A stretch of 64,000 nucleotides of DNA from Magallana gigas (GCF_963853765.1 NC_088859.1:5084001-5148000), one strand, 5' to 3'. Counted from the first letter of the stretch, positions 1-64,000 are shown. A program made the numbers and translations. The notes: generated from the sequence alone by a model not told the origin.

Positions 1-784
1 TGAGCATTATAATTAACAGAATAAAGGTAACTTTTATTAGTAATCAAACACATACATTTTCCCCTTTATTCAAAATTGACGCAAATTATAGCGTGTATAG
101 CTTTAAGATAACTCATGAATATTCTTAAATTAAAGTTCACTAGGAGGGAACCTCAAGCAGTATTTCCTCAGATTCTTGTTTTGTGATAGTAGAAAAACAA
201 GGAGCAGATTGAGGATCTGATTTTAATCAGATTGATGTTCGTCACCCATTTTTCCCAATTGAGGCATTATAAAGAATAATTATACACAATGTTACATGCT
301 TTTTCAAGCCAGCGCTTCTGCCAATTCCTACCTTGTGTGTTGTCAGGTCTTAAGTGAGTTTGGTATAAAAAGTTGAAAAAACTTATACACATATATTTCC
401 ATATATGCAAAGAACACATTTTTGGTAATATATAAAATTGTGTTTAAAATAAATTGCAGAGTCCAACGAACTCTATTACAAATTGGTGTGGGCCAAGATA
501 CATTTTATCTGTTATATGATATATATTTTTAATGTATATCAAAGTATCAAGCCAGCAAACATTCTAAATTTTCTCAAATCTTTTAATTTGAGAACAGTTA
601 GAGGTGGACAATCTGAAGAATGTGGCAATAACTGTGATAGCAAGCAAAGGTCCGCAGTACCTTTACAGGTAAGGTACTGTAAATGATGCAGTACTTTGTC
701 TGTCTGTCTGCCCATCCATCCGTCCATCCATCCGTCTGTCTGTCCATCTGTCTGTCTTATGTGATAACCAACAACCATCTTCAG

Positions 785-1050
785 TATCTCAATAGGTAAG
801 ATATAAGTCCCCAGAATCTCTATAGGTGAGTCCATTTACAGTATCTCTTCAGGTGAGTTAAAAGTCTATAGTATCTCTATATGTGAGTTATAAATCCACA
901 GTGTCTCTATGGATGAGTAATACTTTTGTCCCAGTGTCTCTATGGATGAGTTAGAAGTCCACAGTATCTCTATAGATGAGATTAAAGACTACAGTATCTC
1001 TACACGTGAGTAACATTAAGTCACCAGTATCTCTATTGGTGAATTCTAAG
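785..1050 (+). repeat. ~30-bp intronic minisatellite (CAGTATCTCTATAGGTGAGTTATAAGTCCA); paralogs ~19030-19310 and ~52455-53070 (interrupted by a MITE)
   Basis: Visible tandem units; the consensus resembles the upstream exon/donor junction. Confidence 0.85.
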
Positions 1051-2246
1051 TCCTAAATTTAAACCACCTTTAACTGTCTCACCCTAGTGCCTTGTATACT
1101 TGTACTTTAAGGGAGTGTTCCTAACCCTGATACCTTTAACTCCTCCACAGGATTTAATGCTTCTGTAGTCATGGCTGTCCACCTATCATTATGTTTCTTT
1201 TCATTGACCATTGAAGTGATATAATGAGCATTGATATTATCTTCGTTTTATATCATATTTGTTTGCTGTGTGATATACTGCTGTTATTGTACATTCCCAG
1301 GATGCTGGTCAGACTGTTAGGTACGTCAGGAGTCCGAGCCGACATGATCACGGTGTTCATCGATGGATTCTTCCAGGTCTGTACATCCCTAAAAATTGTT
1401 GTTACAATAGACTGCATAACACACACAGTTAACACTATGTTTACTGACAAGCTTATGGGAATATAATTGTGTGTGTAATTTTCCTGTGTCAGGAGCCCCT
1501 GGAGGTGACCAGACTGCTCGGATTGAGGGGGATACAGCACACATCCCAGGGGAAGAAGAACGCCAGCACTACAAGGCCAGCCTTACTGCCACCTTTGACC
1601 TTCACCCAGTAAGTCCTTGACTTTCTATTTTCTACTTTATACCATGGTTTTTAGAAATATGTACATTTATGTTGTAGATTCAACTTTTGTATCAAGGAGA
1701 AACTCTTTTTTCAAACAATCCTATATGATCATCAGTGATTGTGTGTAAAATGGTTTAGGGGTCACAGCCACAATACATAGGTACTCTTTGGATACCCCGG
1801 CTTCCTCCCTTATTGTTGACTCTTTTGTGTCAACATTCATGCTTACAAAGGATAGTTATATAAATTGTTTAAGTTTGTTTATCAATGTTGCAAAAATAAG
1901 TTTAGTTTAAATGGAAATACATGTAATTTCAAATTTCTCTCCAGGAGGCTTTGTATACCGTTGTCATTGAGGAAGATCTAGATGTGTCACCAGACTTTTT
2001 CAAGTAGGTCAATTATGTCTGCTATGAACTGTAAAGCCAGTTATATTTATTTCAGAGGAACAAAGAAAAGTAAAACTCTGTCTTTTAATGTTGATGCTAT
2101 ATTCATGTAAATGTCATCAAATATGTACAAATGTAATTCATCCCTCCGTAAACTACCAGTGTTCTGCTTGTTTCAGTTACTTTAGTCAGACCCTGCACCT
2201 GATGGAGAAGGACAGCAGTTTGTACTGTATCTCTGCTTGGAACGAC

Positions 2247-3010
2247 CAGGTAAATAAAACTGAAAACATTCCAACATCAGTTTATGCTGTGTGACCAAGT
2301 GAGTAAACTGAACACATCCCAACATCAGTTGATGTTGTTTGAGCAGGTAAGTAAGCCGAACACATTCCAACATCAGTTGATGGTGTTTGAGAAGGTAAGT
2401 AAACCGAACACATTCCAACATCAGTTTATGGTGGTTGAGCAGGTAAGTAAACCGAACACATTCCAACATCAGTTTATGGTGGTTGAGCAGGTAAGTAAAA
2501 CTGAACACATTCCAACATCAGTTTATGGTGGTTGAGCAGGTAAGTAAAACTGAACACATTCCAACATCAGTTTATGGTGGTTGAGCAGGTAAGTAAAACT
2601 GAACACATTCCAACATCAGTTTATGGTGGTTGAGCAGGTAAGTAAAACTGAACACATTCCAACATCAGTTTATGGTGGTTGAGCAGGTAAGTAAAACTGA
2701 ACACATTCCAACATCAGTTTATGGTGGTTGAGCAGGTGAGTAAGACCGAAAACATTCCAACATCAGTCTATGGTGGTTGAGCAGGTAAGTAAAACTGAAC
2801 ACATTCCAACATCAGTTTATGGTGGTTGAGCAGGTAAGTAAAACTGAACACATTCCAACATCAGTTTATGGTGGTTGAGCAGGTGAGTAAGACCGAAAAC
2901 ATTCCAACATCAGTCTATGGTGGTTGAGCAGGTAAATAAACTGAATGCATCCCATCATCAGTCTATGCTGTGTGACCAGGTAAGTACACTGAACGCATTC
3001 CAACATCAGT
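2247..3010 (+). repeat. 48-49-bp intronic minisatellite (CAGGTAAGTAAAACTGAACACATTCCAACATCAGTTTATGGTGGTTGAG), ~15 units
   Basis: Near-identical head-to-tail units with no spacers, starting at the exon donor. Confidence 0.95.
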
Positions 3011-4145
3011 TTATGGTGTATCTTTGCTTGGAATGACCAGTTGACTAAACTGGATGAAATGATAATTTCACGGTTGTTATTAGAATCAAATTTTCTTATT
3101 AAAAATTTAATTGATAATAGCTGATAAAAAATAACTATCCTATTATGTATATTTATAAAGGTCACATCATTGTTGGTAATGTTGACCTATTTGTTTTGGT
3201 TAACAAGAGATTCCCACTTAAGTAAAGACTGTCAACATAACATTTTTCACCTCAAAAAAGTATCAGCCTCATTCTGTGCTTCAACCCCAATTTACTTCTT
3301 TAAAGACATGAACCTTTTTATATGCTCAAGGTCAAATTTTTGTATCCTTAAGGTCAAATTTTTGTTAAGATTTGGCCTGGTTCCTTGTTTTAGGGTTACT
3401 CCCACTCATGTAAGGACCCACGTAAGCTGTACCGGGTGGAGACCATGCCGGGGCTGGGCTGGCTGCTGAAGAAGAAACTCTTTAAGGACGAACTGGAGAA
3501 ACAGTGGCCTTCTTCTGACAAAGTAAGGACAAACTGATTTTTAACAGACAAATTATCTTTCATAAGTTTAAGCCCTAACCCTTATCAAAACTATGCTAAA
3601 AACTTATTTTTACTTAAATTTCATTTTCCTTTATTAAATCTAAAATACTGTTTGATATTTCACAATGATATGATGTCAGTCTTGACGTAGTTTTACTTTT
3701 ACTTCCTTTTACCTTGTAATTAGTCATGTGATGACTTACCTTTAATTAACACCTGTGTGTTTCTGTGATTGACAGCAGTGGTACTGGGACATGTGGATGC
3801 GTCTCCCCACGGTCAGGAAGAACCGGGAGTGTATCATTCCGGACGTCTCCCGCACCTATCACTTTGGATCTAAAGGACTCAACATGAATCCGTACTTGCA
3901 GGAAGTCTACTTCAAAAAACACTCCATTGTTAACGAATCTAACGTCGCTCTGAAGGACCTAGACAGGTGAAACTGAGCTTCTTCCTTTGTAATGTAAACT
4001 CCTCCATGAATTGATATAGACTTAATATTTACATTTTTCAGTGTGTTTGTCTTATATACCAATATAAGTACATATAATAAGGAATCATTCTTTGAATATT
4101 ATGAGGTGATAATTATCTCCTCATAATACTTAAAGAATGATTCCT

Positions 4146-4372
4146 TACTGTAGATTCTAAATTAAACGCGAGGAAATAATAGGCATATCCACGTAAAATC
4201 GCAAGAAGCATCCTTCGCAGATTTAAAAATCTCGCCATTATTTTCTGAGAGTTGAAAACTATCTGAAATAAGGAGAAAAATACAACGTTCGCGATTTTAT
4301 ATTCTCGCATTTTGATACAAACCAGCAGGATCGCAGACTTAAGTACTCGCGTATTATAAGGAATTTACAGTA
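4146..4372. mobile_element. MITE with TACTGT...ACAGTA termini (TA-flanked); paralogs 21811-22037, 55973-56199 and partial 33985-34035
   Basis: Imperfect TIR: TACTGTAGATTCTAAATTAAACGCGAG versus the reverse complement of CTCGCGTATTATAAGGAATTTACAGTA. Confidence 0.7.
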
Positions 4373-4746
4373 TTCCTTTAGTAAAATCAATACCTTTGTA
4401 AGTTTTTATATATAAGTCACCTGTGTTTAATTTTATTTTTGGTCATAAACTTACATCTGTCTTTATAGATTCATAAATTTTCTATTTTAAAACTAAAAAC
4501 ATTTATGTGTTTTAATGTACATGTATATGTTATATTCCGTATTACAAATGACAGATGAACAAATGCATAAATAACTCATTTGTATAATAATCTTGATGCA
4601 AATTTGAATATAAAAATGTAATCTGAATATTTTCCAGGATTACAGCTGACAAATACGAGGTGATGATAAATGAGATCCTGAAGTCAGGGGTAGTAGTGGA
4701 CCACAGCAATGACCCGTGTGATAGCGGGCTGGTCCCCGACAACAAG

Positions 4747-5037
4747 GTACATATGGTACATTATATATCTATATATACAGTACATATAGTACATTATATG
4801 TATAACTATAGTACATATAGTACATTATATATATAACTATAATATAATAGTACATTATATATATATACAGTACATATAGTACATTATATATATAACTATA
4901 GTACATATAGTACATTATATATATAACTATAGTACATATAGTACATTATATATATAACCATAGTACATATAGTACATTATATATATAACTATAGTACATA
5001 TAGTACATTATATATATATAACTATAGTACATATACA
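4747..5037. repeat. AT-rich ~29-31-bp minisatellite (AACTATAGTACATATAGTACATTATATATAT); paralogs 22427-22689, ~35910-36388 (partly N) and 56574-56896
   Basis: Visible tandem units directly after the ITADKYE exon donor. Confidence 0.9.
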
Positions 5038-5289
5038 TGATCACAGCAAGGATCCGTGTGATAGCGGGCCTGTCCCTGACAACAAGGTATTTACATGAAG
5101 TAAACATATACATTACTCTAGTACCTGTCCATGAGTGCAGTACGTTGTATTTTGTTTATTGTTCATTTTAAGGACTTTTTATAGTTGAATGATAATTCTG
5201 AACTATTTACTTTCTAAAATTATAAGTACTCATAGTATAAATCAGCTGGCACTGAGGCTTTGATGATTGGATAACATCATACAATGAGA

Positions 5290-5375
5290 CACAGGAGCCA
5301 AGCCCGTTTTAACATTGATTTCAATGTAACCATAGTTACATTGAAATTAATGTTAAAACGGGCTTTGTCCCTGTG
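5290..5375. mobile_element. 86-bp palindromic MITE, hAT-like, copy 1 only
   Basis: CACAGG...CCTGTG ends, 30-bp arms with 1 mismatch around a 4-nt loop, and an 8-bp direct repeat CAATGAGA on both sides (5282-5289, 5376-5383). Absent in the other copies. Confidence 0.75.
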
Positions 5376-5600
5376 CAATGAGAAGGTATGTGATGCACAT
5401 CAATGACCTCTTAATCTCACCAAAATAAATGCTGGTGGACAGTTCATTGTTTTTGGTTTTTTGGTGTAGATCATTATTCAATTATCTAAAGACTGTACTC
5501 ATTTTTAAACATATTTATATTTTGTCTAGGATACTGTACATGTCATGTACATACAAATGCCACATCCCACAGATTTTACCACCTGGAAACAGCTCGCCAA

Positions 5601-5602
<2 letters not shown>

Positions 5603-5657
<55 letters not shown>
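5603..5657 (+). repeat. (GA)n microsatellite starting at the splice donor GTGAGAGA...; (CT)n at 6242-6313 likewise follows GTAAGT; other (CT/GA)n at ~10238-10298 and ~14384-14418, with paralogs in the other units
   Basis: Direct reading. Confidence 0.9.
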
Positions 5658-5663
<6 letters not shown>

Positions 5664-6235
5664 GAATTGTTATTATATATGGTTGCCTGATATTCATGAG
5701 TTTATAAGGTACACCTGCCTATGAATTTTAATCATTAACAAATTATGAGACTTGATCTTTGTATCCATTATAAAAAAAATGGAAATCCACAAATTTGTTT
5801 AATTTATTTTTAAGCATTAATTCAAAATATTATAGATTTAGATATACCGGTAGATTGAATAAAGAATGAGTACTGTAACTTTATTATGTTACAGTACATA
5901 CATGTATGTAAGATCAATAAACACAAATTGTTAAGATTTCTCTAACAGTGTTATTCTGTGTGATCACTCATTTAAACTACATGAATTTTCTGTTTCTATG
6001 TTAGTGCTACCATTTGTGGGATCTAGATGTGCGAGGATTTCACAAGGTATGACTTCTTACTAAAAGCAGATACAGATAAAGTTATTTATTGTATTATATA
6101 TTACTTTTATGACTATTGAAGCATCAACCAGTCCTTGAGAATATAAGTTTGGCGTTTGCTGATTTCAGAGTATGTGGAGACTATACCTGAATGGGACACC
6201 TGTAATATTAGTGGGGGTACCTGCCTCCCCCTACC

Positions 6236-6317
<82 letters not shown>

Positions 6318-9300
6318 CTTATTAATAAGATTTTAGCAGTTAAAATGCCATTCTTGTTATGCAGTCATGTATTTTCATCCAACTCTGCAGATTTTTTTAA
6401 TTGTTTCTTAATAACTGAAAGTCAAAGCAAAGACCAATAAATTTTCATGTAGTTTTTGGCATACATTTAGTTATTTATTTACACAGCTCGCATAAACCAG
6501 ACAGTGTGAAGCCATTTGTACTGGAGGAACCATCAAAGAAAGCCAAGGCCCAGTAGTGGAATGACCCCTGGCCCCAGTAAAGGGCTGTTTCCTCCCCTCA
6601 ATCCATCGCCAGGGTAGATCTGGCTCTGACCACTTGTAAACTTAGGAATTTGACTCGGCTTTTCCTCCTCTTGGACCAGGATCTAGACACAATTTACAAT
6701 AAACAGGGTAACAGGAGTGAACCCTGTAAGGAACTGTTGTGTGCAATATTATCATCTTGTTGGATTAAACAACATCTTTATTGTTATGATAAACCAATGT
6801 ATGTTTTAAGTACACTGGTGTGTATTGTTAGCTTTAAGATGTGGATATACTGCACACATGTCAAGAATAAAAAATAATACTCTTGAGTTTTTGATAAGTA
6901 CATGTTATTATTATTTTTGATACATGTACAACGTAGCTGTACTGTAGCAGAAATAGTCTCCTTCTGATTGTCCTATATCCCTGGGTGATTTACATGTAAA
7001 AGACAAAAGTTGTACAGAATGTTTATTTTCCTGTACAACTGCAATGAAAAACTAATTCCATGAATAAGGTCCAAGTAAAAGATTTATAAGCTGCACATAG
7101 CGTTTGATGGTGCAAAGTTTTCTCTTTATTCTGTTTGTTTTTTTTCATCTAATCAATGAAGAATATTTTTAATGCCAATGTTTTTCCTAATGACCAACCA
7201 TAAATATATCTTGTTCCGATTAGAGTCAGTGCTCACCGCCTACCAGCTGTAGGGATACTTGTTATCTTAACATCTCCTAACGAACCTAGCATTTACAGTA
7301 ACCTGCTTTTTCATTGTGTGGTATGTTTACCCTGCTCAAAGTTTGATTGGTGATATCTAGTGATTAAAAACCGGCCTTTAGGCCTTCAGCTGAAATTCTA
7401 GTAATACGTACACTCAAAAAATTCATTACATTATTATAAATTGTTTATTTAAAACTGCATTATTCTAGTACTGAATGAACAAAAAACCGTTCTGTGTTCA
7501 AGGAACATCATATCAATGATTTCTTATGAGAGATTGTTGTAATGTATATGAATGTATTTTTATATATCAAATGCCAAATTCCAAAAAACAAAGGACATTT
7601 AAACAATCTTAAGATATGCCATATCCTTTTCAGATAAATTTTTTTTGTTGACAGACATTTAAACATTCCTTGATGTTGTTTTAAGGATCTGTGATATGTT
7701 TTCAGACTTTCACATCAACATAATCTGTGTCTATTAGGGTCAATCTAAGGTCATTGTATGAAGGTCACATGTCCCTCTACAATATTTACATCTCTCCAGA
7801 ACTAAGTCTATTTTACTCTCATTACGGTATGTTTTTTGTGTTGTAAATTGTTGTTTCATACAATAAAAAAAATAGGATTGAAACAAAGCTGTTGAAACTT
7901 TTGTTGAAAATATATGTTTTATTAAGTTTACCAAGTTAACATTGCACAAACATATAGGTTTTGAAATGTGATAGTTGTCCACTGTGATATTCTCTGTTAA
8001 CAGAATTTTCACTATTTAATACCGTTGTTAGTGTTACCATGGCGATTTTCATTCGACCAGTAATAAGGGCCAACTTTCCAATTTTCTATGCAAAAAAAGA
8101 AAAATTATTGCAACTTAGTGTATATTTAGGACTGATTTGTATTGAAGTAGTTTGCAAAAAAGGGCAAAAATAACCCTGTTTACAGTATTTCAAAAAGGTA
8201 ATGAAAGTTAGATATAGATGATTAAAGTAAGGATGTACTGGTAATTAAAATTTCTCTAATTTTGTTAATTAAATAAAATGCTTAACATGAATTTTAATTC
8301 ACTATCCTCTTTTGTTAGAGTTCTGGGCATTCAAAAGGAAAATTATACTGTATTTTTTATGAATGCTCTAGTCGATTAATTTTAGTATACTCATTAATGC
8401 TCGGCATCGGCACTGCTTTTACGTCTTTTACACCTGCTTGTTTGTGCTTCATTTGAACTGCTATTGAAACAGGTTGTGATTCAATATTTCTATGCAATTG
8501 TTTTTTTGTATGGCTATAATTGTTTTTTAATGAAGTTGATATACAAGTAAATATACTTTCACTGTTGTATATGTCTTTGGCTTTTTTATTTAAAGATTTA
8601 CATGTACTTATATTTTTGATCAGTTTTTCTCTTTTAAAAAAATGGTGTACTTCAGAAACTGTGCTATGAACACTGATGATAATTTATTTTAATCTGACTC
8701 AAGATTGTCTTTTTTCATCTACTGATATTGTAATTCTTGACGTTCTAGCGGTTTCGGACCCTTAAAAACCTGATATTATGTGAATCATGTCTATTACATT
8801 GTACATTTGAAAATTAAGTTCAGAGGTTAATTATCTGCCATGTTTTGAAGTTTAACTGCAGTGACTCAACCTTTGTTACACACTGTGGATTGATTTGTGT
8901 TAATTTTAGATGTAGTAGTTTGGTGCCATTTGGTGTATTTATACTCTTAAAAAACAGCTAGGTTATGGCAGGTTAAGTCTGGGCTGTGCTGAGATCAAAG
9001 TAATGAATGTAAAGATCCTGCTTGTGTTTAGGGGGTGGGGTAAAAGTAGAGTAAAGCAAGGATACCCAAACTGATCTTGCATAAAATTTCAGCTATTTCT
9101 GATATGATTGCTAACTACGCCAAACAAAATGTGGTGTACATTGTGTGCATTCATGTAATTTTATCTGTATAATATTTATTTTCTCATAAAGAGCATTTAT
9201 TTTTTTCAATAAAACAACTCTAGTCTTATAATAAAATAGATCTGAATTTACAATATTGATTAAGTAAATTCAATTTCTGGTTATTTTAATAAAATAGATA

Positions 9301-10236
9301 TAAAAACATTTGCTGTTTTATTTTGTTGTTTATGATAAGAGTGTCTCAGCAATACCAGGAAATGTATACATGACGTCATCGCTATTTTTGTTCCCGTTTT
9401 GTGCAGGTACACGCAGGCAACAATAAGTAGCTTATATCTCTCTAAATTCAATATTGTTTCACGAAATTAATAGTTCTAAACAATCTTCAAGTGAACACCG
9501 CGTTCTTCGGAAGTTTGTTTAATTGAAAAGTCTTTGCCATAAGCTGACATAATGTACCGAAGTTGATCAGGGTTGAGTAAATAAAGAGACAATTATCTGT
9601 TTGTTTTAGAATTTAACTGTGCATGTAAGCGCTATATGTTCGTGTAATACAGCTCATATAAGACACAGGTTCAGGTGTACGGTACACAGGTATATAGGTG
9701 GGCGAGGGGTCAGGTACAAGGCTTGTCTTGTTGACTTAACCTCAGTCAAATGAAGTCGCGAGGAATGCCGGGTAGATGAATTACCATTATTTATATTACT
9801 AGACAATGACGTATTTATAAAATTACGAAGGGCAGGGCAATGGGGAAATATCATGTCTGCTCGCCCTCAGGACTTTCAGTACTTTAATTGATCTACGCTC
9901 CTCGCTGTGCCGATATACTGGCGTGGTCAATGACGCAAGACGCAATTATGTTGTAAAATGAACCAAGTCTGATTAACCGCATCAAATCTGTTTTGAACGG
10001 GGGGGGGGGGGGGGGGTTGGGTTAAAGAGAATACACTATAAATGCGTGCTTGTGGTAATTTTTTTTACGTTTCGATATACAAGTATGTATTTTTCAACTT
10101 AAAGTGGTAATGTATTCTTTAAGAATTCAAAGTAACAAGGTAACCGTTAAATCTCGCCAATTCGACAGTATATATTCTAGCTTTAAGATGATAGGAAACA
10201 AAAACTAAATTGAGAGAGATTGAAGAGTAATCGTTC

Positions 10237-10299
<63 letters not shown>

Positions 10300-11439
10300 A
10301 CGTTTCTTAATTTTCAACTTATAAATTCTCTGTGTAAAGCTCCTAAGAACATGACCGTAATGATAACATCTCATATCTGTTTTTATCTTCATTATTGAAT
10401 TCACCATAAAGTTATCTGATTTACTCGTGATGAGATCGAATGGCTTTTCGGTCTAAATTTAGATATACAAACATTCCATACATTTCAATATACGAAAAGT
10501 TTTTATAACCAATCAAATAACTAAATTTTCTAAACATAGCAAACAAAAAAGTAATCTATTTAGGACAGTTTAACAATGTAACGATTAGGCATTGAATTAC
10601 GCTCGAATCTATTTTCGAAGGAGGCTAGTGGATAAAGAAAATAGCCATCAAACTTACCTTAATTTTTAGATATGACGTCTCGTATTTTAAATTATAATTT
10701 TAGTTAAAAAAAACATTGATATATTTTAGCTTTAGAATTTTGAATATTTTACTTCTTTATTCTGAGCTTTTCTTTTTACGCGATTAATAAAGTCTAATTA
10801 AATTTTTTTTAAAAATTGGTTCGGGGGGGGGGGGGCATCCAGCCTACTTAAGTTAAGGCTCTTCGTCGATTTGTCTCTCCGTCCATCTGTCTATTTAGCT
10901 TTTATTGAATCTCTCAATCGACGACAATGTTACATTCAACTTAAGATTTTTAAACTTGGTATTTCCTATTCAGCATAGCTGCATTTAAAATATAAACTAA
11001 CTAAAGCATGACCTCAGCTTTGTGCACAAACATACAGTAGCATTGTATGCAAAGCTCTGCATCTTGCTTATAACTCGAAGTTTGACTCTCAGGTTAGTAA
11101 ATAGAAGTTTGTAAACAATTAAAACAAGAGTATAATGCACTTAAACAATAACAAAGAAAAAACTCAATTTATTTTTCATCATATATATAATAAAATATTT
11201 CTAGCAGCGAGAATAATCTCCGTTGAGATTGAAATTGCTGAGCATCTTAATAAAACATGTTGCATTAATCAACCATTACGTAGAGATCGTACCGAATTAC
11301 CTATACCAACATAATGAATAGCATTCTATGATATGTTGTTAGTGCATCAGGTTTTGCGCAGGTACACGTATACAATCAGCTGTCTGGTTTACCGGTCTAA
11401 ACGTAAAAATTTGAAATTCTAAAATAAAGACGATGTTTT

Positions 11440-11785
11440 CTCTTTTTGCAATTTTTATTTTCCTTCCCATAAGGATGATTTATGCTAAATTACGTTGAAT
11501 TTCACTCAGTAGTTCTTGATAAGAAGATTTTTAAAAACGCACCCCCTTTTCTACAGTTTCGAGGTTTTCTCCGCTTTGAATAAAGATCGGTCTTTCATTT
11601 CTGCAATTTATATTTGCCTTCCCATAATAATGCTGTGTGTAAAATTTGGTTGAAATTGGCCAAGCGGTTTTAGAGAAGAAGTTCAAAATGTAAAAAGTTT
11701 ACAGACGGACAGACGGACAGACGGACGACGGACAAAATGTGATCAGAATGGCTCACTTGAGCTTTCAGCTCTGGTGAGCTAAAAA
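11440..11785 (+). mobile_element. Non-autonomous HINE/pearl (CvA)-like element remnant; paralog ~42577-42890 and end fragment ~26899-26930
   Basis: (GACG/GACA)n microsatellite followed by the terminal imperfect hairpin GCTCACTTGAGC-TTTCA-GCTCTGGTGAGC and an A-run, typical of bivalve Helentron-derived elements. The 5' end is uncertain. Confidence 0.6.
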
Positions 11786-13915
11786 GATATTAATGAAGGT
11801 AATCAATTTATCTCAAAACTTTATTTTTATTAAAATATGTTGGCAATTTTCATTTGATAAATATTATCAATGATGTTTTCGTCAAAGAAAAGTAGTATTT
11901 TACCGTGCGTGATTTGCAGCGCAAGAGTTACTTCCCCATAGTGATTTGGCTGGAAAAAATCTATTTTTAGAAACTACATACCCATACCTATCAATCTAGT
12001 ACATAGAATATGTACCGTACCAGGCATCATTTTTTGGTCAATGGTACATTGGATACCTTAATTGGCATTATAAAACTTGAATTTTTGAGTAGAATCAATA
12101 TATTGAGCATAATTTCTAGAAGAGAGGTGACACAAAATGGCTACCCCAAAACAGAGGAATAAACCTCTTTGAAAGGAGAAAAACGTTATTGTCCACAAAC
12201 TTTCTGGACAGCCGTTGTATATCGTTAACAGAGGTTTTACCTTAAAAAAAAACCCTTTAATTTTACCACTGTATGAAATAATGAATGTGAATAAAAAGGT
12301 AATGTATGATACGCACATTAATGTTGGTTTGAAACAAACTGGTTCTGCTGATACTGGCAAGAGAAGTTTATAATTCAAGAAAGGCAAAATTTTAGTAGGA
12401 TATTAATTTGATGTTGAAAGAATGATTGACAATATTTTTATAGTGTGTTTTGATGTTTGTAGGTCAAGTTGTCTGTGAGCGACACAGTAAAGCCGACAAG
12501 ATGGGGGATTGGGGCGAGAGAATCACGGTGGAGGAGGTCCTTAAACTGGTGCCCCTGCAAGGTAAGGACCAATCACAAACCTCTTTACAACAGAATGATT
12601 TTTTAATGAAGCTGGGTGGTCAACAAACTAACCATCAATTTTCAGAAGTGAGTTGTTTAGGTATAAACTATCAACATAGTAAAGGAAAATTCCAAATATT
12701 TTAGATTTAATTGATAATGTGATCTATTTTTATACAGAGCCCTTCTTATTAGGAGATTATGATAGTCTAAAAATGTACATGACCATCTGTCCCTCTTAAT
12801 GTTATGATGTTATGCAGCATCGGTGGTAATGCTCCACCAGCCATGGTCACTTAGTTAGGATAATTATTGAATGCTTATTAAGTATATTTGGTTAATCAAT
12901 CCTGTAGCAACAACACACACTAAGTTAAAATGATATAACTGTTTTGGTGTCGGAAGCATTCCAAGATATTAGGTACAACCTGCTGATATTAAAAATTAAT
13001 GTAGACATTTCAACCAATAAAAGCTTAACATTTTAAAAACTAAATTTAAATTTTCTATGATATATATCGACATATAATGGATACCATTTGATTTATAATT
13101 TATATGACACATATTCTAAGTGTCCTTGGTCTACCACTGACAGCAAGCGACAGGAGTTCTGTGATAAGGTCGAGGGGTACGGCCGAGTGTGTGACTGTGA
13201 CGACCCCGCCCCACTCACATTCCATCCACCTAAGGTAGGAAATATCATCTAGTCATCAGCAGGTAAAAAAAGATTAATATGGAAAAGTTTAGGAAAATAT
13301 ATCAAGGCCACACCAATTTGTAAAATAATTCTTCAGATTTTCAATATAAATCATTGGGATAGAAAATAATAAGGCAAGCTAAAACTAGTAATATTTAAAT
13401 TTATTTAATATTTGATTTAAGTGCGATTTCAAAAGTATTAAGGCTCAACGAATTGCATAAGAGCGTATCGACTTCTATCACCCCATATCAAAGTCTAAAG
13501 TTATAGAAAAGTTCCAAGAAGAGCTAGATTTGTCAACCTGGGTGTTTGTATCATATGGCATGAAAGTGGGAATCTAGTATTATATTTACCTCTTTATTTA
13601 AACAGTATTTTATTATGCAATATATCAAATAAATGGATGGGATATCAGGCATTGTCTATTTAAATCCACTCCGACCTACAAGGTCAACCTCTGTACCATT
13701 GAAGGCTTATACATGGAAATTGCGTTTGTCTTGATTCATAAACAAAGTTCATTGAGCTACACTTATCACGTATGCTTAGTTTGCTTTTTATTGAGTTTTT
13801 ATGCAGGATACACTTGTGTTTGAGTTGTATAATAAGTATATTTACTAAGTACATGTATTAGGAATTTGCATATGCCGGTATAATAATTCTACTGCTTTTC
13901 TTAGATGTCTACCTG

Positions 13916-14380
13916 TTTTTAGCCGGGCTCTGCTGTAAGCAGAGTCCTGGCTCTAGGCAGGCAAATTGCCAATGTTACTATAAATAGCACAACTTCAAAA
14001 GTAAACAAAAAAACCAAACAGCGTCAAAGTAAAAGCTTCCGCTATACCAAATAGTTACACAAAGAGCCACGCTTTGTCAAAAGTGCTGGCATTTTGTTTT
14101 TGTTTTTTTTTTAAATTCGAGAGAATTGTCTATATTTTTTAGTTTTCTTATTATTAATGTGCTTTAAAAAACAAGACTATGCATTTTGGACACATATAAT
14201 GCGCATGAATTGTTATGAACTACTTTGCTGCGCGTTGAAGAAATGGGGATTGAATATATAACGCTTGTGTCAAAATTCAAGGCAGCAACTGTTGAACTTT
14301 TTTTTACTAGACAGACATATTTTTGTTTATAGCCGCTTACAAAATTTGGTCACTCTCTGACGCTTTGTCGACATTAAAAG
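13916..14380 (+). mobile_element. Probable non-autonomous element beginning TTTTTAGCCGGGCTCTGC-loop-GCAGAGTCCTGGCT; paralog from ~47154; absent upstream of cGLR B
   Basis: 5' hairpin after a T-run, with presence/absence between units. The 3' end is not defined. Confidence 0.45.
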
Positions 14381-14381
14381 C

Positions 14382-14443
<62 letters not shown>

Positions 14444-14995
14444 CAGTTTTTACTACACTAATATGCTTAAAGACACACCAAAAGAGCCCAGCTTTCAGTA
14501 CTTCAGTACTTTGATTTGTTTAAATCTGCATGTAGCATTAAGAAAAAAATGGACCATGTCATTTAAAATTGGATGATATATAACATCCACTTGTATACCT
14601 AATTTCTTCCTACAACCATCCAACCAATCATTGGTTGTTATCAGTGATATCTGTAGGTCTTGTTCTGTCAGGCCAGATTTTTTATTTCACTATTCATTGA
14701 TTTTATATATGGTATCACTTTGACAGTAAACACATTTATGTACCTTAGCATTTAATACACATTCTAAACGGATTTCTTAATTTTAAATATCTGTAGCTCC
14801 CTATTCATTCATCTCTGTCTCTCTCTTTTAAGCAAACTTCTTAATTAGAAATTAATTTAAAACCAGCAATCAAATATGTAAACTTATGAAAGACAATAAA
14901 ACACACAGCTGAAACAAAGTGAAAGTACAATAAAATAAAATTCCTGCAGCTAAAAATAGCATAAAATTTCCACAGGTGTAGAGTTCACCTTTAAA

Positions 14996-16514
14996 ATGGA
15001 GTCTTTCCCAGTTGAAATGTAAGTTCACGCAAATATTCTTATAATTTTCATATAAAATGTAAGCACTACATTATTGGAACATTTTCTATCTGAAGGTATG
15101 AAAAATATGATTTACAAATTGATAATTGCTCAAAACAATACACACATCTAATTCTAACAGATATGAGGGACTCCAGCACCTGTCAGAGTCAGTGTTTGTG
15201 GGACTGTGTGAGATACTGGGGACCTCACAACAGGTGGCCCTCAGGAGGGAGACACAGGACATCATAGATATGATGAAGAGACGATTTTATACTTATGATG
15301 GAGTCATTGAGATGACGAGTGGAAGTATGAGGGAAGGATTCAGACTGGAGGGATCAGATTTGGACGTAATGTACTGGCCAAACAACCACCGAGTGATCAT
15401 GGACATGTCTCAGTCTGAGTATTACAACACAGCCAATACAACCTTGATTCTCTCTGACAGTTCTGAGAGTCCACCAGGATTCACTCTACTTCAGTTACTG
15501 ACAACATCAAGATACAGAGAAGTCCAATCAGCTTGTGTCAGAATGAATGACAGAGTCTATATATCTAGTTCTATATACAGAGAGTTAACTTGTTCAAAAG
15601 CATATCCTAATTCTACTGTACATGGACCCTGTGGTAGTGGTTATATAGCAGGGAGAGAATATGACACTGCTCACTGTTTTGTTTGTGACTTTTGGCCTCC
15701 ATCTGCCTCCTCATGGAAAGACAGATGCCATGCATGGCCTGATTCTGAAATTGTCAATGACATTGTCAGAAATGGATGCCACTTTGTAGCAATAGGACAT
15801 CCATTTGGACCCCATGAAAAGGAAGAATGGAGATTTTCTTTTTCACGAGCAGAGTATAAATGTGTGTCAGCAATGAACCACTGTCAGTTTTTGACATATG
15901 GATTGTTAAAGCTGTTCTTAAAAGAAGTTATAAATCAACAATCAGAAGAAACCAATGAACTGCTGTGTTCCTATCATATGAAGACAACAGTTTTCTGGGC
16001 AATTCAACAAAACACACTACCTCATTGGTGTCCACAAAATCTCTTGGCTTGTCTCTGGGTTTGCTTTAAACTCCTCCTTCAATGGGTGTATGAGGGGATC
16101 TGTCCTAACTTTTTCATCCCCAAAAACAACCTGTTTTTGACAAAGGTCCACAGCTCAGCACAAAACAGATTGTTCCTACAGTTACATGAATTGTACAAGA
16201 AAGGTCTGGCCTGTCTGTTACAGAGTTCATCTATCAGGTCCTACATCATTGATGTCCTGTACAACCCTAGAGCTTTTGTTTGTACAGATGAGAGTTTATT
16301 TATGTCTGAAGTTGACTATGATATAGAACTTTTCAACACAATGCGTACTTCTACTTATGTAGGATCAGGTAAACACCTATATATAAAAGGCATACACACA
16401 ATAGAACATTGGGTAGATTCACGCCTTACACACTGTCAAGTTTTCATGTTACAGAGACTTACAGCCTCTGTTCTTTTAGCACACTGCAGTTATGTTACAC
16501 AACATGTGCACTAA
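14996..16514 (+). CDS. cGAS-like receptor (cGLR / Mab-21 nucleotidyltransferase) paralog A, C-terminally truncated, ~458 aa (exons 14996-15018 + 15161-16514)
   Basis: Motifs SGSMREG...SDLDVM (G[S] + DxD), third acidic residue in EYDTAHCF, GCHFVAIG, EWRFSFSRAE, LLKLFLK, SYHMKT and CPNFFIPKNNLF are characteristic of the cGAS/Mab-21 fold. A +1 frameshift near 16474-16480 ends the frame at 16514. May be a pseudogene. Confidence 0.8.
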
Positions 16515-17182
16515 TACAGGTGTCAACAAACAGATGTAAATTGCAGACAAAATATCCTGTCAAATGCTGAAATTAGCAGCCAAGTTTGGGTGTGTCTCTG
16601 ACATGTTGTACATTGCCATGTATTATAACAAGACACTCAGATACAGGGAAGCTTTATCTATTATAGAGATTACAAAGTTCAAGTTAGCACAGCCATATCT
16701 GCTGTATTGGAGACATGTAGACAGAGAGAGGTATACTGAGGCTGTAGGGGGACAGTCCTGGTCTACAAAGATGAGACAAGCTGTAGCAAGGGATATCCTA
16801 CTTCACAACACAATCTGTTATATAACTAATACCAGAACAACAGTCTGCTCTACAGAATACAGAGCCTACATTATATATCCCAGTGTTTGTAATATTACAC
16901 TTCCTAGAGTTCTTGTGTTACAGACACATTGATACAATATTATCACAAGCAGCTCTAGATGAGCTACAGGTCCTAGTCCACCATGATCAGGGACTGTATG
17001 TACCTGTTCGTTACAGAGACATCTCTTGGGAGATCCTGGGGATCTGTCAACAGATCACAGGGAACCTCCAGGCTGCTTTATACTCATACCAACGGTCACT
17101 CACGCAGTATCCATGGAACAACATACAAGGTGCTACACAGAGGAGAATACAGGATATGATTCAGTCAACACCACACCAGTAA
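16515..17182 (+). pseudogene. Decayed TPR-like C-terminal tail of cGLR paralog A
   Basis: Aligns to residues ~445-670 of the 31102..33114 ORF but has TAA at 16537-16539 (TAT in the other paralogs) and a 5-bp deletion near 16823; split over track ORFs 16564..16932 and 16883..17182. Confidence 0.85.
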
Positions 17183-17680
17183 TGAAATTATAGCCATTAA
17201 CAAAACAAACTTTGTACTAAGACATTCCAAGTCAGTCATCCTATATTCACAATACCTTAGATTTAAGTGTTCAATGAAAATATATTATCTTATATATAAT
17301 TCAATGTTTATTTGTTTTATCTATCTTTATATTGTTGCTTTAAAGCCATTATATACATGTATGTTCTTTGTCAGGAATATGAATATATTATATATATAAA
17401 ATTTATATTTTCATCCACCGAGTATGATTTCCTTTATTTCTTACGGAAACTTATTGTAATTCATAGCTCTGTAGAAACTGACAGGGTTGAAGTCTACACA
17501 CCTGTTTATTGATTGATGGAAACATACAGTGATCTCTTAAGACAAATCACGGACTCTATGAAATAATCCTGATGATGTCAGACTCAAATTCCTGTAAGGG
17601 ATGATTTGGCTGTTTCTTTAAGCTAATGTATGGTACCGATGTACTTTACAGTAATTAAGTTAATTTTACTTACTGTTTAC

Positions 17681-17686
17681 AATAAA
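17681..17686 (+). promoter_or_regulatory. Candidate poly(A) signal AATAAA of cGLR A (conserved at 33596-33601 and 50906-50911)
   Basis: Same position ~480-505 bp after the tail stop codon in all three paralogs. AATAAA is common in AT-rich DNA. Confidence 0.35.
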
Positions 17687-20600
17687 TTTATAAATTTGTT
17701 GAAAGAAAATGTAAATATAAACATATATATATGAAGATAGCGATCATTGCATAAAAAATTTACATGACTCGTAATGTGTGTTATGTATTTTTTTCTGCAA
17801 TGTGGCCACCTTCATATTCCGCATGAATCAGAAAAAAAAACATTTTATTGTTTAAATTAGCACTTCTGCAGGTAAAAATATTGTGCTGGAAACTTTGCGA
17901 GGAAAACTGTTTTTTAGTTCAAGATGAAGTGGAGGGAAGCTTATGCTATACCCCTGGTGACGATGTGGGCTTCCAGACCTGGTTAAAGTTTTTGGATCAG
18001 GTTCTGTATCTAAGTTATTACTTCTCCTTTCTTCACCAAACTTGCATTGATGGTGCATCTTTTAATACTTATGCGCTTGAAAGGCTTGAATGCTAAATCT
18101 AAGTCATAGGTTTGGGACACTGGATGAGGTGGTAAAAGTTTTTGGAGCTGGCGCTTTATGATAGACAAATCTTAGTTATTATTGGTTTGAATAGATGATG
18201 CATTTTGTGATACTGATGATGATCAGGCATAGATGCTGAATCTGATCCATAGGTTTTAGATGCTGAAAAAGTTTATGATTTTTGGAGTAGGCCACAGGTG
18301 TTTTTAAATGCTATATTACACAGGTATGTGTAATGGAAATTGTGCTAATACAATCTTTGGATTTCCTTAGGGTGTGTAATATGAACTTATGCTCTGTCTC
18401 TATCTCTCTGATACCGAGCAATTTGAGAACATGTGCCATCACTTCATCATATGACTCCATTTTTGTTTGTAACCGTTTGAGCAGATTGAGGATGTGATTT
18501 TAATCAGATTGAGATTAGTCACCCATTTTTCACAATTCAGGCATCATAAAGAATAACTATACACACTGTTGCATGCTTTTTCAAGCCCGTGCTTCTGTCA
18601 TTTCCTACCTTGTGTGTTTTCAGGTCTTAAGTGAGTTTGGTATAAAAAGTTGAAAAGTTGAAAAAACTTATCCATAAATATTTCCATATATGCAAAGAAT
18701 ACATTTTTTGGTAATATATTAAATTGTGTTTGAAATAATTGCAGAATTGAACTATATTACGAATTGGTGTGGGCCAAGATACATTTTATCTGTTATATGA
18801 TAGATATTTTTAATGTGTATCAAAGTATCAAGCCATCATACATTCTAAATTTTCTAAAATCTTATAATTTGAGAACAGTTAGAGGTGGACAATCTGAAGA
18901 ATGTGGCAATAACTGTGATAGCCAGCAACCGTCCACAGTACCTATATAGGTGAGTTTACTTACTGTAAATGATGTAGTACTTTGTCTGTCTGTCTGTCTA
19001 TCAAGTTTATGTGATAACTAACATCTGTATGCTGTATCTCAACAGGTAAGATGTAAGTCCCCAGTATCTCTATAGATAAGTAATAAGTCCTCAGTATCTC
19101 TACAGTTGAGTTATAAGTCCACAGTACATGTATCTCTAAAGGTGAGTTATAAGTCCACAGTATCTCTACACATGAGTAACATTAAGTCCCCAGTATCTCT
19201 ATAGGTGAGTTATAAGTCCACAGTATCTCTATAGATGAGTTAAAAGGGCACAGTATCTCAGTAGATGAGTAATAAGTCCACAGTATCTCTATAGGTTAGT
19301 TATAAGTCCAAAAATTAAGCCACCTTTAACTGTCTCACCCTAGTGCCTTGTATACTTGTACTTTAAGGGAATGTTCCTAACCCTGATACCTTTACCTCCT
19401 CCACAGGATTTAATGCTTCTGTAGTCATGGCTGTCCACATATCATTATGTGATATAATGAGCATTAATATTAAATTCTTTTTATATCATATTTGTTCGCT
19501 GTGTGATACTTTGCTGTTATTGTACCTCCCCAGGATGCTGGTCAGGCTGTACGTCAGGAGTCCGACCCGACATGATCACGGTGTTCATCGATGGATTCTT
19601 CCAGGTCTGTACATCCCTTAAAGTTGTTGTTACAATAGACTGCATAACACACACACACTATGTTTACTGACAAGCTTATGGGAATATAATTGTGTGTGTA
19701 ATTTTCCTGTGTCAGGAGCCCCTGGAGGTGACCAGACTGCTCGGGTTGAGGGGGATACAGCACACCCCCCAGGGGAAGAAAAACGCCAGGGTCAGCCAGC
19801 ACTACAAGGCCAGCCTCACTGCCACCTTTGACCTTTACCCAGTAAGTCCTTGACTTACTTTCTCTACTATGGTTTTTAGAAATATGAACATTTATACGGT
19901 AGATACAAATTTTGTATCGAGGAAAAACTATTTTGTCAAACAATATCATATGATCATCAGTGTGTAAAATGGTTTGGGGGTCACAGCTGCAATACGTAAC
20001 TACTCTTTGGATACCCCAGCTTCCTCCCTTTATCGTTGACTCCTTTGTGTCAACATTCATGCCAACAAAAGATAGTTATATGAATTGTTTAACTTGTTTA
20101 TGAATGTTGTAAATATAAGTTTAGTTTAAATACAAATAAATGTAATTTCAAAATTTCTCCCCAGGAGGCTTTGTATACCATTGTCATTGAGGAAGATCTA
20201 GATGTGTCACCAGACTTTTTCAAGTAGGTCAATTATGTCTGCTATGAACTGCAAAGCCAGTTATATTTATTTCAGAGGAACAAAAAAAAGTAAAATTCTG
20301 TCTTTAAATGTTGATGCTATATTCATGTAAATGTCATCAAATATGTACAAATGGAATTCATCCCTCCATAAACTACTAGTGTTCTGCTTGTTTCAGTTAC
20401 TTCAGTCAGACCCTGCACCTGATGGAGAAGGACAGTAGTTTGTACTGCATCTCTGCTTGGAACGACCAGGTGAGTAAATCCGAACACATTCCAACATCAG
20501 TTTATGTTGTATCTTTGCTTGGAATGACCAGTTGAGTAAACTGGATGAAATGATAATTTCACGGTTGTTATTATAATCAAATTTTCTTATTAAAAATTAA

Positions 20601-23140
20601 ATTGTTAATAGTTGATAAAAAATAACTACCCTATTATGTATATTTATAAAGGTCACATCATTGTTGGTAATGTTGACCTTATTTGTTTTGGTTAACAAGA
20701 GATTCCCACTTAAGTAAAGACTGTCAACATAACATTTTTCAACTCAAAAAAGTATCAGCCTCATTCTGTGCTTAAACCCCACTTTACTTCTTTAAAGACA
20801 TGAACCTTTTTTTATGCTCAAGGTCAAATTTTTGTATGCTTAAGGTCAAATTTTTGTTAAGATTTGGCCTGGTTCCTTGTTTCAGGGTTACTCCCACTCA
20901 TGTAAGGACCCACGTAAGCTGTACCGGGTGGAGACCATGCCGGGGCTGGGCTGGCTGCTGAAGAAGAAACTCTTCAAGGACGAACTGGAGAGACAGTGGC
21001 CTTCTTCTGACAAAGTAAGGACAAACTGATTTTTAACGGACAAATTTCTTTCATAAGTTTAAGCCCTAACCCTTATCAAAACTATGCTAAAAATACATTT
21101 TTACTTAAATTTCATTTTCCTTTATTAAATCTAAAATACTGTTTGATATTTCACAATGATATGATGTCAGTCTTGACGTAGTTTTACTTTTACTTCCTTT
21201 TACCTTGTAATTAGTCACCTGATGACTTACCTTTAATTAACACCTGTGTGTTTCTGTGATTGACAGCAGTGGGACTGGGACATGTGGATGCGTCTCCCCA
21301 CGGTCAGGAAGAACCGGGAGTGTATCATTCCGGACGTCTCCCGCACCTATCACTTCGGATCTAAAGGACTCAACATGAATCCGTACTTCCAAGAAGTCTA
21401 CTTTAAAAAACACTCCATTGTTAACGAATCTAACGTCGCTCTGAAGGACCTAGAGAGGTGAAACTGAACTTCTTTCTTTGTAATTGATAAACTCCTCCAT
21501 GAATTGATATATTTGAATTTTCTTATGTAAGACTAAATATTTACATTTTTCAGTGTGTTTGTCTTTGATAACACTAGAAATCAATTTTGTATTGTATAGT
21601 CCAATAAATTCAAATGACGTATTGTCAGGGCGCAAGTGGGGCTCTTATGATTAAAAGAAATGAAAATCACATAAATATGCCAATACTCTAATATTTAATC
21701 ATACAGTTGCTGAAAATTATATACCAATATAAGTACATGTAATAAGGAATCATTCTTTGAATATTATGAGGTGATAATTATCTCCTCATAATACTTAAAG
21801 AATGATTCCTTACTGTAGATTCTAAATTAAACGCGATGAAGTAAAAGGCCTATCCACGTAAAATCGCGAGAGGCATCCTCCGCAGATTTAAAAATCTCTT
21901 CATTATTTTCTGAGAGTTGAAAACTATAAGAAATAAGGAGAAAACTTCCATGTTCATGATTTTATATTCTCGCATTTTGATACAAACCAGCAGGACCGCA
22001 GAATTAAGTACTCGCGTAATATAAGGAATTTACAGTATTCCTTTAGTAAAATCAATACCTTCGTAAGTTTTTATATATAAGTCACCTGTGTTTGTTTTTA
22101 TTTTTGGTCATAAATTTACATCTGTCTTTATAGATTCATAAATTTTCAGTTTTAAAACTAAAAACTTGTTAAAGTAAATGTGTTTTAATGTACATGTATA
22201 TGATATATGATATATTCCGTATTACAAATGTCAGATGAACAAATGCATAAATAACTCATTTTTATAATTATCTTGATGCAAATTGGAATATAAAAATGTA
22301 ATCTGAATATTTTCCAGGATGACAGCTGACAAATACGAGGTGATGATAAATGAGATCCTGAAGTCAGGGGTAGTAGTGGACCACAGCAAGGACCCATGTG
22401 ATAGCGGGCTGGTCCCCGACAACAAGGTACATATGGTGCATTATATATATATCTATAGTACATATATTAGTTCATTTTATATATATATAACTCTAGTACA
22501 TATAGTATATTATGTATATTACTCTAGTACATATAGTATATTATATATATAATTCTAGTACATATAGTACATTATATAACTATAGTACACATAGTACATT
22601 ATATATATATAACTATAGTACATATAGTACATTATATATATAATTCTAGTACATATAGAATATTATATATATAACTCTAGTACATATACATGATCACAGC
22701 AAGGACCCGTGTGATAGAGGGCCTGTCCCTGACAACAAGGTATATACATGAAGTAAACATATACATTACTCTAGTTCCTGTCCATGAGTGCAGTACGTTG
22801 AATTTTGTCTATTGACTATTTTAAGGACTTTTTATAGTTGAATGTTAATTCTGAACTATTTACTTTCTATAATTAAAAGTTCTTATAGTATAAATCAGCA
22901 GGCACTGAGGCTGTGATGCTTAGATAACAGTCATACAATTAGACAGTCAGTATGTGATGCTCATCAACAACCTCTATATCCCACCAAAATAAATGCCGGT
23001 GGACAGTTCTTCTGTTTTAGTTTTCTAAAGACTGTTACTCATTTTAAAACATATTTATATTTTGTCTAGGATGCTGTACATGTCATGTACATACAGATGC
23101 AACATCCCACAGATTTTACCACCTGGAAACAACTCGCCAA

Positions 23141-23201
<61 letters not shown>

Positions 23202-23794
23202 CGGAATTTTTATTATACATGGTTGCCTGATATTCATGAATTTATAGGGACACCTGCCTGTGAATTTTAATCATTCACAAATTATAAGACCTGTTCATTG
23301 TATCCATTATTAAAAAATGGAAATCCACAAATTTGTTTAATTTATTTTTAAGCATTAATTCAAAATATTATAGATTTAGATATACCGGTAGATTGAATAA
23401 AGAATGAGTACTATAACTTTATTATGTTACGTACATACATATATATATATATATATGTAAGATCAATAAATACAAATTGTTAAGAATTCTCTAACAGTGT
23501 TATCCTGTGTGATCACTCATTTAAACTACAGGAATTTCCTGTTTCTGTGTTTTAGTGCTACCATTTGTGGGATCTAGATGTGCGAGGATTTCACAAGGTA
23601 TGACTTCTTACTATAAGTAGATGCAGATGAAGTTATTTATTGTATTATATATTACTTTTATGACTTTTGAAGCAACAATCAATCCATATAAGAATGAGAA
23701 TATAAGTTTTGTGTTTGCTGATTTCAGAGTATGTGGAGACTCTACCTGAATGGAACACCTGTAATACTAGTGGGGGTACCTGCCTCACCCTACC

Positions 23795-23850
<56 letters not shown>

Positions 23851-26800
23851 CTCTCTCGTTACCCTTGATCTGGTTTATAAGGTTTCGTGTTATTCAGTCA
23901 TGTCTTTTTATCTAACTCTGCAGATTTATTTCGTTGCTTCCGTAAATAACTGAAAATATTTTCTTTCCATCAATTATTAAGCAAAGGCCAATCAATTTTT
24001 ATCTAGTCTTTGACCTACATTTGTTTATTTATTTACACAGCTCGCATAAACCAGACAGTGTGAAGCCATTTGTACTGGAGGAACCATCAAAGAAAGCCAA
24101 GGCACAGTAGTGGGATGACCCCTGACCCCAGTAAAGGGCTGCCCCCTGCCCGCAATACATCCCCAGGGTAGATCTGGCTCTGACTTCTTGTAAACTTAGG
24201 TATTTGACTTGGCTTTTCCTCCTCTTGGACCAGGATCTAGACACAATTTACAATAAACAGGGTAACAGGAGGGAAGCCTGTAAGGAACTGTTGTGTGCAA
24301 TATTATCATCTTGTTGGAGTTAACAACATCTTTATTGTTATGATAAACCAATGTCTGTTTTAAGTACACTGGTGTGTATTGTTAGCTTTAAGATGTGGAT
24401 ATACTGCACACGTGTCAAGAATCTATAATAATACTCTTGAGTTTTTGATAAGTACATGTTATTATTATTTTTGATACATGTACAACGTAGCTGTACCGTA
24501 GCAGAAATAGTCTCCTTCTGATTGTCCTTTATCCCTGGGTGATTTACATGTAAAAGACAAAAGTTGTACTGAATGTATATTTTCCTGTACAACTGCAATG
24601 AAAAACTAATTCCATGAATAAGGTCCAAGTAAAAGATTTATAAGCTGTACGCAGCGTTTGATGGTGCAAAATTTTCTTTTTTTTCTGTTTGGTTTTTTTC
24701 ATCTAATCAATGAAGAATATTTTTAATGCCAATGTTTTTCCTAATGACCAACCGTTAATATATCTTGTTCCGATTAGAGTCAATGTTCACCGCCTACCAG
24801 CTGTAGGGACACTTGTTATCTTAACATCTCCTAACGAACCTAGCATTTACAGTAACCTGCTTTTTCATTGTGTGGTATGTTTAATACCCTGCTCAAAGTT
24901 TGAATGGTGATATCTAGTGATGAAAAACAGGCCTCTAAGCTTTCAGCTGATATTTTAGTAATACATGTACACTAAAAAAAATTCATTACATTATTATAAA
25001 TTGTTTAATTAAAACTGCAATATTCTAGTACTGAATGAACAAAAAACCGTTCTGTGTTCAAGGAACATCATATCAATGATTTCTTATGAGAGATTATTGT
25101 ATATGAATGTATATTTATATATCAAATTCCAAATTCCAAAAAAACAAAGGACATTTAAACAATCTTAAGATATGCCATATTCTTTTCAGATGATTTTCAT
25201 TTGTTGACAGACATTTAAACATTCCTTGATGTTGTTTTAAGCATTTGTGATATGTTTTCAGACTTTCACATTAACATAATCTGTGTCTGTTAGGGTCAAT
25301 CTAAGGTCATTGTATGAAGGTCACATGTCCTTCTACAATATTTACATCTCTCCAGAACTAAGTCTATTTTACTCTCATTACGGTATGTTTTTTGTGTTGT
25401 AAATTGTTGTTTCATACAATCAAAAAAATAGGATTGAAACAAAGCTGTTGAAACTTTTGTTGAAAATATATGTTTTATTAAGTTTACCAAGTTAACATTG
25501 CACAAACATATATGTTTTGAAATGTGATATTTGTCCACTGTGATATTCTCTGTTAACAGAATGTTCACTATTTAATACCTTTGTTAGTGTTACCATGGCG
25601 ATTTTCATTCGACCAGTAATAAGGGCCAACTTTCCAATTTTCTATGCAAAAAACTTAGTGTATATTTAGGACTGATTTGTATTGAAGTAGTTTGCAAAAA
25701 AGGGCAAAAATAACCCTGTTTACAGTATTTCAAAAAGGTAATGAAAGTTAGATATAGATGATTAAAGTAAGGATGTACTGGTAATTAAAATTTCTCTAAT
25801 TTTGTTAATTAAATTAAATGCCTAACATGAATTTTAATTCACTATCCTCTTTTGTTAGAGTTCTGAGCATTCAAAAGGAAAATTCTACTGTATTTTTGAT
25901 GAATGCTCTAGTCGATTAATTTTAGTATACTCATCAATGCTCGGCATCGGCACTGCTTTTACGTCTTTTACACCTGCTTGTTTGTGCTTCATTTGAACTG
26001 CTATTGAAACAGGTTGTGATTCAATATTTCTATGCAATTTTTTTATGGCTATTATTTTTTTTAATGAAGTTGATATACAAGTAAATATACTTTCACTGTT
26101 ATATATGTCTTTGGCTTTTTTACTTTAAGATTTACATGTACTTATATTTTTGATCATTTTTTTTCTCTAAAGAAAACTGGTGTGCTTCAGAAACTATGCT
26201 ATGAACACTGATGATAATTTATTTTAGTCTGACTCTATATTGTGTTTTTTCATCTACTGATATTGTAATTATTGATTTTCTACCTGTTTCGGACCCTTAA
26301 AAACCTGATATTATTTGGATCATGTCTATTACATTTCAAAATTAAGTTCAGAGGTTAATTATCTGCCATGATTTGAAGTTTAACTGCAGTGACTCAGCTT
26401 TTGTTACAGTGGTTTTTTGTGCAGTTTTTAGATGTTGTAGTTTTGTGCCATTTGGTGTATTTGTATTCTTAAAAACAGCTAGGTTATGGCAGATAAGTCT
26501 GGGCTGTGCTGAGATCTAAGTAATGAATGTAAAGATTCTGCTTGTGTGTAGGGGCTGGGGTAAAATTGAAGTAAAGTTAGGATAGCCCAGACTGATCTTG
26601 CATCGAAATTCAGCTATTTCTGATATGATTGCTAACTACGCCAAACAAAATGTGGTGTACATTGTGTGCATGCATGTAATCTTATCTGTATAATATTTAT
26701 TTTATCATAATTTTTTTTTTTTTCAATGAAACACCTCTAGTCTTATAATAAAATAGATCTGTATTTACAATAATTTAGTAAATTCAATTTCTGGTTATTT

Positions 26801-29800
26801 TAATAAAATAGATATAAAAACAATTAGTGTTTTATTTTGTTGTTTATGATAAGAGTGTCTCAGCAATGCCAGGAAATGTGTACATGACGTCACCGTTTTG
26901 AGCTCAGTCAACCTCAGGTGAGCTAAAAAAGATATTAATAAAGGTAATCAATTTATTTTAAAACTTTATTTTTATTAAAATATGTTGGCAATTTTCATTT
27001 GATAAATATTATTAATGATTACACATGTTTTCGTCAAAGAAAAATAGTATTTTACCGTGCGTGATTTCCAGCGCTAGAGTTACATGTACCTACCCATATT
27101 GATTTGGCGGGGGAAAAATTATTTTTAGAAACTACTAACTCTTACCTATCAATCTAGTACATAGAATAAATACCTTACCAGGCATCATTTTTTGGTCAAT
27201 TGTACATTGGATACCTTAATTGGCATAATAAAATTTGAATTTATGAGTAGATTCAATATATTATGCATAATTTCTAGAATAGAGGTGACCCAAAATGGCT
27301 TCCCCAAAACACAGGAACAAACCTCCTTAAAAGGAGAAAAACGTTATTGTCCACAAACTTTCTGGACAGCCGTTGTATATGGTTAACAGAGGTTTTTAAA
27401 AAAACCTTCAATTTATACCACTGTATGATGTGCAGTTAATGAATTTGAATAGAAAGGTAACGTATGATACGCACATTAATGTTGGTTTGAAACAAACTGG
27501 TTCTGCTGATACTGGCAAGAGAAGTTTATAATTCAAGAAAGGCAAAATTTTAGTAGGATATTAATTTGATGTTGAAAGAATAATTGACAATTTCTGTATG
27601 GTGTGTTTTGATGTTTGTAGGTCAAGTTGTCAGTGAGCGACACAGTAAAGCCGACAAGATGGGGGATTGGGGCAAGAGAATCACGGTGGAGGAGGTCCTT
27701 AAACTGGTGCCCCTGCAAGGTAAGGACCAAACACAAACCTCTTTACAACAGAATTATTCTTTATTTGAAGGAGGCTGGGTGGTCAACAAACTAACCGTCA
27801 ATATTTCCTTCAATTTTCAGAAATGAATTGTTTGGTTATTGACTATTAAATATTCCAAATATTTTAGATTTAATTGAATATGTGATATATTTTTATACAG
27901 AGCTCTTCTTATTTGGAGATTATAATAGTCTAAAAATTGTCATGAATATCTGTCCCTCTTAATATTATGATGTTATGCAGCATCAGTGGTAAAGCTCCAC
28001 CAGCCATGATCACTTCGTTAGGATTATTATTGAATGCTTTTGAAATAAATATGGTTAATCAATCCTGTAGCAAGGCACACACAAGTTAAAATAATATAAC
28101 TGTTTTGGTGTCTGTAGCATTCCAAGATATTAGGTACAACCTGCTGATATTAAAATGCAGACATTTCAACTAATCAGAGCTTAACATTTTAAAAACTAAA
28201 TAGACTGGTGTTTTCTATGATATATAGACATATGATGGTTACCCTTTGATTTATGATTTATATGATACAGATTCTAAGTGTCCTTGGTCTACCAATGACA
28301 GTAAGCGACAGGAGTTCTGTTATAAGGTCGAGGGGTACGGCCGAGTGTGTGACTGTGACGACTCCGCCCCGCTCACATTCCATCCACCTAAGGTAGAAAA
28401 TATCACCTAGTCATTATCAGTTAAAAAAAGATAAACATGGACAATTTTAAGAAAATAAATCAAGGCCACACCGATTTGTAAAATAATTCTTCAGATTTTC
28501 AGTATAAGTAATTGGGGTAGAAAATAATAAGGCGAGCTAAAATTAGTAATATTTAAATTAATATTTGTGATTTCGAAAAGTATTCAAGCTCAACGAATCA
28601 TAAAGAGCGTATCGACTTCCATCACCCCATATTAAAGTCTAAAGTTATATAAAAGTTCCAAGAAGAGCTAGATTTGTCAACCAGGGTATTTGTATCATAT
28701 TGCATGAGAGTGGGAAATTCAAATTATATTTACAACTTCTTTATTTAAACAATATTTTATTATGCAATATATAAAATTAAGGGATGGGATAGCAGGCATT
28801 GCCTATTTAAATTCTCTCTGACATACAAGGTCAGCCTCTGTACCACTGAAGGCTTATACATGGCTATTGCGTTTGTCTTGATTTATTATACAAAGTTCAT
28901 AAAGCTACACTTATCATCATGTGTGCTTAGTTTGCTTTTTATTGAGTTTTTATGCAGGTTACACTAGTGGTTGAGTTTTATAATAAGTATATTTACTAAG
29001 CATTAGAAATTTGCATATATACATGTAATTATAACTCTACTGGTTTTCTTAGATGTTTACCAGTTTTTAACTCTGTCTCAGACATACTTCGTTAATGTGA
29101 AAATCTATTTTTTTTTCAAAATCTGTGTTTTTCTTTTTGTAGATAGCTTTTTTAGAAGCCATTGTGGTCCAAAATTCTTGTCCATTTTAAAATCAAGAGT
29201 GACTTGAAGAAACATCTTTTTTAAAGACTGATGATTGATAATTTTTCACACGCTTTATACAGAACATGCTTTATATTAAATGATATAAGAAGCCACTACG
29301 GTATGATGATATTCTCATCGGGAAAAGAAAACTTTTTCTATTATCAAATAATGACTGAAAACAAAATTTTGACTTCGCCATAAAAGTAAACTTGAATTGC
29401 ATTCAATTTGTACTATTTTTGCACCAGTACTGGTAAGTACTGCATGATTTGTCATAATCATGTATCGGTAAACATCATTTCTTATATTAAAAAAGAATAT
29501 ATACAAACTACTTCTAATCCTTATTTTTCATAATTAGCAAATAAACCTAAGTTTATGAACAATGGCAATTGATAAAGTATTTGCATTCAAAGAATTTTTT
29601 ATACAATTGCTTAAGGAAGGAGTCTTTGACACACCAATATATTTATTTATTTGATACGTCTATAAAAAAAAAACCCCTTTTTAATACATTTGGCATGCGT
29701 TTAATATGATAATTATATTCTACATCAACTGAGACCAAATATTTTAAGCTCTAGAATAATACGTTTGCAGCCAAAACAATATTTCCCGTTTCTCTGAAAA

Positions 29801-30916
29801 AAGAAAATAAAATTCATTAGAAGTAATTGAATGCTGATATCGGACTCTTTTTTTGTGAAATCATATTAAAAAAAAGATTCTTTAACTATCCATCACATAA
29901 AATTTTGGTGTTTCAAGAAACCGTGATATGTGTTTTGAAGAAAAAAACCCAAACTTGCATATAAAAAAAATATTTTAGTTAACTTTATAGTTAGTTTTTC
30001 TTGGAATAAGAGTACCGTACTATGCTCGGTCCAAGATATTTATGTAACACATTTTCATAAATTATTTCAAATTCAAAAATTCCTTAGAATTCAAGCAGTG
30101 TTCATTCGATTCACTATGAAAAAATCCATTGGTTTCTCTATTGAAATGGGGCTTGTCAAATATCATGCATAGCTAAAGATACAAATTTTACTGGGATTTT
30201 ACATGGCAGGTGACATGAAGATACATGGACAAAAATGTTAAAAAAAATTATACAAGGTGTTCCTATTGACTTCCAAATGATTAAGTTGTCAATATTATTC
30301 CCATGAGATTTTTGTTTTTGTTCAGGTGAATTTCTTTGAAAATAGATGAGGTGTCAATGAAGAAATCTTGATTTTTTTCCCTTTCATCAATTTCATTTGT
30401 ATTTCTCTGACTAGCTGTAGAATTGCATCTTCATAGGAAATTTGGGTTGATAGACCATCATCCTGAATATACTTCCCATTGAGTTATTCTTTTACAGCAA
30501 TGTGCATTTTTGTTAAAAATCGGGAAAAGTGACAGAAATATTAACTTGGGACTGACTTTAAATGACTCGATCAATGACTCATTTTTTGTTACATGTAAAC
30601 TGTATATAAAGCATTATAAAAATTGGACATTTAAAATTGGATGATATATAACATCTACTTGTGTATCTAATATCTTCCTGGTACAACCATCCAACCAATC
30701 ATTTGTTGTTATCAGTGATATTCTGTCAGGCCAGGTTTTCTTATTTCACTATTCATTGATCTTATATACGGTATCACTTTGAAACCAGCAATCAAATATG
30801 TAGACTTATCAAAGACAATAAAACACACAGCAAAACAAAATGAAAGTATGATAAAATAAAATTCCTGCAGCTAAAAATAGCATAAAAGTTCTACAGGTGT
30901 AGAGTTCACCTTTAAA

Positions 30917-33114
30917 ATGGAGTCTTTCCCAGTTGAAATGTAAGTTCATTCAAATATTCTTATAATTTTCATTTTAAAATGTAAACACAACATTATTGGT
31001 ACATTTTCTATCTAAATGTATGAACAATATTAATTACAAATTGACAATTGTTCTAAACAATACACACATCTAATTCTAACAGATATGAGGGACTCCAGCA
31101 CATGTCAGAGTCAGTGTTTGTGGGACTGTGTGAGATACTGGGGACCTCACAACAGGTGACCCTCAGGAGGGAAACAGAGGATATCACAGATATGATGAAG
31201 AGACGATTGATTACTTATGATGAGAACATTGAGATGTTGAGTGGAAGTCAGAGAGAAGGGTTCAGGCTGTATGAATCAGATGTGGACGTAATGTACTGGC
31301 AAAACAACCAACGAGTGATCATGGACATGTCTCAGTCTGAGTATTACAACACAGGCAATACAACCTTGATTCTCTCTGACAGTTCTGAGAGTCCACCAGG
31401 ATTCACTCTACTTCAGTTACTGACACCAACAACCAGAGACATTCAATCAGCATGTGTCAGAATGAATGACAGAGTCTATATATCTAGTTCTATGTACAGA
31501 CAGTTAACTTGTTCTATAGCAATACCTAATTCTACTGTACATGGCCCCTGTGGTAGTGGTAATATAGCAGGGAGAGTAGAATATGACACTGCTCACTGTT
31601 TTGTTTCTGACTTTTGGCCTCTGTCTGCCTCCTCATGGATAAACAGATGTCACACATGGCCTGATCCTGAAGTTGTCAATGACATTGTCAAAAATGGGTG
31701 TCACTTTGTAGCAATAGGACACCCATTTGGACCCCTTGAATATGAAGAATGGAGAATTTCTTTTTCACGAGCAGAGTATAAATGTGTATCAGCAATGAAC
31801 CACAGCCAGTTTTTGACTTATGGATTGTTAAAGCTGTTCCTAAAAGAAGTTATCAATCAACAATCAGAAGAAACCAATAAACTGCTGTGTTTCTATCACA
31901 TGAAGACAACAATTTTCTGGGCAATTCAACAAAACACACTACCTCACTGGTGTCCACAAAATTTCCTAGCCGGTTTCTGGGTCTGCTTTAAACTCCTCCT
32001 TAAATGGGTGTACGAGGGAATCTGTCCTAACTTTTTCATCCCACAAAACAACCTGTTTCTGACAAAGATCAATGGCTCAGCACAAACCAGACTGTTCCTA
32101 CAGTTACATGAATTGTACAAGAAAGGTCTAGCCTGTCTGTTACAGAGTTCCTCTATCAGGTCCTACATCATTGATGTCCTGTACAATCCTAGAGCTTTTG
32201 TTTGTACAGATGAAAGTTTGGTGTTTATGTCTGAACTTGATTTTGATGTAGAACTTTTCAACAAAATGAATACTGGGACTAATATTGTATCAGATAAACA
32301 CCAGTGTATAAAAACCATACACTTGATAGAGCAGTGGGTAGATTCACGCCTTACACACTGTCAAGTTGTCATGTTACAGAGACTTACAGCCTCTGTCCTT
32401 CAGACCACTGCATTTATATTACACAACATGTACACTAATACAGGTGTTAACAAACAGATGTATATTGCAGATAAAATGTCCTGTCACATGCTGAAATTAG
32501 CAGCCAAGTTTGGGTGTATTTCTGACATGATGTATAATGCCATGTATTATTACAAGACACTCAGATACAGGGAAGCTTTATCTGTTATAGAGATGACAAA
32601 GGTAAAGTTAGCACAGCCATATCTGATGTATAGGAGACGTGTAGACAGAGAGAGGTATATTGAGGCTCTAGGGGGACAGTCCTGGTCTTTAAAGATGAGA
32701 CAGGCTGTAGCATGGGATATCAAACTTGACAACTACACAGTCTTTTATATCAGTGAACTAATACCAGAACAACAGTCTGCTATTAAGAATAGGTGGCCTA
32801 CATTATATATCCCAGTGTTTGTAATGTTACACTTCCTAGAGTTCTTGTGTTACAGACACATTGATACAACATTATCACAAGCAGCTCTAGATGAGCTACA
32901 AGTCCTAGTCCACCATAATCAGGGACGGTATGTACATTATCTATGCAGAGACATCTACTGGGAGATCCTGGGGATCTGTCAACAGATGACAGGGAACCTC
33001 CAGGCTGCTCTATACTCTTACCAACGGTCACTCACACAATATCAATGGAACAAAATACAAGGTGCTACACAGAGGAGAATTCAGGATATGATTCAGTCAA
33101 CACCATACCAGTAA
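30917..33114 (+). CDS. cGAS-like receptor (cGLR / Mab-21 nucleotidyltransferase) with C-terminal TPR-like helical tail, paralog B, intact, ~684 aa (exons 30917-30939 + 31083-33114)
   Basis: 670-aa uninterrupted ORF: SGSQREG...SDVDVM, VEYDTAHCF, GCHFVAIG, EWRISFSRAE, FYHMKT, CPNFFIPQNNLF. The tail has TPR-like segments YNAMYYYKTLRYREALSVIE and IYWEILGICQQMTGNLQAALYSYQRSL. Confidence 0.92.
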
Positions 33115-34241
33115 TGAAATTATAGCCATTAACAAAACAAACTTTGTACTTAGACATTCCAAGTCATTCATCCTATATTCACAATAACTTAGATTTAAGC
33201 GTTCAATGAATACATATTTTATATATAATTCAATGTTTATTTCTTTTATATATCTTTATATCGTTGCTTTAAAGCCATTATATACATGTATGTTTTTTGT
33301 CAGGAATATGAATATATATAAAAATTATTATTTCATCCACCGAGTATGATTCCCTCTATTTCTTACGAAAACTTACTGTAATTCATAGTTCTGTAGAAAC
33401 TGACAGGGCTGAAGTCTACAAACCTGTTTATTGATTGATGGAAACATACAGCAACCTAAGAAAAATCACGGACTGTATGAAATAATCATGATGATGTCAG
33501 ACTCAAATTCCTGTAGGAGATGATTTGGCTGTTTCTTTAAGCTTATGTACTGATGTACATTAACAGTAATTAAGTTAACTTTACTTACCTTTTACAATAA
33601 ATTTATAAATTTGTTGAAAGAAAATGTAGATATAAACATAAATATATATAAAGATAGCAATCATTGCATAAAAAACTTACATAACCCATAATGTGGATTA
33701 TGTATTTTTTCTGCAATGTTGCCACCTTCATATCCCGCATGAATCACAAAAGAAAGCATTTTATTGTTTAAATTAGCATTTCTGCAGGTAAAAATATAGT
33801 TTCAGATGCTGGATGAGGTTAAGGTTTTTGGAGCTGGTAAAAGTTTTTGGAGCTGGCGTCCTTTGAATAGATGATGCATCTTGTGATACTGATGGACTCC
33901 ACAGGTTTAAATGCTGAATCTGGGCCATAGGTTTTAGATGCTGAAGGAGTTTAAGTTTTTTGGAGTTTAAGTTTTTTGGAGTAGCAGCAGGATCGCAGAC
34001 TTAAGTACTCGCGTAATATAAGGAATTTACAGTATTTCTTTAGTAAAATCAATACCTTTGTAAGTTTTTATATATAAGTCACCTGTGTTTAATTTTATTT
34101 TTGGTCATAAATTTACATCTGTTTTTATAGATTCATATATTTTCAATTTTAAAACTAAAAACATTTATGTGTTTTGATGTACATGTATATGTTATATTCC
34201 GTATTACAAATGTCAGATGAACAAATGCATAAATAACTCAT

Positions 34242-35745
34242 TAGGTCTTTCCACCTTTCAGGTGAAAGACCTTTTGTATTCCTTATGTTTTTTATTTTTT
34301 TTCTTCTCTTTTTTTCCAGGGACAGCTTTTTTATTTCAAGAGATATTGAAACAATTTTTTCTTTATGTTATTGGCCATTAAAAGTTATGGTACCAAATGA
34401 CCCTTTGCTTGATAACTCCCAGAACTTACCAAGTTATTGCCCTTGTGTACGAAAAGCTTGTTATCGCTACTCCTCTGAAACCATTAGAGATAGAGATTTG
34501 GAACTTTTACCAATGTCTTCAGTACACTTAGAGGGTTCTTCAATCTACTAACACCGAAATGATCCGAGGCCCCCTTCTATCAGTTATTGCCCCTGAAAGT
34601 ATTTGAATTTCCATAAAATCCCTTCCAACTTTTTTATTATTTATCATAGAGACTTCGGACCACTTGGGATGGAAGCGTCTTCCTTGGCCAAACAAAATGA
34701 CATAAAGGTCAAAGGTCAAGGTCATCTGAAAATCTCTTAATTAATGAGTTTTTAGATCTCTTTTGTTTAGTGTAGTAAAGAAAAAAATGTTTATGGATGT
34801 AATAGAACATCTTAAGACATCTTAAGATATATCCCCTTGGCTCCTTCTTTTAAATAGTTACAGAGTTATTGCCCCTTTTGTACGAAAAGCTTGTTATCGC
34901 TACTCCTCTGAAACCATAAGAGATAGAAACTTGGAACTTTTACCAATGTCTTTAGTACACTTAGAGGGTTTTTCAATCTATTCATACCGAAAGGATCTTA
35001 GCCCCCCTTCAAGTAGTTATTGCCCCTGAAAGTATTTACATTTCTATAAAATCACTTCCAACTTTTTTATTACTTATCATACAGACTTCGGACCACTTGG
35101 GATGGAAGCGTCTACCTTGGATGAACAAAATGATATAAAGGTCAAAGGTCAAGGTCATTTGGAAATCTCTTAATTAATGAGTTTTCAGATGTATTTTGTT
35201 TAGGATGGTAAAGAAACACTTTTTCATGGATGTAGTAGGACATCTTAAGACATTTCAAAATATAACCCTTTGACCCTTACCATGTAACAATTACAGAGTT
35301 ATTGCCCCTATTGTACAAAATGCTTGTTATTGCTACTCCTAATTAACCGTTGGAGATAGAGACTTGAAACTTTTACTAATGTATTCAGTACACTTAGACG
35401 CTCCTTCAATCTATTCATACCGACAGGGTCCAAAGTCCCTTTCTAGCAGTTATTGCCCTTGAAAGTTTCGAACATTCAATAAAAAACACAAAAAACTTTT
35501 GAATCAATAATCATAGATACATCGGACCACTTGGTATTGAAGCGTCTCCCTTGTCCGATGAAAATGACATAAAGGTCAAAGGTCAAGGTTAAGCAATATA
35601 AAATTGCAAACTTAATCGTTTGACCCTTTTATAATGATGTAACGCAGAAAAAATAATTTATTCTATTGAAGCAATCTTATTTCAAACATAAAAAATAATG
35701 AGGTGGAAAGACCTCTAATTGTTCGAGAACAATTAGTCTACTAGT
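34242..35745 (+). mobile_element. 1.5-kb non-autonomous Helitron/Helentron-like element carrying ~3 internal ~432-bp tandem repeats, copy 3 only
   Basis: Inserted in a T-run of ...AACTCA TTT GTATAAT (empty site in the other copies). Subterminal inverted repeat AGGTCTTTCCACCT / AGGTGGAAAGACCT; 3' hairpin CTAATTGTTC-GA-GAACAATTAG; ends ...CTAGT. Internal units start at ~34432, ~34863 and ~35297. Confidence 0.8.
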
Positions 35746-35909
35746 TTGTATAATTATCTTGATGCAAATTTGAATATAAAAATGTAATCTGAATATTTTC
35801 CAGGATTACAGCTGACAAATACGAGGTGATGATAAATGAGATTCTGAAGTCAGGGGTAGTAGTGGACCACAGCAAGGACCCGTGTGATAGCGGGCTGGTC
35901 CCCGACAAN

Positions 35910-36267
35910 NNNNNNNNNNNNNNNNNNNNNNNNNNNNNNNNNNNNNNNNNNNNNNNNNNNNNNNNNNNNNNNNNNNNNNNNNNNNNNNNNNNNNNNNNNN
36001 NNNNNNNNNNNNNNNNNNNNNNNNNNNNNNNNNNNNNNNNNNNNNNNNNNNNNNNNNNNNNNNNNNNNNNNNNNNNNNNNNATATATAATNNNNNNNNNN
36101 NNNNNNNNNNNNNNNNNNNNNNNNNNNNNNNNNNNNNNNNNNNNNNNNNNNNNNNNNNNNNNNNNNNNNNNNNNNNNNNNNNNNNNNNNNNNNNNNNNNN
36201 NNNNNNNNNNNNNNNNNNNNNNNNNNNNNNNNNNNNNNNNNNNNNNNNNNNNNNNNNNNNNNNNNNN
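35910..36267. other. Assembly gap (N run) in the AT-rich minisatellite; second gap at 57599-57727
   Basis: Runs of n. Confidence 1.
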
Positions 36268-36835
36268 TAACTATAGTACATATAGTACATATAGTACATT
36301 ATATATATAACTATAGTACATATAGTACATTATATATATAACTATAGTACATATAGTACATTATATATATAATTATAGTACATATACATGATCACAGCAA
36401 GGATCCGTGTGATAGCGGGCCTGTCCCTGACAACAAGGTATATACATGAAGTAAACATATACATTACTCTAGTACCTGTCCATGAGTGCAGTACGTTGTA
36501 TTTTGTCTATTGTTTATTTTAAGGACTTTTTATAGTTGAATGTTAATTCTGAACTATTTACTTTCTATAGTTAAAAGTACTTATAGTATAAATCAGCAGG
36601 CACTGAGGCTGTGATGCTTAGATAACAGTCATAAAAGAGACAGTCAGTCTGTGATGCTCATCAACAACCTCTATATCCCACCAAAATAAATGCCGGTGGA
36701 CAGTTCTTCTGTTTTAGTTTTCTAAAGACTGTTACTCATTTTAAAACATTTATATTTTGTCTAGGATACTGTACATGTCATGTACATACAGATGCCACAT
36801 CCCACAGATTTTACCACCTGGAAACAACTCGCCAA

Positions 36836-36874
<39 letters not shown>

Positions 36875-39800
36875 GAGAGATCAATACACATTGTTAAGAT
36901 TTCTCTAACAGTGTTATTCTGTGTGAGAACTCATTTAAACTACATGAACTTCCTGTTTCTGTGTTTTAGTGCTACCATTTGTGGGATCTAGATGTGCGAG
37001 GATTTCACAAGGTATGACTTCTTACTATAAGTAGATGCAGATGAAGTTGTTTATTGTATTATATATTACTTTTATGACTTTTGAAGCAACAATCAATCCA
37101 TATAAAAATGAGAATATAAGTTTTGTGTTTGCTGATTTCAGAGTATGTGGAGACTCTACCTGAATGGAACACCTGTAATACTAGTGGGGGTACCTGCCTC
37201 CCCCTACCAGTAAGTCTCTCTCTCTCTCTCTCATCACCCTTGATGTTATAAGGTTTTAAGCAGTTTAAATATGGTTCTTGTTATTCAGTCATGTCTTTGT
37301 ATCTAACTCTGCAGATTTATTTCGTTGTTTCCTTAAATAAATGAAAATATTTTCTTTCCATCAATTATTAGCAAAGGCCAATCAATTTTTATCTAGTCTT
37401 TGACATACATTTGTTTATTTATTTACACAGCTCGCATAAACCAGACAGTGTGAAGCCATTTGTACTGGAGGAACCATCAAAGAAAGCCAAGGCCCAGTAG
37501 TGGGATGACCCCTGACCCCAGTAAAGGGCTGTCCCCTGCCTGCAATACATCCCCAGGGTAGATCTGGCTCTGACTACTTGTAAACTTAGGAATTTGACTC
37601 AGCTTTTCCTCCTCTTGGACCAAGATCTAGACACAATTTACAATAAACAGGGTAACAGGAGGGAATTCTGTAAGGAACTGTTGTGTGCAATATTATCATC
37701 ATGTTGGATTTAACAACACCTTTATTGTTATGATAAACCAATGTATGTTTTAAGTACACTGGTGTGTATTGTTAGCTTTAAGATGTGGATTTACTGCACA
37801 CATGTCAAGAATCTATAATAATACTCTTGAGTTTTTGATAAGTACATGTTATTATTATTTTTGATACATGTACAACGAAGCTGTACCGTAGCAGAAATAG
37901 TCTCCTTCTGATTGTCCTATATCCCTGGGTGATTTACATGTTAAAGACAAAAGTTGTACTGAATGTATATTTTTCTGTACATCTGCAATGAAAACCTAAT
38001 TCCATGAATAAGGTCCAAGTAAAAGATTTATAAGCTGCACACAGCGTTTGATTGTGCAAAGTTTTCTCTTTATTCTGTTTGGTGTTTTTTTCATCTAATC
38101 AATGAAGAATATTTTTAATGCAATGTTTTTCCTAATGACCAACCATTAATATATCTTGTTCCGATTAGAGTCCATGTTCACCGCCTACCAGCTGTAGAGA
38201 TACTTGTTATCTTAACATCTCCTAACAAACATAGCATTTACAGTAACCTGCTTTTTCATTGCGTGGTATGTTTACCCTGCTCAAAGTTTGATTGGTGATA
38301 TCTAGTGATGAAAAACAGGCCTTTAAGCTTTCAGCTGATATTCTAGTAATACATGTACACTCAAAATTGTAATATATTGTTTACTTATGAAACTGCATTA
38401 TATTGAATGAACAATAAACCGTTCTGTGTTCAAGGAACATCGTCTTATGAGAGATTATTGTAATGTAAATGAATGTATATTTATATATCAAATGCCAAAT
38501 TCCAAAAAAACAAAGGACATTTAAACGATCTTAAGATATGCCATGTTCTTTTCAGATGATTTATATTCGCTGACGGACATTTAAACATTCCTTGATGTTG
38601 TTTTAAGCGTTTGTGATATGTTTTTAGTAGACGACTTTCACATCAACAAAATATGTCTGCTAGGGTCAATCTAAGGTCAATGTGTGAAGGTCACTTATCC
38701 TTTTACAACATTAACATCTCTCCAGAACTATGTCTATTGTATTCTCATTATGTTTCTTGTGTTGTAAACTGTTTTTCCATACAATCAATAAGATAAGATT
38801 TGAACAAAACTGTTGAAACATTTGTTGAAATATTGATATGTTTTATTAATTTTACCAAGTTAACATTGCACAAACATATAGGTTTCAATTTTTTATGCCA
38901 AAAATTATAATTGCAACTTAGTGTATATTGAGGACTGATTAGTATTGAAGAAGTAGTTTGCAAAAAAGGGCAAAATAACCCTGTCTACAGTATTTCAAAA
39001 AGGTAATGAAAGTTAAATATAGGTGATGAAAGAAAATGCTGATAATTAAAGTTTCTCTAATTTTGTTAATTAAGTAAGATGCTTTACATGAATTTTAATT
39101 AACTATCCTCTTTTGTTAGAGTTCTGGGCATATCAATTTCAGTACACTCGTCAATGCTCGGCATGTGCACTGCTTTTACGTCTTTTACACCTGCTTGTTT
39201 GTGCGTCATTTGAACTGCTATTGAAACAGGTTGTGATTCAATATTTCTATGCAATTGTTTTTTATGGCTATTATTTTTTTTTAACGAAGTTGATATACAA
39301 GTAAATATACTTTCACTGTTGTATATTTCTTTGGCTTTTTTATTTAAAGATTTACATGTACTTATATTCAGTTTTTTCTCTTTTAAAAAACTGGTGTACT
39401 TCAGAAACTGTGAACTGTGAACACTGATGATAATTTATTTTAATCTGACTCAATATTGTCGTTTTTCATCTACTGATAGTGTAATTCTTGATATCTTGGA
39501 CCCTTAAAAAACCTGATATTATGTGGATCATGTCTATTAAATTTGAAAGTTACGTTAAAAGGTTAATCATCTGCCATGTTTTGAAGTTTAACTGCAGTGA
39601 CTCAACCTTTGCTACACACTGTGGATTGATTTGTGTTAGATGTAATTAGTGCAATTTTTAGATGTAATGGTTTGGTGACATTTGGTGTATTTATACTCTT
39701 AAAAAACAGCTAGGTTATGACAGATTAGTCTGGGCTTTGCTGAGATCTAAGTAATGAATGTAAAGATTCTGCTTGTGTGTAGGGGCTGGGGTAAAATTGT

Positions 39801-41015
39801 AGTAAAGTAGGATAGCCCAGACTGATCTTGCATCAACACTCAGCTATTTCTGAGATGATTGCTAACTACGCCAAACAAAATGCAGTGTACATTGTGTGCA
39901 TTCATGTAATTTTATCTGTATAATATTTATTTTCTCATAAAAAGCATTTATTTTTTTCAATGAAACAACTCTATTCTTATAATAAAATAGATCTGAATTT
40001 ACAATATTAATTTAGTAAATTCCATCTGGTTATTTTAATAAAATATATATAAAAACATTTGCTGTTTTATTTTGTTGTTTATGATAAGAGTGTCTCAGGA
40101 ATACCAGGAAATGTGTACACGACGTCATCGCTATTTTTGTTCCCGTTTTGTGCAGGTACATGCATGCAACAATAAGTATCTTATATCTCTTTAAATTCAA
40201 TATTGTTTCACGAAATTAATAGTTCTAAACAATCTTCAAATCAACACCGCGTTCTTCGGAAGTTTGTTTAATTGAAAAGTCTTTGCCATAAGCTGACATA
40301 ATGTACCGAAGTTGATCAGGGTTGTGTAAATAAAGAGACAATTATCTGTTTGTTTTAGAATTTAACTGTGCATGTAAGCGCTGTATGTTCGTGTAATACA
40401 GCTCATTTAAGACGCAGGTTTGCGTTATTGTAAAAGTTCAGCCAAACTTTCACCGATCCTCGGATCAGGTGTATGGTACACAGGTATACAGGTGGGCGAG
40501 GGGTCAGGTACAAGGCTTGTTTTGTTGAATTAACCTCAGTCAAATGAAGTCGCGAGGAATGCCGGGTAGATGAATTACCATTATTTATATTATTAGACAA
40601 TTACGTATTTATAAAATCACGAAGGGCAGGGTAATGGGGAAGTATCATGTCTGCTCGCCCTCAGGACTTTCAGTACTTTAATTGATCTAAGCACCTCGCT
40701 GTGCCGATATACTGGCGTGGTCAATAACGCAAGACGCAATTATGTTGTAAAATGAACCAAGTCTGATTAACCGCATCAGATCTGTTTTGAACGGGGGGGG
40801 GGGGGTTAAAGAGAATACACTATAAACGCGTACTTGTGGTGGTTTTTTTTCGTTTCTATATACAAGTATGTATCTTTCAACTTGAAGTGTTATTGTATTC
40901 TTTAAAAATTCAAAGTAACAAGGGAACTGTTAAATCTCGCCAATTCGACAGTATATATTCTAGCTTTTAGATCAGAGGAAACGAAAACTAAATTGAGAGA
41001 GATTGAGGAGAAATC

Positions 41016-41060
<45 letters not shown>

Positions 41061-42211
41061 ACGTTGCAGTTTTGTTAATTTTCAAATTATAAATTCTCTG
41101 TGTAAAGCTTCTAAGAACATGATCGTAATGATAACATATCATTTGTTTTTACATCTTTTATATTGAATTCATCATAATGTTATCTGATTTACTCGTGATG
41201 AGCTCCAATTGCTTTCGGTCTTAATTTAGATATACAAACATTCCATAAATTCCAATATTCAAAAGTTTTTATAACCCATCAAATAACTCATATTTTCTAA
41301 ACATAGCAAACAAAAAAGTAATCTATTTTTGACAGTGTAACAATGTAACGATTAGGCATTGAGTTAGGCTCGAATCTATTTTCTAAGGAGGCTAGGGAAT
41401 AAAGAAAATAGCCATCAAATTTACTTTAATTTTTAGATATGAAGTCTTGTGTTTTAAAGTATAATTTTAGTTAAGAAAACTTTGATATATTTTAGCTTTA
41501 GAATTTTGAATATTTTCCTTCTATATTCTGAGCTTTTCTTTTTACGAGATTAATAAAGTCTAATTAAAATTTTTAAAAAAAAAGTGGTTTGGGGGGGGGG
41601 GGGCATTCAGCCTACTTAAGTTAAGGCTCTTTGTCGATTTATCTCTCCCTCCATCTGTCTATTTAGCTTTTATTGAATCTTTCAATCGACGACAATGTTA
41701 CATTCAACTTCAGATTTTTAAACTTGGTATTTCCTATTCAGCATAGCTGCATTTAAAATATAAACGAACTAAAGCATGACCTCAGCTTTCTGCATAAACA
41801 TATAGCAGCATTGTATGCAAAGCTCTGCATCTTGCTTATAACTCGAAGTTTGACTCTCAGGTTAGAAAATAGAAGTTTGTAAACAATTAAAAGAAGAGAA
41901 AAATGCACTAAAACAATAACAAAGAAAAAACTCAATTTATTTTTCATCATATATACAATAAAATATTTCTACCAGCGAGAATAATCTCCGTTGAGATTGA
42001 AATTGCTGAGCATCTTAATAAAACATGGTGCATTAATCAACCATTACGTAGAGATCGTACCGAATTACCTATACCAACATAATGAATAGCATTCTATAAT
42101 ATGTTGTTAGTGCATCAGGTTTTTTGCAGGTACACGCATACGATCAGCTGTCTGGTTTACCGGTCTACACGTAAAAATTTGAAATTCTAAAATAAAGACG
42201 ATGTTTTCTCT

Positions 42212-42575
42212 CAAGTTAAAATAAAAAGAAACTAAACATGCTAAACAGAAATCAAAACAAACTAAAACCATCGTCACGAATGAAAATGTCAACGCATTGA
42301 AATATTTAACCTTAATTTACTTCACATAAACCACACACATATATTTTGGATGTTTCAAATATTCCCTTCGCACGTTAACTGTTGCACAACAACCAAATTA
42401 AATTCATCTTCGTTAAACTTTAAGATGGCTGCTATTCTAACATAGACTGGTCCTCTAAACTTGTTTTCGATGTATGAAATATCGAGCCCGAAGTTAAACT
42501 GATTGACCCCCATTCTCTCTGTCTTATCATTATTTTCGTAAATTACTCAAATTTGAAACAGAATTAGCCCTTAAT
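42212..42575. mobile_element. ~360-bp insertion inside the HINE-like element region, one end GCCC-TTAA
   Basis: Absent at the equivalent site ~11443; no clear paired TIR seen. Confidence 0.35.
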
Positions 42576-45127
42576 TTTTGCAATTTTTATTTTCCTTCCC
42601 ATAAGGATGATGTATGCTAAATTACGTTGAATTTCACTCAGTAGTTCTTGATAAGAAGATTTTTAAAAACGCACCCCCTTTTTCTACAGTTTCGAGGTTT
42701 TCTCCGCTTTGAATAAAGATCGGTCTTTCATTTCTGCCATTTATATTTGCCTTCCCATAATAATGCTGTGTGTAAAATTTGGTTGAAATTGGTCAAGCGG
42801 TTTTAGAGAAGAAGTTCAAAATGTAAAAAGTTTACAGACGGACAGACGGACGGACAGACGGACAAAATGTGATCAGAATAGCTCACTTTAATAAAGGTAA
42901 TCAATTTATTTTTATTAAAATATGTTGGCAATTTTCATTTGATAAATATTATTAATGATTACACAACAAATGTTTTCGTCAAAGAAAAGTAGTATTATAC
43001 CGTGCTTGATTTGCAGCGCAAGAGATACTTCCTCATAGTGATTTGCCGGGGGAAAAAATCTATTTTTAGAATCTACATACCCTTACCTATCAATCTAGTT
43101 CATAGAATATGTACCTTACCAGGCATCATTTTTTGGTCAATGGTACATTGGATACCTTAATTGGCATTATAAAATTTGAATTTTTGAGTAGAATCAATAT
43201 ATTAACTAAAGCATAATTTCTAGAATAGAGGTGACCCAAAATGGCTACCCCAAAACAGAGGAACAAACCTCTTTAAAAGGAGAAAAACGTTATTGCCCAC
43301 AAACTTTCTGGACAGCCGTTGTATATCGTTAACAGAGGTTTTACCTTTAAAAAAAACCTTCAATTGATACCACTGTATGATGTGGTTAATGAATTTGAAT
43401 AGAAAGGTAATGTATGCTACGGACATTAATGTCGGTTTGAAACAAACTGGTTCTGCTGATACTGCCAAGAAAAGTTTATAATTCAAGAACGGCAAAATTT
43501 TAGTAGGATATTAATTTGATGTTGAAAGAATGATTGACAATATTTTTATAGTGTGTTTTGATGTTTGTAGGTCAAGTTGTCAGTGAGCGACACAGTAAAG
43601 CCGACAAGATGGGGGATTGGGGCGAGAGAATCTCGGTGGAGGAGGTTCTTAAACTGGTGCCCCTGCAAGGTAAGGACCAATCACAAACCTCTTTACAACA
43701 GAATGATTTTGTTATTGTAAGGAGGCTGGGTGGTCAACAAACTAACCATCAATTTTTCCATCAATTTTCAGAAGTGAGTTGTTTAGTTATAAACTTTCAA
43801 CATAGTAAAGAAAAATTCCAAATATTTTAGATTTAATTGATAATGTCATCTATTTTTATACAGAGCCCTTCTTATTAGGAGATTATGATAGTCTAAAAAT
43901 GTACATGACCACCTGGCCCTCTTAATGTTATGATGTTATGCAGCATCGGTGGTAATGCTCCACCAGCCCTGGTCACTCAGTTAGGATTGTTATTGAATGC
44001 TTATGAAGTAAATATGGATAATCAATCCAGTAGCCAGGCACACCCTAAGTTAGAATAATATAACTGTTTTGGTTTCTAAAGCATTTTACGATATAAGGTA
44101 CAACCTGCTGATATTAAAAATTAATGTAGACATTTTAACCAATCAGAGCTTAACATTTTTAAAACTAAATGGACTGGTGTTTTCTATGATATATGACATA
44201 CAATGAATGCCTTTTGATTTTTGATTTATATGATACAGAATCTAAGTGTCCTTGGTCTACCACTGACAGTAAGCGACAGGAGTTCTGTGATAAGGTCGAG
44301 GGGTGCGGTTAAGTGTGTGACTGCGACAACCCCACCCCGCTCACATTCCATCCACCTAAGGTAGGAAATGTCACCTAGTCCTCAGCAGTTATGGAAAAGT
44401 TTAGGAAAATATATCAAGGCAACACCAATTTTTAAAATAATTCTTCAGATTTTCAATATAAATCATTGGGATAGAAAATAATAAGGCAAGCAAAAACTAG
44501 TAATATTTAAATTAATATTTAAATTAAGTGTGATTTCAAAAAGTATTAAAGCTCAATAAATCGCAAAAGGGCTTATCGACTTCCATCACCCCAGATCAAA
44601 GTCTAAAGTTATAGAAAACTTTTAAGAAGAGATAGATTTGTCAACCAGGGTGTTTGTATCATATGGCATGAAAGTGGGAATCTAGTATTATATTTACCTC
44701 TTTATTTAAACAGTATTTTATGGTGCAATATATCAAATAAATGGATGGCATTGTCTATTTAAATCCTCTCCGACATACAAGGTCAACCTATGTACCATTG
44801 AAGGCTTAAACATGGAAATTGCGTTTGTCTTGATTTATAAAACAAAGTTCACTAAGCTACACTTATCATGTATGCTTAGTTTGCTTTTTAGTTAGTTTTT
44901 ATGCAGGTTACACTAGTGTTTGAGTTGTATAATAAGTATATTTACCAAGTATTAGAAATTTGCATATCTAATTATAATTTTACTGCTTTTCTTAGATGTA
45001 TACCTGTTTTAACTCTGTCTTACACCTACTTCGTTAATTTGAAAACCTATTGATTTTTTTTAACAAAATCTTTTGGTAAATGGCTTTTTTAGAAGCCATT
45101 GTGGTCCAAAAATCGTGTCTATTTTAA

Positions 45128-45650
45128 AGGGATCTAGACATGATTTTAGATCAAAGTTTTATTTTCCATTTTTTTGTATTAAATGATTTACATGCTAATT
45201 TTCAATGGATGACCAAAATTTGAATGTTCATATTCAAGTTATAAGAGAGATGCAGAGGTAGACCGGGCCTCAGGCTTCAGCTGTTGTTAAGTAAACAAAG
45301 CTCGAGTCTTATATTTGTTTACAAAAAATGAAAAGTAAGGAATTACCATTTCTTTGACAAATTGACTCATTGGCAAAACAAGGTTAACTGATTCAATATG
45401 TTCCAAATTAATATTATCAACAAAAGAAAACAAGATTTACCAGTAATAGAAACTTATACCAATAAAACTATTATGTAAACAATAGCAAGACTCGAGTTTT
45501 GTTTACATAACAAAGAATTTCAAACTCTATATCTTGCTTATTACTCAATATTTGACTTTCACATTTTGACAAAGGATTAAAAATACCTTTATTAACCATT
45601 CTAAACATTAAAATTGGAAAACCAAAAGCTCAAATCGTGTCCAAGTCCCT
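45128..45650. mobile_element. MITE with TTAA target duplication and AGGG...CCCT ends (Kolobok-like), unit 4 only
   Basis: TTAA|AGGGATCTAGACATGATTTT ... AAATCGTGTCCAAGTCCCT|TTAA; empty TTAA site at ~29187. Confidence 0.75.
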
Positions 45651-46134
45651 TTAAAATCATTGATTGACTTGAAGAAACAGCTTTTTTAAAGACTGATGAT
45701 TGATAAGATTTCAAGCACATGCTTTACATTAAATGATGTAAGAAGCCACAACAGTATGTTGATATTCTCATCAGGGAAAAGAAAACTTTGCTATTATTAG
45801 ATAATGACTAAATACCAAATCTTGACTTCACCATAAAAGTAAACTAGAATTGCATTCACTTGTACTATTTTTTGCAACCGTAAGTACTGCATGATTTATC
45901 ATAATCATTGGTAAACATCATTTCTTATATTAGAATAAAATATATACAAACTACTTCTAGATCCTATTTTTCATATTGTTTGCTGAACAATGGCAATTAA
46001 TAAAGTCTTTGCATTCAAAGAATTTTTTTGTACAATTGCTTAAAAAAGGAGTCGTTGACACACCAATATATTTATTTATTTGATGGATCGATAAAGAACC
46101 CTTTTTTAATACATTTGGCATGCATTTAATAATA

Positions 46135-46308
46135 CAGTTAAACGCGATTATAATGAAAACGCTTATAATGAATTGGCGCTTACAGCGAAGTTATTTTCAT
46201 TTCTAGTGATTATAGTACATGTTGTAAACTTGACGAATATAACGAATTACGCTTATAACAAAGCAAAATCGTCCATCCCTGGCGCTTCGTTATAACCGTG
46301 TTTTACTG
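46135..46308. mobile_element. Tc1/mariner(pogo)-type MITE, CAGT...ACTG ends, unit 4 only
   Basis: TA-CAGTTAAACGCGATTATAATGAA versus the reverse complement of TTCGTTATAACCGTGTTTTACTG; absent at the equivalent site ~29705. Confidence 0.6.
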
Positions 46309-48212
46309 AGACCAAATTTAAAGCTCTGAAATAATATGTTCGCAACCTAAACAATATTTCCTGTTTCTCTGAAAAAAGAAAATAAAATTTATTCAAAATA
46401 ATTGAATGCTGATATTGGACTCTTTTTGTGTAATCATATTACAAAAAAGATTCTTTATCTATTCATCACATAAAATGTTGGTGTTTCAAGAAACCTTGAT
46501 ATGTGTTTTGAAGTTAAAAAACTTGCACATGAAAAAATTATTTTAGTTAACTTTATATTGAGTTTTTCTTGGAATAAGAGTACTATACTTGGTCCAAGAT
46601 ATTTATGTAACACATTTTCACAATATATTTCAAATTCAAAAATACCTTAGAATTCAAGCTGTGTTCATTCGATTCACTGTGAAAAAATCTATCGGTTTCT
46701 TCATTGAAATTGGGCTTGTCAAATTTCATACATAGTTAAAGATAAAAATTTTACTTGGATTTTGCATGGCAAGTAACATGATTGAAGATACCTGGATGAA
46801 AATGTTAAAAAAATTATACAAGGTGTTCCTATTGACTAATCCAAATGATTAAGGTTGTCAACATTCCCAAAATTATCCCCATCGGATTTTTGTTTTTGTT
46901 CATGTGAATTTCTTTGAATATAGATGATGATGAAGAAATCTTGATTTTTTTCCCTGACATCGATTTCATTTGTATTTCTTTGACTAGCTGCAGAACTGTA
47001 TCTTCATAAGAAATTTGGGTTGATAGACCATCATGCATCCTGAATTTAATTCTCATTGAGCTATTCTCTGACAGTAATGTGCATATTTGTTAAAAATTAG
47101 GAAAAGTGACAGAAATAATAATTGGGGCTGACTTTAAATGACTGAATGACTCATTTTTAGCCGGGCTCTGCTGAAAACACAGTCCTGGCTATAGGCAGGC
47201 AAATTGCCAATGTTACAATAAATAGCACAACTTCAAAAGTAAACAAAAAACCAAACAGCGTCAAAGTAAAAGCTTCCGCTATACCAAATAGTTACACAAA
47301 AAGCCATGTTTTGTCAAAAGTGTTGGCATTTTGTTTCTTTTTTTTTAATTTCAAGAGAATTGTCTATCTTTTTTAGTTTTTTTTTTCATTAATAACGTGT
47401 TTTAAAAACAAGACTATGCATTTGGACACATATAATGCGCATGAATTGTTATGAACTACTTTGCTGCGCGTTGAAGAAATGGGGATTGAATATAAAACGC
47501 TTGTTGCACAATTCAAGGCAGCAATTGTTGAACTTTTTTTCTACTAGACAGACATATTTTTGTTTATAGCCACTTACAAAATTTGGTCACTCTTTGACGC
47601 TTTGCCGACATTAAAAGCATGAGAGAGAGAAAGAGAGAGAGAAAGATTGAGATTTTCAGTTTTTACTACACAATATGCGTAAAGACACACCAAAAGAGCC
47701 CATCTTTCAGTACTTCAGTACTTTGATTTGTTTAAGTCTGCATGTAGGATTAAAAAAAATGGACCATGTCATTTAAAATTGGATGATATATACCAGTATA
47801 TAACATCTAGATGGTTACCTAATTTCTTCCTACAACCATCCAACCAATCAACGCAGCATTTGTTGTTATCTGTAGGTCTTGTTCTGTCAGGACAGATTTC
47901 TTATTTCACTATTTATTGATTTTATATACGGTATCACTTTGACAATAAACACATTTATGTACCTTGGCATTTAATATGATTTTAGCTATACACATTCTAA
48001 ACGGATTTCTTTATTTTGAATTTCTGTAGCTCCCTCTTCATTCATCTCTGTCTCTCTCTTTTAAGCAAACTTCTTAATTAGAAATTAATTTAAAACCAGC
48101 AATCAAATATGTTAACTTATCAAAGACAATAAAACACACAGCTGAAACAAAGTGAAAGTACAATAACATAAAATTCCTGCAGCTAAAAATAGCATAAAAT
48201 TTCACCTCTAAA

Positions 48213-49603
48213 ATGGAGTCTTTCCCAGTAGAAATGTAAGTTCACTCAAATATTCTTATAATTTTCATTTTAAAATGTAAGCACTACATTATTGGAACAT
48301 TTTCTGTCTGAAGGTATGAAAAATATGATTTACAAATTGACAATTTCTCAACACAATACACACATCTAATTCTGACAGGTGTGAGGGACTCCAGCACATG
48401 TCAGAGTCAGTGTTCGTGGTTCTGTGTGAGATACTGGGGACCCCACAAGAGGTGGCCATTAGGAGGGAGACACGGGACATCATGGAGATGGTGGAGAGAC
48501 GAGTGACACCTTATGATGGGACCATTGAGATGATGAGTGGAAGTATGAGGGAAGGATTCAGACTAGAGGGATCAGATGTGGACTGGATGTACTGGCCAAA
48601 CAACCACCGAGTGATCATGGACATGTCTCAGTCTGAGTATTACAACACAGCCAATACAACCTTGATTCTCTCTGACAGTTCTGAGAGTCCACCAGGATTC
48701 ACTCTACTTCAGTTACTGACAACATCAAGATACAGAGAAGTCCAATCAGCTTGTGTCAGAATGAATGACAGAGTCTATATATCTAGTTCTATATACAGAC
48801 AGTTAACTTGTTCAAAAGCATATCCTAATTCTACTGTACATGGACCCTGTGGTAGTGGTAATATAGCAGGGAGACTAGAATATGACACTGCTCACTGTTT
48901 TGCTTGTGACTTTTTGCCTCCATCTGCCTCCTCATGGAAAGACAGATGTCATGCATGGCCTGATCCTGAAGTTGTCAATGACATTGTCAGAAATGGATGT
49001 CACTTTGTAGCAATAGGACACCCATTTGGACCCCATGAAAATGAAGAATGGAGAATTTCTTTTTCACAAGCAGAGTATAAATGTGTATCAGCAATGAACC
49101 ACAGTCAGTTTTTGACTTATGGATTGTTAAAGCTGTTCTTAAAAGAAGTTATAAATCAACAATCAGAAGAAACCATTAAACTGCTGTGTTCCTATCACAT
49201 GAAGACAACAGTTTTCTGGGCAATTCAACAAAACACACTACCTCACTGGTGTCCACAAAATCTCTTGGCCGGTTTCTGGGTCTGTTTTAAACTCCTCCTT
49301 AAATGCGTATATGAGGGGATCTGTCCAAACTTTTTCATCCCACAAAACAACCTGTTTCTGACAAAGGTCCATGGCTCAGCACAAAACAGATTGTTCCTAC
49401 AGTTACATGAATTGTACAAGAAAGGTCTGGCCTGTCTGTTACAGAGTTCCTCTATCAGGTCATACATCATTGATGTCCTAAACAACCCTAGAGCTTTTGT
49501 TTGTACAGATGAGAGTTTAATTATGTCTGAAGTTGACTATGATATAGAACTTCTCAACACAATTGGTAGTTTTACTGATGAAGGATCAGGTAAACTGCTA
49601 TAA
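48213..49603 (+). CDS. cGLR / Mab-21 nucleotidyltransferase paralog C, catalytic domain only, ~415 aa (exons 48213-48235 + 48379-49603)
   Basis: SGSMREG...SDVDWM, LEYDTAHCF, SYHMKT and CPNFFIP are all intact. The frame ends at TAA 49601-49603, at a site 6 bp shorter than paralog B. Confidence 0.8.
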
Positions 49604-50401
49604 ACCATACACACAATAGAACAGTTGGTAGATTCACCCCTGACACAGTACCAAATTGTCATGTTACAGACGCTTAGAGCCTCTATCCTTCTGAAAACTG
49701 CTTTTTTATTACACAACATGCACATAAACACAGGTGTCAACAAACGGGTGTATATTGCAGACAAAATATCCTGTCACATGCTAAAATTAGCAGCCAAGTT
49801 TGGGTATGTTTCTGATATGTTGTACATTGCCATGTATGATTACATGACACTCAGATACAGGGAAGCTTTATATGTTATAGAGATGACAAAGGTCAAGTTA
49901 GCACAGCCATATCTGATGTATAGGAGACGTGTAGACAGAGAGAGGTATACTGAGGCTGTAGGGGGACAGTCCTGGTCTACAAAGACGAGACAGGCTGGAG
50001 CACGGGATATTAAACTTAACAACAGAATCTGTTATATCAGTGAACTAATACCAGAACAACAGTTTGCTCTACAGAACAAGTGGCCTATATTATATATCCC
50101 AGTGTTTGTAATGTTACACTTCCTGGAGTTCTTGTGTTACAGACACATTGATACAACATTATCACAAGCAGCTCTAGATGAGCTACAGGTCCTAGTCCAC
50201 CATGATCAGGGACTGTATGTATTTGATCTATACAGAGATATCTCCTGGGAGATCCTGGGGATCTGTCAACAGATCACAGGGAACCTCCAGGCTGCTCTAT
50301 ACTCATACCAACAGTCACTCACACAATATCAATGGAACAACATACAAACTGCTACACAGAGGAGAATTCAGGATATGATTCAGTCAACACCATACCAGTA
50401 A
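49604..50401 (+). CDS. TPR-like tail of cGLR paralog C, open and in the same frame as 48398..49603 (first ATG 49661, 246 aa)
   Basis: 265 open codons after the single TAA, colinear with the tail of paralog B, including ISWEILGICQQITGNLQAALYSYQQSL. Whether it is translated is unknown. Confidence 0.55.
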   Translation, partial: TIHTIEQLVDSPLTQYQIVMLQTLRASILLKTAFLLHNMHINTGVNKRVYIADKISCHMLKLAAKFGYVSDMLYIAMYDYMTLRYREALYVIEMTKVKLAQPYLMYRRRVDRERYTEAVGGQSWSTKTRQAGARDIKLNNRICYISELIPEQQFALQNKWPILYIPVFVMLHFLEFLCYRHIDTTLSQAALDELQVLVHHDQGLYVFDLYRDISWEILGICQQITGNLQAALYSYQQSLTQYQWNNIQTATQRRIQDMIQSTPYQ

Positions 50402-51780
50402 TAAAATTTTAGCCATTAACAAAACAAACTTTGTACATAGACATTTTCAAGTCAGTCATCCTATATTATTCACAATACTTTAGATTTAAGCGTTCAATGA
50501 AAATATATTATTTTATATATAATTCAATGTTTATTTGTATTATATATCTTTATATTGTTGCTTTAAAGCCATTATATACATGTATTTTTTTGTCAGGAAT
50601 ATGAATATATATATACTGTATATAAGATTTATATTTTCATCCACCGAGTATGATTCTCTTTATTTCTTACGGAAACTTATTGTAATTCATAGCTCTGTAG
50701 AAACTGACACGACTGAAATCTACACACCTGTTTATTGATTGATGGAAAGATACAGTGACTTAAGATAAATCAGGGACTGTATGAAATAATCGTGATGATG
50801 TCAGACTTAAATTCCTGTAGGAGATGATTTGGCTGTTTCTTTAAGCTACCGGTAATGTACTGATGTACATTAACAGTAATTAAGTTAATTTTACTTACCT
50901 TTTACAATAAATTTAGAAATTTGTTGAAAGAATATATATATGAAGATAGCAATCATTGCATAAATTTTTTTTCATAATGTGGATTATGTATTTTTTCTGC
51001 AATGTTGCCACCTTCATATCCCGCATGGATCACAAAAGAAAGCATTTTATTGTATAAATTAGCACTTCTGCAAGTAAAAATATAGTTTCAGATGCTGGAT
51101 GAGGTTAAGGTTTTTGGAGCTGGTAAAAGTTTTTGGAGCTGGCGCCTTTGAATAGATGATGCATCTTGTGATAGTGAGACACTCCATAAGTTTAAATGCT
51201 GAATCTGAGCCATAGGTTTTAGATGCTGAAGGAGTTTAAGTTTTTTGGAGTAGGCCACTTGTTTTTTTAAATGATATTACTAGGACACATGTTTTGGAAA
51301 TCATGCTAATACAATCTTCGGATTTCCTTAGGGTGTGTAATATCAACTTATGCTCTACCTCTATCTCTCTGACACGAGCAATTCGAGAACATGTGCCGTC
51401 ACTTCTTCCTATGACTCCACTTTTTTTGGTAACCGATATTACTATTTCTTTCACTTGCTCTGATTAGCTAAGATAACTCATGAATATTCTTAAATTAAAG
51501 TTCACCAGGAGGGAACCTCAAGCAGTATTTCTTCAGATCCTTGTTTTGTGACAGTAGAAAAACAAGGAACAGATTGAGGATCTGATTTTAATCAGATTGA
51601 TGTTGGTAACCCATTTTTCACAATTCAGGCATTATAAAGAATAACTATACACACTGTTACACACTTTTTCAAGCCAGCGCTTCTGTCATTTCCTACCTTG
51701 TGTGTTGTCAGGTCTTAAGTAAGTTTGGTATAAAAAGTTGAAAAAACTTATATGCAAAGAACACATTTTTTGGTAATATA

Positions 51781-52098
51781 TAAGGAATAAGGAATCATGT
51801 TTTGAGTATTATGATGTGATAATTTTGGTCGGGGCGTGATCAAATCCAATAAAGCCCAAAGGGCTTTATTATAGATTTGATCACGCCCCGACCGAAATTA
51901 TCACCTCATAATATTCAAAGAATGATTCCTTATTTCTTATATTTATATAATTTTAGGCCATTGTACGATTAAATCTTTAAATATAAATATGCAAACCCCG
52001 CCGGCGCCTCAATTTGGCGTCATTTGTATTATGGGTTATATAGTACAAAATCGATACGTAGTGTTATCACAGACAAAGACACCGGATAATGTAAATAT
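51781..52098. mobile_element. ~320-bp insertion with a 145-bp near-perfect hairpin (51788-51932), unit 4 only
   Basis: TAAGGAATCAT...GGTCGGGGCGTGATCAAATC-AATAAAGCCC-AAA-GGGCTTTATT-GATTTGATCACGCCCCGACC...ATGATTCCTTA; empty site TGGTAATATATAAAATTGTG at ~423-442. Confidence 0.75.
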
Positions 52099-52360
52099 AT
52101 CAAATTGTGTTTGAAATAAATTGCAGAGTCCAACGAACTATATTACGAATTGGTGGGGTCCAAGATACATTCTATCTGTTATATGATAGATATTTTTAAT
52201 GTGTATCAAGTATCAAGCCAGCAAACATTCTAAATTTTCTCAAATCTTTTAATTTGAGAACAGTTAGAGGTGGACAATCTGAAGAATGTGGCAATAACTG
52301 TGATAGCCAGCAACCGTTCGCAGTACCTATTTAGGTGAGTTACTGTAAATGATGCAGTAT

Positions 52361-52402
<42 letters not shown>

Positions 52403-52591
52403 CATCCATCCATCCATCCATCTGTCTGTCTTATGTGATAACCAACAACCATCTGCAGTATCTCAATAGGTAAGATATATCCCCAGTATCTCTATAGGTG
52501 AGTTATAAGTCCATGAACAATATTTCTTCAGGTGAGTTAAAAGTCTATAGTATCTCTATGGATGAGATAAAAGTCTACAGTATCTCATTAA

Positions 52592-53033
52592 GGTAAGGTT
52601 TGCGGTTACAGGGAGATAACTCACACATTTTCATTGTGACGTAACACCAACTACCCTTTATTTTAGTTATGACGTCAAAACTTATATGACGTCATAATTG
52701 ATTTCATTTTTGTTGCATTTTATTCTATTTTTAGATAGTTCATCAGAAATTAATAAAAGTGAATCATAATATTAATAGTGATATTATTTTCGAACATTTT
52801 AAGCATAAATAACCCCCATAATAGTCACACATAAAATGTACATATTTTCACGAAATTGTTTACATTTCATCAAAATGAAAATTGGAAATCATGAAATTTG
52901 ACCTTTTGTAGTTATAAAACGGGACGAGAAAAATTCATTTGAATTTCATGAGAAAAAAGACTTTAGTATAGTGAACAAAATGGTATGTAACTTTGGTACA
53001 ACCTCTAAAAAATGCAAGCCGCAAACCTTACCT
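52592..53033. mobile_element. MITE with TTAA target duplication and GGTAAGGTTTGCGG TIRs (Kolobok-like), unit 4 only
   Basis: TTAA|GGTAAGGTTTGCGG ... CCGCAAACCTTACC|TTAA, a perfect 14-bp TIR, inserted in the 30-bp minisatellite. Confidence 0.85.
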
Positions 53034-54274
53034 TAAGTCCCCAGTATCTCTATTGGTGAATTATAAGTCCTAAATTTAAACCACCTTTAACTCTCTCACC
53101 CTAGTACATTGAATACTTGTACTTTAAGGGAGTGTTCCTAACCCTGATACCTTTACCTACTCCACAGGATCTGCTTCTGTAGTCATGGCTGTCCACCTAT
53201 CATTATGTTTCTTTTCATTGACCATTGAAGTGATATAATGAGCATTGATATTATCTTCTTTTTATATCATATCTATTTGTTTGCTGTGTGATACCCTGCT
53301 GTTATTTTACATCCCCAGGATGCTGGTCAGACTGTTAGGTACGTCAGGAGTCCGAGCCGACATGATCACGGTGTTCATCGATGGATTCTTCCAGGTCTGT
53401 ACATCCCTAAAAATTGTTGTTACAATAGACTGCATAACACACACAGTTAACACTATGTTTACTGACAAGCTTATGGGAATATAATTGTGTGTGTAATTTT
53501 CCTGTGTCAGGAGCCCCTGGAGGTGACCAGACTGCTCGGATTGAGGGGAATACAGCACACATCCCAGGGGAAGAAGAACGCCAGAGTCAGCCAGCACTAC
53601 AAGGCCAGCCTTACTGCCACCTTTGACCTTCACCCAGTAAGTCCTTGACTTTCTATTTTCTACTTTATACCATGGTTTTTAGAAATATGTACATTTATGC
53701 TGTAGATACAACTTTTGTATCAAGGAGAAACTCTTTTTTCAAACAATCCTATATGATCATCAGTGATTGTGTGTAAAATGGTTTAGGGGTCACAGCCACA
53801 ATACATAGGTACTCTTTGGATACCCCGGCTTCCTCCCTTATTGTTGACTCCTTTGTGTCAACATTCATGCTTACAAAGGATAGTTATATAAATTGTTTAA
53901 GTTTGTTTATCAATGTTGCAAAAATAAGTTTAGTTTAAATGGAAATACATGTCATTTCAAATTTCTCTCCAGGAGGCTTTGTATACCGTTGTCATTGAGG
54001 AAGATCTAGATGTGTCACCAGACTTTTTCAAGTAGGTCAATTATGTCTGCTATGAACTGTAAAGCCAGTTATATTTATTTCAGAGGAACAAAGAAAAGTA
54101 AAACTCTGTCTTTTAATGTTGATGCTATATTCATGTAAATGTCATCAAATATGTACAAATGTAATTCATTCCTCCGTAAACTACCAGTGTTCTGCTTGTT
54201 TCAGTTACTTCAGTCAGACCCTGCACCTGATGGAGAAGGACAGCAGTTTGTACTGTATCTCTGCTTGGAACGAC

Positions 54275-54850
54275 CAGGTAAATAAAACTGAACACATTCC
54301 AACATCAGTTTATGCTGTGTGACCAAGTGAGTAAACTGAACACATCCCAACATCAGTTGATGGTGTTTGAGCAGGTAAGTAAACCGAACACATTCCAACA
54401 TCAGTTGATGGTGTTTGAGCAGGTAAGTAAACCGAACACATTCCAACATCAGTTTATGGTGGTTGAGCAGGTAAGTAAACCGAACACATTCCAACATCAG
54501 TTTATGGTGGTTGAGCAGGTAAGTAAAACTGAACACATTCCAACATCAGTTTATGGTGGTTGAGCAGGTAAGTAAAACTGAACACATTCCAACATCAGTT
54601 TATGGTGGTTGAGCAGGTAAGTAAAACTGAACACATTCCAACATCAGTTTATGGTGGTTGAGCAGGTAAGTAAAACTGAACACATTCCAACATCAGTTTA
54701 TGGTGGTTGAGCAGGTGAGTAAGACCGAAAACATTCCAACATCAGTCTATGGTGGTTGAGCAGGTAAATAAACTGAATGCATCCCAACATCAGTCTATGC
54801 TGTGTGACCAGGTAAGTACACTGAACGCATTCCAACATCAGTTTATGGTG
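54275..54850 (+). repeat. 48-49-bp intronic minisatellite, ~12 units (single unit only in copy 2 at ~20467-20510)
   Basis: Same unit as 2247-3010. Confidence 0.95.
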
Positions 54851-57344
54851 TATCTTTGCTTGGAATGAACAGTTGAGTAAACTGGATGAAATGATAATTT
54901 CACGGTTGTTATTAGAATCAAATTTTCTTATTAAAAATTTAATTGATAATAGTTGATAAAAAATAACTATCCTATTATGTATATTTATAAAGGTCACATC
55001 ATTGTTGGTAATGTTGACCTATTTGTTTTGGTTAACAAGAGATTCCCACTTAAGTAAAGACTGTCAACATAACATTTTTCACCTCAAAAAAGTATCAGCC
55101 TCATTCTGTGCTTCAACCCCAATTTACTTCTTTAAAGACATGAACCTTTTTATATGCTCAAGGTCAAATTTTTGTATCCTTAAGGTCAAATTTTTGTTAA
55201 GATTTGGCATGGTTCCTTGTTTTAGGGTTACTCCCACTCATGTAAGGACCCACGTAAGCTGTACCGGGTGGAGACCATGCCGGGGCTGGGCTGGCTGCTG
55301 AAGAAGAAACTCTTTAAGGACGAACTGGAGAAACAGTGGCCTTCTTCTGACAAAGTAAGGACAAACTGATTTTTAACAGACAAATTATCTTTCATAAGTT
55401 TAAGCCCTAACCCTTATCAAAACTATGCTAAAAACTTATTTTTACTTAAATTTCATTTTCCTTTATTAAATCTAAAATACTGTTTGATATTTCACAATGA
55501 TATGATGTCAGTCTTGACGTAGTTTTACTTCCGTTTACCTTGTAATTAGTCATGTGATGACTTACCTTTAATTAACACCTGTGTGTTTCTGTGATTGACA
55601 GCAGTGGGACTGGGACATGTGGATGCGTCTCCCCACGGTCAGGAAGAACCGGGAGTGTATCATTCCGGACATCTCCCGCACCTATCACTTTGGATCTAAA
55701 GGACTCAACATGAATCCGTACTTCCAGGAAGTCTACTTAAAAAAAACACTCCATTGTTAACGAATCTAACGTCGCTCTGAAGGACCTAGACAAGTGAAAC
55801 TGAACTTCTTCCTTTGTAATGTAAACTCCTCCATGAATTGATATAGACTTAATATTTACATTTTTCAGTGTGTTTGTCTTATATACCAATATAAGTACAT
55901 ATAATAAGGAATCATTCTTTGAATATTATGAGGTGATAATTATCTCCTCATAATACTTAAAGAATGATTCCTTACTGTAGATTCTAAATTAAACGCGAGG
56001 AAATAATAGGCATATCCACGTAAAATCGCAAGAAGCATCCTTCGCAGATTTAAAAATCTCGCCATTATTTTCTGAGAGTTGAAAACTATAAGAAATAAGG
56101 AGAAAAATACAACGTTCGCGATTTCATATTCTCGCATTTTGATACAAACCAGCAGGATCGCAGACTTAAGTACTCGCGTATTATAAGGAATTTACAGTAT
56201 TCCTTTAGTAAAACCAATACCTTTGTAAGTTTTGATATATAAGTCACCTGTGTTTAATTTTATTTTTGGTCATAAATTTACATCTGTCTTTATAGATTCA
56301 TAAATTTTCAATTTTAAAACTAAAAACATTTATGTGTTTTAATGTACATGTATATGTTATATTCCGTATTACAAATGACAGATGAACAAATGCATAAATA
56401 ACTCATTTGTATAATAATCTTGATGCAAATTTGAATATAAAAATGTAATCTGAATATTTTCCAGGATGACAGCTGACAAATACGAGGTGATGATAAATGA
56501 GATCCTGAAGTCAGGGGTAGTAGTGGACCACAGCAAGGACCCGTGTGATAGCGGGCTGGTCCCCGACAACAAGGTACATATGGTACATTATATATCTATA
56601 TATACAGTACATATAGTACATTATATGTATAACTATAGTACATATAGTACATTATATATATAACTATAATATAATAGTACATTATATATATATACAGTAC
56701 ATATAGTACATTATATATATAACTATAGTACATATAGTACATTATATATATGATTCTAGTACATATAGTACATTATATATATAACTATAGTACATATAGT
56801 TCATTATATATATAACCATAGTACATATAGTACATTATATATATAACTATAGTACATATAGTACATTATATATATATAACTATAGTACATATACATGATC
56901 ACAGCAAGGATCCGTGTGATAGCGGGCTTGTTCCTGACAACAAGGTATATACATGAAGTAAACATATACATTACTCTAGTACCTGTCCATGAGTGCAGTA
57001 CGTTGTATTTTGTCTATTGTTTATTTTAAGGACTTTTTATAGTTGAATGTTAATTCTGAACTATTTACTTTCTAAAATTAAAAGTTCTTATAGTATAAAT
57101 CAGCAGGCACTGAGGCTGTGATGCTTAGATAACAGTCATAAAAGAGACAGTAGTCTGTGATGCTCATCAACAACCTCTATATACCACCAAAATAAATGCC
57201 GGTGGACAGTTCTTCTGTTTTAGTTTTCTAAAGACTTGTTACTCATTTTAAAACAGATTTATATTTTGTCTAGGATACTGTACATGTCATGTACATACAG
57301 ATGCCACATCCCACAGATTTAACCACCTGGAAAGAACTCGCCAA

Positions 57345-57383
<39 letters not shown>

Positions 57384-60300
57384 TGGAATTTTTATTATAC
57401 ATGGTTGCCTGATATTCATGAATTTATAGGGCACCTGCCTGTGAATTTTAATCATTAACAAATTATAAGACCTGATCATTGTATCCATTATTAAAAAATG
57501 GAAATCCACAAATTTGTTTAATTTATTTTTAAGCATTAATTCAAAATATTATAGATTTAGATATACCGGTAGATTGAATAAAGAATGAGTACTATAACNN
57601 NNNNNNNNNNNNNNNNNNNNNNNNNNNNNNNNNNNNNNNNNNNNNNNNNNNNNNNNNNNNNNNNNNNNNNNNNNNNNNNNNNNNNNNNNNNNNNNNNNNN
57701 NNNNNNNNNNNNNNNNNNNNNNNNNNNAGAATTCTCTAACAGTGTTATCCTGTGTGATCACTCATTTAAACTACAGGAATTTCCTGTTTCTGTGTTTTAG
57801 TGCTACCATTTGTGGGATCTAGATGTGCGAGGATTTCACAAGGTATGACTTCTTACTATAAGTAGATGCAGATGAAGTTATTTATTGTATTATATATTAC
57901 TTTTATGACTTTTGAAGCAACAATCAATCCATATAAAAATGAGAATATAAGTTTTGTGTTTGCTGATTTCAGAGTGTGTGGAGACTCTACCTGAATGGAA
58001 CACCTGTACTACTAGTGGGGGTACCTACTTCCCCCTACCAGTAAGTCTCTCTCTCTCATCACCCTTGATCTTATAAGGTTTTAAGCAGTTTAAATATGGT
58101 TCTTGTTATTCAGTCATGTCTTTTTATCTAACTCTGCAGATTTATTTCGTTGTTTCCTTAAATAAATGAAAATATTTTCTTTCCATCAATTATTAAGCAA
58201 AGGCAAAGGTCAATTTTTATCTAGTCTTTGACATACATTTGTTTATTTATTTACACAGCTCGCATAAACCAGACAGTGTGAAGCCATTTGTACAGAAGGA
58301 ACGATCAAAGAAAGCCAAGGCCCAGTAGTGGGATGACCCCTGACCCCAGTAAAGGGCTGTCCCCTGCCTGCAATACATCCCCAGGGTAGATCTGGCTCTG
58401 ACTACTTGTAAACTTAGGAATTTGACTCAGCTTTTCCTCCTCTTGGACCAGGGTCTAGACACAATTTACAATAAACAGGGTAACAGGAGGGAATTCTGTA
58501 AGGAACTGTTGTGTGCAATATTATCATCTTGTTGGATTTAACACATCTTTTTTGTTATGATAAACCAATGTCTGTTTTAAGTACACTGGTGTGTATTGTT
58601 AGCTTCAAGATATGGATTACTCTTGAGTTTTTGATAAGTACATGTTATTATTATTTTTGATACATGTACAACGAAGCTGTACCGTAGCAGAAATAGTCTC
58701 CTTCTGATTGTCCTATATCCCTGGGTGATTTACATGTAAAAGACAAAAGTTGTACAGAATGTATATTTTCCTGTACAACTGCAATGAAAAACTAATTCCA
58801 GGAATAAGGTCCAAGTAATAGATTTAGAAGCTGCACATAGCGTTTGATGGTGCAAAGTTTTCTCTTTATTCTGTTTGGTTTTTTTTTCATCTAATCAATG
58901 AAGAATATTTTTAATGCCAATGTTTTTCCTAATGACCAACCATAAATATATCTTGTTCCGATTAGAGTCAATGTTCACCGCCTACCAGTTGTAGGGATAC
59001 TTGTTATCTTAACATCTCCTAACGAACCTAGCATTTACAGTAACCTGCTTTTTCATTGTGTGGTATGTTTACCCTGCTCAAAGTTTGATTGGTGATATCT
59101 AGTGATAAAAACAGGCCTTTAAGCTTTCAGCTGATATTCTAGTAATACATGTACACTCAAAAAATGCATCACATTATTATAAATTGTTTACTTAAAACTG
59201 CATTATTCTAGTACTGAATGAACAAAAAACCGTTATGTGTTCAATGAACATCATATCAATGATTTCTTATGAGAGATTATTGTAATGTATATGAATGTAC
59301 ATTTATATATCAAATGCCAAATTCCAAAAAACAAAGGACATTTAAATGATCTTAAGATATGCCATATTCTTTTCAGATGATTTATATTCGCTGACGGACA
59401 TTTAAACATTCCTTGATGTTGTTTTAAGCGTTTGTGATATGTTTTTAGTAGACGACTTTCACATCAACAAAATATGTCTGCTAGGGTCAATCTAAGGTCA
59501 ATGTGTGAAGGTCACTTATCCTTTTACAACATTAACATCTCTCCAGAACTATGTCTATTGTATTCTCATTATGTTTCTTGTGTTGTAAACTGTTGTTCCA
59601 TACAATCAATAAGATAAGATTTGAACAAAACTGTTGAAACATTTGTTGAAATATTGATATGGTTTATTAAGTTTACCAAGTTAACATTGCACAAACATAT
59701 AGGTTTCAATTTTTTATGCCAAAAAATATTATTGCAACTAAGTGTATATTGAGGACTGATTAGTATTGAAGTAGTTTGCAAAAAGGGCAAAAATAACCCG
59801 TCTAAAGTATTTCAAAAAGGTAATGAAAGTTAAATATAGGTGATTAAAGAAAATGCTGATAATTAAAATTTCTCTAATTTTGTTAATTAAGTAAGATGCT
59901 TTACATGAATTTTAATTAACTATCCTCTTTTGTTAGAGTTCTGGGCATATCAATTTCAGTACACTCATCATTGCTCGGCATGCGCACTGCTTTTACGTCT
60001 TTTACACCTGTTTGTTTGTGCTTCATTTGAACTGCTATTGAGACAGGTTGTGATTTAATATTTCTATGCAATTTTTTTATGGCTATTATTTTTTTAATGA
60101 AGTTGATTTACAAGTAAATATACTTTCACTGTTGTATATGTCTTTGGCTTTTTTATTTAAAGATTTACATGTACTTATATTTTTGATCAGTTTTTCTCTT
60201 TTAAAAAAATGGTGTACTTCAGAAACTGTGCTATGAACACTGATGATAATTTATTTTAATCTGACTCAAAATTGTCTTTTTTCATCTACTGATATTGTAA

Positions 60301-61835
60301 TTCTTGACGTTCTAGCTGTTTCGGTCCCTAATAAACCTGATATTATGTGGGTCATGTCTATTACATTTGAAAGTTACGTTAAAAGGTTAATCAATCTGCC
60401 GTGTTTTGAAGTTTAACTGCAGTGACTCAACTTTTGTTACACACTGTGGATTGATTTGTGTTAATTAGTGCAGTTTTTAGATGTAGTAGTTTGGTGCCAT
60501 TCGGTGTATTTATACTCTTAAAAAACAGCTAGGTTATGGCAGGTTAAGTCTGGGCTGTGCTGAGATCAAAGTAATGAATGTAAAGATCCTGCTTGTGTTT
60601 AGGGGGTGGAGTAAAAGTAGAGTAAAGCAAGGATAGCCCAGACTGATCTTGCATAAAAGTTCAGCTATTTCTGATATGATTGCTAACTACGCCAAACAAA
60701 ATGTAGTATACATTGTGTGCATTCATGTAGTTTATATGTATAATATTTATTTTCTCATAAAAAGCATTTATTTTTTTCAATGAAACAACTCTAGTCTTAT
60801 AATAAAATAAATCTGAATTTACAATATTAATTTAGTAAATTCAATTTCTGGTTATTTTAATAAAATAGATTTTTAAAAAAAATGCTGTTATTTTGTTGTT
60901 TATGATAAGAGTGTCTCAGCAATACCAGGAAATGTATACATGACGTCATCGCTATTTTTGTTCCCGTTTTGTGCAGGTACACGCAGGCAACAATATGTAG
61001 CTTATATCTCTCTAAATTCAATATTGTTTCACGAAATGAATAGTTCTAAACAATCTTCAAATCAACACCGCGTTCTTCGGAAGTTTGTTTAATTGAAAAG
61101 TCTTTGCCATAAGCTGACATAATGTACCGAAGTTGATCAAGGTTGTGTAAATAAAGAGACAATTATCTGTTTGTTTTAGAATTTAACTGTGCATGTAAGC
61201 GGTGTATGTTCGTGTAATACAGCTCATTTAAGACGCAGGTTTGCGTTATTGTAAAAGTTCAGCCAAACTTTCACCGGTCCGCGGGTCAGGTGTATGGTAC
61301 ACAGGTATACAGGTGGGCGAGGGGTCAGGTACAAGGCTTGTTTTGTTGACTTAACCTCAGTCAAATGAAGTCGCGAGGAATGCCGGGTAGATGAATTACC
61401 ATTATTTATATTATTAGACAATTACGTATTTATAAAATCACGAAGGGCAGGGTAATGGGAAATTATCATGTCTGCTCGCCCTCAGGACTTTCAGTACTTT
61501 AATTGATCTAAGCCCCTCGCTGTGCCGATATACTCGTGTGGTCAATAACGCAAGACGCAATTATGTTGTAAAATGAACCAAGTCTGATTAACCGCATCAG
61601 ATCTGTTTTGAACAGGGGGAGGGTGTTAAAGAGAATACACTATAAACGCGTACTTGTGGTATTTTTTTCGTTTCGGTATACAAGTATGTATCTTTCAACT
61701 TAAAGTGTTAATGTATTCTTTAAGAATTCAAAGTAACAGGGGGTAACCGTTAAATCTCGCCAATTCGACAGTATATATCGTAGCTTTAAGATTATAGGAA
61801 ACGAAAACTAAATTGATAGAGATTGAGGAGTAATC

Positions 61836-61888
<53 letters not shown>

Positions 61889-64000
61889 CATTTTTTTTTT
61901 TATTTTCAAATTATAAATTCTCTTTGTAAAGCTCCAAAGAACATGATCGTAATGATAACAATGATAACATCTCTTTTCTGTTTACATCTTCATTATTGAA
62001 TTCACCATAATGTTATCTGATTTACTCGTGATGAGCTCCAATGCCTATTCGGTCTTAATTTAGATATAAAAACATTCCATACATTTCAATATACAAAAAG
62101 TTTTTATGACCAATCAAATAACCCAATTTTCTAAACATAGCAAACAAAAAAGTAATCTATTTTTGACAGTGTAACAATGTTACGAATAAAGGCATTGAAT
62201 TACGCTCGAATCTATTTTCTGGATTAAGAAAATAGCCATCAAATTTACCTTAATTTTTAGATATGACGTCTTATGTTCTAAACTATAATTTAGTAAAAAA
62301 AAAAAAAATTGATATTTTTAGCTTTCAATTTTGAATATTTTCCTTTATCTTTATACTGAGCTTTTCTTTTTAAGAGATCAATAAAGTCTAATTAAAATTT
62401 TTTAAAAATTGGTGGTGGTGGTGGTGGTGGGGGGAGGGGGGGGGGTATCCAGCCTTCTTAAGCCTCTTCGTCGTTTTGTCTCTCCGTCCATCTGTCTATT
62501 TAGCTTTTATTGAATCTCTCAATCGACGACAATGTTCCGATTCCCTCCTCCTCACTGACCATGCAGGAAGAAGTTCGGAATCCCTCCTCCTCATTGACCA
62601 GATAGAAGTTCGGAATCCGCTCCCGATAAACAAAAAAGAGCGAATCTAAAACATCAAAATTACACCCTCGCCATCCCTCAATAACATCCAAAAAATTGTA
62701 TGAGGTGTTTCAAAACTTCATCCCAATTCGTTCCAGGTTCTATTGTTTTAGTCATCGTCTCTCATTGGCCAAAGAGCCCAAAATCAGGTAGATTTTGGTT
62801 AGCTATCGGCGACACATAAGCTGTCATAATTCCAGGTTTAACTGGGTCACGTTAAATAGATTGAGTCATCAGTATTACTTTGTTCAAAGGGGTTTTAAAA
62901 GTGAAAAGTCAATTTCTATGACTTCTACACAGTATGTTTTGTTGTTCGAATATTTTCCACAAGAATGTCTAAAGGATTATAAACATGTTTCAGAAAAAGA
63001 TCATGTTCTTTCCAAATAAAAATATTCATATATGTTGACAGTTCAGTGAATAAATCATCCGTTTCACGATTTAATACACTAAACTATGTGACAAGGTTTT
63101 AGAACTAAAAAAAAAAAAGTTGCTAAATCTGCAAAAGAGGCCCAACTTCACTTCTCCCAGCATAACACAGATATTATGCCATGAACACAGTGAAGTATAC
63201 TGATTACATTTCTTCTGGAATTGCATACTAATTTTTTTTAAATTAATTAATTCATCTCTTAATTTCTGAAGCACAAATGCACGAGCGATATGAATTAATT
63301 AAATGGTTTGACAACGGGACAGAACTTTGGGATTATATTATAAAAACAGGTCACTGGCTCCTCTAATGATACAAATAGAACCCGTAATCCAATCTTATTT
63401 AATGACAGTTCAGTAGAATGGGGTATTGAGGGCTATCTTTGTCAAAAAATCGTTGACTCCAACAAAAATTACCCTCCACAACAAAGCAAAGAATCTTGTC
63501 TTGCTACTGAATGAGAAAAGTTAAATCGTTCAGACAGATTCAAACTTAAAAATGGACACAATAGGTATGAATATGAATGTTTTAAATGACCGGCCTTGGG
63601 GTTTTTTTGGTCAACAAGAAACGTAGGTGTATTAAGACCAAGTTCTTTGTCATAAACAACAAAGACAGGAATGGAATCGGGTCTGTAGAACAATAAGATG
63701 ATGTCATCCCTAAACAAAGGTATTGGCAATTTGACACAGTTTTGTTCATTCACAAACCAAATATTTACCACTATGGGGGACTTAGTCACCCCCACGAATA
63801 AAACTGGTGTGGGTAAATTGTACAGACAATAGACTGAGTAGGAGGCTGTATAACCCCGTGAGAATGGCGGACGTCCAAATCCAAAATAAGATTTGAAGAA
63901 AACCGTCCGCCGTTGGGTATCTCAGACAGACCTATGCCAGCCCCTATACAGTAAGTAACTCATCCTCGCTGTGTGACGGTGTGTTACGGCCCCTGGCTCT

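What the first reader, a model, noticed from the sequence alone, without database searches (positions are those of the whole stretch)
12463..58328. Innate-immune cGLR gene nested in a POMGNT1 intron and amplified as a tandem array with decaying host-gene passengers
Seen: in all three complete units a Mab-21/cGAS-fold gene sits on the same strand in the intron between the ...TFHPPK exon and the LEVDNLK exon (where retained) of a POMGNT1 fragment. The whole 13-21 kb block is repeated head to tail. Every POMGNT1 fragment is broken, yet all three cGLRs retain an open catalytic domain. Known: cGLRs are cyclic-dinucleotide-producing pattern-recognition enzymes that are strongly expanded in bivalves, and POMGNT1 is normally a single-copy glycosyltransferase. 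Inference: selection acts on cGLR copy number or diversity, and the housekeeping gene is a hitch-hiker. I am not aware of this host/nested arrangement having been described.
Basis: partly seen in the sequence, partly recalled or inferred. Interest (0 to 1): 0.85.

Follow-up and report, generated by a model that had tools for sequence, protein, structure and literature searches.

The report
Nested cGLR/POMGNT1 tandem array in oyster
In the Pacific oyster a cGAS-like immune gene sits inside an intron of the glycosyltransferase gene POMGNT1, and that gene plus the rear two-thirds of POMGNT1 has been copied head to tail about eight times; this is a real but fairly ordinary tandem duplication of an already hugely expanded gene family.

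Summary
The window is Magallana gigas chromosome contig C7:5,084,001-5,148,000. It holds the right half of a ~124 kb array of about 8 units, running from window -61,250 to +62,543.

Each unit carries POMGNT1 exons 7-20, with a two-exon MB21D2-like Mab-21/cGLR gene on the same strand in intron 8. Exons 1-6 exist once, upstream of the array. Joined to the first unit they give a complete 616-codon POMGNT1 with canonical splice sites, so an intact host gene exists outside the window.

All four POMGNT1 modules in the window are disabled: three by frameshifts and one by loss of exons 9-15. Of the three Mab-21 genes in the window only copy B is intact (4 of 7 array-wide). Copies A and C keep an open catalytic core but are broken in the C-terminal TPR-like half.

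The nested arrangement and the array also occur in C. angulata. In C. virginica and Saccostrea intron 8 is under 200 bp and empty.

Substitution patterns do not separate a "selected cGLR" from a "decaying passenger": dN/dS is 0.4-0.65 for Mab-21 and 0.13-0.3 for POMGNT1 exons. Only the density of disabling lesions favours Mab-21.

Best reading: a lineage-specific insertion followed by birth-and-death tandem duplication.

The parts
1..62543 (+). Window part of the tandem array. The whole array runs from about window -61250 to +62543, i.e. C7:5,022,750-5,146,543, with about 8 units.
   Evidence: Self-BLAST of the window and of 264 kb around it. Unique sequence orthologous to the C. angulata flank begins at 62573.
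595..6553 (+). POMGNT1 module c4_A (exons 9-20). Disabled by a 10-nt deletion in exon 11. No exons 1-6.
   Evidence: tblastn with the 616-aa POMGNT1 P0390; exon-by-exon alignment.
12462..13234 (+). Exons 7 (12462-12560) and 8 (13112-13234) of unit A. Both open.
14996..17182 (+). Mab-21/cGLR copy A (M5_A), a pseudogene. Start exon MESFPVE at 14996, large exon from about 15159. +1 nt at 16471 and -5 nt after 16823. 99.1% identical to the intact copy M1 upstream of the window.
18876..24110 (+). POMGNT1 module c5_B (exons 9-20). A 5-nt deletion in exon 10, otherwise open. RefSeq annotates a 323-aa 'POMGNT1-like' protein from it (P0460).
27620..28392 (+). Exons 7 (27620-27718) and 8 (28270-28392) of unit B. 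Both open.
30917..33114 (+). Mab-21/cGLR copy B (M6_B), intact. Start exon 30917-30939 with a GTAAGT donor; large exon about 31081-33114. Carries GS, DVD and the third Asp. C-terminal TPR-like domain.
33966..33985 (+). Deletion junction in unit C. The Mab-21 3' flank joins directly to intron 15, so exons 9-15 are absent. The junction lies in read sequence, not at a gap.
   Evidence: (family D8).
35802..37500 (+). POMGNT1 module c6_C, exons 16-20 only. The end of exon 16 runs into the gap at 35909. RefSeq annotates a 111-aa model here (P0457).
35909..36267 (.). Assembly gap (two N runs separated by 9 letters) at the end of exon 16 and start of intron 16 of unit C.
43570..44360 (+). Exons 7 (43570-43668, identical in protein to the transcript-derived P0390) and 8 (44238-44360, with an in-frame stop) of unit C.
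48213..50401 (+). Mab-21/cGLR copy C (M7_C). A single AAA>TAA at 49601 splits it into a 420-aa catalytic part and a 265-aa TPR-like part.
52261..58328 (+). POMGNT1 module c7_D (exons 9-20). A +1 nt frameshift in exon 15 and many amino-acid changes. Private N:S is 11:3, close to the neutral expectation.
57599..57727 (.). Assembly gap in intron 17 of module c7_D.

Best explanation
Insertion. In the lineage leading to Magallana gigas and M. angulata, after its split from C. virginica and Saccostrea, a DNA segment carrying a complete two-exon MB21D2-like Mab-21 gene landed in intron 8 of POMGNT1. The gene encodes a cGLR nucleotidyltransferase core plus a C-terminal TPR-like domain. It lies on the same strand as the host. 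The insertion enlarged intron 8 from under 200 bp to about 5.6 kb.

Amplification. A tandem segmental duplication followed. Its left breakpoint is in POMGNT1 intron 6 and its right breakpoint is about 5 kb downstream of the gene. Unequal crossing-over and gene conversion then expanded and reshuffled the unit into about 8 head-to-tail copies.

Consequences for the two genes. The unit contains the whole Mab-21 gene with its own start exon, so every duplication makes a potentially working cGLR. It contains only exons 7-20 of POMGNT1, so every extra POMGNT1 module lacks a promoter and an N-terminus. Only the first module, spliced to the single-copy exons 1-6, makes POMGNT1.

Current state. The array evolves by birth and death. 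Four of 7 Mab-21 copies are intact, 3 were recently disabled, and all 6 extra POMGNT1 modules are disabled.

Shown versus inferred. Shown: the anatomy, the comparative absence and presence, and the state of each copy. Inferred: the order of events, the recombination mechanism, and that intact copies act as cyclic-nucleotide-producing sensors.
For: Array extent and mosaic identity of units.

Exon map: exons 1-6 occur once upstream, and exons 7-20 plus Mab-21 occur in each unit.

Head copy: assembles into a 616-codon ORF with 19 canonical introns, 97.4% identical to a transcript-derived protein.

Lesions per copy.

Shared secondary deletions: exons 7-8 are missing in units 2 and 4, and exons 9-15 are missing in unit C. 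This shows units copied from already altered units.

Other species:
- C. angulata's independent assembly has the Mab-21 gene called inside a 616-aa ILEI+GNT-I gene.
- It has a last unit about 100 kb further on, followed by CABIT.
- It has the same right boundary.
- C. virginica and Saccostrea echinata have a 10-13 kb single POMGNT1 with a tiny intron 8 and no Mab-21 in it.

Single origin: array Mab-21 copies form one clade (SH-aLRT 98) within the family.

Paralogues elsewhere match only the gene body and often sit in other tandem clusters.

Family membership: Pfam, PDB and motif evidence.
Against: - No breakpoint signature (target-site duplication, transposon ends) was found or sought for the original insertion.
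- The disabled POMGNT1 modules show too few nonsynonymous changes and too few exon indels for sequences that were dead from birth. The simple model does not predict this.
- The first unit's exons 7-8 carry 8 amino-acid differences that none of 10 public full-length POMGNT1 proteins share. The head copy is therefore not proven to be the expressed allele.
- Transcription evidence for the window's Mab-21 copies is weak.
- Two gaps lie inside the array.
Confidence: 0.8

Rival explanations
1. Amplification is driven by positive selection for more or more diverse cGLR sensors, and the POMGNT1 modules are pure hitch-hikers that decay neutrally.
For: - Disabling lesions are 4.6-fold rarer per kb in Mab-21 than in the extra POMGNT1 modules (0.28 against 1.29 per kb, p=0.013).
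- The catalytic GS, DxD and third Asp are invariant or nearly so in 32 family members.
- Mab-21 private changes are short of nonsynonymous ones against the neutral expectation (175:99, p=4e-9).
- cGLR radiation in oysters is published (PMC9980059).
Against: - Three of 7 copies are broken.
- dN/dS is higher for Mab-21 (0.4-0.65) than for POMGNT1 exons (0.13-0.3).
- N:S on private branches does not differ between the two genes (p=0.36), nor between intact and broken Mab-21 copies (p=0.9).
- No test here addresses copy-number selection. Tandem arrays expand neutrally by unequal crossing-over.
Confidence: 0.3
2. The internal POMGNT1 modules are, or were until very recently, used. They could serve as alternative 3' cassettes of the single promoter-bearing gene. 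They could cycle through the head position by unequal crossing-over between divergent haplotypes. They could also act through Mab-21-to-POMGNT1 read-through transcripts.
For: - Pairs of disabled modules have dN/dS of 0.13-0.3.
- Private N:S in non-first modules is 46:33 against the 78% nonsynonymous expected (p=4e-5). Exon indels number 7 against 18.7 expected from the intron rate (p=0.002).
- The 3' module of the C. angulata head gene is orthologous (intron divergence 0.025) to gigas module c3, which in the gigas reference is internal and frameshifted.
- Each of c3, c4_A, c5_B and c7_D has just one frameshift.
- RefSeq and UniProt carry protein models from internal modules, and a 1034-aa Mab-21+GNT-I model in C. 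angulata.
Against: - Every internal module in this assembly is now frameshifted or truncated.
- The C. angulata fusion model needs a non-canonical junction after a one-codon read-through and a garbled exon 10, so it looks like a prediction artefact.
- No splice joint linking units was seen in the reads laid.
- Capture of different functional alleles at each unequal exchange could give the same synonymous-biased differences without any current use.
Confidence: 0.15
3. Assembly artefact: one unit, or two haplotypes, wrongly expanded into an array.
For: Two N gaps lie inside the array. Tandem repeats are hard to assemble.
Against: - Units differ by 4-15% and by unit-specific deletions and lesions, far beyond allelic copies.
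- An independent C. angulata assembly has first and last units about 100 kb apart with the same outer boundary.
- Contigs of a public DNA run cover unit-B-specific non-coding sequence without a mismatch. That run could be the assembly's own source.
Confidence: 0.03

Closest known systems
Bivalve cGLR radiation (Li et al. 2023, PMC9980059)
   Same: The proteins are Mab-21/cGAS-fold with the nucleotidyltransferase signature. That paper reports a high number of cGLRs in C. gigas and more than 200 in C. virginica. Two oyster cGLRs were shown to respond to dsDNA.
   Different: That work is a protein catalogue with biochemistry. It does not describe loci, nesting in host introns or co-amplified host-gene modules. 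No member of this ~680-aa TPR-tailed subfamily was identified here as one of their tested enzymes.
Human MB21D2 (C3orf59), PDB 7LT1
   Same: One of the two best PDB matches, with cGLR1 8GJY (E 1e-11 for the single sequence, 6e-12 for the family profile). UniProt names several family members 'C3orf59-like'. It is an orphan cGLR with a complete active site and no known ligand.
   Different: The match covers only residues ~170-335. The oyster proteins add a ~300-aa C-terminal TPR-like helical repeat domain. They exist in hundreds of copies rather than one.
Tandem-duplication-driven expansion of bivalve immune gene families (e.g. C1qDC, PMC6835236; IAPs, PMC7831173)
   Same: Lineage-specific head-to-tail duplication with birth-and-death and many pseudogenes. 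Other Mab-21 clusters in this genome are also tandem, for example three copies 20.6 kb apart on C6.
   Different: Here the duplicated unit is defined by breakpoints inside a housekeeping gene. Each new immune gene therefore drags along a promoter-less 14-exon module of that gene.
Same-strand nested (intronic) genes in animal genomes
   Same: A complete gene with its own start exon and stop lies inside an intron of a host gene. This part of the comparison rests on general knowledge.
   Different: The nested pair is then amplified as a unit, so later copies are nested in a dead host.
POMGNT1 (ILEI stem + GT13/GNT-I catalytic domain)
   Same: The head copy encodes both domains and all 20 exons. 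It is 97.4% identical to transcript-derived oyster POMGNT1. C. virginica and Saccostrea have single compact orthologues.
   Different: The window's copies lack exons 1-6 (membrane anchor and most of the stem) and are frameshifted.

Membership tests
cGLR / Mab-21 (cGAS-like receptor) family | Mab-21 nucleotidyltransferase domain and Mab-21 C-terminal (HhH/H2TH-like) domain | tested here: met
   PF03281 scores 33-38.5 bits and PF20266 scores 43.7-55.3 bits; both cut-offs are 24.1. This holds for all three window copies. PDB matches are to cGLR1 8GJY, MB21D2 7LT1 and many cGAS entries.
cGLR / Mab-21 (cGAS-like receptor) family | Active-site signature h[QT]GS-X8-20-[DE]h[DE]h-X50-90-h[DE]h, as used by Li et al. 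(PMC9980059) | tested here: inconclusive
   Copy B reads LSGS-x10-DVDV...VEYDT. G, S, D and D are invariant and the third Asp is at least 90% conserved in 32 relatives. The third Asp aligns with that of cGLR1 and MB21D2. Two small departures from the literal pattern: Ser in place of Q/T before GS, and a spacer of about 95-98 rather than 90 or fewer.
cGLR / Mab-21 (cGAS-like receptor) family | cGAS-like bilobed fold with the catalytic residues in place | tested here: inconclusive
   The AlphaFold2 model had pLDDT below 50 over residues 1-386 because the alignment was shallow. Only the C-terminal 378-676 was usable; it is TPR-like, with Z up to 13, which is generic for helical repeats.
cGLR / Mab-21 (cGAS-like receptor) family | Ligand-activated synthesis of a cyclic di- or oligonucleotide that signals through STING | not testable with these tools
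   Needs recombinant enzyme assays.
POMGNT1 (functional gene) | Complete ORF with N-terminal anchor, ILEI stem domain and GT13 (GNT-I) catalytic domain | tested here: not met
   Not met for the window's copies. Exons 1-6 are absent and each module has a frameshift, a stop or a large deletion. Met only for the head copy at window -65092..-47356, outside the window.
Tandem segmental-duplication array | Head-to-tail units with common end points, diverged from one another, flanked by unique sequence | tested here: met
   Left edge in POMGNT1 intron 6 at about -61.6 to -61.25 kb; right edge at 62543.
Tandem segmental-duplication array | Presence in independent assemblies or samples, i.e. not an assembly artefact | tested here: met
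   C. angulata GCA_025612915.2 holds first and last units about 100 kb apart with the same right boundary. Contigs of public DNA runs hold unit-B-specific sequence.
Nested gene | A complete gene lying within one intron of a host gene that is itself intact | tested here: met
   Intact Mab-21 copy M1 (-58603..-56413) lies in the 5,648-bp intron 8 of the intact head POMGNT1. The NCBI annotation of C. angulata calls the same arrangement. Within the window the hosts are dead modules.

The most novel reading that the evidence does not exclude
The array works as a recombination-driven cassette system. Unequal crossing-over between divergent haplotypes keeps changing which exon 7-20 module, and which nested cGLR, sits behind the single POMGNT1 promoter. 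Internal modules therefore spend part of their history as the working gene. This would explain why frameshifted modules still show dN/dS of 0.13-0.3, too few exon indels, and a C. angulata head module that is orthologous to an internal gigas pseudogene. Host gene and nested immune gene would then evolve as one polymorphic unit. An unchecked note of a similar cGLR cassette in fukutin, another dystroglycan-glycosylation gene on the same chromosome, would make the pairing non-random if true.
Probability: 0.15. Interest if true: 0.6.

Novelty: new member of a known kind. Interest (0 to 1): 0.35.

Why it matters
It gives a concrete, datable locus showing how the very large oyster cGLR repertoire grows. 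One insertion into a housekeeping intron was followed by about eight rounds of local duplication within the Magallana lineage, with roughly half of the copies already lost.

It warns annotators about this region. RefSeq and UniProt carry partial, chimeric and fused 'POMGNT1-like' and Mab-21+GNT-I models that derive from dead modules.

The one unexpected point is that the promoter-less POMGNT1 modules bear marks of past purifying selection. That makes the locus a useful test case for allele capture and module swapping in tandem arrays of a hyper-polymorphic species.

It is not a new kind of system. Nested genes, tandem immune-gene arrays and the bivalve cGLR radiation are each already known.

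Tried and rejected
- AlphaFold2 on copy B with 32 close relatives gave a poor model (mean pLDDT 48.8, N-terminal half below 50). The catalytic geometry could not be checked. Only the TPR-like tail was searched.
- The Pfam GNT-I search of the genome found exon matches only inside this array. It is a lower bound and cannot by itself exclude another POMGNT1.
- My first POMGNT1 reference search with an insect protein returned no bivalves in the top 120. A second search with P0121 gave the oyster orthologues.
- The Ostrea edulis POMGNT1 (P0394) is not on record for locus retrieval.
- The Mab-21-POMGNT1 fusion reading was considered because of C. angulata model P0456. I rejected it as general. All gigas copies end in a stop, or in one extra Leu and then a stop, and the model's junction is non-canonical.
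A LicD-domain search found hits only on another contig.
- The RNA reads laid on unit B were mostly paralogue-like partial matches. The expected exon 1 to exon 2 splice of copy B was not seen at a sampling of about 1 read in 100. That leaves transcription untested, neither shown nor ruled out.
- No complex prediction was run, since no binding claim is made.


Full report
**Source and coordinates**

The window is G000:C7:5,084,001-5,148,000 (+) of a 564-Mb assembly. Its proteins match Magallana (Crassostrea) gigas records on a 53,672,946-bp contig. GC content is 33.7%, and there are three N runs at 35909-36081, 36091-36267 and 57599-57727. Negative coordinates below are window coordinates upstream of the window. 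I read 100 kb on each side.

**Check of the observation**

Self-comparison gives head-to-tail repeats at 87-97% identity with offsets of 13.4-20.8 kb.
- The peptide TFHPPK occurs three times on the + strand, at 13217, 28375 and 44343.
- LEVDNLK occurs three times, at 598, 18879 and 52264.
- Large + strand frames at 15126-16511, 31057-33111 and 48341-49600 hit Pfam Mab-21 and Mab-21_C above the curated cut-offs.

So the described order holds in all three units: exon, then Mab-21 gene, then exon, all on one strand.

**Gaps**

The left flank of the first gap ends where the other units are 4 nt short of the end of exon 16. Its right flank resumes 158-299 bp further on in the other units' frame. 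The gap therefore hides the last few bases and the donor of exon 16 of unit C, plus the start of intron 16.

The second gap stands for 53-65 bp of intron 17.

The flanks of both gaps are collinear and co-oriented with every other unit. No Mab-21 sequence is affected. A unit lost at a gap cannot be excluded from the sequence alone.

**Extent of the array**

One unit used as a query against 264 kb shows the array running from about -61,250 to +62,543. That is about 124 kb and about 8 units.

The Pfam GNT-I search of the whole genome found exon matches only in this array.

Identity between units is mosaic. Unit 1 matches 12360-19280 at 95.9% over 7 kb. Unit A 1013-5035 matches unit D at about 97%. 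Other parts are 84-92%. This is the pattern expected from unequal crossing-over and gene conversion.

**POMGNT1 exon map**

I used a 62-aa exon to pull full-length POMGNT1 proteins from the representative library. I then obtained oyster orthologues, including the 616-aa P0390, whose cluster has 78 members, mostly from transcript-sized Logan contigs.

tblastn of P0390 defines 20 coding exons.
- Exons 1-6 occur once, at -65092 to -61772.
- Each unit carries exons 7-20.
- The Mab-21 gene lies between exon 8 (…TFHPPK) and exon 9 (LEVDNLK…).

The left edge of the array lies in intron 6. The right edge lies about 5 kb past the stop codon.

Exons 1-8 of unit 1 plus exons 9-20 of the next module assemble into a 616-codon ORF with 19 GT-AG introns. 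It is 600/616 identical to P0390. Intron 8 is 5,648 bp and holds the intact Mab-21 copy M1. An intact host gene with a truly nested gene therefore exists, but outside the window.

**State of the extra POMGNT1 modules**

| Module | Window position | Lesion |
|---|---|---|
| c2 | upstream of window | loss of exon 17, a stop in exon 19, several indels |
| c3 | upstream of window | 7-nt deletion in exon 16 |
| c4_A | 595-6553 | 10-nt deletion in exon 11 |
| c5_B | 18876-24107 | 5-nt deletion in exon 10 |
| c6_C | 35802-37497 | only exons 16-20; deletion junction at 33966/33985 lies in read sequence |
| c7_D | 52261-58325 | +1 nt in exon 15 |

Units 2 and 4 share a 1.25-kb deletion of exons 7-8. 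Exon 8 of unit C has a stop.

**The Mab-21 gene**

Annotated relatives begin MESFPVEI. Each array copy has that start exon about 140 bp upstream of the large exon, with a conserved GTAAGT donor. There are seven copies.

| Copy | State |
|---|---|
| M1 | intact |
| M2 | intact; equals XP_011424308.3 |
| M3 | intact; equals P0002 |
| M4 | -1 nt |
| M5_A | +1 nt at 16471, -5 nt after 16823 |
| M6_B | intact |
| M7_C | AAA>TAA at 49601 |

M5_A is 99.1% identical to the intact M1, so its lesions are recent.

**Family membership**

The family has more than 1000 database relatives of about 680 aa. Hundreds come from C. gigas and C. angulata, and some are named 'C3orf59-like' (MB21D2) or cGAS.

Copy B reads …LSGS-x10-DVDV…VEYDT…. 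G, S and the two Asp are invariant, and the third Asp is at least 90% conserved, in 32 relatives. HMMER aligns the third Asp with that of cGLR1 (8GJY) and MB21D2 (7LT1).

Against the literal signature of Li et al. there are two small departures. Ser replaces Q/T before GS, and the spacer is slightly longer.

The structure model failed for the catalytic half. The C-terminal 300 residues look like TPR-type helical repeats (faint TPR hits).

**Comparative evidence**

In C. angulata (GCA_025612915.2) the 681-aa Mab-21 gene P0004 is called inside a gene whose 616-aa product has ILEI and GNT-I domains.
- The first 3.3 kb of that locus is orthologous (97%) to the unique gigas sequence upstream of the array.
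- Its 3' exons are orthologous (97%, intron divergence 0.025) to gigas module c3, not c1.
- A further unit lies about 100 kb downstream, followed by CABIT. Its unique flank matches gigas from 62573 onward.

In C. virginica the gene spans 10.2 kb, between TRIC and CABIT. Exons 8 and 9 are about 110 bp apart, and there is no Mab-21 match in 30 kb.

In Saccostrea echinata the gene spans 12.7 kb and intron 8 is under 200 bp. A 672-aa Mab-21 gene (50% identity) lies 7 kb downstream of POMGNT1, not inside it.

The nesting is thus specific to the gigas/angulata lineage and older than their split. Divergence between units (0.05-0.15) is several times the gigas-angulata divergence (0.025).

In a family tree the array copies and their database twins form one clade (SH-aLRT 98), which points to one insertion followed by local amplification. 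Paralogues elsewhere match only the gene body at 82-87%. They often sit in other tandem clusters.

**Selection**

Pairwise Nei-Gojobori dN/dS is as follows.
- Mab-21: 0.34-0.68 overall. The N-terminal half gives 0.27-0.65 and the TPR-like half gives 0.27-0.85.
- POMGNT1 exons 9-20: 0.11-0.44, including pairs of frameshifted modules. dS is similar to intron divergence.

Private changes, as N:S counts:

| Set | N:S |
|---|---|
| Mab-21, all copies | 175:99 |
| Non-first POMGNT1 modules | 46:33 |
| c7_D alone | 11:3 (neutral-like) |
| c1 | 2:3 |

Both genes fall significantly below the neutral share of about 78% nonsynonymous. They do not differ from each other (p=0.36). Intact and broken Mab-21 copies do not differ either (p=0.9).

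Private exon indels in the non-first POMGNT1 modules number 7, against 18.7 expected from their introns (p=0.002).

Disabling lesions are 0.28 per kb in Mab-21 and 1.29 per kb in the modules (p=0.013).

Only lesion density leans that way.

The constraint seen in modules that lack a promoter is unexplained. My preferred guess, which is inference, has two parts. Unequal exchanges between homologues captured different functional alleles, and modules change position in the array. The c3/C. angulata orthology fits this.

Site counts ignore transition bias, which would lower the neutral expectation to roughly 72-75%. The tests would remain significant.

**Reads**

Twenty public runs from ten studies hold parts of 27500-33400.
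- Contigs of a DNA-type run cover all 30 bins, including unit-B-specific non-coding sequence, without mismatch.
- Contigs of an RNA library cover only the Mab-21 large exon, several without any difference. No depth falls on the neighbouring non-coding DNA. This suggests, but does not prove, transcription of a B-like copy.
- PolyA raw reads, sampled at about 1 in 100, lie on the exon at low depth. Most are 95-99% alike and only partly fitting, so they come mostly from paralogues or other alleles.
- The exon 1 to exon 2 splice was not seen.

**What is known, and novelty**

Li et al. (PMC9980059) report many cGLRs in C. gigas and more than 200 in C. virginica, and list MB21D2 as an orphan cGLR. 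Tandem duplication as the engine of bivalve immune-gene expansion is well documented for other families. No held paper contains both 'POMGNT1' and 'Crassostrea'.

The locus is therefore a new, nicely resolved example of known processes. It has one odd feature, the constraint marks on dead host modules, and some misleading public gene models (P0121, P0395, P0456, P0457, P0460).

**Verdict**

The locus is real, of moderate interest, and not a new kind of system.

Noticed in passing
window 2351-3091 and 54330-54923: A 49-bp tandem repeat (10 and 7 or more copies) in POMGNT1 intron 13 of units A and D. It gives long spurious open frames on both strands.
   Followed up: no
window 6236-6314, 23795-23858, 61829-61886 and other units: A long dinucleotide (CT/TC) microsatellite directly after exon 19 in every unit. 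It translates as SLSLSL….
   Followed up: no
window 34426-35589: An internal ~432-bp direct repeat (84% identity) in the rearranged stretch of unit C, between the exon 9-15 deletion junction and exon 16.
   Followed up: no
window -61146..-60371 (outside the window; C7:5,022,855-5,023,630): Exons 7-8 of the head unit carry 5+3 amino-acid differences, several of them G>A changes. None of 10 public full-length oyster POMGNT1 proteins has them, whereas internal units' exons 7-8 match those proteins with 0-1 differences.
   Followed up: partly
window 18876-24110 and 35802-37500: RefSeq annotates proteins from dead modules: XP_065923605.1 (323 aa) and XP_065923608.1 (111 aa). UniProt K1Q2P5 (450 aa) reads through two units and duplicates an exon block.
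   Followed up: yes
L033:10001-20060 (C. angulata CM046785.1:54,210,129-54,220,188): A 1034-aa model fusing Mab-21 to POMGNT1 exons 9-20. The Mab-21 stop is displaced by one Leu codon, the junction is non-canonical and exon 10 is garbled. It is probably a prediction artefact.
   Followed up: partly
G000:C6:1883483-1926700 and clusters on C2 (59.2-60.8 Mb), C4 (1.52-1.64 Mb) and C7 (4.3-5.5 Mb): Other members of the same Mab-21 subfamily lie in tandem clusters. On C6 three copies with identical scores sit exactly 20.6 kb apart. The first look found 7567 candidate matches genome-wide.
   Followed up: no
L032:29690-31777 (Saccostrea echinata): A 672-aa Mab-21 gene lies 7 kb downstream of POMGNT1 on the same strand, with 50% identity to the array copies. 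It is unclear whether this neighbourhood relates to the later intronic insertion.
   Followed up: partly
window 62573-64000: Unique sequence orthologous (94.5%) to the C. angulata flank leading into a CABIT-domain gene. By that alignment the gene should start near window 64150, just past the window's end.
   Followed up: partly
C7 about 0.97 Mb (4.1 Mb before the window): An earlier scan note (s1-366423) reports a cGLR amplified with the 3' end of fukutin, another dystroglycan-glycosylation gene. I could not fetch the DNA. A LicD-domain search found no hit there.
   Followed up: partly
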